Of a stretch of DNA of 64,000 nt, positions 1 to 64,000 are shown piece after piece (positions within the stretch are counted from its first letter, which is position 1; every line of letters starts with the position of its first letter). The notes beneath the pieces are model-generated. The model was not told where the DNA came from. It saw nothing but the letters and a program-made list of their open reading frames with translations, and ran no database searches. The stretch spans positions 864,001-928,000 of the forward strand of contig OZ253553.1 in the NCBI GenBank assembly GCA_965262715.1, written 5' to 3'. A program made the translations under genes and the position numbers. This DNA comes from Bdellovibrionales bacterium (GTDB taxonomy: Bacteria > Bdellovibrionota > Bdellovibrionia > Bdellovibrionales > JAUICD01).

Positions 1-2
1 AT

Positions 3-1784
3 AGAGGAGCTAAAAACCATCTTGAAACTCCTGAGCAAATAGATCAATTCTTATTAGAGACACAAAAATCTTTGATGGATGATAAGAATCCTTCACATAC
101 TATCAATAGTTTAGGTGAAGCTCAAAAAGAGTCCCAATTGCCCTTGCCAGCACCTTTAGTACAAAAAGATACCAATATTCCAAATTATATTGAAAAAGGT
201 GAGATTGTAAAAGGGGTTGTTAGCCAAATCGATGATAGATGGGGTCTTGTCACTGTACATTTTCCGGAATCAAAAGGACTCATTGATATAGAAAGCATGA
301 AATGGGCTGCGCCTCCTGATCCAAATGTGCATTGGAGATTTAGAAACATCACTAAACCATCGCAAGCGTTAAAAACTGGGGATGTTATTGAAATAAAGGT
401 AGTAGATGAAGCCTTTCGTTCTACAAGGCTAGATCAGCTAGGAGCAAAATCTAAGAAATTGCTAGCTCAAAAATACACTTTTGAAGAAGTTACTCTTTTA
501 GAGTTAGAACAGGAACCTTTAGTACAAGGAGCTTTGATTTCTTTTGACTTAAAAACAGAAAATCTCACTGCTATGGTCGGTGGCCGTAATTTTCAACAAT
601 CAAAATTCAATAGAGCTATTCAAGCACTTAGACAATCTGGTTCTTCTTTTAAGCCGATTATTTATTTGAGCGCTTTAGATAAAGGCTTTAAACCAAATAG
701 TGTTATCAATGACTCTCCTATTGTTTATAAAGAGGAGGCATCGGATAAGACAGATGAACCATTTACATGGAGACCTGGCAATTATTCAGCTCGTTTTGGA
801 GGAGATATTCTACTAAGAAATGCTCTCAAACAATCTAAGAATATCCCTACTGTTAAAATTTTAGAGAAAATAGGTGTTGGATGGGTTGCCCAATATGCAA
901 AACGTTTAGGAATTTTTCATCCTTTAAATATGGATTTGAGTCTCGGCTTGGGTTCTAGTAGTGTGACCCTTTATGAAATGACAAAAGTCTTTGCTCACTT
1001 TGCAAGATTGGGCAAAAAGATATCTCCATTAACTATCGATAAAGTAGAAGATATGAGAGGAGAAATTATCTTAGGACAAGTTTCTATGGATCAAAGATTC
1101 AAGGATCAGTTAGTGGAACTCGATAATCAATTTGCTTTAGAACGTATAGAGTTTTTAAGTCCACTTTACACAGGTAATGACGACATTTTAGATCAAGAGT
1201 TCGAAAGTATAGATAAAATAGCAAAAGCACCTGAGATTGATGTAAGTAGCCAAGTAACTCAACCTTTAATTTTCTTTGAAGATTCTGAGCAATTGATTGT
1301 ACCTCAGACGGCCTATTTAATAACTTCTCTTTTAAAGGCTGTAGTGGAAGAGTCAGGTGGAACAGGGGCAAGGGCTAGAAGTCTTGGCCGAACATCTGCT
1401 GGAAAAACAGGCACAACAAATGGCTATTTTGATGCATGGTATGTGGGATACACGCCTCAATTTGTTACAGGTGTCTGGATTGGTTTTGATGATGAAAGGA
1501 CTTTAGGAAGAGGAGAAACAGGAAGTTCAGCAGCTCTGCCAATTTGGTTAGAATATATGAAGCAAATCCATGAAGATATGCCAAAAGAAGAGTTTATAGT
1601 TCCTGATCAGATTGTTTTTGCCAATATTGATAATGAAACAGGTTACTTAGCTTCTGCATCTTCAAAAAATGTTGTCATGCAAGCTTTTTTAGAAGGAACT
1701 CAACCAACATTAAATACAGAAGACTCCATTCAATCACAAGAAAGGCATACTGCAGATTTTTATAAAGAGGACTTATCAGAATGA
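3..1784 (+). CDS. mrcA: Penicillin-binding protein 1A, 5' part outside the window
   Basis: Frame is open from the window edge. Transpeptidase motifs SSFK (SxxK), SKN (SxN) and KTG; FNRAIQALRQSGS; OB-like insert. Confidence 0.9.
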   Translation, partial: RGAKNHLETPEQIDQFLLETQKSLMDDKNPSHTINSLGEAQKESQLPLPAPLVQKDTNIPNYIEKGEIVKGVVSQIDDRWGLVTVHFPESKGLIDIESMKWAAPPDPNVHWRFRNITKPSQALKTGDVIEIKVVDEAFRSTRLDQLGAKSKKLLAQKYTFEEVTLLELEQEPLVQGALISFDLKTENLTAMVGGRNFQQSKFNRAIQALRQSGSSFKPIIYLSALDKGFKPNSVINDSPIVYKEEASDKTDEPFTWRPGNYSARFGGDILLRNALKQSKNIPTVKILEKIGVGWVAQYAKRLGIFHPLNMDLSLGLGSSSVTLYEMTKVFAHFARLGKKISPLTIDKVEDMRGEIILGQVSMDQRFKDQLVELDNQFALERIEFLSPLYTGNDDILDQEFESIDKIAKAPEIDVSSQVTQPLIFFEDSEQLIVPQTAYLITSLLKAVVEESGGTGARARSLGRTSAGKTGTTNGYFDAWYVGYTPQFVTGVWIGFDDERTLGRGETGSSAALPIWLEYMKQIHEDMPKEEFIVPDQIVFANIDNETGYLASASSKNVVMQAFLEGTQPTLNTEDSIQSQERHTADFYKEDLSE

Positions 1785-4576
1785 AGTCCATTCAGTTAAG
1801 GGGTGTTAATCAAAATAATTTAAAAAATATCAATGTGAATTTTCCTTTAGGAGATATAACTGTTGTTTGTGGTCCTAGTGGTAGTGGTAAAAGCTCTTTA
1901 GCTTTTGAAACATTATATGCCAAGGGACAGAGAGAATATATCAACAGTCTTTCAAGTTATGTAAGGCAATTTTTAGATAGGTCTCCTCAACCAGATGTGG
2001 ATGATGTGAAGAATATCCCTCCTGCTATTGCTATTGAGCAAAACAATCATGTAACAACAAGCCGTTCTACAGTAGGTACTTTAACAGAAATTATTGATTA
2101 CTTACGATTGTTATTTGCAAATATAGGCACTCCTATTTGCTTAGAGCATGGTGTTCCTATTGTGGCAGATACTGTGACAAGCGCAACGAATCAAGTGGTT
2201 AAAATATTTAATGGTCAAAGAGGTTATATATTATCAGGTGTTATGAAAGAGTTTATAAACAGTCATCCAGATTTATTGCAATTTCTCTTAAAATCTGGAT
2301 ACACTCGTATTTTTTATAAACAAGAAGTGATAAAAGTTCAACCTAAAATGAGCTTACCTAAGGACGACTTTGAGATTATCATTGATCGCACAGGTTTTAG
2401 CTTAGAGGATAAGGGTCGTATTGCAGATTCTATTGCACAAGCTTATTCTGTTTTTAATCACCTTAATATGTGCAAAAAAGCAAAGGCAAGAGTTATCACA
2501 ACAGATGGGCAAGAACTTAAGTTGAGTGAAAGTCCAATTTGTCGACAGTGTGGTTTTGCTCTGCCTCCTATCACTCATCAGCTTTTTAATTTTTCTAGTC
2601 CTTTAGGAGTGTGTCGAAAATGTGAAGGTGCAGGACGTTTATTGAAGTTCGATAGGAATAAGATTATCCCTAGTCCTAATCTCTCGTTACTACAAGATGC
2701 TATACACCCTATTTCAGTGCCTTTTTTAAGGTATGAACGTAAAGATTTTCTTAAGACATGCGTGAATCACTATAATATTGATGTAAATATACCTTGGAAT
2801 CAGATATCAGAGGAAAAGCAATCATTAGTGTGGGATGGAAAGGGTCGATATCCAGGCCTAATAGAATACCTTGAACTATGCGCAAAATATCGGCAAGACG
2901 CTAGATCATCACATTTTATTCGATCTTATCAAAGCTACATTGTTTGTAAAGAATGTGAGGGAAGTCGGCTGCGCAAAGAGGCTAATGCTGTAAGGATTAA
3001 GAAGAAAACAATCACAGAAATTTGCAGTTGGACTTTAGAAGACGCACTGTCTTTTTTTGAAAATTTATCTCATGAAAAGGCAGAAAAAATAAGGGTTGTT
3101 TCAGAAGTTCTACAGCAAATAACTTCAAGGTTGCGTTTTTTATGTGATGTAGGTGTTAATTACTTAACTTTAGATCGTCTTACAAAAACTCTCTCTGCAG
3201 GTGAATATCAGAGAGTTCATTTAGCTCATCAGCTGGGTAAGTCCCTCTCTCAGACTCTATATGTTCTAGATGAACCTACTGTAGGATTGCATCCGAAAGA
3301 TAATGAACGATTGATTAAGATTTTAAATCAGCTTAGAGACCTAGGAAATACTCTTGTTGTTGTTGAGCATGATAAAGGTATCATTAATAATAGTCATTAT
3401 ATTGTAGAAATGGGGCCAGGCGCAGGTCAAGAAGGAGGGACTGTTGTATTCTCAGGTAAGACAAAGGATTTTCTGAAAACTTCTACTCTGACAGCTCAAG
3501 CTATAAAGTCAAAAAATATCTTCTATAAAAAGTCCAACCAAGAAAACACATCTTTAAAATTTGATACTCCTTTTATGAAAATAACAGGTTGTTCAGGACA
3601 TAATTTAAAATCTATTGATGCAAAAATTCCTCTTAATAACTTGGTTGCTGTCACAGGTGTTAGTGGTTCTGGCAAATCTTCTCTATTGAAGGGCACACTC
3701 TATCCAGCTCTTGTAAATTCTTTAAAAGATAGTAATGAACAAAACATGGATGTTTTGCCTTATAAATCTCTAAAAATTCCTGACAACACTATTGAGGATG
3801 TTCTTTTTGTGGATCAAAGCCCTATTGGAGGCACATGGAGAAGTTATCCAGCCACTTATCTAAAAATTTATGATCGTATTCGGATATTGATGGCTTCTAC
3901 TCCAGAAGCTAGAAAAAGAAATTATGATGCAAGCTTTTTTAGTCTCATGACAGATTCTGGAGGACGTTGTCCTTATTGCCAGGGTGAAGGATTTGAAACT
4001 ATTGATATGGCCTTTGTAGATGATGTGAAATTGATCTGTGAGTATTGTAATGGTGAAAGGTTTCAAAAAGAAGTTTTTGATGTTATTTATAAAGGGAAAA
4101 ATATTAATGAAATATTAAGCCTTACAGTTTCAGAAGCTGCAGAGTTTTTTAAAGACATTCCTTCTATTTATAAAGTACTTGTTTTTTTAAAAGAAATTGG
4201 TTTGGAATATTTATGTATCGGACAAAGTACAAAGAGTTTAAGTGGAGGTGAATCTCAAAGGTTAAAATTAACAAGACAAATTCTTCATGTTAAAAAAGAT
4301 GCATCTCTTTATATTTTAGATGAACCGACAACAGGTCTACATCCTAGAGAAGTTGAAATGCTAGTTTTAATTATCAGAAAGCTTATAAAAAAAGGAGGTA
4401 GTGTTATTATTATTGAGCACAATATAGATCTTATTAAAGAAGCAGATTATGTGGTAGAATTGGGCCCTGGAGGTGGTAAAAAGGGGGGAGAGATTATGTT
4501 TCAAGGACCTACTCAATTGCTATGTCAGAATACAAAATGCGCTACAGCCCCTTATTTAAAGTCCTACTTTATGTAG
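1781..4576 (+). CDS. uvrA: Excinuclease ABC subunit A (UvrA family)
   Basis: Two ABC ATPase domains (GPSGSGKS, GVSGSGKS; LSAGE/LSGGE; LDEPT) and CxxC zinc modules. ATGA overlap with the PBP1A stop. Confidence 0.9.
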   Translation: MKSIQLRGVNQNNLKNINVNFPLGDITVVCGPSGSGKSSLAFETLYAKGQREYINSLSSYVRQFLDRSPQPDVDDVKNIPPAIAIEQNNHVTTSRSTVGTLTEIIDYLRLLFANIGTPICLEHGVPIVADTVTSATNQVVKIFNGQRGYILSGVMKEFINSHPDLLQFLLKSGYTRIFYKQEVIKVQPKMSLPKDDFEIIIDRTGFSLEDKGRIADSIAQAYSVFNHLNMCKKAKARVITTDGQELKLSESPICRQCGFALPPITHQLFNFSSPLGVCRKCEGAGRLLKFDRNKIIPSPNLSLLQDAIHPISVPFLRYERKDFLKTCVNHYNIDVNIPWNQISEEKQSLVWDGKGRYPGLIEYLELCAKYRQDARSSHFIRSYQSYIVCKECEGSRLRKEANAVRIKKKTITEICSWTLEDALSFFENLSHEKAEKIRVVSEVLQQITSRLRFLCDVGVNYLTLDRLTKTLSAGEYQRVHLAHQLGKSLSQTLYVLDEPTVGLHPKDNERLIKILNQLRDLGNTLVVVEHDKGIINNSHYIVEMGPGAGQEGGTVVFSGKTKDFLKTSTLTAQAIKSKNIFYKKSNQENTSLKFDTPFMKITGCSGHNLKSIDAKIPLNNLVAVTGVSGSGKSSLLKGTLYPALVNSLKDSNEQNMDVLPYKSLKIPDNTIEDVLFVDQSPIGGTWRSYPATYLKIYDRIRILMASTPEARKRNYDASFFSLMTDSGGRCPYCQGEGFETIDMAFVDDVKLICEYCNGERFQKEVFDVIYKGKNINEILSLTVSEAAEFFKDIPSIYKVLVFLKEIGLEYLCIGQSTKSLSGGESQRLKLTRQILHVKKDASLYILDEPTTGLHPREVEMLVLIIRKLIKKGGSVIIIEHNIDLIKEADYVVELGPGGGKKGGEIMFQGPTQLLCQNTKCATAPYLKSYFM

Positions 4577-4670
4577 AATTCATCTAAGCCTATCGTTTTT
4601 TAGAATTTACATATAGGTTTATCTTTAGCAATAGCTGAAACTTTTTGAAAGTTGATTTATAACTATGAAT

Positions 4671-5012
4671 GGCCTTGTTGCACAAACATCAAGTTTATGT
4701 GCTAGAGATTTGTGACAGGCTTCTTCACTAGCAAACAGGCAACCCTCGTGCCTTGTATTTCTGTTATTCTATAATTTTATTATACGTAACTTCAAATCGC
4801 ATTGTTTATAAAACGATCACTGATAAAGAGAAAGGCAATGAGATGAAGCTATCAGAGCTTGATCTTAAAGAGGGTTACATCGTCCCTGTTTTTTTGAACT
4901 CACTTGATTTTCAAGTCCGTGTCATGAAAAAGGTTTTCACAAACGAAAATGGACATCAAGGGACTCTCTAATTTTTATAGACATATTCCCTAAATCTTTG
5001 TGCAACAAGACC
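4671..5012. mobile_element. Non-autonomous IS903-group (IS5 family) MITE, chimeric, no TSD
   Basis: Ends ggccttgttgcacaaa / tttgtgcaacaagacc match the TIRs of the IS at 12735-14051. Flanks actatgaat and gtttagagt differ. Confidence 0.8.
4805..4970 (+). pseudogene. Transposase fragment (IS701-like) inside the MITE
   Basis: LDFQVRVMKKVFTNENGHQGTL resembles the ...KQVFTNxDGSxGxLY segment of IS701-type transposases (recalled similarity, not searched). Confidence 0.4.
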
Positions 5013-5041
5013 GTTTAGAGTTAGAAATTAAAGAAAACAAC

Positions 5042-5230
5042 ATTTGGGTATTTGGCAAATTTCAAATTATCTAAGCCCATAAGCTTTAGTTACAGTTTTC
5101 AAATAGAAGAATTGAACACAAATGGTAATAGGGAAATTCTTTTCTTGTGTTTTTTCTTACTAAAAAGAAAATATAAGGAGTTATTTTCAAAAAAGGCACA
5201 TATTGTATCAATTTGCAACGGTCCTGGACT
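5042..5230 (+). repeat. 189-bp direct target duplication, left copy
   Basis: Same sequence as 8507-8695 (atttgggtatttgg...cggtcctggact); abuts the IS1634 TIR. Confidence 0.95.
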
Positions 5231-5579
5231 CCTGAGTTTGACACTTAATTTGAATTTTCGTGATATTTTTTTCAAGGAATGTTGTATTTATAGTCATTAG
5301 CGGTTATTGTGTTTGTATTTTGGTCAAAAAGTGTAGTGTACTTATTTATCATACACTACGCGTCATATACCTTATTTTCTTTTATTTTTTATATTTTTCT
5401 TGTAATGTATTTTTATGTTCATAAGGTCTACAAGAAATCCGAGAAGGGACATATATTATCATCTTGTTGAGAGCTACAGATTAGGTTCTCAAGTGAAGCA
5501 AAGGATTCTAATGTCTTTAGGTAAAGCCGCGGATAAGGAAGTTAACTTGAAGAAGCTTCTAGAAGTTGAGGTGTACCCT

Positions 5580-6533
5580 TTATTTGGAGGATCCGTTCCA
5601 TATTTTACTCACTTCTGAGATTCCCATTGTTGTTAATTCTCCTGTTTTCCATTTAGCTTCAAATTCATTAGGTGATAAGTAACCTAATGAAGAATGTCGC
5701 CTTTTTTTATTATACATACCTTCGATAAACTTTGGAATACTTCTTAATACATCTTCAAAAGTTTTATATTCACACAGATGAACCTCTTCTCGTTTTAAAG
5801 AGCTAAAGAAAGATTCAACAAATGCATTATCCCAACAATTGGCTTTTCTCGACATACTGATCTTAAAGCCTTTTTCTTTAAGCTTGTAGGTATAATCTTT
5901 ACTGGTGTATTGCACACCTTGATCACTATGATGAATACATCCTTTAGTATCTGATCTCTGCTCTAAACTCATCTCTAAAGCTCCTAAACAAAGCTCTGTG
6001 TTGATCTCTCTAGAAATAGCCCACCCTACAATCTTCCTTGAAAAAATATCTAAAATCACTGCTAAAAAAACAAAACCATCTTGAATCCTAATGTATGTGA
6101 TATCTGTTACCCAAAGCTGGTTGGGTCTATTCACTTCAATGCCAAAAGTTAAATTCGGATAAACTCGATTTGAATGTTTAGAATCCGTGGTTGAAACCTT
6201 AAAACCTTTGTAAATCAAAGCCTTTAAACCGTATTTCCGCATAATGCGAGCAATCCTCTTGTGGTTGGCTTTAATACTCTTCTCTTGCTCAAGTTCCAAT
6301 TGAATACGACGTATTCCATACATCGGGTATTTACACTGTATCCTCTCAATCTGCTCTTTCAAATCAAAATCCCTTTGCTCTCGCTCTTGCTGTGAAATCT
6401 TTCTCTTGTAATAGTAGCTACTTAAAGGTAACCCTAACGCTTTACACGTTTTTGAAATTGATCCAAATTCTTTCCAGTGATTACCGACGATCCTACGCTT
6501 TTCCTCTGTTGAAGCTCCTTTTTGGCTTTTTTT
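5580..6533 (-). CDS. IS3 OrfB (DDE integrase core), probably fused to OrfA by -1 frameshift
   Basis: WVTDITY, HHSDQGVQY, DNAFVESFF motifs. The -1 frame is open back to an A7G slippery run at 6526-6533 (minus strand). Confidence 0.88.
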   Translation of the reverse strand, partial: KKSQKGASTEEKRRIVGNHWKEFGSISKTCKALGLPLSSYYYKRKISQQEREQRDFDLKEQIERIQCKYPMYGIRRIQLELEQEKSIKANHKRIARIMRKYGLKALIYKGFKVSTTDSKHSNRVYPNLTFGIEVNRPNQLWVTDITYIRIQDGFVFLAVILDIFSRKIVGWAISREINTELCLGALEMSLEQRSDTKGCIHHSDQGVQYTSKDYTYKLKEKGFKISMSRKANCWDNAFVESFFSSLKREEVHLCEYKTFEDVLRSIPKFIEGMYNKKRRHSSLGYLSPNEFEAKWKTGELTTMGISEVSKIWNGSSK

Positions 6534-6784
6534 AAAAACTCGTTTTCTAAGCTGAGCTGTCCTACCTTTGCCTGAAGAGCATATATTTGTCTCTCTAGAG
6601 ATCTCTCCCTTGATGAAGGGTTTCCCAAAGGTGTCCCTTGTTGATACTTCTTAAACCACTCTAAGACTGTTTGGCGATGAAGTTGATGCTCCCGGCAAAT
6701 CTCTAACAAAGATCTGCCTTCATGCATCGATTTACAAATAGCTTCCTTAAATTCAACATTAAATCGTCTTCTTACTTTGCCCAT
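6434..6784 (-). CDS. IS3 OrfA (HTH)
   Basis: RRRFNVEFK...LENEFLKKA is a typical IS3 OrfA. Confidence 0.88.
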   Translation of the reverse strand: MGKVRRRFNVEFKEAICKSMHEGRSLLEICREHQLHRQTVLEWFKKYQQGTPLGNPSSRERSLERQIYALQAKVGQLSLENEFLKKAKKELQQRKSVGSSVITGKNLDQFQKRVKR

Positions 6785-8506
6785 GATCTTCCTCCTGATC
6801 TTATAGCTTTTTATAGCTAAAATTCAGGAATCTCAAGTGAGTTACTTTATCACTTAACTCTCCAGTTTATGGGGTACAGACCAAGTATTATCTAAAGAGT
6901 TAGAGATAATTCCTGCTAGTAAGTTATTAAAAGAGATTGATGTTAAAGACACTTTTATATTAGGTCCCTTACTTATAATAGATGCTATTTTCAAACAATT
7001 AAATCTCTATGAATTATTAACAGATTTAAAACAAAAGCACCCTAAAGTACAATTTGATTTTGTTAAGATTATTTTTACATTGGTTATAAGCCGTTTTGTA
7101 GAGCCATGTTCTAAGCTTAAAGTATTTTCACACTGGCAGAAGTTATTTTACCCTGATTTTTTAGAAGAGGAGCTTCATCTTCAAGACATTTATCGTTCTT
7201 TAGATATTCTAAGTAAGCATAAGGAAGATATAGAGAAGACTCTTTATACACAAGGTAAGTCTCAGTTAAGTTTTTTCAATGAGTGTGATGTTATTTTGTA
7301 TGATTTAACGACATTGAGATTTGAGAGTACCCGAGAGGATTTAGATAATCTTCGAAGATTTGGTTATAGCAAAGAGAAGAGGAGTGATTGTACCCAGGTG
7401 GTATTTGGACTTTTAGTAGATAGAGAAGGTATGCCCTTAGGCTTTGATGTTTATCCTGGAAATACCTTTGAAGGTAAAACCATACCTTCAGTTATGGAGA
7501 AACTAAAAAAGAAGTTTAAGATCAGAAGATTTATATTAGTAGGAGATAGAGGTTTATTTTCTAATGAGAATTTACAATCTGTAAAAGCAAAGGGAGATGA
7601 ATTTATAGTAGGATTAAAGCTAGGTTTATTAAAGGATCGTCATGCAGAGATATACAATTTAAAGAATTTTAAATTTATAAATGAAAATTTAGCTATATAC
7701 GAGACGAGTTATAATGATAATCGTTGTATAATTACCTGGTCAAGAAAGAGAGCAGAACGAGATAAGAAAGTAAGAGAAGATATTCTATCTAAGTTAGAAG
7801 ATAAGCTTTCAAAATCGTCATCAAGCACAAAGGATTTTGTATCTAATAGCAATTATAAGAAGTATATTATTCATCCTAAGAGTAAAGGCAAGCCTACTTT
7901 AAATAAGTCAGCCATAGAACAATCAGAGAGGACAGATGGTTTTTTTGGAATCATTACAAATACAGATAGTTTAAGTTCTGAAGAGATTATAACGAACTAT
8001 AAGCAATTATGGAAGGTAGAGAATTCATTTAGAGAATTGAAAGGTACATTAAAGACACGTCCTATGTTCCACTGGACAGATAAGAGGATCTTAGGACATT
8101 TAGTTGTGTGTTTTTTATCTTACTTATGTGAGGCTTATTTTTCAAAGAAGTTACATCAGAGAAACATCACATTAAAAGATAAAGCAATTACAGACAAGAG
8201 AATAAAGTCAAGGCCATTGAGTGTGGCAGAAGCTATGTCAAAGCTGAAAGAAGTACGAGCTATACCTGTGAGGATAAAGGATAAGACACTTTGGATCAGA
8301 ACAGATATTAACGGTAACAATGCTGATGTATTTAAAGCTATAGGAGCAAAGATCCCATCAAAACAACTTAAAGTAGAATCTACTTAGACCTACAAACAAT
8401 CTCTTAAATCTCTACCACAAAATCAAAATGTAGTGGTACAAAATCACACATCCACTGTAACTAACTAAAATAACTTAACTTTATTTTCGCAACTGTCAAA
8501 CTCAGG

Positions 8507-8695
8507 ATTTGGGTATTTGGCAAATTTCAAATTATCTAAGCCCATAAGCTTTAGTTACAGTTTTCAAATAGAAGAATTGAACACAAATGGTAATAGGGAA
8601 ATTCTTTTCTTGTGTTTTTTCTTACTAAAAAGAAAATATAAGGAGTTATTTTCAAAAAAGGCACATATTGTATCAATTTGCAACGGTCCTGGACT
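8507..8695 (+). repeat. 189-bp direct target duplication, right copy
   Basis: Same sequence as 5042-5230. Confidence 0.95.
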
Positions 8696-8752
8696 TTTTC
8701 ATGACCTTAATGCCATATCGAAAAAAGATAGAAACTTCGAATAACTCAATAA

Positions 8753-8932
8753 AATCAATAACTTGATAGTGTAACTTACGTACAAAAGTTACAGTCCTGT
8801 CCCCTTAAAATCATTGATGTTTTTGGTCATTTTCCACACCAAAGACTATTAGCAATTAAAGCTCTTCAATACCTGTATCGGTAGTTATTTCAATAACTTA
8901 ATACTGTAACTTTTGTACGTAAGTTACAGTCC
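8753..8932. promoter_or_regulatory. Pair of sites: IHF-like box + TGTAACTT-N8-AAGTTACA palindrome
   Basis: 8770-8795 and 8903-8928 form a perfect 26-bp inverted repeat. AATCAAtaacTTG at 8753-8765 fits the IHF consensus WATCAAN4TTR. Confidence 0.55.
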
Positions 8933-9084
8933 AGGTAGGCTAAAAACCAAGTCTTTTAGCTTGGTTTTAAAGATTTACATTTTTGATATTTTTACTTATT
9001 TTACCTTTCAAATTTTTGGACAACTAGCAGTACATAGCACATAAAAGAAGGTTCGTAATACAACGATGATGAAAGTATAGAGCA

Positions 9085-12000
9085 ATGAAAAAAATAATGA
9101 AATTCTTTAGGGTTATAAAAAAACGAAACATAAAAAAGCATTTTTTGTTAAGTTTTAATAATGCCTTTTATCTACTTCTATTGGCTTCACTTTTCTTGTT
9201 ATTAGCTTTTCAAAACTGCGGTTCAAATGTAAGTCAAGCTCCTAACCTGTTTTCTGAACAAACGGTATCTAATGATAAAGGTTATATTATTGCTTATTTA
9301 CCATCAGAAGATGAAAGCATCTCGATAGAAGATTATTTCCTAATTGATAGTGATGTGAAACTAAAGGTTATGAATAGTCATTCTGATTCTGAAGATTTTA
9401 AATGGAAAATCACTAGAGCCTTTGAAACTATTACTGATGGAGAAGAGACAACAACTGAACCAGAATACCAACATAAATTCGAACAATATGGAAGTTACGA
9501 TATTTTTGCTACATCTTATAAAAGCTCTGATTTGTTAACCGTGGCCAGTAAAAGACTTGTGATTGGTGAGGAATGCTCATTAACAGATGTCTTAGAGATA
9601 TTTCTTGAAAGCGGTTCTTTGACTGTTGGACAGACTGCCACTTTTGAATTAAAGAATGCTATAGATTTTTCGAACATCTTATGGAAGGTCACATTACCTT
9701 CTTCAACTGAGGAGACAAACGAAGATGATAGTGAAAGTATTGAATTAGACTTTACCAATGAATCTGCTGGTTCTGTTACTATTGAGGTGTCTGCAGAAGA
9801 TCCTGACAATTCTGATTGCCTCACCTATCGAAAACAAGTTTTGCAAGTGAGCTCTAATTCTAAACCTCATTTTAATCCAATAATTATTAAACATAATGAT
9901 GAAGAAATTGCTGTGATGTTAGAAAGTAATAACATTTATAAGTATTTAAGACCTGAAGGTGGAACTTGGACATTACATACAAATATTCAAAATGCTAATC
10001 AATGTGAACTTCAAATTGATAGTGGCAGTGAGGATGTACTAAATTGCAGTGATGGTGTAATAGACATCACTTCAACTGAAGTCTGTGTAAAAAGTACTAT
10101 AGCAATACAAGCTTCAACCTCTTCTTCTACCACTATAGATAGTCAAACTTCGGCAGATGATATAGTTGAACAGTTTTATTATAATTACTGTCCATCAGAT
10201 GGCAGCTATTGTTATTTTTCCGGACCTTTACCTGGTCCATTAAGTTATCAGACCTGTGACAATTCTATATTAGGCCAAGCTGTTACACGCAATCCATCTT
10301 CAATCGTAAATGGAGAATGTAATAACTCCGTCAAAAATGGTTGTATTCAAGGTACTTTAAATGACATAGATGATTCAGAAACTCATTATCAGTGGCAGTG
10401 TTTAGGTACCAACGATGGCACTGATGCTACAGGTTGCTGCAGTATGGCCATTGATACAGCAGCACCAATAAATGGTGTTTGCGGCGATGACACCATCAGA
10501 AATGGTTGTACTGCTGGGACTCCAGACGACGGCGCAATAGCTGATACAAGTACTCATTATACATGGCATTGTGTTGGCTCAAATGGTGGTGCAACAGCAA
10601 GTTGTACAAAAGCTATACCTCCTGTCAACGGCGTTTGTAATAACAGTCAACAAAATGGTTGTTCTTCGGGCACAGCAAATGATGCAGCTATAGCCGATAC
10701 AAACACTCATTATACATGGCACTGTGAAGGTTCAAATGGAGGCAGCACTGCTACAAATTGTCAAAAAGCAAAATCTGCACCAGTAAACGGCGTTTGTAAT
10801 AACAGTCAACAAAATGGTTGTTCTTCGGGCACAGCAAATGATGCAGCTATAGCCGATACAAACACTCATTATACATGGCACTGTGAAGGTTCAAATGGAG
10901 GCAGCACTGCTACAAATTGTCAAAAAGCAAAATCTGCACCAGTAAACGGTGTTTGTAATAATAATCAAAGAAATAGCTGTTCTTCGGGCACTGCAAACGA
11001 TGGCGCAATAGCCGATACAAATACACATTATACATGGCACTGCGTAGGTGCAAATGGAGGCACTACTGCTACAAATTGTCAAAAAGAGAAACCTGTTAAC
11101 GGTGCTTGTAATAATGCTCAAAGAAATGGCTGTTCTTCGGGCACTGCAAACGATGGCGCAATAGCTGATACAAATACACATTATACATGGCATTGTGTAG
11201 GTGCAAATGGCGGCACTACTGCTACAAACTGTCAAAAGGCAAAACCTGTTAAAGGTATTTGTAATAACAGTCAACAAAATGGTTGTTCTTCCGGCACAGC
11301 AAATGACTCAGCTATAACCGATACAAATACTCATTATACATGGCACTGTGTGGGTAAAAATGGAGGCAGTACTGCTACAAATTGTCAAAAGGCGAAACCT
11401 GCATCAGTAAACGGTGTTTGTAATAACAGTCAGCGAAATGGCTGCTCTGCTGGCAGAGCAAACGACGCCGTAATAGTCGATACAAATACACATTATACAT
11501 GGCACTGTGAAGGTTCAAATGGCGGCACTACAGCACAAAGTTGTCAAAAACTAATGCCTATCCATGGCGTTTGTGATAACAGTAAACAAAATAGCTGCTC
11601 TTCCGGCACTCCAAACGACGGCGTTATTGCAGATACAAATACACATTATACATGGTACTGCATAGGTGCAAATGGCGGCACTACTGCTATAGATTGTCAA
11701 AAGCTGATACCTATCGATGCCGTTTGTGATCAAAGCCAAAGAAATGGTTGCTCTGCTGGGACTGCAAAGGCATTGCCAGATAATACACATTCCACCCTTT
11801 ATCTATGGACTTGTGAAGGTTTGCATGGAGGTGGAAATCAAAGTTGTACTAGATTAAAAAGTATCATCGAAGGAGTTTGTGATAACAGCCAACGAAATGG
11901 CTGCAGCTCTGGGACTCCAGACGATGGCGCAATAAATGATACAGATACACATTATACATGGCTCTGTATGGGTGCAAATGGCGGCGCTACTGCTACAAAT

Positions 12001-12171
12001 TGTCAGATACAGAAAACACCTATCAATGGTTCTTGTAATCTGGGGCAAAGGAATGGTTGCTATTCGGGCACTCCAAAGGCACAGCCAGATGATGAGATAA
12101 ATAACTCTTATGTATGGCTTTGTGAAGGTTCAAATGGCGGCAAAACAGCAAGATGTTTCAAACGAAGATAA
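9085..12171 (+). CDS. Large Cys-rich tandem-repeat surface lipoprotein
   Basis: Hydrophobic signal ending LAFQNC; acidic beta-rich N-terminal region; 12 repeats of about 50 aa with 4 Cys. The exact start is uncertain. Confidence 0.85.
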   Translation: MKKIMKFFRVIKKRNIKKHFLLSFNNAFYLLLLASLFLLLAFQNCGSNVSQAPNLFSEQTVSNDKGYIIAYLPSEDESISIEDYFLIDSDVKLKVMNSHSDSEDFKWKITRAFETITDGEETTTEPEYQHKFEQYGSYDIFATSYKSSDLLTVASKRLVIGEECSLTDVLEIFLESGSLTVGQTATFELKNAIDFSNILWKVTLPSSTEETNEDDSESIELDFTNESAGSVTIEVSAEDPDNSDCLTYRKQVLQVSSNSKPHFNPIIIKHNDEEIAVMLESNNIYKYLRPEGGTWTLHTNIQNANQCELQIDSGSEDVLNCSDGVIDITSTEVCVKSTIAIQASTSSSTTIDSQTSADDIVEQFYYNYCPSDGSYCYFSGPLPGPLSYQTCDNSILGQAVTRNPSSIVNGECNNSVKNGCIQGTLNDIDDSETHYQWQCLGTNDGTDATGCCSMAIDTAAPINGVCGDDTIRNGCTAGTPDDGAIADTSTHYTWHCVGSNGGATASCTKAIPPVNGVCNNSQQNGCSSGTANDAAIADTNTHYTWHCEGSNGGSTATNCQKAKSAPVNGVCNNSQQNGCSSGTANDAAIADTNTHYTWHCEGSNGGSTATNCQKAKSAPVNGVCNNNQRNSCSSGTANDGAIADTNTHYTWHCVGANGGTTATNCQKEKPVNGACNNAQRNGCSSGTANDGAIADTNTHYTWHCVGANGGTTATNCQKAKPVKGICNNSQQNGCSSGTANDSAITDTNTHYTWHCVGKNGGSTATNCQKAKPASVNGVCNNSQRNGCSAGRANDAVIVDTNTHYTWHCEGSNGGTTAQSCQKLMPIHGVCDNSKQNSCSSGTPNDGVIADTNTHYTWYCIGANGGTTAIDCQKLIPIDAVCDQSQRNGCSAGTAKALPDNTHSTLYLWTCEGLHGGGNQSCTRLKSIIEGVCDNSQRNGCSSGTPDDGAINDTDTHYTWLCMGANGGATATNCQIQKTPINGSCNLGQRNGCYSGTPKAQPDDEINNSYVWLCEGSNGGKTARCFKRR
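10306..12160 (+). repeat. 12 coding tandem repeats (VNGxC..NGC..GT...HYTWxCxGxNGG...C)
   Basis: Units 3 and 4 form an exact 159-bp tandem (10627-10949); outer units are more diverged. Confidence 0.92.
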
Positions 12172-12325
12172 CAGTCAACGAAATAGCTGCTCTCAAGCTT
12201 TCCATTCGTGGTATTGAGGAGCTAACTCAATATTCATGGTCAAAAAGCTCTATTTTAAGGGCTTTAAGAGAGCATAAGATCAAAAGTAATATTTATACAT
12301 GAATTTTTAAAAACAGGAGGAAATA

Positions 12326-12500
12326 ATGGAAATATTCATTAAAATGATTATAAATATCTCATTGCTACTTGGATCAGGTTACCCACGCCAAAGAGCTTTT
12401 ATTCGATGTTGAGCAAGTAGCCATGAAGAGAGTCAAAAAAGGACTTTCATCATCAGAAGGCCTTGCTAAAAAACTCACTGGCACAAAGTTACCCTTCTGA
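12326..12500 (+). pseudogene. Small membrane-anchored protein with a single frameshift
   Basis: Strong RBS aggagg; MEIFIKMIINISLLLGSGY continues in a shifted frame as AKELLFDVEQVAMKRVKKGLSSSEGLAKKLTGTKLPF*. Confidence 0.4.
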
Positions 12501-12734
12501 TGACTTAAGAGATAAGAATGGAAATGGAGATAGGTATTGTATTTGCTCCAGCCTTACTACTTGCAGCACAAGCATAGCTTGTAAGAATTGGTGCTGTTTA
12601 TAGCAAAGGCAAGTTCTTCCGCTTAAGCTTTAGCTCGAGGATTACTTGACTTTGCTATAAACATCAAAGCACATCCCTTCAAATAAAATAATTTAATATA
12701 ATCTTTCACAATAATTAAAACTTTGTTGGAATAT

Positions 12735-14051
12735 GGTCTTGTTGCACAAAGATTTAAATAGTTTTTATTTTATTTATTTTTTAAGTAAGATTGTTACTTA
12801 ATATTTTTTTATCAAGCTGAAAGAGAAGAAGGCACAATCATCTGATTAAGGATTTTACATTTAATAAACACTTCATTTGCTTGACGATGAAATTCTCTAG
12901 AAGATAATTTATCACCTAATAAAGTTTTAAATCTATACATAGCTGTTTCTGATATAGACCTCCTGTGATATTTATGTTTTTTTTTCCACTTCTTTCTACC
13001 CATCTTCTTGATTTCTCTAATATAAGTATCTCTAAGAAGCGGCGATCCCCGACAATTTCCATGCCTCTTAATCACAGCATTCTTTCTAGGTGGAGCAACC
13101 AATTTTATACTTCTATCACTTGTAAACTGATAACAATTCTTACAGTCATAAGCCCCATCAACTGAAACTTGGCCTATCTCATCTTCATATCCTGTCAATA
13201 ACTCTTCAAAAACCTCATTATCCTTTACAGAATTATCACTTAAAACAGATGCCTTAATCTGGGAATTTGACTCATCTACCGCTAAATGTAGCTTCTTCCA
13301 TGTCCTTCTCTTAGAATACCCATGCTGACGGACTTTCCACTCTCCCTCCCCATAAACTTTAAGACCTGTGGAATCAATGACAATATGAGGATTCTTGTGA
13401 GAAGATAGCTTTCTTTCTAGTTTTACTGATAACTTCTGTAATCTTCTGCAAAGAGTTGTATAATTAGGTATTTCTATATCAAGACCCATAAGTTCAACTA
13501 GGGATTTAGCAAAACCTTCTGTAGATCGCAATTTTAAACCAAATATGAATCTTAATATATTAAGAGTTTCAATAGCTTTATCAGAGTAAACTTGTTGACC
13601 CCCTTGCTTTGAAGAACATTTTGCATACCAAGATTTGACGATATCTGCTGAAAACCAAAAAGTGATTTGACCTCTATTGACTAGAGACTTATTATAAAGA
13701 CTCCAGTTTATTTTTTTATTTTTACCCATCTCTAGCTCCTTCTGATTTAGTGATTGTGAAAGTTGGGGATGGGTAAATTTTATAATCATTAAAAACAAAA
13801 AATCAAAGTAATAGATATATCAAACTCATAAAAGATCTTATTGCATAAAAATTTAAGAATGAGATTTGTGAAAGACTTCTGAAATAGGACTAGGCTAGCG
13901 GCTTAGGGTAAATATCTCTTAAACTATTTTATTCTATAATAAAATCTTAAAATAATAGCAATACAAGGCACGGGGGCCCTCTAAGGACTATGGAAGATGC
14001 CTTTCACAAATCTCTGGCTTATAAACTAAATGATGTTTGTGCAACAAGGCC
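12735..14051 (-). mobile_element. IS5 family, IS903 group, copy 1 (1317 bp)
   Basis: TIR ggtcttgttgcacaaa / tttgtgcaacaaggcc; 9-bp TSD ttggaatat (12726-12734, 14052-14060). Confidence 0.95.
12812..13729 (-). CDS. IS903-group transposase (305 aa from MGKNKK)
   Basis: NWSLYNKSLVNRG, IDSTGLKVYGEGEW, RRTWKKLHLAVD, DGAYD, YHRRSISET; RBS aaggag before this ATG. Confidence 0.93.
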   Translation of the reverse strand: MGKNKKINWSLYNKSLVNRGQITFWFSADIVKSWYAKCSSKQGGQQVYSDKAIETLNILRFIFGLKLRSTEGFAKSLVELMGLDIEIPNYTTLCRRLQKLSVKLERKLSSHKNPHIVIDSTGLKVYGEGEWKVRQHGYSKRRTWKKLHLAVDESNSQIKASVLSDNSVKDNEVFEELLTGYEDEIGQVSVDGAYDCKNCYQFTSDRSIKLVAPPRKNAVIKRHGNCRGSPLLRDTYIREIKKMGRKKWKKKHKYHRRSISETAMYRFKTLLGDKLSSREFHRQANEVFIKCKILNQMIVPSSLSA

Positions 14052-14340
14052 TTGGAATATTAATCTTAAAATGATATAACTTTTAAAAATATCTATAAAC
14101 ACAAAAGAGTTGCACTTGCAGTTTGAAGTTACGATTTAATGTTTTTACAAGTTTTTTCACTTAATTTTTCTTTTCAAAAAAAATATAATATGCTAATCTT
14201 TTTTCAAGTTAGGTATGCTTAGTTTAAGAAATACTTTTTTTGTGTTATTTTTTTAATAAATAGTTGTGTCAGAAACTATATTTGTGAACTAAATTCACTA
14301 CTAGATATGAGATGAAAAACCAGAACTAAAAAAGGATTTA

Positions 14341-16008
14341 ATGATGCGCTCTCATAAAATTACTTTATTTTGCCTTATTTTATTATTATCAAAAAATCTG
14401 CTAGCTGTTCCATCAACCTCTCAAAAGGTTATGATTTCTTCAGAATCTCTTGGAGCCATCTTGGCGGGTCAAACTATAGCTAGACAAGGAGGAAATGTTG
14501 TAGATATTGCAGTAGCAAGCGCGCTGGCTATGTCAGTGGAGCTGCCACAAAGTGCTTCTTTAGGTGGTGGAGGGTTTGCTCTCATTAAAATAGGCTCTCA
14601 AGTTGATGTGTTAGATTATAGAGAAGTAGCACCTAATGCCACTTCTCCAGACTTTTATAAAACAAAACCTAAAACAGCTTCTATTGATGGAGCTCATGCT
14701 ATAGGTGTCCCAGGAGTTGTAGCGGGATTATATGCTTTACACAAAAAATACGGTCGATTAAAGTGGAAGAGACTTTTTAAACCAGCCCTTCAAATTGCAA
14801 GAAAAGGCTTTATTATTTCTACAGAAATGCATGAAATCATTAAATCAAATGCAGCACGTTTTTCAACCGCTGGGCACACTCTTCTAATGAATAAAAAGCA
14901 GGCTAAAAGACCTGGAGATACCATAAAGTATCGAGGTATGTATGCTGCCCTCAAGAAAATCCGCAGAAAAGGAGATAGAGGCTTCTATGAGGGTCCAATA
15001 GCTAAAGATATTATCAATACTATCACATCTTTAGGTGGTGTGATGACTCTTGAAGATTTGTTAAACTATAAAGTGCGTTGGCTAAAACCAATTACTTTAG
15101 ATTTTAAAGGTTATAAAGTCTATTCTATGCCTCTTCCTAGCACAGGCGGTATTGTGCTTGCATCAGCCCTACGTCTTACTCAAAAGCTTAACCTCAATGA
15201 ATACTCTGCTTTTTCTAGTACGGAAGCTCATTTAATAGCAGAAATTTTAGCTCGTGCTTTTAGGGGACGATCTCTCCTGGGAGACTCTGACTTTTTTAAA
15301 GATAGTCCTCATGAAATGCTTTTATCAAATAAATATCTTGAAGATTTAGGTAAAACAATTGAGCTTAAAAAAACCTTAGCTTTACCTCCTCTTATCATTC
15401 CTAAAAAGAAGACTTCACAACAAAAGGAAAGCAATCAAACTACACATTTAGCTGTTATAGATCACCAAGGAAATGCTGTATCCCTCACAACAACTTTAAA
15501 TGGGAACTTTGGATCTGGTGTCTTTAGTCAAAAATTTGGTATTTCACTGAATAATGAAATGGATGATTTTACAACAAGACATGGTCAGCCTAATATGTTC
15601 GGACTTATACAAGGTTTAGGTAACAAGGTAGAACCAGGTAAAAGACCTTTAAGTTCTATGAGTCCTACTATTATCACAAAAGATGGAAAAGCCGTTTTAG
15701 CCTTAGGAGCAAGAGGGGGTCCTCGAATTATCAGTGCTGTTTTTCAAGTGATCTATCGTGTTTTAGTCAATGAATTTGATATAGATCTTGCGGTGCAATC
15801 TCCTAGAATACATCATCAATTTTTACCTCATGTTATTTTTCATGATCCTCATCGTATCAGCAAAGATGTTCTAGATAATTTAAAAAGGAAAGGACATAAA
15901 TTAAAACCTGGATCAATAGGAAAAGTTATTGCTGTGGGTAGAAGAAAGGACAATATTCTTGTAGGAACTTTTGATGCAAGAGGGGTAGGGAAAGCTGCTG
16001 GTTTGTAA
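14341..16008 (+). CDS. ggt: Gamma-glutamyltransferase
   Basis: Signal peptide; SLGGGGF, DYREVAP, TTH autocleavage site, LNNEMDDF, PGKRPLSSMSP. Confidence 0.95.
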   Translation: MMRSHKITLFCLILLLSKNLLAVPSTSQKVMISSESLGAILAGQTIARQGGNVVDIAVASALAMSVELPQSASLGGGGFALIKIGSQVDVLDYREVAPNATSPDFYKTKPKTASIDGAHAIGVPGVVAGLYALHKKYGRLKWKRLFKPALQIARKGFIISTEMHEIIKSNAARFSTAGHTLLMNKKQAKRPGDTIKYRGMYAALKKIRRKGDRGFYEGPIAKDIINTITSLGGVMTLEDLLNYKVRWLKPITLDFKGYKVYSMPLPSTGGIVLASALRLTQKLNLNEYSAFSSTEAHLIAEILARAFRGRSLLGDSDFFKDSPHEMLLSNKYLEDLGKTIELKKTLALPPLIIPKKKTSQQKESNQTTHLAVIDHQGNAVSLTTTLNGNFGSGVFSQKFGISLNNEMDDFTTRHGQPNMFGLIQGLGNKVEPGKRPLSSMSPTIITKDGKAVLALGARGGPRIISAVFQVIYRVLVNEFDIDLAVQSPRIHHQFLPHVIFHDPHRISKDVLDNLKRKGHKLKPGSIGKVIAVGRRKDNILVGTFDARGVGKAAGL

Positions 16009-16113
16009 ATTCTAATAAGGTAATCATAATAGTTTCTAAGATACTTTAATTATTAGAAGCTTATCTTACAAAGTGCTAGTTCTATTATTTGAGCTTACCT
16101 TAATGTAATGATC

Positions 16114-16247
16114 TAGTTATAGCAGGCATCCCCCGTGCCTTGTATCTCTGTTATTTTAAAAGTCTATTATAGAATAAAATATTTTATATAAGCCTTGTCT
16201 CATAAGGTACTGGCCTAGGCTTATTCCAGAAGCCCACCATAACTCTA
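16114..16247. repeat. Solo copy of the cassette found inside IS903 ends and MITEs
   Basis: cccccgtgccttgta...tattatagaataaaata...cctagg...ttccagaag matches 55905-56010 and the reverse complement of 63567-63675. No IS903 TIRs around it. Confidence 0.7.
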
Positions 16248-16460
16248 TCTCAATATTGTAAAATGCAAAACTTATTTTGTCAGATCGCTTCTAATTGCTT
16301 TTGTTTGGTTTTTGTATCTTGAATTTGCTTAAAGCTGCTTAGAGTTAGGATTATAATGCCTTATCATTTATTTTATTGTGACATGTTTATCGTTGACATG
16401 CTAGTAAAAGCTATGTTAGACCACTTGTTTTGAAATTAAATAAGAAATAGGGAGATAATA

Positions 16461-16673
16461 ATGTTAAATATTGTCAAAAATAATTTCCAAAAGAGCTTTA
16501 TAAGCTTAATCATAATTTTACAATCGACTATGGTTTTTAGTTTTGAAATGACTGATGAAGGCATAAAGAAAGCCATTCAAGATTACTATCTAGATTATAC
16601 TCAAGATAACACTTACCAAGTATTAGCAAGATTAGATTTAGGTATAGATCAAGATGACTTTTCTAACCCCTAA
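16461..16673 (+). CDS. Short secreted-type ORF, possibly the 5' fragment of the downstream gene
   Basis: RBS gggag, signal-peptide-like N-terminus, early stop. Confidence 0.4.
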   Translation: MLNIVKNNFQKSFISLIIILQSTMVFSFEMTDEGIKKAIQDYYLDYTQDNTYQVLARLDLGIDQDDFSNP

Positions 16674-16774
16674 TGAGTTTCATAGACAAAAGATGGTTTG
16701 CTGAAGTTATTCATAGTTTATCCATTTAATTTTACTTATATATAATAACTTCTGAAAATGCTTATTTGACAGCT

Positions 16775-16989
16775 TGATGTTTATGGCAAAGGATCGTTCT
16801 TCCGCAGAGCTTTAGCTCGAGGACTACGAGACTTTGCCATAAACATCAAAATACATTCATTCAAATTAAATAATTTACTATAATCTTTCATGATAATTAA
16901 AACTTTGTTGAAATATTAATCTTAAAATGATACAATTTTTAAAAATATCTATAAACACAAAAGTGTTGCACTTGCGATTTGAAGTTACG
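16775..16989 (+). repeat. Palindrome-plus-tail repeat, intact copy
   Basis: Stem ttgatgtttatggcaaag...ctttgccataaacatcaa followed by an AT-rich tail ending gatttgaagttacg. Confidence 0.75.
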
Positions 16990-17009
16990 TAAGTTATAAT
17001 ACTTTAAAG

Positions 17010-17741
17010 ATGAGATTTACAGGTCAATCTATAAATCTAAATGTTAAAGTGCTTTTTGCAAACAACCCCATTAAAGAGACTCCCCATGATGAGACTCTTT
17101 TTTATTCTGGAATTTGTATTCCTTTCACTCGAACAGTTTTTTTAGATCGTGCTTTTTGGAATTATCATAGAAATAATGAAAAAATAAGGGAGTCTTCTTT
17201 GTTTCATGAATTAGCGCATTGTGATTTAAATAGAAAACATAATGATGGTTTTGATGCTAGACAACCTTCTTTTTCATTTATGCATATTGAGAATTTAAAG
17301 ATGTTCAACTTCTCTGAAGATATTAATGAAAGGAAGAATCAGCAATGCTCTCAAGAGTCTATAGAAGAATTTATAAGAAGAGAAAGTTATCCTCCTACAA
17401 GTTGTACTGCAAACCTTGCACTTTATTATTATGAAACCGCTTTAGATAGTGATTTAGATAAAGTCTTTGAAGAAATGTATAAGGAACTCTTTTCAATGCG
17501 AAACACTAGAAGTAGTGTTATAACAGGCCTAGATGTTACTAGATTTTTTTCAAATCAGTGTTTTGTTTCTTACAGATACCAATTTTTTGAATCATTTGAT
17601 ATCCCTCTTCTTAAACATCTAACTGTTGGTTCTACACTTACACCTAATTTTGAAAGTTTTTATATAACGCGGGAAAGAGAGATACGAAAGGGTGAGTTTG
17701 TAGCCCATTCAACCAACTGCAATCGATTATTAGGTATATAA
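17010..17741 (+). CDS. Putative HExxH zinc metallopeptidase-like protein
   Basis: LFHELAHCDLNRKH motif; no signal peptide in this ORF. Confidence 0.6.
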   Translation: MRFTGQSINLNVKVLFANNPIKETPHDETLFYSGICIPFTRTVFLDRAFWNYHRNNEKIRESSLFHELAHCDLNRKHNDGFDARQPSFSFMHIENLKMFNFSEDINERKNQQCSQESIEEFIRRESYPPTSCTANLALYYYETALDSDLDKVFEEMYKELFSMRNTRSSVITGLDVTRFFSNQCFVSYRYQFFESFDIPLLKHLTVGSTLTPNFESFYITREREIRKGEFVAHSTNCNRLLGI

Positions 17742-17869
17742 AGATATAATGATAAAAATGTGCCTACAAACTTAAAGCATTGACTGATTATAAAAAAAAG
17801 GAAATAATTTAAATTCGAGGTTTTGTGTTTTAAACAAAAGCGAGACATGCGGAATGAAGAGGGTATATT

Positions 17870-19579
17870 ATGTCAAGCTCTCATCGAGAGTCTATGGAAG
17901 CAGATGTTGTTATTGTCGGTGGTGGTGTTGCTGGCCTTTCTATGGCTATTCATTTTCAAAATCTCATTTCAAAGTACAATCAACAAAATAATCAAGAGTT
18001 AGAACCCACTATTTTAGTTTTAGAAAAAGGCTCTCAAATAGGAGCTCATAGCTTTTCAGGAGCTGTTTTTAATCCATGTGCTTTAGAATTTTTAGAACCT
18101 CAAGAAATCTCTGATGCGCTCTCTGCTTGTTTAGCTACTCCTGTGCAAAAAGAGGCTGTTTATTATTTAGGTACTCATTATAAAATCAAGTTTCCTTTTG
18201 TGCCTCCTCCTCTTAAAAATAAAGGCCATCATATTATTTCACTTTCATTGCTAAATAAGTGGTTAGGTCAAAAAGCTGAAGAATTAGGAGTTCATATTTT
18301 ACCAGGTTTTGCAGCTACACAAGTACTTTATGAAAATAATAAAGTGGTAGGAATTAGAACAGGAGATCGTGGGAGAGATAAGAAAGGGTTAAAAAAATCT
18401 AATTTTGAAATGGGAATGGATATTAAAGCCAAAGTTACTATTTTTGCAGAAGGTCCTAGAGGGTCTCTTTTTAGGAAATTAGCATCTCACTTACAACTAA
18501 GAAAAGGCAAAGCTCCTGACACTTATTCTGAAGGAGTTAAAGAGATTATTCAAATGCCAAAAGGGAGCACACCTGCAGGTCAAGTTATACATACATTAGG
18601 GTATCCTCTTAAAGAGTCTGTGGGTGGAACTTTCATTTACACTCTAAGTGAAGACCGTATCGTTATAGGTTTGGTTGGATATTTAGGAACACAAGACCCT
18701 CTTTTTGACCCACATAGAGAATTGCAAAAACTTAAAAAACATCCATTTATCTATCAAATGATCAAAGGAGGAGAAGTTGTTGAATATGGTGGAAGAGTTA
18801 TTCCTGCAGGAGGATGGAATTCTATGCCTCAGCTTTATCATGACGGCATGATGGTCATTGGCGACAGCGCGGGTATGGTAGATGACCAAAAGCTCAAAGG
18901 AATTCATTTAGCTATGAAATCAGGGGTTTTAGCTGCACAGACAGCTTTTAAGTCTTTAATAAGCAATGATTTTTCCAAAAAAAGTTTAAAAGGGTATGAA
19001 GACAACGTAATGAAGAGCTATATTAAAAAAGAACTTTATAATGTTCGCAATTTTCATCACACTCTAAATAAAGGGCTTTTTATATCAGCCCCTTTGTTAG
19101 TAATGCAGCAATTGATGAAAGGACGCACATTGATTAAGAGTGTAATAAAGAAAGATTTTAAAACAACAGCTCCTATTTTAGATATTTGGGGTGTGGAAAA
19201 AGAAAAGCATATTGAAAATCAACTACCATCTCCTGATGGAAAGTTATTTTTTGATAAATTATCTAGTGTTTATTTAACAGGAACTGCACATGAAGAAGAT
19301 TCTCCTAACCACTTGTTACTTCAAAATGGCGATATTTGTCAGGATGTTTGTTATGAAAAGTTTAATTCTCCTTGTCACTTTTTTTGTCCTGCCAATGTTT
19401 ATGAGATGATCCCAGAGGAAAAGACAAACCACTTAGGTCAAAAAATAACCAAGAAGAAGCTAAAAATCAATTACACGAATTGTATTCATTGTAAAACTTG
19501 TGATATTAAATGTCCTTTTGACAATATTTTATGGACTCCTCCAGAAGGAGGAGGAGGCCCTAATTATCAGAATACTTAA
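17870..19579 (+). CDS. Electron transfer flavoprotein-ubiquinone oxidoreductase
   Basis: GGGVAG FAD motif, LEKG..GAH..SGA, KGIHLAMKSG, C-terminal FCPANVYE and NCIHCKTCDIKCP [4Fe-4S], PEGGGGP. Confidence 0.95.
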   Translation: MSSSHRESMEADVVIVGGGVAGLSMAIHFQNLISKYNQQNNQELEPTILVLEKGSQIGAHSFSGAVFNPCALEFLEPQEISDALSACLATPVQKEAVYYLGTHYKIKFPFVPPPLKNKGHHIISLSLLNKWLGQKAEELGVHILPGFAATQVLYENNKVVGIRTGDRGRDKKGLKKSNFEMGMDIKAKVTIFAEGPRGSLFRKLASHLQLRKGKAPDTYSEGVKEIIQMPKGSTPAGQVIHTLGYPLKESVGGTFIYTLSEDRIVIGLVGYLGTQDPLFDPHRELQKLKKHPFIYQMIKGGEVVEYGGRVIPAGGWNSMPQLYHDGMMVIGDSAGMVDDQKLKGIHLAMKSGVLAAQTAFKSLISNDFSKKSLKGYEDNVMKSYIKKELYNVRNFHHTLNKGLFISAPLLVMQQLMKGRTLIKSVIKKDFKTTAPILDIWGVEKEKHIENQLPSPDGKLFFDKLSSVYLTGTAHEEDSPNHLLLQNGDICQDVCYEKFNSPCHFFCPANVYEMIPEEKTNHLGQKITKKKLKINYTNCIHCKTCDIKCPFDNILWTPPEGGGGPNYQNT

Positions 19580-19623
19580 AGCAGTCTGAAAAATGCTAGA
19601 TCTACTACTTGAGATTACCTTAG

Positions 19624-19810
19624 TGCAATAATCCAGAGTTGTGGCAGTCCAGCAAACGGACAACAAGCCCCTGAAATAGTTGTTAGACTGCCCGGAATAA
19701 CAAAGATTTACCACTTTAATGTCTCTTTCGGGGATGGTTAAAATCCCTCGCCTTTAAGCGACGCTCGATTCTATTTGAACCCGAGGGCTTCAAATCGAGG
19801 GTTGTTCAGT
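19624..19810. other. GC-richer structured non-coding segment, possibly an IS200/IS605-type end remnant
   Basis: Nested stems ggcagtc/gactgcc, acaac/gttgt, ccctcg/cgaggg, tttgaa/ttcaaa; aaatccctcgcctttaagcg resembles IS200/IS605 subterminal hairpins. Confidence 0.4.
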
Positions 19811-19861
19811 TGTTAATGTGTATATTTCATAATACAAAAATTTATTTTTGAGACCACAGTT

Positions 19862-21358
19862 CTAATATTTTTTTTTAAAAATCATTCTTAAAATAATTTG
19901 CTGTATGACATTTCTTTTTATCATCTTGAAGAATATAAAATTTACAATATCTTCTTCATCCGCATTATCTATATTTTCAAAAGGGCTAAGATCTATTTTA
20001 AATTTATTAATTATTTCTATTTTACTTAGTTGTTTATTTGTTTTTAAAGTTCTTTTAAGCTCTCTTTCTATAGATTCGAAAAGATTCCATTCTTCAGCGA
20101 GCCTTTTAACCAAAAAATCTTCTGAGATAATATGTATTGCTTCATTTTTAAAAAGATCTTCTTTTTTCCATGTTTCTATTTGCTTATCAATTATATAAGA
20201 CTGAGTCTTTTCATGTTTTTTTAAAAAATATCTTTTTGCTTCTTGCATAGAATTTTCTTCTTGCGTCAATATATCTTCTTCAGGTATATGTATAGGGTTT
20301 TTTTTAACTAACTCTTTTAAAATATCTCTTTCAAATTTTTCTTCAATTCTTTTTTTCTCTAGATTTGTATATTCTTTTTTAAGCTTTTTATTCATGTCTT
20401 TAATGGAGGAAAATCCACTTTCTTTTGCAAATGTGTCATTTGCTTTTGGAGGGGACATATTGAAGATTTGCTTTAAATGGATTTGTAAAGTAAAAGAAGA
20501 TTTTGAATATAAAGGATGAGTATTTGGGAATATTACTGGAATTTTTTTAATTTGGCCGGGTTTCATATCAATAATATTGGTTATTAAAAGTTCACTCAAA
20601 TATTCATCAAAAAATACGACTAACATTTTTTCCACTGTGAGAATGCTGGGTATGAATGTGATTTTTTTAACATCATCAATATCTTTTTTTATTATATCTG
20701 TAAAGGTGTCTTCAATAATGTAAGAAGATGCATCTAAATCAAGGTTAAAGGCCATAAAAACAAAATCATTTAAAGATTCTATTAAATTATTATTAAGGAA
20801 ATATTTACAATCTATAAGCGCATATTCACCAGGGTTTGTTTTACGTATTTCATTAATGGGTATTCGAACACTTAAAATTTCTCTTTCTCTATTAATCTCT
20901 CGTTCAATTATCTTATTTACTTTTTTCATTTCGAACTTTTCTTTCACGACAAGGAGTTCATGAATGCTTTCGAATAAGTGATCTATTCCTTTAATGAATA
21001 CATCTTTTTGAGCTTCAAACTCTATAGAAAACTTCAAAGAGACATCTTTTTCAAATTGTTCTAGTTGTATATTCGATTCTTTAATGAGATTTAATTGATG
21101 GGAGCGCATAGCCTTATTTACAAATTTATTGACTAAATAATTGAGTACATCTTTTTGAACTTCTTTTTGGTAGATTTTATGGACTATTTCTAGTGGAGCT
21201 TTCCCTGGGCGAAACCCTTTAATATTGGATTTAGCTTGTGCCTTGCTATAAAAAAAATTAAAAGTTTCATCTACAACTTCAGATGGAATTTCAATAAACA
21301 TATTATACTTTTTATCTGAGATATGGGTTAAGTTAGTGATCACTTCATTTTTTATCAT
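19862..21358 (-). CDS. tig: Trigger factor, divergent
   Basis: Ribosome-binding signature IKGFRPGKAP; FKBP-like middle region (MKPGQ.K...V.FP); very AT-rich. Confidence 0.8.
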   Translation of the reverse strand: MIKNEVITNLTHISDKKYNMFIEIPSEVVDETFNFFYSKAQAKSNIKGFRPGKAPLEIVHKIYQKEVQKDVLNYLVNKFVNKAMRSHQLNLIKESNIQLEQFEKDVSLKFSIEFEAQKDVFIKGIDHLFESIHELLVVKEKFEMKKVNKIIEREINREREILSVRIPINEIRKTNPGEYALIDCKYFLNNNLIESLNDFVFMAFNLDLDASSYIIEDTFTDIIKKDIDDVKKITFIPSILTVEKMLVVFFDEYLSELLITNIIDMKPGQIKKIPVIFPNTHPLYSKSSFTLQIHLKQIFNMSPPKANDTFAKESGFSSIKDMNKKLKKEYTNLEKKRIEEKFERDILKELVKKNPIHIPEEDILTQEENSMQEAKRYFLKKHEKTQSYIIDKQIETWKKEDLFKNEAIHIISEDFLVKRLAEEWNLFESIERELKRTLKTNKQLSKIEIINKFKIDLSPFENIDNADEEDIVNFIFFKMIKRNVIQQIILRMIFKKKY

Positions 21359-21592
21359 TATGAACCTCCTTTAAAATTCTCAGGTAGCTTTTCCATATAT
21401 CATTTTTCACCTATGATCAATAAATAATCTCTTAAATTTCTTTTTTAAAAAACTATGGCGATTGCCCAAAATTCTATAAAGAACTGAAATTATTATGCAA
21501 AGCACCTATAATATGGTGAAGTTTTTATAAATCAAAAAGATATTTTTTTTTCTAAATTAGGTAGAAATAATTGCCATAAAAAATCAAGGGTA

Positions 21593-22093
21593 CTAGAGAT
21601 GAGAAAAATAAGGGTGCAGTGTATTATAGACGTGTTCTAAGCTCATAGAGATCACCTTCGTTTCTGCGATTAGAGGTAGGAAATTTGTATCTCCAGACCA
21701 CCTAGGTATAATGTGGTAGTGAAGATGCTCCGGCAATCCTGCTCCAGCATGACTTCCTAAGTTGATCCCAATATTTAGAGCTTCTGGATTAAATGCTTTT
21801 TGCAAAATATCTAAGGTTATTTTGATAGTTTCTTGTACCTTGATGTACTCTTCTTGAGGAAGTTTTAGAAGATTAGATTCATGTGTGCGTGGCAAAATCA
21901 ATAAATGACCACTATTATAAGGATACTTATTCACAAAGACTAAGCTAAAATCATCGTGGTAAAGGATTAAAGATTCAAAACACACTCCTTGTTTAAGCGC
22001 ATGGCAAAAAGTACATGGAGCAGGTGTTTTTTTTCTCGCTTTTGTAATATACTTGATGCGATCTGGGCGGAACCAAAGATTTAACCTCGACAT
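21593..22093 (-). CDS. HIT-family hydrolase (Ap4A phosphorylase-like)
   Basis: CTFC, NKYPYNSGHLL, AGAGLPEHLHYHIIPRW. Confidence 0.92.
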   Translation of the reverse strand: MSRLNLWFRPDRIKYITKARKKTPAPCTFCHALKQGVCFESLILYHDDFSLVFVNKYPYNSGHLLILPRTHESNLLKLPQEEYIKVQETIKITLDILQKAFNPEALNIGINLGSHAGAGLPEHLHYHIIPRWSGDTNFLPLIAETKVISMSLEHVYNTLHPYFSHL

Positions 22094-22134
22094 TTGTAAG
22101 TTCCTTTTTTACACACATTAAGTAAGTTATCAGG

Positions 22135-23067
22135 TCAATGAGATGGCATTAAATACATAGGAGTTTGGGGATAAAATAAGAAAGAAAAAAAGTGGCTTCC
22201 AGGATAAAAACTTTCTATGTCTTCAAACCATCTAAAAAATGAAGACCTATCTTTAGGATTAAAAATTTTTAAAGATGCTTCACCAGTTAGTTCTTCTGCA
22301 AGTTCAATAGCATCTGAGAAATTACCCACTTTATCAGCAAAGCCTAACTCTACAGCTTTTTCACCGGTAAAAATACGGCCATCTGCATTTCGGTCAACCA
22401 AGCCTGGATCAAGATTGCGTCCTTTTACAATATCATCTTTAAATTGTTTTAAAACTTCATCCAAAACACCTCGTAAATAAGTTTCTTCTTCTGTGGACAT
22501 ACTTCTATAATCTGCACCCACATCTTTATACTTACCTGTTTTAATTGCATATCTTCTAATTTTAGCCCACTTGTAAAGATTTTCTAAATTAGCAAAGTTT
22601 ATAATGACTCCAATAGATCCCACAAGGGTACCTGCTTGAGTGACAATTTGATCTGCTCCTGCAGAAATATAATAAGCTCCGCTTGTAGCTATAGCTTCAA
22701 GAGACATAATAACAGGTTTTTTAAACTCCTCGCGTATTTTAATTAATTCTCTATAGATAGCTTGACTTGGGCCTACAGCACCTCCAGGTGAATTGACCCT
22801 TATCACAACAGCCTTTACACTATCTTTATCAATATAATCTCTTAAGGTTTTGAGAAATTTACTGGATCTCATAATGACTCCTTCAAGGTCTAAAACTAAA
22901 ACTGATGAGTCATTTGACAATGTTTTTGTACTTCTATTTGAAACTAATGATTGTAAAGCTCCATAAGATAAGAAAACACCTATTGCAATACTTAAGAATG
23001 TAAATAGGAAAGATAATTTCCAAAAGTTTTTAAAAAAAGATGAAAAACACTTAGACCATGATGCCAT
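22135..23067 (-). CDS. sppA: Signal peptide peptidase SppA (36K type)
   Basis: RVNSPGG, ATSGAYY, GSIGV, KTGKYKD, DGRIFTG. Confidence 0.93.
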   Translation of the reverse strand: MASWSKCFSSFFKNFWKLSFLFTFLSIAIGVFLSYGALQSLVSNRSTKTLSNDSSVLVLDLEGVIMRSSKFLKTLRDYIDKDSVKAVVIRVNSPGGAVGPSQAIYRELIKIREEFKKPVIMSLEAIATSGAYYISAGADQIVTQAGTLVGSIGVIINFANLENLYKWAKIRRYAIKTGKYKDVGADYRSMSTEEETYLRGVLDEVLKQFKDDIVKGRNLDPGLVDRNADGRIFTGEKAVELGFADKVGNFSDAIELAEELTGEASLKIFNPKDRSSFFRWFEDIESFYPGSHFFSFLFYPQTPMYLMPSH

Positions 23068-23199
23068 AAATCTCTCCCTTGATTTTATCTCTTAAAATAT
23101 CCTAAGATAGTTTTTTAAATATATTTACTATAAAAGTCTCAGATATGCTATAAGTCAACCTAAAAAACCTACTTTGTTGAACGACTTTTAGGGGCTGGC

Positions 23200-23640
23200 T
23201 ACCTTTCAAGTTTTTTATTTTAAAAGGTTTTAGGGCATGAAAATTAAGTATTTTGACATAGTTTATACAAATAAGCACTAATTTATCAGCTTCCTTGATG
23301 AGTTGAATATGACCAATAGTTTCTAATATCGCTTGAACCTGTTTCACTTAAATAAATCAGCCTCTCAAGGCAAACCTCTCGAGGCAAGTCTCTGACGACT
23401 AATGTCTTCAGCAAATAGATGATTCTAGAAAGTCTGCTTATTTTGAGTAAGGAAGTATTTCTCATTTTTTATATCATGCTAAGAAAACTATTTAAGTTAT
23501 ATTCGAGGTTAATTCTATAAAGTGTCCTTTGGTCTTTTGATGTTGACTTTACGTTGTCTTCAAATAAATTAAAAACAGATTTTGTTACCAGATACTATCT
23601 GCCGGTCATCTGTTTTACCTGATTGTCAGATTAAAATAAA
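23200..23640 (-). pseudogene. Decayed copy of the four-helix-bundle element with hairpin insert
   Basis: Minus strand reads VFNLFEDNVKSTSKDQRTLYRINL, then the hairpin/tail (23346-23501), then VQAILETIGHIQLIKEADKL, colinear with 59290-59637. Confidence 0.7.
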
Positions 23641-23740
23641 AGCTTAATAAGATATAGCTTGTAATTTCAATGATTTATATCGAAACAACAACAGTCCCTA
23701 GCATAGGTTTAATATACTCTTTCTAAAAGGTGTTTTTTAA

Positions 23741-25363
23741 ATGATTTTTGCAAGAAAATATTTTAGAAATATTAGAATATTTTTTGCTTTGCTCTGCACT
23801 CTTCTATCCGCTTGTAAGAGTCAAAAATCCGAAAGTTTTGTTTATTGTTCTGAGGGTGCCCCTAGCAGTTTTAACCCACAAATAGCGATGGACGGCACAA
23901 CATACAATGCTACATATCCAATTTACAATACTCTTGTTGCCTTTAAATATGGCACAACAGATATTATCCCAAGTTTAGCTGAAAATTGGCAGATAGATGC
24001 TAAAGGATTGGAGTACACATTTCATTTAAGAAAAAATGTGGCATTTCACACAACACCTTATTTTACTCCAACTCGCAACTTCAATGTAGATGATGTGATT
24101 TTTAGTTTTCAAAGACAAAAAGACAGGAACCACCCTTATCACAATGTTAACAACGCTATATACCGTTATTTTCAATCCATGAGTATGAATAAAGTTATCA
24201 AAGATATTGTCAAGATAAATGATCATAGAGTTAAGTTTATTCTTCAAAAAGTAGAAGCTTCTTTTCTTAAAAATCTAGCTATGGATTTTGCAAGTATTTT
24301 ATCTAAAGAATACGCTGATCAACTTTTAAAATCTGAAAATCCTCAAAAAATAGATTATGAGCCTATTGGAACAGGTCCTTTTTCATTTATTGAATATCAA
24401 AAAGACACTTTTATAAAGTATAAGGCATTTGAGAGTTATTTTTCAAAAAGAGGTAATATTAAGGCAATTACTTTTGTTATTACACCTGATGCAAGCTTGC
24501 GGCTTCAAAAACTTAAAACAAATGAGTGTCAATTTATGGCTTATCCTCAAGTTACAGATTTGGAGACTATCAAAAAAAATAAGAATCTCAAGCTTATAAA
24601 AAAGCCAGGGTTTAACATAGGTTATCTTGCTATGAATGTTAAAAAAAAGCCTTTTGATAATCAGCTTGTACGGCAGGCTATCAATCATGCTTTAAATAAA
24701 GAGGCATACATTAAAACTATTTATTTAGGCAATGCTAAAAAAGCTAAAAATCCTATTCCTCCTATGCTTTGGGGTTATAATGAAAATACCGAAGAATATG
24801 CTTACGATCCACAGAAAGCCAAAACCTTATTGAAAAAAGCGGGGTTTTCTAAGGGCTTTAAAACAGACTTATGGGTTTTACCCGTAGCAAGACCTTATAT
24901 GCCTGCAGGTAAAAAACTAGGAGAGATGATGCAAATGGATCTAGCAAAAATAGGTATCTCTGTAAAACTGCTAACTTATGATTGGCCTACATTTTTAAGT
25001 AAAGCAGGCCGAGGTGATCATACTTTAATACAAATAGGATGGAGAACAGATAATGGAGATCCTGATAATTTCTTTTACACTCTTTTGAGCTGCGATGCTA
25101 TCAAAGGAGGTTCTAATTTATCATCATGGTGTCACAAAGCATTTGACCATCTTGTGACCAAGGCTAAAAGATCACGAAATATTCAAGAAAGAATTAACCT
25201 TTATAAGAAGGCGCAAAAGATTTTTCATCAAGAAAGCCCTTGGGTTCCTTTGGTTCATTCTATGGTTTATCGCGCAATGAATAAAAATGTGTTTGGCTAT
25301 AAAATACATCCTACAGATCGTGATATCTTTACATTTATAAATATCAAAAAAGATAGCAAATAA
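23741..25363 (+). CDS. dppA: Dipeptide ABC transporter substrate-binding lipoprotein
   Basis: Lipobox LSAC; VYCSEG.P..FNP, PIGTGPF, RPYMP, GW..DNGDPDNF. Confidence 0.9.
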   Translation: MIFARKYFRNIRIFFALLCTLLSACKSQKSESFVYCSEGAPSSFNPQIAMDGTTYNATYPIYNTLVAFKYGTTDIIPSLAENWQIDAKGLEYTFHLRKNVAFHTTPYFTPTRNFNVDDVIFSFQRQKDRNHPYHNVNNAIYRYFQSMSMNKVIKDIVKINDHRVKFILQKVEASFLKNLAMDFASILSKEYADQLLKSENPQKIDYEPIGTGPFSFIEYQKDTFIKYKAFESYFSKRGNIKAITFVITPDASLRLQKLKTNECQFMAYPQVTDLETIKKNKNLKLIKKPGFNIGYLAMNVKKKPFDNQLVRQAINHALNKEAYIKTIYLGNAKKAKNPIPPMLWGYNENTEEYAYDPQKAKTLLKKAGFSKGFKTDLWVLPVARPYMPAGKKLGEMMQMDLAKIGISVKLLTYDWPTFLSKAGRGDHTLIQIGWRTDNGDPDNFFYTLLSCDAIKGGSNLSSWCHKAFDHLVTKAKRSRNIQERINLYKKAQKIFHQESPWVPLVHSMVYRAMNKNVFGYKIHPTDRDIFTFINIKKDSK

Positions 25364-25421
25364 AAGCTTAAAATACTGAATTCATAATGCTTATGACCAT
25401 CATTTCCAGATAAATATATAA

Positions 25422-25540
25422 GGTTCATAACTATTTAAGCATTCTTTTTTTTCCGGGATATGGCAAACCGGCACTCTGGCATACAGTACCCGGAATCAAA
25501 ATATCCGGCATCTGTTTCTAGGTTGCCTTGGTTGCCTAAA
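25422..25540 (+). repeat. Left-end remnant of the GGTTCATG element family
   Basis: ggttcataac...ttccgggat...cagtacccggaatcaaaatatccg matches 58773-58850. Confidence 0.7.
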
Positions 25541-25814
25541 GAAGTACTTGGTAATACACTTCATGGTTTTTAAGATGAATTTATAATATTCATTAGTATA
25601 ATCTTTCATAAGTGCATAAAAGGTATTTTTGATCAAATATGAGACATTTATATCTTTTTAAATTTTTTTTAATAAGCTTGCAGCATAGTATAAATATTTG
25701 TTTTATAAGGAGAAAATTAATAATTTATTAGACCATATTTTGTTATCATATAAGTCAAAAAATCCGATACATTTCATAATATCAACGAGTTTAACCTTTA
25801 GTACATAAAAAGTT

Positions 25815-27407
25815 ATGCGCATAAATTTTTTACTTATATCTCTTAGTATTTTTTCTCTTATAGGAATAGGAGGTTATTTTTGGCCACTTATTTGGTGGCT
25901 ATTTGCACCTACTACTCTTTGTTTTTCAATTGGCTTGGTAGATATGGCCCAAAAAAAGCGGGCTATTTTAAAGAACTTTCCAGTTATTGGTCGCCTAAGA
26001 TATTTTTTTGAAGCTATACGTCCTGAGATTCAACAGTACTTTGTAGAGAACAATACAAATGGGACACCTTTTTCTCGTGAGTATCGGAGCATTGTTTATC
26101 AGAGAGCTAAGAGAGCTTTAGATACTGTGCCTTTCGGCACAGAAAGAGATGTGTATTCCGTTGGTTATGAGTGGGTCAATCATTCTCTGACCCCAGAAAA
26201 GGTAGACCCTCAAAGTTTACGTGTGCTCATAGGAGGAAAAGATTGCAAAAAACCTTACTCTTGTAGTGTTTTTAACATAGCTGCTATGAGTTATGGCTCT
26301 TTGAGCAAAAATGCTATTTTAGCACTTAATGGTGGAGCTAAAATGGGAAATTTTTACCATAATACAGGAGAAGGTTCCATTAGTCCTCATCACCGCAAGC
26401 CAGGAGGAGATATTGTATGGCAGATTGGTACTGGTTATTTTGGATGTCGGGATAAGATGGGAGAATTTTCTGAAGACGTATTTCAAGAAGCAGCATCTGA
26501 TGATCAGGTTAAAATGATAGAGCTTAAGCTTTCTCAAGGAGCTAAGCCAGCACATGGAGGCATTCTTCCTGCTAAAAAAATCACATCTGAAATTGCTAAG
26601 ATAAGAGGAGTGCAAATGGGGGAAGATATTGTTTCTCCTGCTTATCATAGCACATTTCAAACGCCTCGTGGACTTTTACACTTTATACAAAAATTAAGAG
26701 AACTTTCTGAACACAAACCTGTTGGTTTTAAATTATGTATTGGCCATCATTATGAATTTGTTGCTATATGCCAAGCTATGTTAGAGGAGAAAATTTATCC
26801 AGATTTTATAGCTGTGGATGGAGGAGAAGGCGGTACAGGCGCAGCACCTCTTGAGTTTTCTAACGCTGTTGGTATGCCACTTGATGAAAGCCTTGTTTTT
26901 GTACATGACATATTGGCAGGATATAACCTTAAAAAACATATTAAATTGATCTGTTCAGGTAAAGTGATCACTGCATTTCAAATGTTAAATAAAATAGCTC
27001 TTGGCGCAGATGTTTTAACATCTGCCAGAGGAATGATGATGGCGTTAGGTTGTATTCAAGCTAGAAAATGCAACTCTAATAATTGTCCAGTGGGCGTGGC
27101 TACACAGAAAACCCATCTGGTGATTGGGTTAGATGTAAAAGATAAAAAAAATCGTGTTTATTTTTATCATAAAAAAAATATTGAGAACCTTGCCGCTCTT
27201 ATTGGCGCAACAGGCTGTAGTCTAGCTGATGAGATTGAAAGAAGTTTTATAAATAGACGTATTAATAGGACAGAGGTGAGAACTTATGAAGAACTCTTTC
27301 CTTCAATTAAAGCTGGAGATTTTCTTAATGGTCATATTCCAGAAAAATTTAGAATTGATATCCAGCTAGCAACCCCAGATTCTTTTAAAGCCAAAATAGC
27401 TGCTTAA
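25815..27407 (+). CDS. FMN-binding glutamate synthase family protein
   Basis: AMSYGSLS, NTGEG, ELKLSQGAKPAHGG, DGGEGGTGAAP, CIQARKCNSNNCPVG cluster. Confidence 0.93.
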   Translation: MRINFLLISLSIFSLIGIGGYFWPLIWWLFAPTTLCFSIGLVDMAQKKRAILKNFPVIGRLRYFFEAIRPEIQQYFVENNTNGTPFSREYRSIVYQRAKRALDTVPFGTERDVYSVGYEWVNHSLTPEKVDPQSLRVLIGGKDCKKPYSCSVFNIAAMSYGSLSKNAILALNGGAKMGNFYHNTGEGSISPHHRKPGGDIVWQIGTGYFGCRDKMGEFSEDVFQEAASDDQVKMIELKLSQGAKPAHGGILPAKKITSEIAKIRGVQMGEDIVSPAYHSTFQTPRGLLHFIQKLRELSEHKPVGFKLCIGHHYEFVAICQAMLEEKIYPDFIAVDGGEGGTGAAPLEFSNAVGMPLDESLVFVHDILAGYNLKKHIKLICSGKVITAFQMLNKIALGADVLTSARGMMMALGCIQARKCNSNNCPVGVATQKTHLVIGLDVKDKKNRVYFYHKKNIENLAALIGATGCSLADEIERSFINRRINRTEVRTYEELFPSIKAGDFLNGHIPEKFRIDIQLATPDSFKAKIAA

Positions 27408-27597
27408 ATAAAAACCCTTTAAAAAATTCAAAAAATCTTGCTATTTTCTTAAGTTTCATCTATCTTCACAAAAAACTTACTTATTGAGTGAAACAGTCCT
27501 TTTATGTGGTATTTCAGTTAAGAGGTTGTTTTGAAAATGTGAGCACAGGAAGTTATTTTAAGATGAGTTCTAATGAATTAGATTGTAGGAGATAATT

Positions 27598-28107
27598 ATG
27601 AAGCATTCAAGATCAAGACTTCTTTTAATTGTTATATTTTGTAGTATAACCCTCAATTCACCATCTATTGCAGATGCAGCAGATGCAAAAAGTTATTGTG
27701 CTAGAGCCTTAAGTAATGCAAATAAATTATTAAAAAACTTAGCGCATGGAAAAACGGCTTTGATGTATGCAGCCCAACATGGTGATGTTAATTTCGTATT
27801 AGAAGCTGTAAGAAAAAAATTTATTCCTAGAAGTAGCACAGGAGAGTCGCTTGCACAATATCACTTTTATTTATATGTTAATCATGTAGATTCTAATGGT
27901 AAAACAGCTTTGATGTATGCAGCTGAAAAGGGCCACAAAGATGCTGTTATCACTTTAATACGCGCAGCTGCCGACATAAATATTAAAGATGGAAATAATA
28001 AAACAGCTTCAATACATGCAGCTGAAAATGGCCACCATGATATTGCAGAAATGCTAACAAGAGAAGATATCTTAGATGAGTTAGGTGGTCTATCTTATGT
28101 ATTTTAA
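27598..28107 (+). CDS. Secreted ankyrin-repeat protein
   Basis: Signal peptide; GKTALMYAA repeats. Confidence 0.88.
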   Translation: MKHSRSRLLLIVIFCSITLNSPSIADAADAKSYCARALSNANKLLKNLAHGKTALMYAAQHGDVNFVLEAVRKKFIPRSSTGESLAQYHFYLYVNHVDSNGKTALMYAAEKGHKDAVITLIRAAADINIKDGNNKTASIHAAENGHHDIAEMLTREDILDELGGLSYVF

Positions 28108-28148
28108 TAAATAGAAAAAATTTGCATTTTTGCATTAATTAAAAGTAA

Positions 28149-28290
28149 GGTTCATGACACCTTAAGGTGTTAACGTTTTCAATTGGATATGTCTTTAACT
28201 TATAATTAATTCAATCTTTTTATCCGGGATTCTGGCAAACTTGGAGCTTATTTATATAAGCTATGTCAAAACACCTGATTCTTATAATTA
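28149..28290 (+). repeat. Deletion derivative of the GGTTCATG element
   Basis: TIR ggttcatgacaccttaa (1 mismatch to 58773), atccgggat motif, then codons for KLGAYLYKLCQNT*, the four-helix C-terminus. Confidence 0.7.
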
Positions 28291-28720
28291 AGGACTGTTA
28301 AATCAACACCCCCTTTCTAGACCTATTTGTCTTGCCCCTTGCAAAATAGTAACCACTCATCTGAGCAAACTTTCCAGGCGAAATCTAAGTCTAAATGCTC
28401 TTAATAAATGTGAAATAAATATTGTATAATACATTATTTTATTTTGTATTATACAAATTTTATATTTTATAATACAAATAAATAGGAGTTTTTCATCTAT
28501 TTTTTCTATTCATTTTTTTGGCTTCATCAATCCTCTTCATGCAAACCCCATATCAAGGGTTGAGTACAATAGAGGGGTAAATGGCCTATCAAGGCCTTTT
28601 AAACGTATATAGAGAGCTTAAGAAGGGTTAGAAAAGACCCTTTAAAACCTCTACTGATAAGTCAAATTCTATTTATAAGATGCTTCCTATGTAGTATATA
28701 AGGCATAAGACTTAAGTCGG

Positions 28721-28763
28721 TGTGACTTTTAGTTAAAAGTTACAGTATCAAGTAGTTGAAATT
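28721..28763 (-). promoter_or_regulatory. Third IHF-like + palindrome (8-bp core) site
   Basis: Reverse complement ttcaactacttgatactgtaactt-ttaactaa-aagtcaca aligns with 8889-8928. Confidence 0.5.
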
Positions 28764-28896
28764 ATTATGTTTTTTTCCTTAAATATATTACTTTTCGTAT
28801 TATGTTTCATTAATATGAAACATTTTATTAGAAAAATTATTTTCCGCACAAGTTGAAAAAACAGTATAAGAATGGGCTTTAATGAAAGTCTTACCA

Positions 28897-29454
28897 TTAC
28901 AAAATGAGCTTTTTAAGCTCTTTTTGTGAATAGATATAATTGGCATAGATCATTGTATTGGTGATACTGCGATGCCCTAATGCCAACTGGACTAATCTTA
29001 GATCTTTTGTTTTTTTATAGAGTTCAATAGCAAATGTATGCCTCAAAGCATGAAGTTTTTTATTAACAGGCCTGTAATGTCCCCATATTTGTCGAAAGCG
29101 GTTATATGAAATCTCAAAAAGCTGTTGTTCTGATTTTGCATTAGAAAGTCTCGCATATTTCATAAGTTTTTTAAAAAGACGAGGACTTAAAGGTAGTTCC
29201 CTATCATTTGAATTTTTAATTCCTCTAAAAAAAATGGTTTGATCAAATTCATTTATATCTGAATACCTAAGATTGAGTATTTCTGTTGCCCTGGCTCCTG
29301 TTTTTAAGGCTACATAAAGAATTAAAGCATCTCTAGGATAAACTTGCATACATTCTTTGAGGATACCTTCTAATTGTTCTACTTCATGAGCTAAAAGGTA
29401 TTTATTTTTATTTAATCCATATAGTTTTACTTGCTCTTGTTTTTCCAAATCCAT
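28897..29454 (-). CDS. Small tyrosine recombinase (catalytic domain only, 185 aa)
   Basis: TGAR (R), GIK (K), HALRH (HxxR), LGH, TMIY (Y) are all present. Confidence 0.9.
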   Translation of the reverse strand: MDLEKQEQVKLYGLNKNKYLLAHEVEQLEGILKECMQVYPRDALILYVALKTGARATEILNLRYSDINEFDQTIFFRGIKNSNDRELPLSPRLFKKLMKYARLSNAKSEQQLFEISYNRFRQIWGHYRPVNKKLHALRHTFAIELYKKTKDLRLVQLALGHRSITNTMIYANYIYSQKELKKLIL

Positions 29455-29668
29455 TTTGTAAATACCTTTTGCTGCTTTAAACTTATACTCTATTTATAGG
29501 CATTTTTAAAGAATAAAATACATCAAACTCAAGAGTAGAGGCTATAGTGGGCTTAAGTTTCTAAATAGAATTTTTAATTTAAAAATTTATTTTAAAAATA
29601 ACTTGAATCTTTTTAATAAAATTGCGAGTTTTCTGTATAGTCACTAAGTACTTATCTTAAAGAGGAGA

Positions 29669-30058
29669 TTGCAAACTGTGAAGGACGATCGATTTAAACT
29701 ACAATATCATATTCCAAAGCTTTCTTATATCCTTTTTAGAGCTTTAAAGTCTCCTCTATTGATTTATTTTACTATTGCTGGAAACTTGCTGACTTTTTCT
29801 GCAGCTTATATTTTTTATTTTTTTGAAAATGAAATAAATGAAAATGTATCTAGTTATTTAGATGCAGTTTGGTGGGCTCTTTGCACTGTTTCTACAGTTG
29901 GTTATGGTGATATTGTTCCAGTAACAATAGCAGGTCGTATTGTTGGGGTATTTCTTATTATTGTAGGAGTGGCTTTCTTTTTAGGATTTATGGCAGCTCT
30001 TGTTTCAATGATGTCTACCTTTATTGCAGAAGAACAAAGGAATATAAAGAGAAGATAA
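29669..30058 (+). CDS. Two-TM potassium channel (KcsA-like)
   Basis: TVSTVGYGD selectivity filter; RBS gaggag before TTG. Confidence 0.92.
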   Translation: MQTVKDDRFKLQYHIPKLSYILFRALKSPLLIYFTIAGNLLTFSAAYIFYFFENEINENVSSYLDAVWWALCTVSTVGYGDIVPVTIAGRIVGVFLIIVGVAFFLGFMAALVSMMSTFIAEEQRNIKRR

Positions 30059-30139
30059 TTTTTTTGTTAAAAATAAAACACAAGTAAGCTTGTGATTTTA
30101 TCGCTTTTTAACTAACAACAAAACAATTTTGTACAGTTT

Positions 30140-31159
30140 ATGAAAATTCACAAATTATTATTATTACTACCAGTGTTGTTAGCTCACCAGATAGCTCCTT
30201 TTCTCTTAAAACTCATTTCTTTTTGGCGTAAAATTTATATCAATAAGTGGTCTTCTTTTAGGTGGCGTAACTTAAATTTTCCAAATCCACTAGGTATTGC
30301 TGGAGGGATAGATAAAAATGCTTTTAATATTTCCGATTGGTGGAAGTGGAATATAGGATTTGTAGAGGTAGGTACAGTCACTGTTAAGGGCCAAAAATGC
30401 AATCCTTCCCCCTTACTTATAAGGGATATTCAAAATCAAAATCTTTGGAATCACTTAGGTTTTCCAAATAAAGGGGCAGATATTATAAAAAGAAGACTTC
30501 TAAAACTTAAAAGGCCTTACCCAACCCCTCTTTTTTTGAATATAGGTAAAAACAGAGAAACTCCAGAAAATAAAGCTTCTAATGATTATGTTTTTTTGAT
30601 TCAAACTTTTCGCAAATTGGTTGATGGATTTGTGATCAACATTTCTAGTCCTAATACAAAAGGGCTTAGAAATCTCCTATCCATTCAAAAAATAACAGGT
30701 TTTCTAATGCCTATAGTGAAAATAGCCAAAGAAGGTAATCAGCCTTGTCATTTATTTTTAAAACTCAGTCCAGATATGAGCAAGTCAGATCTTCTCTATG
30801 TTATTGATGAGAGTCTTAGGCTTGGTTTTGATGGATGGATCCTTACAAATACCACACAAGAAAGGCCGCTTTCACATTCTTATCCTTCAACAGGAGGTCT
30901 TTCAGGTAGATTTTTAAAACAGAAATCTTTAGAATGTCTTAAGTGGGCTCATGTTCATTTAATTCAAAAATTAGGTATAGAAAAGAGGAAGGATTACCTG
31001 CTTATTTCTGTAGGAGGTGTGATGCAAGCTGAAGATGTTTTTGAGCGTCTGAATTGTGGGGCTGACCTTATTCAAGTTTACACAGCTCTTGTTTTTGAGG
31101 GACCTTGCTTTTTTCAAAAAATCTATAAGCTTAAAATGGGGATAAAAAACCAAAGTTAA
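30140..31159 (+). CDS. pyrD: Dihydroorotate dehydrogenase (quinone)
   Basis: NPLGIAGGIDKN, NISSPNTKGLR, KLSPD, TNTT, GGLSG. Confidence 0.93.
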   Translation: MKIHKLLLLLPVLLAHQIAPFLLKLISFWRKIYINKWSSFRWRNLNFPNPLGIAGGIDKNAFNISDWWKWNIGFVEVGTVTVKGQKCNPSPLLIRDIQNQNLWNHLGFPNKGADIIKRRLLKLKRPYPTPLFLNIGKNRETPENKASNDYVFLIQTFRKLVDGFVINISSPNTKGLRNLLSIQKITGFLMPIVKIAKEGNQPCHLFLKLSPDMSKSDLLYVIDESLRLGFDGWILTNTTQERPLSHSYPSTGGLSGRFLKQKSLECLKWAHVHLIQKLGIEKRKDYLLISVGGVMQAEDVFERLNCGADLIQVYTALVFEGPCFFQKIYKLKMGIKNQS

Positions 31160-31473
31160 ATTTATAAATCCAATTTTCCAAATGATGACCTAAACTTTAT
31201 ATATGGGTTTTTACGAAATAAAAGATTTATTTATAAAATCTATTAGATGACATTCCCCAATCACACAAGAGCACTAAATATTTGAAGTCCTTAGGGTTTA
31301 TTATAAATTTTCTGTAGCTCTAAAAAAAAATAATAAAATTTTCTAACCAAAGGTATACTTTATTCAGTCTAGTTTTATAAAGGTCATAAATACAGATGTT
31401 GCACAACGTTAGCTTTATTGTGAGACTATTTATGAGCTATTAGGAAAACTTTTTTAGAGGGGGGGATGCAAGT

Positions 31474-31863
31474 ATGCTCAAAAATATTCTCATTCAAAAA
31501 GGGCTTTCTAAAAGGGAAGCAGAAGTTGTAGAAATGGTTACTAAAGGTTTATCTAATAAGGAGGTAGCAAACCAACTTTTTGTAACAGAAAAAACTATTA
31601 AGTTTCATTTAACCAATATCTATAAAAAGATGAGCTTAAAATCAAGAGCTCAGCTTATTGTATGGTGTATGCCTCATCAACACTTTATAGGAGAAGAAGC
31701 CAGAAGGTCACAAGCACTCCAAAATAGCGGTCAAGACCTACTGACTCATCAAGGTTCTATTCCTAGAGGTAGTTCTACTGTAACCTCTAGTAACAATACA
31801 CCAGATTATTTAAACCGTCCCAATAATCCTTCTGTTGGGCAACCTAACCTTTGGGAAAAGTAA
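31474..31863 (+). CDS. LuxR-family HTH regulator (stand-alone)
   Basis: LSKREAEV...GLSNKEVANQLFVTEKTIKFHLTNIYKK. Confidence 0.92.
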   Translation: MLKNILIQKGLSKREAEVVEMVTKGLSNKEVANQLFVTEKTIKFHLTNIYKKMSLKSRAQLIVWCMPHQHFIGEEARRSQALQNSGQDLLTHQGSIPRGSSTVTSSNNTPDYLNRPNNPSVGQPNLWEK

Positions 31864-32164
31864 ATAGAGAGAGGGGCATATTGCTTTGGAATAATAAAAG
31901 GATGAGTGGGGGAACAGGAAGTTAGATGTTTATAAATGGCTTAATAATGTAGCCAAATGAATACACACCTAATTGTCTATGTTTCATCACCCACCCCTCC
32001 AAGCTAACAAATCAAGCTCCACTTGTCACAAAGGTCATGTCTTTCACCTCCATAAATAAGAGCTTCTTAGGTGTTTGTCTACATAGTCAGCAATATTCTA
32101 AACTTTAGTCACCTATTAAGACATATTTCACTGTGAACTCTAAAATAACCATATTTAACACATT

Positions 32165-32180
32165 TGGTCCCTATATTGCT
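32165..32180 (+). promoter_or_regulatory. Candidate sigma-54 promoter of the subtilase gene
   Basis: TGGTCCCTATATTGCT = GG-N10-GC, about 35 bp upstream of ATG 32216. Confidence 0.55.
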
Positions 32181-32215
32181 TCTCTAAATAATATAAGCAA
32201 AAAAGGGGTTTTAAA

Positions 32216-33535
32216 ATGTGGACAACTTGTAGTGAAAAAATACATATCATTATATTTTTATTTTTTATTTTTATATTTGAAATATACCATTTACATTCTT
32301 CATCAAGACCTTTAGAAAGTGATTTAAAGGCTCATCAAAAAAATCAGATTGTTAATTTTACACAAAATCGTGATCTACAAAACAAAACGTCTAAAGAAAC
32401 CTCAGTTCTTATGAACGATTCTGCTATACAGAAGAATTGGGGACTCATGGGTACAAATGGGAAATCAGATATTAGAGCTGCACGTGCTTGGGAGATTTCC
32501 AAAGGGAGTCGAGATGTAGTTGTGGCTATTATTGATACTGGTATTGACCTAAATCATGAAGACTTACGTAGTAACCTCTGGAAAAATAAAGGAGAAACAG
32601 GGTTAGATAAGCAAGGAAGATCCAAAGAAACAAATAAAATTGATGATGACGGAAATGGATTCATAGATGATGTTCATGGCTGGAATTTTGTATCCAATAA
32701 CAACAGTGTAAAGGATTATCATGGCCATGGAACACATGTTTCTGGAATCATAGGTGCTGAGGGTGGTAATAGTAAAGGTATTAGTGGTGTTTCACCTAAA
32801 GTAAATCTCATGATATTAAAGTACTATGATCCTCGTTTTTCAAATACAGATAACCTTCAAAACACTATCAAAGCTATTCGATATGCAACAAAAATGGGCG
32901 CAAAAATTATTAATTATTCAGGAGGAGGCACTCAGTATTCTCAATTAGAATTTGACGCTATCAAACAAGCAAGAAACAAAGGTATTCTTTTTGTTGCAGC
33001 TGCTGGTAATGAGAGCTCAAATTCCAATAAGTTTAACTATTACCCAGCAAATTATTCTTCAAAATTAAATAATATTATTTCTGTAACAGCTATCAATCGT
33101 TCAACAAAGATTTTGTCTTCTAGTAATTGGGGTCATTTGACAGTTCATATTGCAGCACCTGGAGAAAATATTTTTTCCACACTACCTCATAATAAATATG
33201 GACACATGACAGGAACATCACAGGCTACCGCTTTTGTTTCAGGAGTGGCTTCCTTATTGTATGCACAAAACAAGGAGTTTGATTATGTTGCTGTTAAAAA
33301 CCAAATTCTATCAACAGCTGATGAGAAAAAAAGCCTAAAATCTAAGACAATAACATCTGGAAAACTTAATGCATGGGCAGCACTAGCCATGCAATCATCT
33401 ATACCTGTCACAGGTGTTAAAGATGATTCAGGAACTCACAGTCTACCTCAATTTGAACAGCAGGTTGCTCAACGTGGTTTATTCCAATTAAAAAGCACTA
33501 TGAAGGATATTCTTAAACAAGCAGATAGAAAATAG
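32216..33535 (+). CDS. Subtilisin-like S8 serine protease
   Basis: Catalytic triad IIDTG, HGTHV, GTSQA; AAAGNE. Confidence 0.93.
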   Translation: MWTTCSEKIHIIIFLFFIFIFEIYHLHSSSRPLESDLKAHQKNQIVNFTQNRDLQNKTSKETSVLMNDSAIQKNWGLMGTNGKSDIRAARAWEISKGSRDVVVAIIDTGIDLNHEDLRSNLWKNKGETGLDKQGRSKETNKIDDDGNGFIDDVHGWNFVSNNNSVKDYHGHGTHVSGIIGAEGGNSKGISGVSPKVNLMILKYYDPRFSNTDNLQNTIKAIRYATKMGAKIINYSGGGTQYSQLEFDAIKQARNKGILFVAAAGNESSNSNKFNYYPANYSSKLNNIISVTAINRSTKILSSSNWGHLTVHIAAPGENIFSTLPHNKYGHMTGTSQATAFVSGVASLLYAQNKEFDYVAVKNQILSTADEKKSLKSKTITSGKLNAWAALAMQSSIPVTGVKDDSGTHSLPQFEQQVAQRGLFQLKSTMKDILKQADRK

Positions 33536-33721
33536 TTATTTGCTTTAAGGAACTGTTGCCATTTCAAGATAGAATATTGAAATTACAATATAAATTGTTT
33601 CTTATTAAGTCTTATTTATTTTAGAACCTGGCAATCTTGGCAATCCGTATCCGGCAACAAAATCTGTTTTGAATTTACTCATAATTTTTATCCCCCAAGT
33701 CCTTACAGGCTTTATAGCAAA

Positions 33722-36496
33722 TTAAAAAGCTCCAATAGAAAAGTGTAGACGTCCTAAACTTTCTTCTTCTCGGCGTTGCAATTTAAGACCATATTCTATA
33801 CTAACAGGGCCTACGGGTGTAGAGATGCGAAGGCCTAATCCCACAGAGCTTCTGTATTCATCTTTTTCATGCCTTTGAGCAATGTTTACAGCACCTCCAT
33901 CGTGAAATAAAACTCCTCTTAGTGCCTTAAAAATAGGAAATCTTAATTCTGATTTCAAAAGATAGTAATAACTGTAAGTTAAAATTGTTAAAGGATCTCT
34001 ATCACTTACCAAGTCAGCTCTGTTAGGAATAGATTTTAAAGGATAACCTCTGATAGAAGATTGTCCGCCTAACAAGACAACCCTAGATTCTGGAATCTCT
34101 GAGGTGTCTCTATTGAGGTTTGTGATGTAACCTCCTGTGATAGAGTTTGCTAAAACAAATTTAGAAAGTAAAGGGGTGTAAAGATTAAATTTTCCTAAAA
34201 GACTTAGGAAACGAATAGATTGTCTAGAACCTAATAGAGGATCTGCAAAATCTAAATTGAATGTCGAATAAGTTCCTTTTGTTGTATTAAATGGGTTATT
34301 TCTATAATCTAACTCTATTCCAGGTCCAATTGACCCAATAATACTTAGTGGGCCTATATTTTCTGATTGATCATTATATTGTCTTGCGATATCTAATTTC
34401 CATAGACTGTAAAATAGAGTTATCTTTTTATTCATTTCACGCTCTAGTAAAAAATGAATAGAAGTTTGATTTCTTATAAAACGTTCATTGTTTGAGAGTT
34501 GGGTATATGAGACATCCTTCAAGTGGTCAAAGTGAATTCGACCTCTAGTTCTAGAACCAAAGATAAAAGGTTCATAATAGCTAACACCAATATCATATTG
34601 CAAAAAGTCAAAGTCAGTGTATTTTAGTTCTAAATTTGTGTTGAAGCCACGAGCTGTTCCTCCTAAATTACGATAACCAAGGCCAACAATACCTCTTAGA
34701 GTTAAATAAGACTCACTATTAACACCAAGGACAAAACGCAAAAGACCAGGGTTTCGGTCTGTAACACGTACTAAAACAGTTCTTTCTTCCAATAAAGAGC
34801 CTGCTTCAGGTAAAGTGATGTCTATACTAGAAAAGAGTCCGGTTTGTTGTAAGCGGTAACGACTTTCTCTTATCAAGCCCTGTGTTAATATATCACCAGA
34901 TTGAAAAGCTAGCTCCCTCAAAATTACTTGTGACTTAGTGATTTGATTACCTTGAATTAAAATATTGGCAACCTTCACTTCAGGACCTTCATGAAGCTCA
35001 AATAAAATATCAGCTTGTGTGTCATTGTTATAATATTTGATCACATTGTTTGGATTATTGATCTTTATATCTAAGAAGCCTTTTTGTAAATAATAATCTT
35101 CAATAACATCAAACCCTTCTTCCAAAAGTGAAAGATTTAAAGGTTCTCCTGGGCTTAACTTTAAAACTTCAAGCAACTCTTTATCTGTTACTTGATCATT
35201 GCCTCTAAAATCTATATTCCTTATTTTTGTAAGCGGACCTTCATTGATGAAAATCTGAACTGTGACCTGGTTATTTTCGCTGTCAAATTTTTCAACTACA
35301 GACTGTACATTCACTTTTAAGTAACCTTGATTCTGTAGAGTAGTGATCAATTTTCTGATATTTTTAAGCATATTATCTTTGACATAAACTTCTGCTATTT
35401 TTGAAAAAAAAGAACGATCAGACCTTAAGATATCAACATATTTTTGATTATTTTGCCTGTTTGCGTCTATAACTTGAATTTCTTGTAAATAGAACAAATG
35501 TCCAGGCTTAATATTAAAGAAAATATGATGTTCAAGCTTACCTTGTAATATTTTTTCAGAGACATTTACTTGCACCTTAGGGTAACCCTCACTTTCATAA
35601 AACTTCTTAATCCTCTGAGAAAATGTCATAAGTGATCCAAAGCTCTCAGGTGTTTTTAAAGAGAGACTTTCTATCACATCTGCTCTACTAGGCGGTGCTT
35701 TTTTGTAAGGAATAGAAGGTATTTTTTCTTGATCTTCAACTTTAACATGAATGAAAAAATGATAAGCATTCTCAATTTTATAAACGATATTAACTTCTGT
35801 TTTATCATTATTAAATTGTAATTGAGATTCTAATAATCTGGCTCTAAAATATTGTTTTTTGAATAGAAAATCTTGTAGGTCATTTTTAATTTTTATAAAG
35901 TGGTCTTTTGTATAAGAATCTTTTCTATAAGATTTAGCTTTTTTGAAGAGAAGGTTCCTTATTTTTTGAGAAGCGATGAAATCTATAGATTTAATTTTAC
36001 AAATAAACCCTTCTACAATATCAATTTTAACATTTACTCCTTGATTTGTAGTGTTCTCAATATCTATATCTATTTTAATATTAAAATAACCTTTATCCCT
36101 GTATTGGTTTTTAATTTGTTCTAAAGCTGTAGTCAGTTGTTGTTTTGTGAAAATACTGCCAACAGATATGTTAAGTAGATTCAATATTTCGTCTTGAGAA
36201 AAAATTTGATGACCAGTGATTGAAATATCTTTGAGAGTTCTATTTTGTGAAGCCTTTATTTCCCAGTATATCTGGCCGTTTTTTTGAGTTTTTAATAGAT
36301 CGACAGTTTCATATTGTCCTAGTTTAAAAATTTCTTTGAGTAATCTATTAGCTTCTGATAAAGAAAGATTTTTCTTTAATAGGCCTTTCTTAGAAAGAGC
36401 TTGTTTGTCTTTTTGAGTTAACCCTACATAAGATGTAGGTGCGGAGATAACTTGAGGAGTGTATATAAGTATAAAAAGGAAAACCAATTGTCTCAT
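33722..36496 (-). CDS. Omp85-family outer membrane assembly protein (BamA/TamA-like)
   Basis: POTRA-like repeats, LGGQSSIRGY, C-terminal TPVGP...HFSIGAF. Confidence 0.9.
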   Translation of the reverse strand: MRQLVFLFILIYTPQVISAPTSYVGLTQKDKQALSKKGLLKKNLSLSEANRLLKEIFKLGQYETVDLLKTQKNGQIYWEIKASQNRTLKDISITGHQIFSQDEILNLLNISVGSIFTKQQLTTALEQIKNQYRDKGYFNIKIDIDIENTTNQGVNVKIDIVEGFICKIKSIDFIASQKIRNLLFKKAKSYRKDSYTKDHFIKIKNDLQDFLFKKQYFRARLLESQLQFNNDKTEVNIVYKIENAYHFFIHVKVEDQEKIPSIPYKKAPPSRADVIESLSLKTPESFGSLMTFSQRIKKFYESEGYPKVQVNVSEKILQGKLEHHIFFNIKPGHLFYLQEIQVIDANRQNNQKYVDILRSDRSFFSKIAEVYVKDNMLKNIRKLITTLQNQGYLKVNVQSVVEKFDSENNQVTVQIFINEGPLTKIRNIDFRGNDQVTDKELLEVLKLSPGEPLNLSLLEEGFDVIEDYYLQKGFLDIKINNPNNVIKYYNNDTQADILFELHEGPEVKVANILIQGNQITKSQVILRELAFQSGDILTQGLIRESRYRLQQTGLFSSIDITLPEAGSLLEERTVLVRVTDRNPGLLRFVLGVNSESYLTLRGIVGLGYRNLGGTARGFNTNLELKYTDFDFLQYDIGVSYYEPFIFGSRTRGRIHFDHLKDVSYTQLSNNERFIRNQTSIHFLLEREMNKKITLFYSLWKLDIARQYNDQSENIGPLSIIGSIGPGIELDYRNNPFNTTKGTYSTFNLDFADPLLGSRQSIRFLSLLGKFNLYTPLLSKFVLANSITGGYITNLNRDTSEIPESRVVLLGGQSSIRGYPLKSIPNRADLVSDRDPLTILTYSYYYLLKSELRFPIFKALRGVLFHDGGAVNIAQRHEKDEYRSSVGLGLRISTPVGPVSIEYGLKLQRREEESLGRLHFSIGAF

Positions 36497-39400
36497 TTAA
36501 ATTCTATTTCATACTTTAGATCTAGTCCTAAAACATTCTCAGTTTCAATATCAACATCTGAGCTGTCAGCTTGACTTCCTGATTTAGTGGAATGTCTCTC
36601 TCTATTTTCCCACATGCCTAAAACAGAAAGATTATCATCTAATTGGTATTCTATTTTTACATCTGATGTAGGAGACTCTCTAACTGGGTCTAAATTACTA
36701 GGATCAGAATCTGCATTTGACCCCAAACGACGACTTATGCTTGTACTTAATTGGGAACCCCATTGCTTTCTCACAGTAACTTTAGGCCTATCTTCAAAAT
36801 CTTCTGATGCATCTCTTGTGGATGAAAAGTTCATTTCAAGTCCCGTTTTATCTTTTAAGACTTTTCCTATGCCTATATAATTAAGAGCCTGCTGTCCTAC
36901 CTGTTCTTCGGAAGATAAATCCTCTTGCTCTTCACTGGTAAAACCTAAAGCAATAAGGTTAATGATATCTCTTTCTGGTAGAGCTGGATTGCTTTCAAAA
37001 TGCATCATATGATCCTTACTTGTTCCTTGTATTGATATATTTACATCATATTCTTTGACTTGCGCGCTTGCAACCAAAGAGATGATAGGATCAATTTCCT
37101 GTCTATTTGGAAAGCGTAAACTAGCCTTTGTGATTCTAAATGGTGTATCCCTGAATTTTAAAATGCTATCTTTTTTGAAATGAATTTCTCCTAAGAAGTA
37201 AGGGTTATTAATTGGTCCAAGCAGTCTTAGATCACCAAAAAAGTTTCCTTCAATAAATGAATTCGAAACATAAGCATTTGATCTAAAGAATGTGAGAATA
37301 TCCCATTCAATACTAGAAAACCTTTTTTTCAATAAAGATTCCGGCAAAAGATTGGAATAACGGATTGAAGAATTATTCTCTTCATCTTCAAGCTCTTTCT
37401 CAACTCGAGCTGTGTCAATAGTATAATTTCCTTTAAAAAGGAAAGGAAACCAAGACCTAGTTATTTCTATTTGTCCATTCCCCCTAGTCACCACATTATC
37501 AGGAATATGTAGCTGTATATCTCTTGCTTTTGCTGAAATTTTTGTTGGAAAGTTTTTCCAGCCTTCAATAGTCACTCGACCATTAGCTGTGACATTTCCT
37601 GTAGTTAAATCAGTGTAAAAATCAGTCAAAATAATATCCTTTTCAGAAAATAATACCTCTATCTTGAGGTTTTCAAAAGGATGAGGGAATTCCTTCATTT
37701 TTGCATAACCATCTCTGATGTAAGCGGAACCCATCATTTGAAGCCTATTAGTGGATCCTCTAAGGTCATAGTTGAGTTCTAATGCCCCTCTTAATTCCTC
37801 CAAAAAAGGGGTTAAAAAAGCCATCATATAAGTGTCAATTTTTCCATTAAATGATAAATTAAGATTGTTTTTTTGGGAGTCTTTAGCCTCTATTTTGAAT
37901 TGTGTATTATTACCAGTAAGAATGAGATCACTTATATTCATCTTGCCATTTTCAAATTGAATAGAAGAAGGTTTTCTTAAGTATAGGTCACTTTGCCCTC
38001 TTTGTAAGATAAACTCATCAAGTTGAATGAATCCATCTGCTTGCCAAATCCAATCTGATAGAGAAGATATGTCTATTTTACCGGATATGGATGTTTCATA
38101 CTCTTCTATCAAATCTTCTTGCTTAAAAAGAGCAAAAGCAGGAGAAAAGTCCCACTTATTCATGCTTAGCTTAATAAATAAAGGAGATCTTGAGTTTAAT
38201 GGAATTAATGTTTCTAATGAGAGTGTTTGGTTTTCTAGGACAGTATTTACATAAACACCTTCAGAGGACCATTCGATATCATAACGAGGCATTGAGATAG
38301 GAACATCTGAAATACGAAAACCTTCTATTTGTCCTGTTAATTTAATTTCTGGTGTAAAAATATGGCCTTGCAAAGATATATTAAAGTTATTTTGTCCAAG
38401 AATATTGTAACCAAAGTTTCTTAAAAACTCGCTATCTACTAAGTAAAAGCGAGATCCTTTAACTTGAATATCTATTTGGCCATTGGGATGCCCTACGCCC
38501 GATGAGACAAAAGCTCGACCTAGACCTTTATGGACTTCAACTTGTTTTGTTTCAAATTCACCGTCACGTGATCTAATATGAAAAATTAATTTATCAAAGG
38601 ATTCTTTAGAAATAGTTCCTCTTTGTGTATCAATATTCATATCATAACTAAGACGATTGAATTTTAGAGGTCCCCAAACCTTCAGATCAACCTTTCCTAG
38701 AGCTTGTACTTCTAATGGAAAAAAATACTTTCTTTTTATAAGCTGCCTCAAATCAGAAAGTTCTAAATGATCTGAATTCAACTGGGCATTGATTTTAGAT
38801 GATGAAAGATCAATATCTAGCTTCCCTTGATATTCTGTGTTGCCAAAAATTCCACTCGTCTTTTTAAAAGATAAAATACTTTTTTTATATTCTAGAAGAG
38901 ATTCAAAATGTCCTACTCCATAGTTTTCAAACCAGATATCCTTGGCTTTTAAATTCATTGATATGGTCGCAAATTGAGATGTTCCTTTTGTTGAACCTTC
39001 TAGAGCTGTGCTGCCTTCTATTTTTAATTCCGATAGGGATTCAATATCTAGAAAATTAAATTGTGGAGTGGAAAAGTTAAATAAAAATCCTGATTTGTAA
39101 TTCACATGTCCATTAACAACACCTTTAGTTTTACCAATTGTGAGGTTTGAATTAATTGTCACCTGGTATTTATCTATACTCATCTCTCCTTCGATTTTAC
39201 CACTTTGAAAAGCAACAATTCTTTTTTCACTTTTAGGTTTATGAATGACAAAATCACTAAGCTCTATATTTTCAGACTGACAATGGATTTGCACTTCAGG
39301 TAGGAAATGGCCTTCGCAAGGTAACTTTCCTCTAACATTTAATTTAAGATAAGGAACTTTTACTTGAAAATTTGCTAAAAGCTTATCTAGTTCTAGAGAG

Positions 39401-40506
39401 TCAATATCTAGTGATGTTTGAAAAAAGAGGTCCTCATCGAAGTGAATCACTGTTTGTTCAAAATCTATACGATTCGCTTGATTTATTACTGCAAGTTTTT
39501 TAGATACAAATTGGTCATTCTGAAGGGAGCCTTCTAGTTCAACTTTTCCAAAATAAAATCGTTTAAACCGAAGTCTTTGAGCAGCTGTTTTAAGTTTGAC
39601 ATTTAAGTTTCTGTTTTTCTTCTTTATAAAATGAGCTGAAACATCTAAGGTTCCATTTATTTGTTTTAATTGCTCATTTGGATAGAAAGGTAATATCCAG
39701 TTTTGCGCTGTTTTTAAATTAAAATGAGAACGCCAATGGAATTGGTATTCTCTCTGACAATCATTCAATCTTTTTTGAAATGAACAATGTCCGCTAAAAA
39801 AGTGTAAGTAGTCAGAATGCTTTGCCATATACAAGCTAGAAACAAATAAATCATCTCTACTGATTTGTAAATTTGTTTTGAATTCCCAGTTAGACTCCAT
39901 TTTAGACATATCTTCTGTTTGGTAAGCAAAATTTGGGCTTTTAATAAATAAAGACCATTTTTCATTATCATAACTTAGTCTTAAAAAAAGATCTTTCCAC
40001 TGAATAAATCTTTTTAGATGGTGTATCTTGAGCTGTGTTTTTTCAATGACAATGGAAGAAATTGGTAAGTCTAAATATTTAAAGAAAGTTTCTTTATCTA
40101 AATCTAAAGACATAGAGCCAGATTTACTTTTGTTACTAAATATCTTAGAAGCTTGATGATGTCCAACATCAAATGTAAGACTTGTTTCTTGAACTCTTAA
40201 CTCTTTTATTAAAAAATAACCCGAAAAAAAAGCAGGAATATTTAAGGAAACATTTAACTTTTTAACTTTAAAGTCAGGTAGATGACGTTTCAGTTCCTTT
40301 TGAGTCTTAATTTCAATGTTATATAAACTGATACTTAAAGGGAAAATATTGAAATCAATATCTTGGGGTATAATATGTAATTTTTGATTTTTGGTTTCTG
40401 TGATGATTTGATGCTTTAACCAATCTTTAACATTTTTTTGATGGTAAGATATAACAAACCCCAAAAGCCCAAAAAATATCAATAAAAGAAAGTAAAAATA
40501 TTTCAA
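36493..40506 (-). CDS. tamB: TamB/AsmA-family protein
   Basis: 1337-aa beta-rich protein with N-terminal anchor; C-terminal FESNPALPERDIINLIALG and LKYEIEFK; coupled to the Omp85 gene. Confidence 0.8.
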   Translation of the reverse strand: MKYFYFLLLIFFGLLGFVISYHQKNVKDWLKHQIITETKNQKLHIIPQDIDFNIFPLSISLYNIEIKTQKELKRHLPDFKVKKLNVSLNIPAFFSGYFLIKELRVQETSLTFDVGHHQASKIFSNKSKSGSMSLDLDKETFFKYLDLPISSIVIEKTQLKIHHLKRFIQWKDLFLRLSYDNEKWSLFIKSPNFAYQTEDMSKMESNWEFKTNLQISRDDLFVSSLYMAKHSDYLHFFSGHCSFQKRLNDCQREYQFHWRSHFNLKTAQNWILPFYPNEQLKQINGTLDVSAHFIKKKNRNLNVKLKTAAQRLRFKRFYFGKVELEGSLQNDQFVSKKLAVINQANRIDFEQTVIHFDEDLFFQTSLDIDSLELDKLLANFQVKVPYLKLNVRGKLPCEGHFLPEVQIHCQSENIELSDFVIHKPKSEKRIVAFQSGKIEGEMSIDKYQVTINSNLTIGKTKGVVNGHVNYKSGFLFNFSTPQFNFLDIESLSELKIEGSTALEGSTKGTSQFATISMNLKAKDIWFENYGVGHFESLLEYKKSILSFKKTSGIFGNTEYQGKLDIDLSSSKINAQLNSDHLELSDLRQLIKRKYFFPLEVQALGKVDLKVWGPLKFNRLSYDMNIDTQRGTISKESFDKLIFHIRSRDGEFETKQVEVHKGLGRAFVSSGVGHPNGQIDIQVKGSRFYLVDSEFLRNFGYNILGQNNFNISLQGHIFTPEIKLTGQIEGFRISDVPISMPRYDIEWSSEGVYVNTVLENQTLSLETLIPLNSRSPLFIKLSMNKWDFSPAFALFKQEDLIEEYETSISGKIDISSLSDWIWQADGFIQLDEFILQRGQSDLYLRKPSSIQFENGKMNISDLILTGNNTQFKIEAKDSQKNNLNLSFNGKIDTYMMAFLTPFLEELRGALELNYDLRGSTNRLQMMGSAYIRDGYAKMKEFPHPFENLKIEVLFSEKDIILTDFYTDLTTGNVTANGRVTIEGWKNFPTKISAKARDIQLHIPDNVVTRGNGQIEITRSWFPFLFKGNYTIDTARVEKELEDEENNSSIRYSNLLPESLLKKRFSSIEWDILTFFRSNAYVSNSFIEGNFFGDLRLLGPINNPYFLGEIHFKKDSILKFRDTPFRITKASLRFPNRQEIDPIISLVASAQVKEYDVNISIQGTSKDHMMHFESNPALPERDIINLIALGFTSEEQEDLSSEEQVGQQALNYIGIGKVLKDKTGLEMNFSSTRDASEDFEDRPKVTVRKQWGSQLSTSISRRLGSNADSDPSNLDPVRESPTSDVKIEYQLDDNLSVLGMWENRERHSTKSGSQADSSDVDIETENVLGLDLKYEIEFK

Positions 40507-41732
40507 TTTTTAATAAGCTCCTTCCATTTTGATAATATCAAATCAGCGCAGCGAAAGTGAGGTTTTTGTTTTACAATTTCAGACATAAGTTCAATAGCTT
40601 CATGGTTTTTGTTCAGTCCCCATAAAGCTTTTGCTTTAAAGTAGATAAGGGATAAGATAATATCTGGATCTTCATTCATGTATTGTTTCAGCATTTTATC
40701 TACATGTTCTAAGAGTTCTAAGTAATATTTATGAGCAGAGTAAAGTTCTAGTTTTAAGGAGTCAGAATATTTATTATTTGAATTTTTTCTGGAAGACTTT
40801 GAGGATATGAAGTATTTATCATATTGCTCTAAAGATTGAAGTGTTTCTTCATAAACTCCCATCATAAAAAGGCTCACAGCTAAATCATAAGCATAGTAAG
40901 GTTGTGTTCTAGCTTGTACAAGAAATGAAGGTAAAACTTCCTTTTTTGCTTTTTTTAACACACTTTGAAATTCATCTTCTACTTGTTGGAAGATGCGATG
41001 GATTAAAAATTCTTCCTTAAGTCGAAGTCCTAACTCTATCTGAGTCTTATTTTGAGATATATTTTTTACTTTCTCATTCTCATCTATTTCTTCATCTTCA
41101 TACTTTTCATTAGTTGTGACTTGGGCACCCATTTGAGTGTCTTGTAACTCTTCTTGTACATTATTTATAGTTTTTATATCAGTGATTTGGTTGGTTTTGT
41201 CATAGGCTTGGTCGTTATAATACGTGTCAGTTATATTTACCTGTAAGGTTTTTGCTTGAGAGATTTGAGAGGCTGTCATCTCTGAGGCAACCTTTTTTCT
41301 AGATATACCACCCCAAAGTTCTGTTAGATGAGATTGGACATCCTTCAATTGGTCAGTCCAATTGTTTTCAATATGAGCATCTAAAAGGCTCTCATTATGA
41401 CACATAAAGGATAAAAGTTGTAATTGGCGTATTTCTTCTAATCCAAAAAAAAATAAATCTACAACTTCTTGATCTATGTAGCTATCAAATTTTTTTAACA
41501 CGTAACCAATATCTTGCCATGGAATTTCTTGATATTTTAGTAAACGTTGAGCTACATGGTCACATAGGCTTGCATAAAATCTGCACTGAATAAGAAATTG
41601 AGCGATTGCATGAGCATTGCTATCATTATGCTGGATAGAAGACCAGCGTCGGATAAGAGTATCGGCAATAAATGTTTCTTCCGTCTCAGAAAGCAACATA
41701 TCTTGAATTTCAATCTCTATTTGATTATCCAC
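40503..41732 (-). CDS. Hypothetical protein with C-terminal TPR-like helices
   Basis: Long ORF coupled to tamB; YFKAKALWGL...AIELM. Confidence 0.7.
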   Translation of the reverse strand: MDNQIEIEIQDMLLSETEETFIADTLIRRWSSIQHNDSNAHAIAQFLIQCRFYASLCDHVAQRLLKYQEIPWQDIGYVLKKFDSYIDQEVVDLFFFGLEEIRQLQLLSFMCHNESLLDAHIENNWTDQLKDVQSHLTELWGGISRKKVASEMTASQISQAKTLQVNITDTYYNDQAYDKTNQITDIKTINNVQEELQDTQMGAQVTTNEKYEDEEIDENEKVKNISQNKTQIELGLRLKEEFLIHRIFQQVEDEFQSVLKKAKKEVLPSFLVQARTQPYYAYDLAVSLFMMGVYEETLQSLEQYDKYFISSKSSRKNSNNKYSDSLKLELYSAHKYYLELLEHVDKMLKQYMNEDPDIILSLIYFKAKALWGLNKNHEAIELMSEIVKQKPHFRCADLILSKWKELIKN

Positions 41733-42052
41733 AATCTCTCCAATCTAATAAAAATGCTAAATATTCATGATATTAAAAAAGTTGTAAAGTACTCCAAATT
41801 GCCTTATTTATAGTAAATAGAAAGTATTTTTAATATCGTCTTTAAACATAAGCCTCTATACTTTATTTTAACCAAGTAATACCCAAAAGTGAACCAATAG
41901 TTATTACAAGGTGCAAAATATCTATTTAAATCTAAAGTAGTATTTTCTCATTCTTTGATTTAATCCTGTTACCACTCTATACTTGACTTATTCTAAAAAC
42001 TAGATCACCTATAACAGTTCATAAAAAAAATGAAACAACCGATTTATTAAGT

Positions 42053-43000
42053 ATGGGGTATTTTAAAAAAAGAAAATCATTTTTTTTCTATTTATCTTTG
42101 TCATTGTTTTTTCATGGGTTTTTTGTTTATTTGATTTACTTAACTCCACAATATAAAACTCCAAAACCAGATAGATCCCCTGCATCCTTGATTGCAGTGA
42201 CTATTATGGACAATAAAAACAAGGATCCTCTTAAAGAGAATGCTGCAAAGCAAATTGTAGAGCAAAACCCAGATCTAAGCTATATTCAAAAGTCACCTAA
42301 CAAAAATGCAAAATTTTTAAGTAAGTATCATCAAAAAGTACTTAAAGAAACCGCCTCTAAAAATCCCATCTCTGTAAATAAAGACTCCTCTTTAAAAAAC
42401 ATCCCCAGAAGTGAATTAACACAAAAAGCATCAAAACAAGAGACAGCTATCAATTCTCAAAAAGAAGGTTTATTGCCAAACCTATCTGTGGCCGATCTTA
42501 TACCAAAAACAGACTGGAATCAATATATGAATGTCAAAAAAACAGACACTCAGAAAAAATTATCAGAAAATACTATTAACTTTGAGGATCAAGTCAGTTT
42601 AGGGTTTCAATCCAACGATTATTTGAAGGATATAGAGGAAGGACAGCAAACCTTATTAAATACTAGAGCTTTTAAATTTTATACTTATTATAGTCGGATC
42701 AAACAGCAAGTACAGGCATCATGGAAGTTAATGATAAAAAAAGAAGTAAGAAAACTCTTACTTCAGCAAAGGGAAAGTATTTTAGGAGCTGAACAGAAAA
42801 CAAGTCTGCTTATTACTCTTGATCGTTTTGGAGCTTTAGTGAGTGTTCAAGTCTTAAAAAAATCACATCTTGCTACTTTAGATCATATCGCTGTAAAAAG
42901 CTTCCAACTTACAGCTCCTTTTCCGCATCCTCCAAAAAGCCTTATAGGGGAAAAAGAATTCCTTCAAATTCGTTGGGATTTTATTTTGGAAAATGTATAA
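42053..43000 (+). CDS. TonB C-terminal domain protein (intact copy)
   Basis: N-terminal TM with S...H motif; LLNT..FK.YTYYSRIK; LD..AV..F....PFP.PP. Confidence 0.85.
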   Translation: MGYFKKRKSFFFYLSLSLFFHGFFVYLIYLTPQYKTPKPDRSPASLIAVTIMDNKNKDPLKENAAKQIVEQNPDLSYIQKSPNKNAKFLSKYHQKVLKETASKNPISVNKDSSLKNIPRSELTQKASKQETAINSQKEGLLPNLSVADLIPKTDWNQYMNVKKTDTQKKLSENTINFEDQVSLGFQSNDYLKDIEEGQQTLLNTRAFKFYTYYSRIKQQVQASWKLMIKKEVRKLLLQQRESILGAEQKTSLLITLDRFGALVSVQVLKKSHLATLDHIAVKSFQLTAPFPHPPKSLIGEKEFLQIRWDFILENV

Positions 43001-43021
43001 AGAATGCTTTTTCTTGAAGTA

Positions 43022-43711
43022 TCAATAGGCTCCGGATTGAATCAGGAGAAACTTTTTATATAAGATCACTGCCGCCCAAACAAATGAAAGACAAATAAAA
43101 AAAATTCCTAAATAACCTACAAAAAAGGCTATTTTATCATGGTACTGCATGCTATCAAACTTTGTTAAAAGATAGTGCCAATCATGAACATCTGGATTTT
43201 CCTGTCCTATTATTCCTCCAAGTAGAGGCAGTTTTTTATCCCATGCATCATAAATGTAAGGGGCAACGTCTAAAAAGTTGTACCCAATCCACCACAAGCC
43301 AACTGAAGCTCCAAAATTATCTCTCTGCCTCAAAAACTGAATCATGACAGCCGAGGGCATAAGGCATTGCATAAGACTTCCTCCAAAGGCATGCATGGTA
43401 TTTCCTAGAGGTCTAAAAATCCAATGTCCTGCTTCATGGAAGATCAAATTGACATTATGGAGGAAGTAGTCCGTCATGGAATTATTATAAGGGTCTTTAT
43501 TAAAATCTATCTCGTCAAAAAAGCTAGTACCTATAAAAAACAAGGCGATGTAGAGTAAACAGTGAAAAGAAAAAGCAAGAGAACCAACTTCTCTCTCTTC
43601 TACAAAGAATACCCAATTAAAAAAGCTTTGAATAAAGCTCTCTTGTTTTTTAAAAACCTCTTGTTTCTTAAGAGCAGGTGTTATTTTGTATATTCTTCGT
43701 CTTAATGCCAC
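43022..43711 (-). CDS. Membrane HExxH protein (M50-like), duplicate copy 1
   Basis: FHEAGH, HDWHYLL; translation identical to 46605-47294. Confidence 0.75.
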   Translation of the reverse strand: MALRRRIYKITPALKKQEVFKKQESFIQSFFNWVFFVEEREVGSLAFSFHCLLYIALFFIGTSFFDEIDFNKDPYNNSMTDYFLHNVNLIFHEAGHWIFRPLGNTMHAFGGSLMQCLMPSAVMIQFLRQRDNFGASVGLWWIGYNFLDVAPYIYDAWDKKLPLLGGIIGQENPDVHDWHYLLTKFDSMQYHDKIAFFVGYLGIFFICLSFVWAAVILYKKFLLIQSGAY

Positions 43712-44237
43712 GGTTGTATGGGGCCATGTGTTACTATAACTTCAGGTTGACTAAATAATTTTTGTGATAAATCCAAAATTTGTTGAGTTGTCACTTCATT
43801 GATATGATCGGCATAACTAAAGACTTCTTTATAAGAAATATTATAGATTTCACGGAAGAAAATAGCTGAGCTTAAGGAAGAGTTTTTTTGAAGTGCTATA
43901 TTATAGTGACCTATAAGGTATTTCTTAGCTCTCTCTAATTCTTCTTCTGAGACGAGATGGGTACAAAGTTTTTGAATTTCTATTTTCATCATATCAATTG
44001 CTAATTTTCCTTTATCTGGCTGGCAAGCAATGTAAATAGCAAAAAAACCTGCTTCCTTCCCCATTAGAGAAAAAGGGGTAACCGTGTAAGCTAAAGATGC
44101 CTTATCTCTTAATTCTAAGAACAATCGGCCTGATTGACCTGAAAGAATAGCCTCTAGGACTTCAAGCGCAAATCGGTTTTTATCTCTAAAAGTTAAGCCT
44201 CTATAACCTAATACGATAGATGATTGAGCTTTATCCT
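43702..44237 (-). pseudogene. Duplicated 3' fragment of the M16 peptidase gene
   Basis: Identical to the end of 47285-49999 and cut at the IS end. Confidence 0.9.
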
Positions 44238-46157
44238 CCTGACTTCGACGGTTTAAACTTATAAGTTACTGGGATCATTGGATGATACATTACATCATAG
44301 GCACTACAATTGATTTTTAGTTATGTATTAAGTGTATTTTTATTCAATAAGATAAGGTGTTGTAGAGTGCTTAAGTCCCATAATCTGATAGATTTTCAGA
44401 GCTTCCTTACTTATATTTGAAGGTATAGAGTACTTTCTGTTATTGGTTTGATCTACTAATAAACTATGCTGTACATGGATTAAAGCATTTCGTATAACTT
44501 CCGGTGAACAGGATTGGTATTGTATCTTAATTCTGTAAGCTAAGTGTCTTATACAGACTAAACAGATAAAAGCAATGGCTATGTGTGCTTTGATCCGATC
44601 TGATGTCCAGTGAAATATAGGACGTATTTTTAAATCATGCTTAGCTATCCGGAATGTTTCTTCGACTTGCCATAACCCCTTATATTGGCTAATAATGTCT
44701 AAATCATCCATATCTTTGAGGTTTGTTATGACTCCAAACAAACCATCCCACTTTTGATCTTCTTTGACTCGATTTTCATTGACTGAAAGCTTTTGTTTCT
44801 TGCCTGTGACTTTTAAATACTTCTTATAACCGTAATTGTTTAATAAAGTCTTCACATCTTGAGCCTTTGAGAGTTTCTTAACTAAACTATCTATAGTTTG
44901 TTGACGATCATGTCGATCTTTCTCCGCTCTCTTATAAGAATAACAAACTATCACTTTCCTCTTATTATCTTTATCTTCTAATGATTGAATCTTGAAACCT
45001 TCTTGTTTACTGACAATTTTGTACTTTGACTTATCTAATACAAGCTCTTGTTTTACTTTTGGTAATTTCTTAAGCTTAGCTCCTACAATATAATGAAGAT
45101 TCTCATCTTCTAGTGCTTTTAAATTATCTTCACTTAACATTCCTCTATCAGCGACATAAATAGCTTGTTCTAAGTTATATTTAGACTTCATCTCTTTTAT
45201 CACTGGATTTAAGGTATGACCCTCGAAGATAGCACCCGGGAAAGTCTCGTAACTGACAGGAAAACCTTCTTTGGTCACAACGACTGCTAAACACACTTGA
45301 GATTCTTTAAACTTAGCATCTTTACTGTAACCTCTTTGTCTTAAATCATCTTCAATAATTGATTCAAAATACAGTGTCGTACAATCAAAAAACAAAACTT
45401 TCAAAGGCTCTTTAAAAACCTTTTGTGCCACTTGACCTGCCAGTCTCTTTATCTTATCTATCCTTTTGCTATCTAAACGATCCATCATGCGATAAATCTT
45501 CTCTAACGAAATATGAACTCCAAAATCCTCTTCTAAAAATCGACTGCTCTCTCTTTTACTTTGAGGATTAGCTATCCGAGCCATCACTGTATGAAATAAA
45601 ACCCAATGTGATGAATGATAACGACTCACTGGTAAAATGCGATCTAAACCTAATTCCTTGTACATAGCTCCATAAACCTCATGAATACCTACAATGACTC
45701 TTTGATCTTCCCTTAGTTTCTTAAGATCTACTTTTAAGGGTTTATTGCAATGACGAAACTTGGACTCAATCACTTGTTTAGAAATCTCTTCCGGAGCAAA
45801 AAAAGATAATTGATTTTCATTTGTTAGTTTAGCTTTGATGAATTCTCCAAGCTCTTGAAGACGAAATAGCTCATCCTCATCTTGAGCCACTCCGACATGA
45901 CGGATGATCTTTTGGCGAACTTTATTGCCATAACGGATAGAATCAACGATCTGAACTGACTGCCTTGGACTGTTTGGTGTGCTTTTGATTCTTACAAACA
46001 TAAAAATAATTTAATGCTTATTAAAAAAAAAGTCAAAATAAAAATAAAAATAATCTGACTTGGTGTGTTACTAGGCACTACATCGAAAACTTACTCCAAA
46101 ATCCTATAACCATCAATGTTACAAAATCAATACCGAACATAAACCGTCGAAGTCAGG
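44238..46157 (-). mobile_element. IS1634-family element B, copy 1 (1920 bp)
   Basis: 18-bp perfect TIR cctgacttcgacggttta. Confidence 0.95.
44340..46001 (-). CDS. IS1634 transposase (553 aa)
   Basis: FDCTTLYFE, GYSKD, VADRGM, LWQVEETFR..K..L..RPIFHW. Confidence 0.95.
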   Translation of the reverse strand: MFVRIKSTPNSPRQSVQIVDSIRYGNKVRQKIIRHVGVAQDEDELFRLQELGEFIKAKLTNENQLSFFAPEEISKQVIESKFRHCNKPLKVDLKKLREDQRVIVGIHEVYGAMYKELGLDRILPVSRYHSSHWVLFHTVMARIANPQSKRESSRFLEEDFGVHISLEKIYRMMDRLDSKRIDKIKRLAGQVAQKVFKEPLKVLFFDCTTLYFESIIEDDLRQRGYSKDAKFKESQVCLAVVVTKEGFPVSYETFPGAIFEGHTLNPVIKEMKSKYNLEQAIYVADRGMLSEDNLKALEDENLHYIVGAKLKKLPKVKQELVLDKSKYKIVSKQEGFKIQSLEDKDNKRKVIVCYSYKRAEKDRHDRQQTIDSLVKKLSKAQDVKTLLNNYGYKKYLKVTGKKQKLSVNENRVKEDQKWDGLFGVITNLKDMDDLDIISQYKGLWQVEETFRIAKHDLKIRPIFHWTSDRIKAHIAIAFICLVCIRHLAYRIKIQYQSCSPEVIRNALIHVQHSLLVDQTNNRKYSIPSNISKEALKIYQIMGLKHSTTPYLIE

Positions 46158-46583
46158 ATTAACTTTGAGGATCAAGTCAGTTTAGGGTTTCAATCCAACG
46201 ATTATTTGAAGGATATAGAGGAAGGACAGCAAACCTTATTAAATACTAGAGCTTTTAAATTTTATACTTATTATAGTCGGATCAAACAGCAAGTACAGGC
46301 ATCATGGAAGTTAATGATAAAAAAAGAAGTAAGAAAACTCTTACTTCAGCAAAGGGAAAGTATTTTAGGAGCTGAACAGAAAACAAGTCTGCTTATTACT
46401 CTTGATCGTTTTGGAGCTTTAGTGAGTGTTCAAGTCTTAAAAAAATCACATCTTGCTACTTTAGATCATATCGCTGTAAAAAGCTTCCAACTTACAGCTC
46501 CTTTTCCGCATCCTCCAAAAAGCCTTATAGGGGAAAAAGAATTCCTTCAAATTCGTTGGGATTTTATTTTGGAAAATGTATAA
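46158..46583 (+). pseudogene. Duplicated 3' fragment of the TonB-domain gene
   Basis: Identical to 42575-43000; lacks the N-terminal anchor. Confidence 0.88.
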
Positions 46584-46604
46584 AGAATGCTTTTTCTTGA
46601 AGTA

Positions 46605-47294
46605 TCAATAGGCTCCGGATTGAATCAGGAGAAACTTTTTATATAAGATCACTGCCGCCCAAACAAATGAAAGACAAATAAAAAAAATTCCTAAATAACC
46701 TACAAAAAAGGCTATTTTATCATGGTACTGCATGCTATCAAACTTTGTTAAAAGATAGTGCCAATCATGAACATCTGGATTTTCCTGTCCTATTATTCCT
46801 CCAAGTAGAGGCAGTTTTTTATCCCATGCATCATAAATGTAAGGGGCAACGTCTAAAAAGTTGTACCCAATCCACCACAAGCCAACTGAAGCTCCAAAAT
46901 TATCTCTCTGCCTCAAAAACTGAATCATGACAGCCGAGGGCATAAGGCATTGCATAAGACTTCCTCCAAAGGCATGCATGGTATTTCCTAGAGGTCTAAA
47001 AATCCAATGTCCTGCTTCATGGAAGATCAAATTGACATTATGGAGGAAGTAGTCCGTCATGGAATTATTATAAGGGTCTTTATTAAAATCTATCTCGTCA
47101 AAAAAGCTAGTACCTATAAAAAACAAGGCGATGTAGAGTAAACAGTGAAAAGAAAAAGCAAGAGAACCAACTTCTCTCTCTTCTACAAAGAATACCCAAT
47201 TAAAAAAGCTTTGAATAAAGCTCTCTTGTTTTTTAAAAACCTCTTGTTTCTTAAGAGCAGGTGTTATTTTGTATATTCTTCGTCTTAATGCCAC
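46605..47294 (-). CDS. Membrane HExxH protein (M50-like), duplicate copy 2
   Basis: As copy 1; GTG start overlaps the M16 stop. Confidence 0.75.
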   Translation of the reverse strand: MALRRRIYKITPALKKQEVFKKQESFIQSFFNWVFFVEEREVGSLAFSFHCLLYIALFFIGTSFFDEIDFNKDPYNNSMTDYFLHNVNLIFHEAGHWIFRPLGNTMHAFGGSLMQCLMPSAVMIQFLRQRDNFGASVGLWWIGYNFLDVAPYIYDAWDKKLPLLGGIIGQENPDVHDWHYLLTKFDSMQYHDKIAFFVGYLGIFFICLSFVWAAVILYKKFLLIQSGAY

Positions 47295-49999
47295 GGTTGT
47301 ATGGGGCCATGTGTTACTATAACTTCAGGTTGACTAAATAATTTTTGTGATAAATCCAAAATTTGTTGAGTTGTCACTTCATTGATATGATCGGCATAAC
47401 TAAAGACTTCTTTATAAGAAATATTATAGATTTCACGGAAGAAAATAGCTGAGCTTAAGGAAGAGTTTTTTTGAAGTGCTATATTATAGTGACCTATAAG
47501 GTATTTCTTAGCTCTCTCTAATTCTTCTTCTGAGACGAGATGGGTACAAAGTTTTTGAATTTCTATTTTCATCATATCAATTGCTAATTTTCCTTTATCT
47601 GGCTGGCAAGCAATGTAAATAGCAAAAAAACCTGCTTCCTTCCCCATTAGAGAAAAAGGGGTAACCGTGTAAGCTAAAGATGCCTTATCTCTTAATTCTA
47701 AGAACAATCGGCCTGATTGACCTGAAAGAATAGCCTCTAGGACTTCAAGCGCAAATCGGTTTTTATCTCTAAAAGTTAAGCCTCTATAACCTAATACGAT
47801 AGATGATTGAGCTTTATCCTTCATCTCATAGAAATAAGTTATTCCCTGAGTCAGTGGTTTTAATAAAGGATAAGGTGTATCTGAGAATTTGCTAAAAGAA
47901 AAGGACTCTATCAGATTTGTAAAAGTTTCTTGTATTTGCTCAAAATCGCAATCTCCAACAATAGATATGACCATTCTTTGAGGGTTCATTACCTTTTTCC
48001 AATAAGAAAGCAAGTCTTCTTGATGGACAATATCCAATGAATCGTTTGTGCCAAGCGGGTCTTTTGCATAAGGATGCCCTTTAAACAATATCTCTTTAAA
48101 AGATCTTATGGTCATCTTTAGAGGAGAGTCTTTGCGTTGAGCCAGCTTTTCTTTCATGGCCATTTTCTCCCTTTCTATAATTTCTTTTAAGAAGAGAGGT
48201 GACTTCAATACACTTTTTAAAAGAATTAAGCTTTGATCTAAAGAAGATGAAAGAGTTGTTAAACTCAAACCCAATGTATGTCTTCCTGAAAAAGCACTTA
48301 AAAAAGAGGCTAATTCATCAAGTTTTTGTTTTAGAAGACCTTCTGGATATTCAGAGGTGCCACAGGACCAAGACCTTCTAGTTAACTCAGAAATACCAAT
48401 AAATGCATCTGGCTCCACAATAGCTCCACCACCTTCAAAGCCTAAATCCAAACTCACAGTAGGTGTTTGAGTGGATTTGTAAACATACATTCTAGCACCT
48501 AATGGCAATTTTATTTCTTTTATCTCTGGCAAGGGTTTTTGTGAGACTTTTGGTGTGACTTTCTTCAAGTCATCATTATGGGCTTTATGATTTAGTGATG
48601 AAAAAAATTCTTTTTCATAGTGTTCAGCCCAATTTTCTAACTTAGTTTTAAGACTTTCTTGAGGGGTATTTTTGGTCATTACACAAAGTGACATATTTTC
48701 AGGAGATAAATATTTTTTAGTAACGTCAATAATATCTTTAATTTTTAACTGGTCAAGCTGGTTAAGGTGCTTTTTCCAACAATCAGGATCGTTCCATAGA
48801 GTTTCATAAAAGCCATATTTTTCTGAAAGGCCATCAACTGTTTCCATGTCATAATATTGATCGCTTTTTATCATGGTGATAGCTTTTTGAAGTTCCTTTA
48901 AAGGTGGATTTTTGGTAAAAAAAGATAACAATTCTTTTGCGAGGCTCTCAAGAGTGATATCGATCTTATCTTCAGAAAGCTGGCAAGAGATAATAAAAAC
49001 TCCACTATCTCTAAGGACATAGGTGTAAGAGCTTACAGAATTGACATAAAGGTTTTGCATTCTTAGTTCTTTATATAATCGAGAACTGTGACCTTGTCCC
49101 ATTATCACAGAAAGGGCTTCCAAAGCTGGTAAGTCATTCCGAAATGAAGATAATCTCCATGCTAAATGGATATGTGCTTCTTCAAATGAGGTTTTTTGAA
49201 CACCAATATTTTTTACTTTTTGAAAGTGAGTAACTTTTTTTTGTAAAGATGTGTGTTTTTTTAAAGCATTAAAGTAATGGTGAATGGAAGATTTAATTTG
49301 AGAAGCTTGAAAGTCACCTGAAATAACAAGAGTCATATTTTGAGGATAATAGTGATCTTGATAGTATTTTTTAATTTGCTCTGGAGTAAAATTTTTAATA
49401 TTCTCCTCATAACCTAAAATAGGATGTCCATAAGGATGTTTAGGATAAATTTTAGAGAAAAGGAGATCAGCTGATTGGCTGTGGGGGTTGTCTTTTGCTC
49501 TTTTTATCTCTTCAATAACAACCTGTCTCTCATCATCAATACTTTTTGCATTAAATTTAGGAAAAATAATCATTTGGCTTAAAGCATCGAAGGCTATTTG
49601 AGTGTAATGACTTGCAATTGTGATATAAAAAACAGTGTGGTCAAAGGAGGTGTAGGCATTAAGCCCTCCTCCTGCTGCTTCAATGAGATTTGCAACTTCT
49701 CCTACCTGGAACTTATCTGTTTCTTTAAAGAGAAGATGCTCAATAAAATGAGTTATACCCTCCTGTCCTCTTTGCTCATCTACGCTACCTGTTTTGACCC
49801 AAATTTGAGCAGATATAACAGGCGATTTGTGGCTCTCAATTAAAAGCACATTTAGGTTATTTGAGAGTTGATATTTTTCATGAGTTAAATTATAAGGATT
49901 TATGCCATCTTCTTTAAAATTTTCTAGCAACGGTGAAGCTGAATATCTTGATAGTTCACCTTCTTTACCTCTTGCAAATGATTGTTTTGGCTTATACAT
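47285..49999 (-). CDS. M16-family zinc peptidase (intact copy; true start probably downstream of 49999)
   Basis: HFIEH (HxxEH), NAYTSFD, ERQVVIEE; two-lobed M16 architecture. Confidence 0.92.
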   Translation of the reverse strand: MYKPKQSFARGKEGELSRYSASPLLENFKEDGINPYNLTHEKYQLSNNLNVLLIESHKSPVISAQIWVKTGSVDEQRGQEGITHFIEHLLFKETDKFQVGEVANLIEAAGGGLNAYTSFDHTVFYITIASHYTQIAFDALSQMIIFPKFNAKSIDDERQVVIEEIKRAKDNPHSQSADLLFSKIYPKHPYGHPILGYEENIKNFTPEQIKKYYQDHYYPQNMTLVISGDFQASQIKSSIHHYFNALKKHTSLQKKVTHFQKVKNIGVQKTSFEEAHIHLAWRLSSFRNDLPALEALSVIMGQGHSSRLYKELRMQNLYVNSVSSYTYVLRDSGVFIISCQLSEDKIDITLESLAKELLSFFTKNPPLKELQKAITMIKSDQYYDMETVDGLSEKYGFYETLWNDPDCWKKHLNQLDQLKIKDIIDVTKKYLSPENMSLCVMTKNTPQESLKTKLENWAEHYEKEFFSSLNHKAHNDDLKKVTPKVSQKPLPEIKEIKLPLGARMYVYKSTQTPTVSLDLGFEGGGAIVEPDAFIGISELTRRSWSCGTSEYPEGLLKQKLDELASFLSAFSGRHTLGLSLTTLSSSLDQSLILLKSVLKSPLFLKEIIEREKMAMKEKLAQRKDSPLKMTIRSFKEILFKGHPYAKDPLGTNDSLDIVHQEDLLSYWKKVMNPQRMVISIVGDCDFEQIQETFTNLIESFSFSKFSDTPYPLLKPLTQGITYFYEMKDKAQSSIVLGYRGLTFRDKNRFALEVLEAILSGQSGRLFLELRDKASLAYTVTPFSLMGKEAGFFAIYIACQPDKGKLAIDMMKIEIQKLCTHLVSEEELERAKKYLIGHYNIALQKNSSLSSAIFFREIYNISYKEVFSYADHINEVTTQQILDLSQKLFSQPEVIVTHGPIQPWH

Positions 50000-51188
50000 T
50001 CACATCCCCTTTTGTATTCAACTCTGTCCCTACTGCTCTTTTGCAAAATATAAGATTGGAACCACTCTTTCTAAAAAAGATTATCTGACTCTTTTAAAAA
50101 AAGAAATCCAATATATAGCTTATCATTTCAACAAAAAAAAACCTACATCTATTTACTTTGGTGGAGGAACTCCTAGTATTCTAAAAGCTAAAGAGATTGT
50201 AGGTCTCATCTTAGAATTAAAGAAGGCAGGGTTTGACCTCAACCAGGTCAAAGAAATCACCGTAGAGGTAGACCCTAAAACAATGGATGATATAGAAGGT
50301 TTATCTATTCTAAAGGCAGGAGGAGTCAATCGTATCAGTTTAGGAGTGCAAAGTTGTAATGATAAATTTTTGGCCCAAATAGGGCGTATTCATAGATCTA
50401 TTGATATTCAAAAAACTATAGATGCTTTGCACAAACATCACCTCTCTTTTTCCATGGACTTACTCTTTGGGTTGCCAAATCAAACACTTCATGATTTAAA
50501 AAAAGACCTCAAAGACTTCATGGAATATTCACCTTGTCATATCAGTGCTTACCTTTTAGAAGTACCAACTCATAATAAACTCTATCTTAAACAACCTAGT
50601 GAGGGGAAACAAGTGGAAATGTTTGAATTTATTGAAGAAATTCTAACAATAAACAGCTTTAACCGCTATGAAATTTCAAACTATGCTAAGGTTAAACATG
50701 AAAGCCAACATAATTTGCTTTATTGGAATGACTGTTCTTACTTGGGCTTAGGACTTGGAGCTCATTCTTATTTAAAGTTTCCTGATGCGATTTTCAAATG
50801 GGGAATGCGATTTTGGAACCCAAGAGTTATGTCTAGATATAAAACTTGGGTTGAAGGTTTAAATTTTAAGACAAACTTCTATAAAACTAGGCAAGATAAA
50901 GAAAAGGAAGAACTAAGAATATATCAGTCTTTAACTGACTTTTGTCACACTCAATTGAGAAAGACAAAAGGATTAAGTTATCAAAGCCTTTTGGATAAAT
51001 ATAATAAAAAAGTAGGACAAATAGTTCTAAAAAGATCCAGGTTATTAGAGCAAAGAGGTCTTCTTTCTGTTTATAAATTGAAACATGACCTTATCTTGGT
51101 CTTATCTAAAAAAGGAAGGATATTATCAAACCTTGTATTCCAAGAACTCACTTTTCTAAAAGAAGAATGTCTAGATATAGAAGAATAA
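49902..51188 (+). CDS. hemW: Radical SAM heme chaperone HemW
   Basis: LYIHIPFCIQLCPYC, YFGGGTPS, YEISNYA, HNLLYW. Confidence 0.9.
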   Translation: MPSSLKFSSNGEAEYLDSSPSLPLANDCFGLYIHIPFCIQLCPYCSFAKYKIGTTLSKKDYLTLLKKEIQYIAYHFNKKKPTSIYFGGGTPSILKAKEIVGLILELKKAGFDLNQVKEITVEVDPKTMDDIEGLSILKAGGVNRISLGVQSCNDKFLAQIGRIHRSIDIQKTIDALHKHHLSFSMDLLFGLPNQTLHDLKKDLKDFMEYSPCHISAYLLEVPTHNKLYLKQPSEGKQVEMFEFIEEILTINSFNRYEISNYAKVKHESQHNLLYWNDCSYLGLGLGAHSYLKFPDAIFKWGMRFWNPRVMSRYKTWVEGLNFKTNFYKTRQDKEKEELRIYQSLTDFCHTQLRKTKGLSYQSLLDKYNKKVGQIVLKRSRLLEQRGLLSVYKLKHDLILVLSKKGRILSNLVFQELTFLKEECLDIEE

Positions 51189-51306
51189 ATATTGACTCAT
51201 AGTTTAGCACTTATATATTAAATTTGAGTTAGATTTTGAATATGTTGTACAAATAATGTATTATAGATACTATAGGTCATTATATGCAATTATCTAGTGA
51301 GAAAGG

Positions 51307-52047
51307 TTGATGGATATGTCTTATCAGGCAAAAGGTGCAACGCAACAAGATGCTCCAAAACCTAAGACCAAAAATACAAGTTCTCGATCAACAGTTGATC
51401 AGGAATCACAGTCTTATGCTATAAAAAGACATGCAAAATCAAAAACAAAATCACCTACCCATAAGCCTCAGAAAAAATTGCACCAAAAAATACAAGAAAA
51501 ACTAGCGCATAAACTAGTATCAAAAGCAAAACAGAAAAGACAGCCATCAGTTCATTTAGTTGAAATTGAAAAATATAAAAAAGAATTAGAACAGTACAAA
51601 AAAGATTTTTTATATTTAAAGGCAGAATTTGACAATTATAAGAAAAGAACATTGTATGAACGATCCGAGTTGCAAAAGTATGCTTCAGAGTTTTTAGCTA
51701 TAGAAATATTAGAGGTGGTTGATATATTTGAGAGGGCACTGTCTTTTAAGATAGACTCTCAAAATATTCAAAGTTTTGCTGATGGGATAAAGATGGTCTA
51801 TTCATCTTTTTTAAATGCTCTTGAAAAACAAGGAATAGAAGAAATATCTATTTTAGGTAAAGCTTTTGATCCAAATTTATGTAATGCTTTAAGCAAAGAG
51901 TCAACTAACAGTGTTCCTCCTGAGCACATCAGCCAGGTGATTAAAAAATGTTATAAACTGCATGATAAAATTATTCGTTTTGGACAAGTTATTGTAGCTC
52001 AGAAACCCTTGGAGGATTCATCTCAACAAAAAGGATCTTCTTGCTAA
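51307..52047 (+). CDS. grpE: Nucleotide exchange factor GrpE
   Basis: LKAEFDNYKKR, FDPN, YKLHDKIIR..QVIVA. Confidence 0.9.
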   Translation: MMDMSYQAKGATQQDAPKPKTKNTSSRSTVDQESQSYAIKRHAKSKTKSPTHKPQKKLHQKIQEKLAHKLVSKAKQKRQPSVHLVEIEKYKKELEQYKKDFLYLKAEFDNYKKRTLYERSELQKYASEFLAIEILEVVDIFERALSFKIDSQNIQSFADGIKMVYSSFLNALEKQGIEEISILGKAFDPNLCNALSKESTNSVPPEHISQVIKKCYKLHDKIIRFGQVIVAQKPLEDSSQQKGSSC

Positions 52048-52069
52048 ATAAATATGGTGACATCTTGAA

Positions 52070-53065
52070 ATGAAAGACCATTATAAGACTTTAAATATCC
52101 CCTCTGACTCTAATATAACAGAGATTAAAAAAGCTTATCGTAAATTAGCTCATAAATATCATCCTGATAAAAACGCAACTCACAATAAAAAGGTAGCAGA
52201 AAATCTCTTTTTGCAAATCACTGAAGCATACAAAACACTTCTTAACCCTTTATTAAAGCGTGAATATGATGAGACATACCGCAAACATCAAAAAAAGACT
52301 CAAACAAACTCATCTCAAGTAAAATCTAAAGTATCAAACAAACAGACAACAAAGGTTAAAAAAGAAAAAGAGGGTAAGGAAAACTCTTCTCTACAAGACT
52401 TGATCAAGAATGTTTTTGTTAACAATGTAGAAGAAGAAACTATAACACAAACTCAACAGACGGAAACAAAGGTAACTAAAAAATTTGAACGTGGTCGCCA
52501 TCTCAAATATCAGTTAAATTTAACTTACGAAGATATATGTGATGGTTGTGAGAAAACAATTACTTTTATCAGAAAACGTAAGTCAAAAAATGAATCTGCC
52601 AAATTAAAAATCAAAGTACCTCCTGGAATAACAAAAGGAAAGCAGTTAAGATTAAAAAAAGAAGGTGATGAGGGAGAGAAGGGTTATGGAGACTTACTGG
52701 TTGTAGTCAATGTACTTCAACACCAGCTTTTTAGAAAAGAAAACCTTAATGCTCATTTGGATTTATCTATCACCTATCAGCAAGCTGTGATGGGAGATAA
52801 AATTATCATCCCTACTCTTAGAGGAGTTCATTATTTGACTATTCCTTCTGGCACAACATCTGATACTGTTTTACCTATAAATAAAGAAGGTTTTAAGTCA
52901 TCAGATAGTTCAATTGGAAACCTTCTTGTTAATATCCAGATTGATGTTCCTAAAAATCTTTCTCCTATCTCCAAACAAAAATTAAAAGAATTTAATGAAA
53001 CTATTATGCACAAATTACCTATTTCATTTCAAAAAGTTTTAGCAGAACGCATGAAAAAACAATAG
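52070..53065 (+). CDS. DnaJ-class J-domain protein lacking the zinc finger
   Basis: J domain with HPD; DnaJ C-terminal domain; no CxxCxGxG. Confidence 0.9.
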   Translation: MKDHYKTLNIPSDSNITEIKKAYRKLAHKYHPDKNATHNKKVAENLFLQITEAYKTLLNPLLKREYDETYRKHQKKTQTNSSQVKSKVSNKQTTKVKKEKEGKENSSLQDLIKNVFVNNVEEETITQTQQTETKVTKKFERGRHLKYQLNLTYEDICDGCEKTITFIRKRKSKNESAKLKIKVPPGITKGKQLRLKKEGDEGEKGYGDLLVVVNVLQHQLFRKENLNAHLDLSITYQQAVMGDKIIIPTLRGVHYLTIPSGTTSDTVLPINKEGFKSSDSSIGNLLVNIQIDVPKNLSPISKQKLKEFNETIMHKLPISFQKVLAERMKKQ

Positions 53066-53225
53066 TGTTTTTAGAAGCTATCTCAAAAATACATGATAGC
53101 AGTAAATAATACGAAATTGTAAAATACAAAACATAACTAAAATGGACAGACTTGACGGATAATGGCTTGAGGTATGTTTGAGGTGGCTTTTAACAATATA
53201 AGGATAAAATATCAAAGGATGTTTT

Positions 53226-53765
53226 ATGTTTGAATTAGTTTTTTATAGGACATTTGAAGCTGGTCACAGACTTATTGAAGGAGAAAATAGAAAAACATTT
53301 TGTACTCAGCCCCATGGGCACACTTGGAGTGTCAAAGTTTATTTATCTTGCTTGGAAAAGAAAACCTTGGACAATAAAGAAAATACCTTGGTTGTTTTTG
53401 CAAATATCAAAACAAAGTGGCACACATGGCTGGATAATCACATTGATCACTCTTTTATTTTCAATGGTAGAGATCCTCTCCTTCAGTTTATGATTGAAGA
53501 TCATCCTGGTGGACGACATGTTGTTGTTCCTGGTGATCCTACAACAGAAATGTTGGCAGTTGTATTCAAGGCAAAATTAGACACGTTTTTAAAAAACTCA
53601 TCTTTTAATGAGCTGCATTTTATTTGTCACCGTCTTATACTGAATGAAACAAAAACCAATGGCATTATTTTTTCAGGACATCCTCAAGATCACCTTCCTC
53701 TTCAAAAGAATGAAAAAAAAGACTGGTGGTTTAGAAATGATTTTAGTACAAATAATCTTTCCTAA
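53226..53765 (+). CDS. queD: 6-carboxytetrahydropterin synthase (PTPS/QueD family)
   Basis: FEAGHRL, C...HGH, DH, PTTE. Confidence 0.8.
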   Translation: MFELVFYRTFEAGHRLIEGENRKTFCTQPHGHTWSVKVYLSCLEKKTLDNKENTLVVFANIKTKWHTWLDNHIDHSFIFNGRDPLLQFMIEDHPGGRHVVVPGDPTTEMLAVVFKAKLDTFLKNSSFNELHFICHRLILNETKTNGIIFSGHPQDHLPLQKNEKKDWWFRNDFSTNNLS

Positions 53766-53829
53766 TCTATCCCTTATTTATATATTTTTTCTTTTGTATG
53801 GTATATTATAATGTAAGAAGGGGTCTTAT

Positions 53830-55644
53830 TTGATGGATGATGTTAGAGCAGGTCTACCAATTCATCTTAGAAAATATATTGTAGATCAAAATTATAATAA
53901 ATACACACCAAAGGACCATGCTGTCTGGCGATGCACTTTGAGGCAATTAAGACATTCTTTGTCAGAGAACGCTCATAAATGTTATGAGAATGGATTAGAT
54001 AAAACAGGAATTTCTACAGAAAGTATTCCAAAAATTTCAGATATTTCTTTTAAATTACAAAAGTGCGGCTGGAAGGCACTACCTGTTAGTGGATTTATAC
54101 CACCTGCTGCCTTTATGGAACTTCAAGCACTAGGCTTTTTACCTATTGCATCTGATATCAGAACTTTAGAACAAATCACGTATACACCAGCACCTGATAT
54201 TGTGCATGAAGCTGCCGGACATGCTCCTATTTTAATTGATTCTGACTTCACTAAATACCTGGGAAGCTATGCTCAAGTTGCCTATAAGGCTATCATTAAC
54301 AAAGAAGATTTGGATTTATATCGAGCTATACGTATCTTATCTGATATCAAAGAATCTAGCAATTCATCTGATGATGAGATAAGACAAGCTGGAAATAATT
54401 TAAAAAAAGCAACTGAAAAAATGGAGGACCCTTCTGAAGCAGCACTACTTGCTCGAATGAACTGGTGGACAGCAGAATATGGTCTTATCGGCGACATCAG
54501 ATCTCCAAAGATTTATGGAGCAGGACTTTTATCTTCTATTGCTGAAAGTTCTGATGCTCTTACCTCTAAGGTTAAAAAAATTCCTTTTAGTTTAAAGTGC
54601 CTTGAATATTCTTATGATATAACAAAACCTCAGCCTCAACTTTTTGTCGTAGATTCTTTTGAGACATTGACCAAGGCATTAAAAGATATAGAAAAGACAA
54701 TGGCCTTTTACCGTGGTGGCACCTATGGCTTAAAAATAGCTAAAAAGTCACAAACAGTAAATACTGTTGAGTGCAATTCTGGGTTACAAATATGTGGAAT
54801 TTTAACTAACTACAAAGAAAAGCAATCAGAGCCTATTTTTATTCAAATGCAAGGTCCTACACAGCTCTGCTATAAAGGGCAGATGATACATGGACATGAT
54901 AAGAGGCGGCATCTTCAAGGATTTAGCTGCCCTATTGGGAAGCTTAAAGGATACGATCAGTGCCTTTCAAAATGGAATAATTTAGAATCATTAGACTTAA
55001 AAAAAGAAAATGCACTATATGAAATAACAACAGAAAAACAATTAGATGCTCTACAAATGAAATGTTATTCATTAAAACCAAATAAAATTCAAATGCACTT
55101 TCAATCTGGTATAAAGGTTAGCGGAATACCTATTTGTCTACAAGAGACACCAGATGAAACCCCTCTAATTATAACTTTTAAAGATTGTAAGGTCACTTAT
55201 TACGATGAAGTTTTATTTGATCCTTCTTGGGGAGAATTCGACATGGCTGTAGGTTCTTCTATCCATTCTGTTTTTAGTGGTCCTTCAGATCGAGAAGCCT
55301 ATGGTAAAACAGACACATTTATAAACAAAAAAAAGACTTCTATAAAACCACAAACACAGAAAGAAAAACAGCTGTGTGAGCTTTATGCTAAAGTACGAAA
55401 AATAAGATTGCAATTTAACACTTATAAAAACTTACCTTTTGAACTTAAAGAGAGTTTAGAAGTACTAGAGCAAGATTTTGCCGAAGATTGGTTATTACCA
55501 TTAGAAATTCTTGAATTATCTTATCGAATCACTCCAACTCCACACTGGCAAAAACCTTTAAAGAAAAGACTCCTTGACCTCTCCTTAAGTCATAAACAAC
55601 ACGCTCAAATAATCCATACAGGTATTAAGATGCTGTGTCCCTAA
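53830..55644 (+). CDS. phhA: Aromatic amino acid (phenylalanine-4) hydroxylase, long form
   Basis: YTPAPDIVHEAAGHAP, WWTAEYGL, IYGAGLLSS, YDIT.PQPQLFV. Confidence 0.9.
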   Translation: MMDDVRAGLPIHLRKYIVDQNYNKYTPKDHAVWRCTLRQLRHSLSENAHKCYENGLDKTGISTESIPKISDISFKLQKCGWKALPVSGFIPPAAFMELQALGFLPIASDIRTLEQITYTPAPDIVHEAAGHAPILIDSDFTKYLGSYAQVAYKAIINKEDLDLYRAIRILSDIKESSNSSDDEIRQAGNNLKKATEKMEDPSEAALLARMNWWTAEYGLIGDIRSPKIYGAGLLSSIAESSDALTSKVKKIPFSLKCLEYSYDITKPQPQLFVVDSFETLTKALKDIEKTMAFYRGGTYGLKIAKKSQTVNTVECNSGLQICGILTNYKEKQSEPIFIQMQGPTQLCYKGQMIHGHDKRRHLQGFSCPIGKLKGYDQCLSKWNNLESLDLKKENALYEITTEKQLDALQMKCYSLKPNKIQMHFQSGIKVSGIPICLQETPDETPLIITFKDCKVTYYDEVLFDPSWGEFDMAVGSSIHSVFSGPSDREAYGKTDTFINKKKTSIKPQTQKEKQLCELYAKVRKIRLQFNTYKNLPFELKESLEVLEQDFAEDWLLPLEILELSYRITPTPHWQKPLKKRLLDLSLSHKQHAQIIHTGIKMLCP

Positions 55645-55815
55645 AAATAGTCTCGCCTCTGGCGACTTTCTGGCATTGCCCCCAGACGGACTTACACCGT
55701 CTGGCAAATAGGGCAATGCCTAGAAAGTATGACTATTTTTAGGAAAGAGACTCTCCTCATCTTTTTACATCATGTTAAGGAAAATCTTTCTTTACCATCT
55801 CCTATATAAAAAGTT
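55628..55815 (+). repeat. Hairpin-plus-tail repeat, copy A (overlaps the phhA stop)
   Basis: Rod-like palindrome 55640-55743; near-identical to 57165-57352. Confidence 0.85.
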
Positions 55816-55825
55816 ATGTCTATAC

Positions 55826-57141
55826 GGCTTTGTTGCACAAAGATTTAAGGAAGTATATAAAAGATTAGAGAATTAAGTCAGGCATCTTCCATAGGCTCTA
55901 GGCAACCCCCGCGCCTTGTATTGCTATTATTTTAAGATTTTATTATAGAATAAAATAGTTTAAGAGATATTTACCCTAAGCCGCTAGCCTAGTCCTATTT
56001 CAGAAGTCTTTCACAAATCTCATTCTTAAATTTTTATGCAATAAGATCTTTTATGAGTTTGATATATCTATTACTTTGATTTTTTGTTTTTAATGATTAT
56101 AAAATTTACCCATCCCCAACTTTCACAATCACTAAATCAGAAGGAGCTAGAGATGGGTAAAAATAAAAAAATAAACTGGAGTCTTTATAATAAGTCTCTA
56201 GTCAATAGAGGTCAAATCACTTTTTGGTTTTCAGCAAATATCGTCAAATCTTGGTATGCAAAATGTTCTTCAAAGCAAGGGGGTCAACAAGTTTACTCTG
56301 ATAAAGCTATTGAAACTCTTAATATATTAAGATTCATATTTGGTTTAAAATTGCGATCTACAGAAGGTTTTGCTAAATCCCTAGTTGAACTTATGGGTCT
56401 TGATATAGAAATACCTAATTATACAACTCTTTGCAGAAGATTACAGAAGTTATCAGTAAAACTAGAAAGAAAGCTATCTTCTCACAAGAATCCTCATATT
56501 GTCATTGATTCCACAGGTCTTAAAGTTTATGGGGAGGGAGAGTGGAAAGTCCGTCAGCATGGGTATTCTAAGAGAAGGACATGGAAGAAGCTACATTTAG
56601 CGGTAGATGAGTCAAATTCCCAGATTAAGGCATCTGTTTTAAGTGATAATTCTGTAAAGGATAATGAGGTTTTTGAAGAGTTATTGACAGGATATGAAGA
56701 TGAGATAGGCCAAGTTTCAGTTGATGGGGCTTATGACTGTAAGAATTGTTATCAGTTTACAAGTGATAGAAGTATAAAATTGGTTGCTCCACCTAGAAAG
56801 AATGCTGTGATTAAGAGGCATGGAAATTGTCGAGGATCGCCGCTTCTTAGAGATACTTATATTAGAGAAATCAAGAAGATGGGTAGAAAGAAGTGGAAAA
56901 AAAAACATAAATATCACAGGAGGTCTATATCAGAAACAGCTATGTATAGATTTAAAACTTTATTAGGTGATAAATTATCTTCTAGAGAATTTCATCGTCA
57001 AGCAAATGAAGTGTTTATTAAATGTAAAATCCTTAATCAGATGATTGTGCCTTCTTCTCTTTGATAAAAAAATATTAAATGACAATCTTACTTAAAAAAT
57101 AAATAAAATAAAAACTATTTAAATCTTTGTGCAACAAGGCC
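55826..57141 (+). mobile_element. IS5 family, IS903 group, copy 2 (1316 bp)
   Basis: TIR ggctttgttgcacaaagattta / taaatctttgtgcaacaaggcc; 9-bp TSD tgtctatac (55817-55825, 57142-57150). Confidence 0.95.
56153..57064 (+). CDS. IS903-group transposase (303 aa)
   Basis: Near-identical to copy 1, differing by one D/N change and 2 aa at the C-terminus. Confidence 0.93.
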   Translation: MGKNKKINWSLYNKSLVNRGQITFWFSANIVKSWYAKCSSKQGGQQVYSDKAIETLNILRFIFGLKLRSTEGFAKSLVELMGLDIEIPNYTTLCRRLQKLSVKLERKLSSHKNPHIVIDSTGLKVYGEGEWKVRQHGYSKRRTWKKLHLAVDESNSQIKASVLSDNSVKDNEVFEELLTGYEDEIGQVSVDGAYDCKNCYQFTSDRSIKLVAPPRKNAVIKRHGNCRGSPLLRDTYIREIKKMGRKKWKKKHKYHRRSISETAMYRFKTLLGDKLSSREFHRQANEVFIKCKILNQMIVPSSL

Positions 57142-57164
57142 TGTCTATACTATAACTTATGCGT

Positions 57165-57352
57165 AGATGCTGTGTCCCTAAAAATAGTCTCGCCTCTGGC
57201 GACTTTCTGGCATTGCCCCCAGACGGACTTACACCGTCTGGCAAATAGGGCAATGCCTAGAAAGTATGACTATTTTTAAGAGGGAGACTCTCCTTATCTT
57301 TTTACATCACGTTAAGGAAAGTCTTTCTTTACCATCTCCTATATAAAAAGTT
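57165..57352 (+). repeat. Hairpin-plus-tail repeat, copy B
   Basis: Tandem partner of copy A; period 212 bp once the IS and one TSD are removed. Confidence 0.85.
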
Positions 57353-57532
57353 GTGCATATATATTAATATATAACTTTATGTAAATTTAACTTATCTGCT
57401 ACCGAAGTCTTTTGTAGTAGTAAAATAAATCTTTGAAAAGCAACCAGCCTTTAGTTAAGTCTTTTGTCTATTGAAGAAGAAATATTATAAAGAATTCTAC
57501 CTATTATTAAAGGTTTAGATTACACTTCTTTT

Positions 57533-58765
57533 ATGGCATCTGCAGTAATAAGTGTGGCATTGATATTTTTTTTGGGTCACGCCTTAAAATGGGTTTTTAT
57601 CTATACAAAAATTCCTGATCTTTTACTCTTAGTTCTTTTAGGGTTTCTGATAGGTCCTGTTTTTGGAATTATTGAGACTTCTGCTTTTGGTAAGGTAGGC
57701 CCTTTACTTTCAACTGTTGCTTTGATTGTTATTTTATATGAGGGAGGTATTACCTTACATGCTAAAGACCTACTCTCTTCAAGTCTACCTGCTATTGGAC
57801 TGTCTGTTATAGGGTTTATTCTTGTTGCTATTTCCGGAAGTGCTCTTGCGTGGTTGTTTACAATGGATATGGGTATTTCTATACTTTTTGGAGTCGGTAT
57901 TGGCAGCACTTCTTCAGCTATTGTTATTCCAACAGTTAAATATCTAAGTATTGATAATAGAACTAAGACTATCCTTTCATTAGAATCTGCATTCACAGAT
58001 GTTTTGGCAATTGTTATCTTCTTAGTGGTATTAGATGCTATTATTCAAGGTCAATTTAGCTTTACACAATTACTAATAGGTATTGGACCAAATACTGTAA
58101 AAGCTATATTAGTAGGGATTGCCTCTGGTATTTTTTGGTCTTTTTTAAGAAATCGTTTTACCTTTCTTCTAGACATCAAATTTTCAGGTGAGGCATGGGC
58201 TCTATTGTCTTATGGTGTATTAGAAATGATGCAACTAAATGGAGCTATTGGTGTCTTAGCATTAGGGTTTACACTTGCAAATTTAGATCTATTACCAGAT
58301 TTTGCAAAAAGTTTTTTAAGTAGAAAGCCTATGAATCGTATTGATTTAGAACTCTTAGGAGAAGTCACATTTCTTTTAAAAACAACATTTTTCATTTTTC
58401 TTGGAATGCAGATTAAGTTTTCAAACTTAAAAATTGTTATCTTTGCTATGATAATTACAGTTCTTATTTTTGTGTTGAGATATTTCACTATACTTTTTGT
58501 GCTGAATAGAAGAGATTATAACCCATTAGATGCCATGATCAGTACTGCTATGGGACCAAGAGGTCTGGCCTGTGCTGTTTTAGCTACACTTCCATTACAA
58601 AAAGGGATTGGAAATGGAGTTTGGCTGCAAGAAAGTATGTTTGCCCTCATACCTATGACAATCGTTGTAACAGCGCTTCTTATTTTTCTTTGTGAGAATA
58701 AAACAATCAGAAAACATCTAGGTCTCTTCTTTGAGAAATATGAAAAATACAATCTACCTATATAA
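57533..58765 (+). CDS. Cation:proton antiporter (NhaP/CPA1-like)
   Basis: About 12 TM segments; ILYEGG, TSSAIVIP, LESAFTD, GPRGLA. Confidence 0.88.
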   Translation: MASAVISVALIFFLGHALKWVFIYTKIPDLLLLVLLGFLIGPVFGIIETSAFGKVGPLLSTVALIVILYEGGITLHAKDLLSSSLPAIGLSVIGFILVAISGSALAWLFTMDMGISILFGVGIGSTSSAIVIPTVKYLSIDNRTKTILSLESAFTDVLAIVIFLVVLDAIIQGQFSFTQLLIGIGPNTVKAILVGIASGIFWSFLRNRFTFLLDIKFSGEAWALLSYGVLEMMQLNGAIGVLALGFTLANLDLLPDFAKSFLSRKPMNRIDLELLGEVTFLLKTTFFIFLGMQIKFSNLKIVIFAMIITVLIFVLRYFTILFVLNRRDYNPLDAMISTAMGPRGLACAVLATLPLQKGIGNGVWLQESMFALIPMTIVVTALLIFLCENKTIRKHLGLFFEKYEKYNLPI

Positions 58766-58885
58766 TCAATAAGGTTCATGACAACTTAAACCCTCTTTAT
58801 TCCGGGATCCGGCAATCTGGCAAACAGTACCCGGAATCAAAATATCCGACACCTGTAATTTGAATTTTTGCACCTAATTCGTTTC

Positions 58886-58986
58886 ACTCAAAATAAACTG
58901 GCTTCCAGCCATTTTCTGGTGATGACCCTGACGGTTTACATCGTCAGTAAAATGGTCATCACCTAGAAAACTTGTTCATTTTGAGT
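58886..58986 (+). repeat. Hairpin family copy C
   Basis: actcaaaat...ggtgatgacc-ctgacg...cgtcag-ggtcatcacc...attttgagt. Confidence 0.8.
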
Positions 58987-59167
58987 AGGGAGGGTCTTCT
59001 CATTACTTTATATGATGTTAGGGAAAATATTTTCGTTTCTTTGTTAAAAACTTATCATTACCATTCGCGTTCAATTTTTCTATTTGTAAGCTTTTTATAT
59101 TGAATGCTAAATCAGAAAAAAGCAATAAAAACCAATGATAAGAAGGGGAAAGAGCTGACTCAGGGCA

Positions 59168-59637
59168 ATGATTTTTAAGTTAAAGAAATTAAGTTGAACT
59201 CAGCTCAATTAGCAATTAACTTCTATCATAACTCTAGGAATTTAAAGTTAAGGGAACCTCTGCAAAACCAGTTCCATAGGGATTCTCTAAGTATTGTACT
59301 TAACTTGGCTGAAGGCAGTGCTAAACCAACTGCTAAAGAACGCAGGAAATTCTATAGGATTAGTCTTGGATCACTAAGATATAACTTAAATAGTTTCCTT
59401 AACATGATGTAAAAAAATGAGGAATATCTTCTTACTCAAAATAAACAGACTTTCTAGGCAATAACCTATTTACTGAGGGCATTAGCCGTCAGGGTCATTG
59501 CCAGAAAGCAACCAGAGGTTGGTTTATTTTGAGTGAACCCAGTTCAAGCTATATTAGATATCATTGGTCATCAGAATTTCATAAAAGAAACTGATAAGCT
59601 AGGTGCTTATCTTTATAAGTTATGCCAGAACACTTGA
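59168..59637 (+). pseudogene. Four-helix-bundle protein gene (IVP/bAvd-like) split by a hairpin insert
   Basis: ...SIVLNLAEGSAKPTAKERRKFYRISLGSLR (to 59379), insert, then VQAILDIIGHQNFIKETDKLGAYLYKLCQNT* from 59542. The 5' end is degraded. Confidence 0.8.
59380..59540 (-). repeat. Hairpin family copy D with tail, inside the four-helix gene
   Basis: Stem 59434-59534; the tail matches that of 23449-23501. Confidence 0.8.
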
Positions 59638-59759
59638 ACCCTTAATCTCTCTAAAACCCGCCTTAAGAAAACTGGGAACGGACAAAACACCTGCTTTTTA
59701 TAATTATAACAATCAGTTAACCCCTATAAAAATCAACTTAAGTTGTCATGAACCATCAA

Positions 59760-59797
59760 TAAAAAAACCAGAAAGACTTTTATCCTTCTGGCTTTTT
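59760..59797. terminator. Bidirectional intrinsic terminator (originally for the lipoprotein gene)
   Basis: A-tract, ccagaa...ttctgg stem, T-tract. Confidence 0.6.
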
Positions 59798-59816
59798 ATC
59801 TACGCATCTAAATGTT

Positions 59817-60106
59817 AATAAAGCTTATTATTGTGCTGTTGTCGTCGCTGCTGCTACTGATAATGGTCTCGCTTCTGAATAAGGGCCTACTATAATAGTA
59901 TCTGCATCAATAACTACACGAATGCGAACTCTCCAATAATAGGTTCCATCATTAAGCGTATTTGCAAGAGTGAAACTTTTTGATGGATTTGCTAAATCTG
60001 AAATATCTATAGTGCCTGTTGCTTCAATACTGCTAAACGCTTGATCAGAAGCAAGTTGAAATTCATATTGAATGCTATAGACGCTAATAAGAGTAGTGAG
60101 GATAGT
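59817..60106 (+). repeat. 290-bp direct target duplication, left copy (orphan 3' end of the lipoprotein gene)
   Basis: aataaagctt...gaggatagt, repeated at 62027-62316. Confidence 0.95.
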
Positions 60107-62026
60107 CCTGACTTCGACGGTTTATGTTCGGTATTGATTTTGTAACATTGATGGTTATAGGATTTTGGAGTAAGTTTTCGATGTAGTGCCTAGTAACACA
60201 CCAAGTCAGATTATTTTTATTTTTATTTTGACTTTTTTTTTAATAAGCATTAAATTATTTTTATGTTTGTAAGAATCAAAAGCACACCAAACAGTCCAAG
60301 GCAGTCAGTTCAGATCGTTGATTCTATCCGTTATGGCAATAAAGTTCGCCAAAAGATCATCCGTCATGTCGGAGTGGCTCAAGATGAGGATGAGCTATTT
60401 CGTCTTCAAGAGCTTGGAGAATTCATCAAAGCTAAACTAACAAATGAAAATCAATTATCTTTTTTTGCTCCGGAAGAGATTTCTAAACAAGTGATTGAGT
60501 CCAAGTTTCGTCATTGCAATAAACCCTTAAAAGTAGATCTTAAGAAACTAAGGGAAGATCAAAGAGTCATTGTAGGTATTCATGAGGTTTATGGAGCTAT
60601 GTACAAGGAATTAGGTTTAGATCGCATTTTACCAGTGAGTCGTTATCATTCATCACATTGGGTTTTATTTCATACAGTGATGGCTCGGATAGCTAATCCT
60701 CAAAGTAAAAGAGAGAGCAGTCGATTTTTAGAAGAGGATTTTGGAGTTCATATTTCGTTAGAGAAGATTTATCGCATGATGGATCGTTTAGATAGCAAAA
60801 GGATAGATAAGATAAAGAGACTGGCAGGTCAAGTGGCACAAAAGGTTTTTAAAGAGCCTTTGAAAGTTTTGTTTTTTGATTGTACGACACTGTATTTTGA
60901 ATCAATTATTGAAGATGATTTAAGACAAAGAGGTTACAGTAAAGATGCTAAGTTTAAAGAATCTCAAGTGTGTTTAGCAGTCGTTGTGACCAAAGAAGGT
61001 TTTCCTGTCAGTTACGAGACTTTCCCGGGTGCTATCTTCGAGGGTCATACCTTAAATCCAGTGATAAAAGAGATGAAGTCTAAATATAACTTAGAACAAG
61101 CTATTTATGTCGCTGATAGAGGAATGTTAAGTGAAGATAATTTAAAAGCACTAGAAGATGAGAATCTTCATTATATTGTAGGAGCTAAGCTTAAGAAATT
61201 ACCAAAAGTAAAACAAGAGCTTGTATTAGATAAGTCAAAGTACAAAATTGTCAGTAAACAAGAAGGTTTCAAGATTCAATCATTAGAAGATAAAGATAAT
61301 AAGAGGAAAGTGATAGTTTGTTATTCTTATAAGAGAGCGGAGAAAGATCGACATGATCGTCAACAAACTATAGATAGTTTAGTTAAGAAACTCTCAAAGG
61401 CTCAAGATGTGAAGACTTTATTAAACAATTACGGTTATAAGAAGTATTTAAAAGTCACAGGCAAGAAACAAAAGCTTTCAGTCAATGAAAATCGAGTCAA
61501 AGAAGATCAAAAGTGGGATGGTTTGTTTGGAGTCATAACAAACCTCAAAGATATGGATGATTTAGACATTATTAGCCAATATAAGGGGTTATGGCAAGTC
61601 GAAGAAACATTCCGGATAGCTAAGCATGATTTAAAAATACGTCCTATATTTCACTGGACATCAGATCGGATCAAAGCACACATAGCCATTGCTTTTATCT
61701 GTTTAGTCTGTATAAGACACTTAGCTTACAGAATTAAGATACAATACCAATCCTGTTCACCGGAAGTTATACGAAATGCTTTAATCCATGTACAGCATAG
61801 TTTATTAGTAGATCAAACCAATAACAGAAAGTACTCTATACCTTCAAATATAAGTAAGGAAGCTCTGAAAATCTATCAGATTATGGGACTTAAGCACTCT
61901 ACAACACCTTATCTTATTGAATAAAAATACACTTAATACATAACTAAAAATCAATTGTAGTGCCTATGATGTAATGTATCATCCAATGATCCCAGTAACT
62001 TATAAGTTTAAACCGTCGAAGTCAGG
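60107..62026 (+). mobile_element. IS1634-family element B, copy 2 (1920 bp)
   Basis: Same 18-bp TIRs and same length as 44238-46157, opposite orientation. Confidence 0.95.
60263..61924 (+). CDS. IS1634 transposase (553 aa)
   Basis: Translation identical to 44340-46001. Confidence 0.95.
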   Translation: MFVRIKSTPNSPRQSVQIVDSIRYGNKVRQKIIRHVGVAQDEDELFRLQELGEFIKAKLTNENQLSFFAPEEISKQVIESKFRHCNKPLKVDLKKLREDQRVIVGIHEVYGAMYKELGLDRILPVSRYHSSHWVLFHTVMARIANPQSKRESSRFLEEDFGVHISLEKIYRMMDRLDSKRIDKIKRLAGQVAQKVFKEPLKVLFFDCTTLYFESIIEDDLRQRGYSKDAKFKESQVCLAVVVTKEGFPVSYETFPGAIFEGHTLNPVIKEMKSKYNLEQAIYVADRGMLSEDNLKALEDENLHYIVGAKLKKLPKVKQELVLDKSKYKIVSKQEGFKIQSLEDKDNKRKVIVCYSYKRAEKDRHDRQQTIDSLVKKLSKAQDVKTLLNNYGYKKYLKVTGKKQKLSVNENRVKEDQKWDGLFGVITNLKDMDDLDIISQYKGLWQVEETFRIAKHDLKIRPIFHWTSDRIKAHIAIAFICLVCIRHLAYRIKIQYQSCSPEVIRNALIHVQHSLLVDQTNNRKYSIPSNISKEALKIYQIMGLKHSTTPYLIE

Positions 62027-62316
62027 AATAAAGCTTATTATTGTGCTGTTGTCGTCGCTGCTGCTACTGATAATGGTCTCGCTTCTGAATAAGGGCCTAC
62101 TATAATAGTATCTGCATCAATAACTACACGAATGCGAACTCTCCAATAATAGGTTCCATCATTAAGCGTATTTGCAAGAGTGAAACTTTTTGATGGATTT
62201 GCTAAATCTGAAATATCTATAGTGCCTGTTGCTTCAATACTGCTAAACGCTTGATCAGAAGCAAGTTGAAATTCATATTGAATGCTATAGACGCTAATAA
62301 GAGTAGTGAGGATAGT
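62027..62316 (+). repeat. 290-bp direct target duplication, right copy
   Basis: Copy of 59817-60106. Confidence 0.95.
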
Positions 62317-62883
62317 GCTACAGTTTGCAATGTCTTCATTGACTGAGAAATTCAATAGCTGACTATCAAGTTCTGTTGTTTCAGGAACAGGTATGAAACA
62401 TGTCAGGTTTGGCGCATTAAATTCAGCAGCATCTGAATAGTCTCCAACAATATCTTCTTCTCCTTCTTTTCTTGCGACTCTACGGACTTTTATATAGTAG
62501 GTTTCACCATGGTTTAACTCTGGCCAAGCAACGTCATCAAAATTAGGAGTGTATATCGTTCCACTTGTTGTTGTCATTTCTTGAACACTCACATGTTGAT
62601 CATAAACAGTATCTGTAAACTCTTCATCAGAGCCAATCACTACTTGATACAATATTTCATAGCCATCTATCTCAACGTCACTATCTACAGAAAATAAAGA
62701 AAAACTACCTATTCCCACATTAGCACTATCTGGAATAATAATATTAGGAGCTGTTAATTGAGAAGCTATACTATCATCTCCAGAGTCATTGCCTTGACAG
62801 CCCGCCAGACTTAAAAATAGAAAACAAATTAATGACATTAATTTAAGACTTTTTGTTGAACTTGATTGATAAAACTTTTGCAT
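62038..62883 (-). CDS. Acidic lipoprotein with two FN3-like beta domains (intact copy)
   Basis: Lipobox LAGC; GETYYIKVR and DGTYYWRVR...GPYSE motifs. Confidence 0.8.
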   Translation of the reverse strand: MQKFYQSSSTKSLKLMSLICFLFLSLAGCQGNDSGDDSIASQLTAPNIIIPDSANVGIGSFSLFSVDSDVEIDGYEILYQVVIGSDEEFTDTVYDQHVSVQEMTTTSGTIYTPNFDDVAWPELNHGETYYIKVRRVARKEGEEDIVGDYSDAAEFNAPNLTCFIPVPETTELDSQLLNFSVNEDIANCSTILTTLISVYSIQYEFQLASDQAFSSIEATGTIDISDLANPSKSFTLANTLNDGTYYWRVRIRVVIDADTIIVGPYSEARPLSVAAATTTAQ

Positions 62884-62927
62884 GATGTGCCCCTTTTCTG
62901 TAAATAAAAAAACCCATATATATACGA

Positions 62928-63088
62928 AGCAATTTTGTTGCCATTTTTACAATTCTGATTGTTTTTTTAATCAAATGAACAAATTCCATTTAAGTATCAA
63001 TTAGTTATAACAAGTGCTTATTTTGAGGTAGGAGTTGATGTAAGTCATTTAGTGTATAAAGATTGTACAAGTGTATAAATTATTGACA
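62928..63088 (-). promoter_or_regulatory. Sigma-54 promoter with IHF box and tandem TGT...ACA enhancer-like boxes
   Basis: Minus strand TGGCAACAAAATTGCT (GG-N10-GC) at 62928-62943; TATCAAttagTTA at 62995-63007; tgtataaagattgtaca and tgtataaattattgaca at about 63052-63088. Confidence 0.65.
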
Positions 63089-63151
63089 TAAAAAAGAAAT
63101 AATCTGAACTCTTTAAGTTATTAGACTTAAGTTCATGATATCAATTTTTAT

Positions 63152-63786
63152 GATTCATAACTCTACTTAAGCTTTTTTTTTTCGATCTCCGGCACTCAAG
63201 TAATCTGGCACACTGTAATTGGATATGAGGCCTGCAAATCAGTGATTTTGTTTGCATCGTCATAAATAAAAACATTTTCCTCCTAAAAATGAACAGATTT
63301 TTGAGGCAATAAACACTTTATGAGAGCATTAGCCGTCATGATTATTGCCCAAAAACAACCAGAGGCTCACCTCGAGAGGTTGGTTCATTTTTAGGGAAAC
63401 AAATTAGATGCAAAAATCCAAATTACTGATGCTAGATTTTATGATTCCGGATACGGTATGCCGGTTGCCTCGATTGCTAGATACTGGAAAGCTGATGGTG
63501 AATCAAAAATATTTTTAACTGTAAAAAGGTTTTGTTGCACAAGCATGTGTAGGAGAATTATGGCAGGTTTCTGAAATAGGACTAGGCCAATGCCTTAGGG
63601 AATAAATATTTCTTAAAATATTTTATTCTATAATAAAATCTCAAAATAATAGCAACGTAAGGCACGGGGGTTGCCTAGTGCCTATGGAAAAAGCCTGCCA
63701 TAACTCTCTAACCTTTATATACATATTCTTTAAATCTTTTTGCAACAAACCCCTGTAAAAATTAACATCTTAAAGTGTCATAAACC
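63152..63786. mobile_element. Decayed GGTTCATG-family element containing hairpin copy E and an IS903 MITE
   Basis: Right end cttaaagtgtcataaacc resembles the TIR; ccgg/ggca motifs; hairpin 63282-63395. The left boundary is uncertain. Confidence 0.55.
63528..63752. mobile_element. IS903-group MITE (225 bp)
   Basis: ggttttgttgca / tgcaacaaaccc ends; 9-bp TSD ctgtaaaaa (63519-63527, 63753-63761). Confidence 0.9.
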
Positions 63787-63910
63787 TAATTTTAATATCT
63801 TATCTTGAAATGGTAACAGCCCTAAGAGTATGGTTAACCTTTGACTTTGGTCTGGATTATAAAATAGAGTAGAGATCCACAAAAAATGCAGGGGAGAAAA
63901 GCTATCTTAT

Positions 63911-64000
63911 ATGAATATTTCAAAAAAATCCCCTCTTCTTATTATTTTTTTCACTATATGCATTGATCTTATTGGTTTTGGGATTATTATTCCACTAAGC
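63911..64000 (+). CDS. MFS transporter (TetA-like), 5' end only
   Basis: MNISKKSPLLIIFFTICIDLIGFGIIIPLS matches the first TM of TetA/DHA1 exporters; runs off the window. Confidence 0.7.
   Translation, partial: MNISKKSPLLIIFFTICIDLIGFGIIIPLS

Follow-up and report, generated by a model that had tools for sequence, protein, structure and literature searches.

Long, variable target duplications at IS1634-family insertions point to separately placed transfer of the two element ends

The window, a 64,000-nucleotide stretch of a Bdellovibrionales genome (the host genome, G000), contains three IS1634-family insertions, each enclosed by a long direct repeat. Element A occupies positions 5231–8506 on the forward strand, with ends of the form CCTGA...TCAGG (inverted repeats matching at 13 of 14 positions), and lies between two 189-bp copies of its target at 5042–5230, intergenic by the ORF calls, and 8507–8695; repeat coordinates here and below refer to the forward strand. 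Its 3276 bp comprise a 1956-bp element and an IS3-family element nested in the transposase gene. The nested element lies on the reverse strand at 5567–6883, where BLAST splits A at element positions 337–1653, and carries reverse-strand open reading frames at 5580–6362 and 6434–6784 (rve and HTH_Tnp_1 domains; NF033516). The 3′ remainder of the interrupted transposase gene (7080–8387, forward strand) retains a DDE_Tnp_1 domain, and intact A-type transposases elsewhere are 544–550 residues long, with one of 510 residues.

Element B occurs twice, in copies that are identical over 1920 bp and oppositely oriented. The first copy (44238–46157, reverse strand; 553-residue transposase at 44340–46001) is flanked by 1663-bp repeats at 42575–44237 and 46158–47820. 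The left repeat covers the 3′ part of an intact gene with a TonB C-terminal domain (42053–43000, forward strand), a 229-residue gene without a Pfam or NCBIfam match (43022–43711, reverse strand), and a 3′ fragment of an M16 peptidase gene (43702–44124, reverse strand; Peptidase_M16_C). The right repeat holds the corresponding TonB 3′ fragment (46206–46583), a second complete copy of the 229-residue gene (46605–47294), and the terminal part of the M16 gene, which it completes to an intact 904-residue reading frame (47285–49999, reverse strand). The second B copy (60107–62026, forward strand; transposase at 60263–61924 with D206, D285, E447 and a QLSFF clamp-like motif at residues 64–68) is bounded by 290-bp repeats at 59817–60106 and 62027–62316, the right one of which includes the 3′ end of an intact 281-residue gene (62038–62883, reverse strand).

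All three repeat pairs are free of mismatches and maximal, in that no pair can be extended by a single base on either side. Each adjoins a CCTGA...TCAGG element and has A as its first and T as its last base, in the inner as well as the outer copy. The outer copies rule out A as the terminal base of the element, and the boundary A and T therefore belong to the target DNA. An earlier note on this DNA had described three exact duplications of 189, 1663 and 290 bp with A...T bounds, made by two different elements, and that description holds. The A and B transposases share about 30% identity.

The family assignment made at that stage also stands. Intact transposases of the types found score well above the curated NF033559 cut-off of 100 bits (B, 381.8; A, 369.4; C, 347.5; D, 362.7; E, 262.2), and the element sizes (1920 bp for B; 1835–1956 bp for A types lacking a nested element) agree with the single-ORF, 1500–2000-bp organization described for IS1634 in the family review (PMC2266710). 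The terminal inverted repeats are of the C-----YT type, CCTGACTT in B and CCTGAGTT in A, with 13–14 of 14 positions matching. Residues D206, D285, E447, Y440 and K454, which form a DDE arrangement with a long spacer, are invariant in 41 long-repeat and 13 short-repeat transposases. L443 takes the place of the arginine of the YREK motif, as is mostly the case in the IS1634 family; with this arginine absent and an NF033592 score of 36.9 bits against a cut-off of 115, the proteins fall outside the IS4 family. The 5–6-bp target duplication of typical IS1634-family members (PMC2266710) is replaced in the window by 189, 290 and 1663 bp. The QLSFF motif is internal rather than C-terminal (at residue 175 or 177 in A and 64 in B) and is absent from the D and E types. 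Nine B-type reading frames are 99.8–100% identical, which suggests that the elements are probably active.

Short or absent repeats at other copies had been named as one outcome that would speak against the initial reading. Across the host and 22 other genome groups, 228 of 283 related elements are flanked by a repeat, ranging from 4 to 1701 bp with a median of 165 bp. The proposal that length is fixed at each insertion event is supported; the repeats of eight B copies span 87–1663 bp. Repeats shorter than 20 bp are few (12 of 228), as are those of 4–8 bp (8 of 228), but lengths of 11, 14, 16 and 19 bp occur, together with many of 23–50 bp. The distribution has its mode at 64–255 bp and a tail exponent of about 2–2.5, and is fitted by an exponential (Kolmogorov–Smirnov p = 0.32) and by a log-normal (p = 0.21). 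Lengths of 9–31 bp are somewhat rare (10 observed, 18.6 expected under the exponential). These events are survivors of selection and recombination, which have reshaped the lengths and perhaps removed deletion products. A 244-bp repeat at position 2904116 of the host genome, inside an older B copy, was counted, whereas the 345-bp repeat around that older copy and an interrupted 327-bp repeat were not. Metagenome loci consisted mostly of contigs holding the element alone.

The periodicity of about 10.5 bp that the earlier note had proposed to look for did not appear (R = 0.01, n = 216, with periods of 9.5–12 bp scanned), nor was phasing seen in the 97 repeats below 150 bp (R = 0.02); the power of the test was 1.0 for a 50% modulation and 0.70 for a 30% modulation. 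An 11.5-bp period in the host genome (nominal p = 0.006, repeats below 400 bp) weakened to p = 0.14 once all events were included. No repeat exceeds 1701 bp among the 172 events whose flanks extend for 3.5 kb or more, but a hard ceiling at 1.7 kb is not significant, as only 1.2–2.1 longer events would be expected. Median length varies among hosts from 77 to 364 bp (p = 0.003), a comparison in which host and element differences are confounded, and within one host the A and B lengths are alike (p = 0.90).

At 359 of 432 junctions in the pooled set the element is joined to an A, against 109 expected. The preference persists when the host genome is left out (302/370), within the host genome (56/62; background 0.33, p = 9e-21), in the host genome without the three window events (50/56), and in a host with 66% GC (G041; 37 of 48 junctions at each end, background 0.17). 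The suggested A preference thus survives in a large sample that includes GC-rich hosts, but it is more than the single-nucleotide preference first described: a motif extends from about −5 to +5 around the joined A, and junctions lacking the A keep the flanking motif. Both element ends show the same preference and motif, which is non-palindromic and reaches outside the repeat. No partner site was found at a fixed stagger (T at +2 to +13 in 16–31%, 25% expected) and no palindrome center emerged (best r = 0.20); a hidden 7-bp palindrome (T at +3, A at +5) suggested by the host genome received no support in the pooled set. The earlier proposal that the two ends are positioned independently is supported. 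As read from the junctions, each one is a separately chosen site, an A within a short non-palindromic motif that is the same for both ends. Both ends lack the A in 4 events, compared with 7.6 expected (P = 0.048), a deficit that weakly suggests one strict and one relaxed transfer step; the signal is faint in the pooled set (Fisher p = 0.23), and flank scores correlate at −0.30 (p = 0.007) in three GC-rich genomes and −0.04 (p = 0.52) overall. The non-A junction does not follow a particular element end (27 versus 38).

The 55 repeat-less elements comprise 16 with flanks swapped between copies, 13 with interrupted repeats, 10 with short flanks, and 16 without an explanation. An uninterrupted single-copy empty site was matched for 19 of 216 events, the targets of which are multi-copy. 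For the three window events no empty site was present among the sequences compared; for the 1663-bp event the comparison covered four relatives, of which the one from the same genus lacks synteny at this locus. These single-copy matches indicate, indirectly, that the duplication arises at insertion. The sequences also place the two joined sites of each event on opposite strands, at a distance of 4–1700 bp, and almost always oriented so that a duplication results.

The trait maps to one transposase clade. In a quick tree, on which this result rests, all 41 long-repeat transposases lie on one side of a branch and 13 short-repeat proteins, a set that excluded ISPfe2 and ISGka5, on the other; the long-repeat clade spans many bacterial phyla. 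The short-repeat proteins tested lack T209 and W444, which together with S214 and G423 are candidate residues beside the catalytic center. Single residues of this kind, and no extra domain, mark the clade. Protein length fails as a marker, with proteins of about 510 residues in both groups, as does the clamp-like motif, found in 18 of 41 long-repeat and 6 of 13 short-repeat transposases. The fold of the B transposase is closest to that of Tn5 (1mus; Z = 16.2, rmsd 6.6, 312 aligned residues), and Y440-W444-E447-K454 matches the YREK helix in spacing.

Based on these data, the repeats probably reflect transfer of the two ends in sequence, without coupling and with a directional step separating the two transfers. 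In this model the transposase, a Tn5-like DDE enzyme from one subclade of IS1634, would join the two 3′ ends singly rather than together. The first end would be transferred at a preferred site, leaving a nick, and the second active site would engage the opposite strand further on, in one direction only. The intervening step could be strand-displacement synthesis or helicase action by the host from the 3′-OH of the nick or, alternatively, sliding of the target through a tethered complex; host-driven displacement is slightly favored because the polarity follows directly from it and the host-dependent lengths fit. The second end would be transferred after a roughly memoryless delay, the stretch between the two sites would be copied by host replication or repair, and selection would retain those insertions in which the end of a gene falls within the duplication. 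The long gap fill-in envisaged earlier is unlikely to apply, since a 1.7-kb stagger would leave paired DNA and would therefore require strand displacement or replication. The scarcity of 9–31-bp repeats counts against sequential transfer because a looping barrier would also yield it. A broader version of the model can be offered only tentatively: two-step integration may be a clade-wide and so far undescribed property, in which each end selects its own asymmetric A-centered site and host synthesis from the first nick precedes the second joining, providing a one-step device for the local duplication of genes over as much as about 1.7 kb; the gene hit would often stay intact, and recombination between the repeats could remove the element exactly.

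The earlier note had offered target looping or sequential end transfer, of which the sequential alternative is the better reading. Concerted attack on two distant sites of a looped, intact duplex within one complex would account for two motif-bearing sites per event and could shape the mode, the mild deficit at 9–31 bp and the tail exponent. It is nevertheless distinctly unlikely, given the lack of phasing, even below 150 bp, and the repeats of 11–50 bp, and it leaves the strong excess of duplications without a reason. Recombination between copies is real, as the swapped flanks of the repeat-less elements attest, and two nearby short-stagger insertions followed by unequal recombination would leave one element between long repeats; a small 4–8-bp class does exist. 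This route is very improbable: it would be needed for about 80% of copies, even in genomes with two to four copies, deletions should be equally common, and the expected partner T at +5 to +7 is not seen (20–31%). Almost no weight can be given to assembly artefacts at repeated elements or to duplications predating the element, despite the window events having no matched empty site. IS5 and IS3 copies in the same assembly lack an exact long repeat where their ends are resolved, two E-type IS1634 copies have 7-bp repeats, some repeat pairs have diverged (92–99.8% identity), empty sites exist for 19 events, the long-repeat trait is published (PMC2266710), and assembly can create neither an A/T motif nor a clade restriction.

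Polarity, absence of phasing and very short repeats would also be obtained, without long displacement synthesis, if each end entered a different arm of a replication fork, the stretch between them being already copied and the beta clamp recruiting the transposase. The observed maximum of 1701 bp is near the size of Okazaki fragments, although the ceiling is not significant. A and B carry the QLSFF clamp-like motif, clamp binding is described for an IS1634 transposase from Acidiphilium (PMC4549789), and fork targeting is reported for Tn4430 (bioRxiv 10.64898/2026.05.30.728999). However, clamp-like motifs are about as frequent in short-repeat transposases, and where the repeat of an Acidiphilium plasmid copy is resolved, it measures 5 bp. 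Nor does replication direction bias the relaxed end, element orientation or length: with fork direction taken from local skew, 32 of 65 events have the non-A junction on the origin side, as do 25 of 46 when dnaA position is used, and element and fork run the same way in 67 of 152 cases, fork assignments being noisy (agreement between the two methods in 93 of 152). Fork insertion is thus unlikely. A replication trend seen by eye in G041 and the host genome was not upheld (12/19 and 4/5), and crude ORF calls gave no bias with transcription direction (26 versus 21).

By the textbook rule, DDE transposases attack the target in concert and at a fixed stagger, and IS4-family elements follow this rule with concerted transfer. 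Tn5/IS50 of that family, the closest solved fold to the B transposase, has the complete YREK motif whose arginine is missing here; IS4-family repeats are fixed at 7–13 bp (PMC2266710), and those of the archaeal ISH3 family at 4–5 bp, unlike the long variable ones described here. IS1549 (Mycobacterium smegmatis) and IS1634 (Mycoplasma mycoides), of the same family as the elements studied here, break the rule, with direct repeats of 8–514 bp that differ between copies, and are listed as in-family exceptions (PMC2266710); according to this 2008 family review, there was no model for them. Long variable repeats are thus a published family trait; of interest instead are the constraints on mechanism and the size range, the 1.6–1.7 kb found here being three times the 514-bp maximum given there and duplicating whole genes. 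A literature search did not retrieve the junction motif, lack of phasing, polarity or single clade; the original 1998/1999 papers may already note boundary bases. Among Mycoplasmopsis IS1634-type copies with resolved ends, 7 of 10 have repeats of 43–400 bp, with A at 12 of 14 junctions, and two such long-repeat proteins group in the long-repeat clade. Short-repeat family members with similar C-rich ends are ISPfe2 (6 bp; PMC3281130), ISGka5 (6 bp; PMC8024623), Mesorhizobium plasmid copies (5–6 bp at 8 of 8 loci) and the host E type (7 bp in 2 of 2), which shares NF033559; the 13 aligned short-repeat proteins keep the D-D-E and Y..E..K residues. The 228 mapped events narrow the possible models through separate site choice, fixed polarity, absent phasing, a single clade and candidate residues, and make the long-repeat question testable with one protein.

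Long repeats lessen the damage that insertion does to genomes. Insertions in the host left a broken gene in 5 of 31 cases, compared with 14.7 for random placement at the same lengths and 22.5 with 6-bp repeats; the duplicated stretches include 7 whole ORFs. Annotation that searches for short repeats alone would score such elements as repeat-less. Long variable duplications also surround inserted restriction-modification genes (PMC2853133), where they occur without a transposase or inverted ends and are attributed to double-strand breakage.

The repeats at 5042-5230 and 8507-8695 (189 bp, around element A) and at 42575-44237 and 46158-47820 (1663 bp) and 59817-60106 and 62027-62316 (290 bp), around the two B elements, are exact duplications that permit no extension, and each adjoins a CCTGA...TCAGG element. 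As the earlier note had described, both copies of all three begin with A and end with T. The B elements are identical across 1920 bp. Element A belongs to a 1956-bp type, and its transposase gene is interrupted by an IS3. The A and B transposases share about 30% identity, and each scores above the cut-off for the IS1634 family; the nearest fold to the predicted B structure (mean pLDDT 73.8; 5-sequence alignment) is that of the Tn5 transposase. A QLSFF clamp-like motif is internal in both, at position 64 in B (window 60263-61924) and 177 in A (locus L001:2185-3837), and the differing positions suggest separate origins. An IS1634 transposase from Acidiphilium is shown to bind the clamp (PMC4549789).

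In the host genome (G000; 2.94 Mb, 33.6% GC), the IS1634 family is represented by five types, A to E, with 36 full copies in all. Repeats of 38-1666 bp flank 31 of the 34 type A-D copies, with no difference in median length between A and B; the remaining three comprise a copy whose 327-bp repeat is broken up by another element, one with a 4-bp repeat, and one inside a tandem array without a repeat call. Both type E copies have 7 bp. No exact long repeat was found at the 11 resolved IS5 copies (of 13 BLAST rows) of the same genome, one of which has an 85% flank match stemming from flanking dispersed repeats; the IS3 control is weak, with ends resolved in just 1 of 10 rows. At G000:C1:2903764-2907847, a B element lies within an older B-like copy, with an inner repeat of 244 bp and an outer repeat of 345 bp whose first five bases match the element end.

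Relatives were gathered with an alignment of types A-D (best 80 of 568 matches, 75 loci), and an all-copy search of 15 of those genomes plus 5 more took most, not all, full-length copies. Element ends were set by the inverted-repeat pattern alone, prior to the repeat search. Repeats of 4-1701 bp (median 165) were present in 228 of 283 distinct elements from 23 groups (22 genomes and a singleton pool), the longest being hidden at some loci with only ~1.3 kb of flank. The 55 elements lacking one include 16 with flanks swapped with another copy, 13 interrupted repeats, 10 with flanks under 1.8 kb, and 16 unexplained. Because mismatched flank pairs rarely match (at least 5 bp in 0.12% and 4 bp in 0.9% of 6646 pairs), the 12 repeats shorter than 20 bp are mostly real. 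An uninterrupted target holding the repeat sequence once was found for 19 of 216 events, all in multi-copy targets (for example, a 50-bp event in the host genome, 100% identity), and for these 19 the duplication therefore arose at insertion. Copy pairs with exchanged flanks in G041, G042, G051, G058, and G059, five other sampled genomes (loci L210/L252, L228/L246, and L067/L350, among others), are a record of rearrangements between IS copies, the mapping of which is eased by long repeats.

Junctions were counted for repeats of at least 20 bp only. The 1-nt preference for A proposed earlier holds for the A itself, which is the joined base at 359 of 432 junctions where 109 would be expected, but the bias spans about -5 to +5. 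A is joined at 56 of the host genome's 62 junctions (p=9e-21, a value that, like the others, overstates independence across lineages since copies in a genome share one transposase, although each insertion is still a separate event) and at 50 of 56 with the window events left out; elsewhere it is joined at 302 of 370, and in a host of 66% GC at 37 of 48 for each end (background 0.17). The motif includes A at -3, A or T at -2, G at -1 with T avoided, a purine at +2, and A at +4, with details differing by element type, and its flanking part is kept where the joined base is not A (p=1e-6, with in-sample scoring). It is alike at both IS ends, it is not palindromic, and no partner T occurs at any stagger of 2-13; therefore each end reads its own site, in agreement with the proposal that the two ends are positioned independently. 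Non-A bases at both ends are slightly rare (4 versus 7.6 expected, P=0.048), and the relaxed end showed no link to IS end, fork direction, or transcription.

Repeat lengths, for which the earlier note had suggested tests of ~10.5-bp periodicity and of an upper limit, show no phasing overall (R=0.01, n=216) or among the 97 repeats under 150 bp (R=0.02); in simulations, a 50% modulation would have shown. For the 172 events flanked by 3.5 kb or more, the longest repeat is 1701 bp, and a ceiling is not significant. The distribution is exponential or log-normal in shape, with 4-8 bp slightly overrepresented (8 observed versus 4.3) and 9-31 bp underrepresented (10 versus 18.6), and medians vary from 77 to 364 bp across seven genomes.

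Long repeats are confined to one clade. In a quick maximum-likelihood tree of 68 transposases (no outgroup, no bootstrap), one branch (SH-aLRT 99) parts 41 long-repeat transposases, gathered with long-type queries, from 13 with 4-7 bp repeats, several of these labels being single copies whose ends were chosen by a scoring that favored short repeats and two 4-bp labels being weak; 14 have no repeat label, 5 of them within the long group. Four residues close to the active site distinguish the long group, namely T209 (41 of 41 long versus 0 of 13 short), W444 (95% versus 0), G423 (85% versus 0), and S214 (88% versus 1 of 13); because that group has a single origin, they are candidates and not causes. 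The A-type transposases of the host genome look mosaic, in that copies near-identical at the 5' end diverge in their 3' part, and vice versa, which suggests recombination between subtypes.

The insertions use two sites on opposite strands, each recognized separately, with a strongly duplicating polarity and a broad, unphased spacing. The model we favor, and consider probable, is sequential transfer of the two element ends with a directional step in between. The force behind that step would be either sliding or displacement synthesis by the host, starting at the first nick. Of the earlier scheme of separate single-strand transfers followed by long gap fill-in, the separately recognized sites stand; the fill-in does not, because the DNA between the nicks would stay paired and would have to be displaced or replicated.

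Insertion of the two ends into two fork arms fits the polarity as well as the clamp-like motifs, but no replichore signal was detected in a noisy test, and we regard it as rather unlikely. Fork targeting has been reported for Tn4430 (bioRxiv 10.64898/2026.05.30.728999). Concerted looping, which has the unphased lengths against it, appears less likely still, roughly on a par with all models beyond those named here. Two insertions followed by recombination would be improbable, and the chance of an artefact is close to negligible.

Long variable repeats are real and a trait already known for the family. According to PMC2266710, repeats are typically 5-6 bp in the family and 8-514 bp for IS1549 and IS1634, no model is proposed for the latter, and A/T flanks are noted for ISH3. 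Members with 6 bp appear in PMC8024623 and PMC3281130, and long duplications without transposase in PMC2853133; PMC3053259 adds nothing on repeats. In the literature searched, mostly outside subscription journals, neither the junction motif, nor kilobase repeats, nor a mechanism came up, and an earlier mention may exist. To judge from that literature, the size range, motif, polarity, absence of phasing, and single clade have not been described before, and with them a long-standing question can be put to the test.

An entire 229-aa gene lies inside the 1663-bp repeat of the window and is now present in identical copies at 43022-43711 and 46605-47294; it has no match in Pfam or NCBIfam. The same repeat keeps the TonB-domain and M16 genes intact, and the 290-bp repeat does so for a 281-aa gene. 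By simple ORF calls, 5 of 31 host-genome insertions break a gene versus 14.7 expected by chance at the same lengths, and 6-bp repeats would break 22.5 of 31; fewer broken genes than chance indicates that surviving insertions were filtered by selection. Seven whole ORFs are duplicated in that genome.

A 1028-aa ORF (window 9085-12171; no Pfam match) contains degenerate internal repeats of ~153-159 bp, with one exact 164-bp match. A 197-bp repeat (95% identical; window 55628-55824 and 57165-57361) flanks an IS5 copy on both sides; because both arms are copies of a ~150-bp dispersed repeat, present dozens of times in the genome and often tandem with a ~230-bp period, the IS5 probably inserted between two units. 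The cumulative GC skew along the whole contig, where dnaA lies at 2.28 Mb, reverses locally at about 1.6-1.8 Mb and again at about 2.3-2.6 Mb, a pattern that large inversions could explain.

Follow-up and report, generated by a model that had tools for sequence, protein, structure and literature searches.

Insertion site and family membership of the element

The window—the whole stretch of 64,000 nt analyzed here, from the closed genome of a Bdellovibrionales bacterium (GCA_965262715.1, OZ253553.1:864001-928000; termed G000, a single 2.94-Mb contig)—contains an IS1634-family element surrounded by the genes of a TonB C-terminal-domain protein, a 229-residue membrane protein and an M16 peptidase (Table 1). 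The element lies between two direct repeats of 1663 bp, which differ at 0 positions and whose identity extends 0 bases beyond either side. The 1920 bp between them start and finish with a perfect 18-bp inverted repeat, and both terminal inverted repeats (TIRs) touch the direct repeats directly; the gapless arrangement described in the initial annotation therefore proved exact. The outer borders of the repeats (42574 and 47821) lack both an IS end and any short repeat left behind, so that the IS copies that mark the edges of an IS-bounded duplication are absent from this site. Likewise, neither the repeat nor its two flanks occur a further time in G000.

The ORF coordinates also bear out the earlier claim that the repeats copy the complete HExxH-containing gene together with the 3' parts of the TonB-domain and M16 genes. 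Because the repeat spans the junction between convergent genes, the TonB-domain and M16 genes are both whole and keep their native upstream DNA, and all three genes are whole in a reconstructed allele without the IS and one repeat copy. Judged from these reading frames, the net effect of the insertion would be to leave every native gene whole and one gene doubled. The 229-residue product carries its HExxH motif at residue 92 and displays two hydrophobic peaks; a Pfam comparison returned no match, and the nearest named Atlas cluster is M50B-like (score 0.76), which serves as a lead only.

Table 1. Features of the insertion site and of the second element copy in the window
Feature	Position	Strand	Remarks
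TonB C-terminal-domain gene (PF13103), 315 aa	42053..43000	+	Whole through copy 1; native upstream region kept
Direct repeat copy 1 (1663 bp)	42575..44237		First base A, in codon 175 of the TonB-domain gene
229-aa membrane protein gene with HExxH, extra copy	43022..43711	-	Downstream of M16 stub and transposase
M16 peptidase gene, 3' stub	43702..44237	-	In-frame stop just within the IS end; no fusion
IS1634-family element, 1920 bp	44238..46157	-	9 full copies in genome
18-bp TIR, transposase 3' end	44238..44255
DDE transposase gene, 553 aa	44340..46001	-	NF033559, 381.8 bits (cut-off 100)
18-bp TIR, transposase 5' end	46140..46157
Direct repeat copy 2 (1663 bp)	46158..47820		Last base T (A on minus strand), in codon 727 of the M16 gene
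TonB-domain gene, 3' stub	46158..46583	+	In-frame stop just within the IS end; no fusion
229-aa gene, copy in native place	46605..47294	-	Behind the whole M16 gene
M16 peptidase gene (PF00675/PF05193), 904 aa	47285..49999	-	Whole through copy 2
Second IS copy, 100% identical	60107-62026		Orientation opposite to 44238-46157; perfect 290-bp repeat 59817-60106 / 62027-62316

The assignment to IS1634, made from the sequence at the outset, is upheld by the family model, whose cut-off the transposase exceeds by a wide margin (Table 1). Residues D206, D285 and E447 are invariant in an alignment with 48 relatives and are read here as the probable DDE triad. An alignment-based structure model of the transposase (pLDDT 80.8; a single-sequence fold, at pLDDT 33, was unusable) had the Tn5 transposase as its closest solved fold, with a Foldseek E value of 2e-10, a TM score of 0.42-0.50 and 12% identity. 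The predicted model thus resembles the Tn5/IS50 transposase of the IS4 superfamily more than any other structure, whereas IS50-type elements give fixed repeats of 8-9 bp (PMC2266710). No extra domain accounting for a long stagger was apparent in the model—a monomer, which could not show such a feature.

Several traits of the element agree with the description of the IS1634 family in PMC2266710. A single ORF of 553 codons within 1920 bp falls inside the family range of one ORF in 1500-2000 bp; both IS ends, with C at position 1 and TT at positions 7-8, fit the end consensus C-----YT; and the YREK region reads Y440, L443, E447 and K454, i.e., with the arginine missing, as is usual in this family. 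A single long DDE transposase without the YREK arginine is also found in short-repeat members of the family, which have repeats of 5-6 bp (PMC2266710), such as ISGka5 of Geobacillus kaustophilus with its 6-bp repeat (PMC8024623). Unlike these, no two-ended copy in G000 carries a 5-6 bp repeat: the AT-rich target duplication of that length typical of IS1634 members is replaced by repeats of 87-1663 bp at 9/9 copies of the window element. The founders of the family depart from the 5-6 bp rule as well (PMC2266710), and it is these that the element resembles most. IS1634 and IS1549 have long, variable direct repeats adjoining the TIRs, of 8-514 bp, for which, according to PMC2266710, no mechanistic model had been put forward; the present element shares with them the family (by HMM), a similar size and long variable repeats at nearly every copy, and differs in repeats of up to 1663 and 1666 bp, >3x the published 514-bp maximum, that copy whole genes. 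No IS1634 target duplication >514 bp was found in the literature searched, although subscription papers and IS databases may list longer cases. On this sequence evidence, the element is best classified as an IS1634-family member of the long-repeat type.

Some IS1634 transposases bind the beta clamp, for which a C-terminal Q-L-x-L-F-like motif served as the criterion (PMC4549789). None occurs in the last 14 residues of the transposase, and a candidate at residue 64 (QLSFF) was rejected as poorly conserved, with the loose pattern present at residues 40-90 in 12/65 sequences.

Repeat lengths and target base across the family

A transposase search of G000 matched 39 loci, of which seven without an end detectable by motif search were excluded; the other 32/39 comprise 33 two-ended elements, including a nested one. 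Abutting repeats of 38-1666 bp were found at 30/33, one further element has a 327-bp repeat into which 1.4 kb was later inserted, and the last two are embedded in degenerate tandem repeats. The genome-wide measurement invited by the initial annotation thus yielded long repeats at 31/33 elements. The window element itself is present in 9 full, near-identical copies, seven with abutting repeats of 87, 233, 238, 290, 294, 337 and 1663 bp and two nested, with repeats of 244 bp (7 mismatches) and 345 bp. Within this set the 1663-bp repeat stands apart as an outlier (log z 4.4), the others measuring 87-345 bp. G000 nevertheless has five repeats >1 kb (1182, 1340, 1593, 1663 and 1666 bp), which stem from four element types with transposase identities to that of the window element down to 30%, and its repeat lengths leave a gap between 345 and 576 bp. 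When 64 lengths were pooled, a single log-normal component described them best (BIC 193 vs 201), with a median of 237.5 bp and 15/64 values >514 bp. Rather than being a special event, the 1663-bp case lies in the tail of a continuous, family-wide distribution, and a 1666-bp repeat exists in the same genome. By comparison, no abutting repeat exceeds 9 bp in four other dispersed IS-like families of G000 (22, 9, 10 and 11 copies); three repeat groups that are not clean IS families were omitted from this control.

The family model scored above its cut-off in 14/151 genomes of the order. Outside G000, 31 elements with abutting repeats of 31-1406 bp were recorded (loci L010-L163), with long repeats in other assemblies reaching 1406 bp in G077 and 877 bp in G004; the 19 repeats of the G077 set (median 201 bp) do not differ in length from those of G000 (P 0.34). 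A long repeat is not present at every copy of the family. Eleven copies elsewhere, with flanks >1.3 kb, have no exact repeat; two of them have gapped ones (759 and 978 bp), eight have none that we could find (five of the eight were re-examined with 20-kb flanks), and the last, in G112, is a candidate for a far larger event. There, the contig continues for 1371 bases on the right side of one IS before it ends, and these bases correspond to a site that starts 5887 bp upstream at an A. The remainder of the second 5.9-kb copy is absent from the assembly, and this putative multi-gene repeat stands as an unproven candidate. Among six plasmid loci, two have long repeats—680 bp around an element with the same ends in the isolate plasmid NZ_CP099557.1, and at least 414 bp at a locus whose TIRs were not located—and four have no scoreable repeat; most metagenome loci were too short to score. 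An empty site in related genomes, to which the initial annotation had looked, was sought in 40 relatives and found in no close one: the 229-aa gene occurs in 4/40, and in the three that were checked (G001, G003 and G004) it is a single-copy gene in a non-syntenic position.

At 111/122 repeat ends overall, both window borders included, the IS 3' end is joined to an A, with 55/60 ends in G000 (binomial P 3e-21) and 56/62 in other genomes; the six repeats >=1 kb have it at 10/12 ends. This A belongs to the target, because it is also present in the distal copy. An A at position +5 (36/60 in G000) is weaker elsewhere (27/62), and only +1 is claimed. Helical phasing could not be detected in 61 repeat lengths (empirical P 0.20-0.47 for periods of 9.5-12 bp), nor was there an orientation bias relative to the fork in G000 (15 co-directional and 15 head-on), in agreement with PMC3971601. 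A template asymmetry was considered and dropped: the lagging template holds 5/5 non-A borders of G000 (a post hoc comparison, Fisher P 0.052, with the local skew unclear at two of the five), but only 1/3 of those in the G077 set. Promoter seeking was discarded too, as 6/58 borders fall within 120 nt upstream of a start vs 5.4 expected, and -10-like motifs number 20 vs 18.3. Both borders of the 1663-bp repeat lie deep inside coding sequence.

Origin of the 1663-bp repeat

The 1663-bp repeat is very probably a genuine target-site duplication from one recent insertion, with two strand transfers 1663 nt apart and the interval copied by the host. In this reading, the Tn5-like transposase would have linked the two 3' ends of the IS to opposite strands of the target, one at 42575 (top strand) and the second 1663 nt away, at the equivalent of position 44237 (bottom strand); host replication or strand displacement would then have copied what lay between the joints. 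The main evidence is the target A, by which both borders look like transposase joints. The repeat lengths measured across the genome strengthen the target-site duplication proposed in the initial annotation, while the one-step mechanism it attached to this event is read from sequence anatomy.

Public sequencing data bear on whether the locus is correctly assembled. Six public runs from three studies contain the stretch, and the contigs of four were compared with 40000-46157; the genome may derive from one of the samples sequenced in these runs. In run X6, one contig contains the IS end, the complete repeat and the right flank in succession; run X2, from another sample and study, has the left flank running into the repeat start, plus a 56-nt record that branches at the same point and whose first 26 letters appear to be the IS end. 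A contig of run X4 (same sample as X2) passes through the site unbroken and without the IS, as would result from an empty allele or from graph simplification, and run X1 derives from a diverged strain that gives no information on the window site. Across the contigs and records of the four runs compared, none covers both repeat copies, and the repeat-end-to-IS junction is absent among the records listed; this absence is weak evidence, since those records hold only few of the ~10 left junctions expected for any copy. An assembler that duplicated the repeat around the IS would account for the missing spanning read and junction and for the unbroken path of X4. Such an artefact is nonetheless highly improbable, given the IS-to-repeat junction in X6, the native left junction and branching record in X2, the absence of long repeats from other IS families of the same assembly, borders on the same target base as in short-repeat cases, and a recurrence of the pattern in independent assemblies and in an isolate plasmid.

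A route in several steps would begin with an ordinary insertion and its ~250-bp repeat, after which transposition (one-ended or between sister chromatids) or IS-IS recombination would yield a tandem duplication that has the IS at its junction and later loses the outer IS. It would fit the outlying length within the element type and the empty range between 345 and 576 bp in G000, and it has a parallel in Mycoplasma mycoides PG1, where IS1634 sits between two direct 13-kb copies of host genes that are unstable on passage, being gained and lost (PMC1798306). The PG1 repeats are, however, IS-flanked and only partly identical, whereas the copies here are identical and their outer borders carry neither an IS end nor a short residual repeat. 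In addition, no pair among the nine copies flanks a short shared segment in direct orientation, the repeats of the kilobase class share the A at their borders (10/12), and the pooled lengths favor one component—all of which makes the multi-step route improbable. Least credible of all is a tandem duplication formed by host recombination before the IS landed exactly on its junction: beyond the bare identity of the copies nothing specific speaks for it, the element makes a repeat of at least 87 bp at all nine sites and no second repeat exists at the window site, and five sites of one genome would each require such an exact landing.

How two joints could come to lie so far apart is a separate matter. 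For the target-site duplication favored here, we give roughly even credence to joints made sequentially on a target opened between them, either by displacement synthesis from the first nick or as the single-stranded gap present at a fork. Joining in this sequential manner would give products that are almost all duplications, with no helical phasing and with smooth lengths from 31 bp to >1.6 kb. The capture of a loop of duplex DNA, which we consider rather unlikely, ranks behind it because repeats of 31-50 bp and the lack of phasing poorly fit a rigid loop, and because duplications make up nearly all products in G000. Tests bearing directly on fork coupling (beta-clamp motif, orientation and template asymmetry) were negative or not replicated. 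Carried further, and only tentatively, sequential joining suggests a clade without a fixed target stagger, whose ends may be joined in turn on replication-opened DNA such that a single insertion could duplicate anything between 30 bp and several kb.

Consequences for host genes and for the family

By our own ORF calls on an IS-free version of G000, 6/29 insertions break a gene, vs 14.9 +/- 2.4 at random sites of the same length (P about 0.001) and 22.7 of 29 expected with 6-bp repeats. Simulated insertions disrupt a gene with a probability of 0.80 for a 6-bp repeat and of 0.08 for a 1663-bp repeat. Low gene breakage can reflect selection rather than targeting. Five repeats contain six whole ORFs, lgt and two ankyrin genes among them, and recombination between the 1663-bp repeats could restore the original allele exactly.

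To our knowledge, the target stagger in DDE transpososomes of solved structure is fixed and spans a few bases. The nine copies of one intact element in G000, nearly identical to each other, and the genome's roughly 30 scored events set constraints on any model of the long-repeat type, which must account for a 5'-A at either joint, for lengths without helical phasing, for insertion without orientation bias and for a tail >1.6 kb. Long repeats are a known trait of the family; what is new is their scale and the repeated duplication of whole genes, not their kind. Single events double whole genes, lgt included, and this mode of insertion reaches gene size and can spare neighboring genes. Duplications of kilobase size would escape both search tools geared to short target-site duplications and assemblers whose contigs break at such repeats. 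If a clade without a fixed stagger does exist, its members would represent a routine, one-step device for duplicating genes or operons—with insertions that are often harmless and exactly reversible.

Additional IS1634-type elements in the window

The window holds what is probably a third IS1634-type element, broken by another insertion: a perfect pair of direct repeats adjoins a 3.28-kb element, the ends of which (genome positions 869231 and 872506) fit the IS1634-type motif. This element was left out of the census of two-ended IS1634-type elements in G000, the genome holding the window. At a distance of 14 kb the focal IS has a second copy with 100% identity, possibly the product of a local hop. 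Two further repeat features were observed in the window—a pair of inverted IS-like copies and a tract of degenerate tandem repeats.

Locations of the repeat-associated features
Feature	Location	Repeat
Probable broken IS1634-type element	window 5042-8695 (repeats 5042-5230 and 8507-8695)	189 bp
Second focal IS copy	window 59817-62316	290 bp
IS1634-type element with lgt in its repeat	G000, 1.70 Mb (locus L189:1151-6290)	1593 bp
Nested focal IS pair	G000:C1:2903764-2907847	244 bp (inner), 345 bp (outer)
Candidate long repeat	genome G112:C2 (locus L164:10819-19961)	5887 bp
Plasmid IS1634-family element	NZ_CP099557.1 (locus L183:3206-6302)	680 bp
IS-like element, 1.3 kb, two inverted copies (97% identical)	window 12735-14051 and 55826-57141
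Degenerate tandem repeats	window 10300-12160	period ~155 bp

Long repeats in related genomes and a plasmid

The candidate repeat in the related genome G112 encloses approximately seven ORFs, and the contig end cuts it after 1371 bp. In the isolate plasmid, the repeat on both sides of the element duplicates a portion of the gene for a Crp/Fnr regulator, and the annotation lists this gene twice. End motifs lacking a full element were numerous in the related genomes G001 and G077 (52 and 77 pattern matches, respectively), and some of them occur in MITE-like pairs a few hundred bases apart.

Repeat lengths across the host genome

Elsewhere in G000, the repeat around another IS1634 type doubles the whole of lgt; this insertion sits in a co-oriented gene run in which every gene is still intact. 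The focal IS is also found nested within its own copy, with seven mismatches in the inner repeat and none in the outer one. GC skew in G000 runs opposite to the surrounding replichore at 1.6-1.8 Mb and ~2.3 Mb, which suggests inversions. The three longest repeats of IS1634-type elements genome-wide lie close together in length (1593, 1663 and 1666 bp), and no such repeat between 1.67 and 20 kb was detected in G000—a grouping that reflects either chance or a ceiling.
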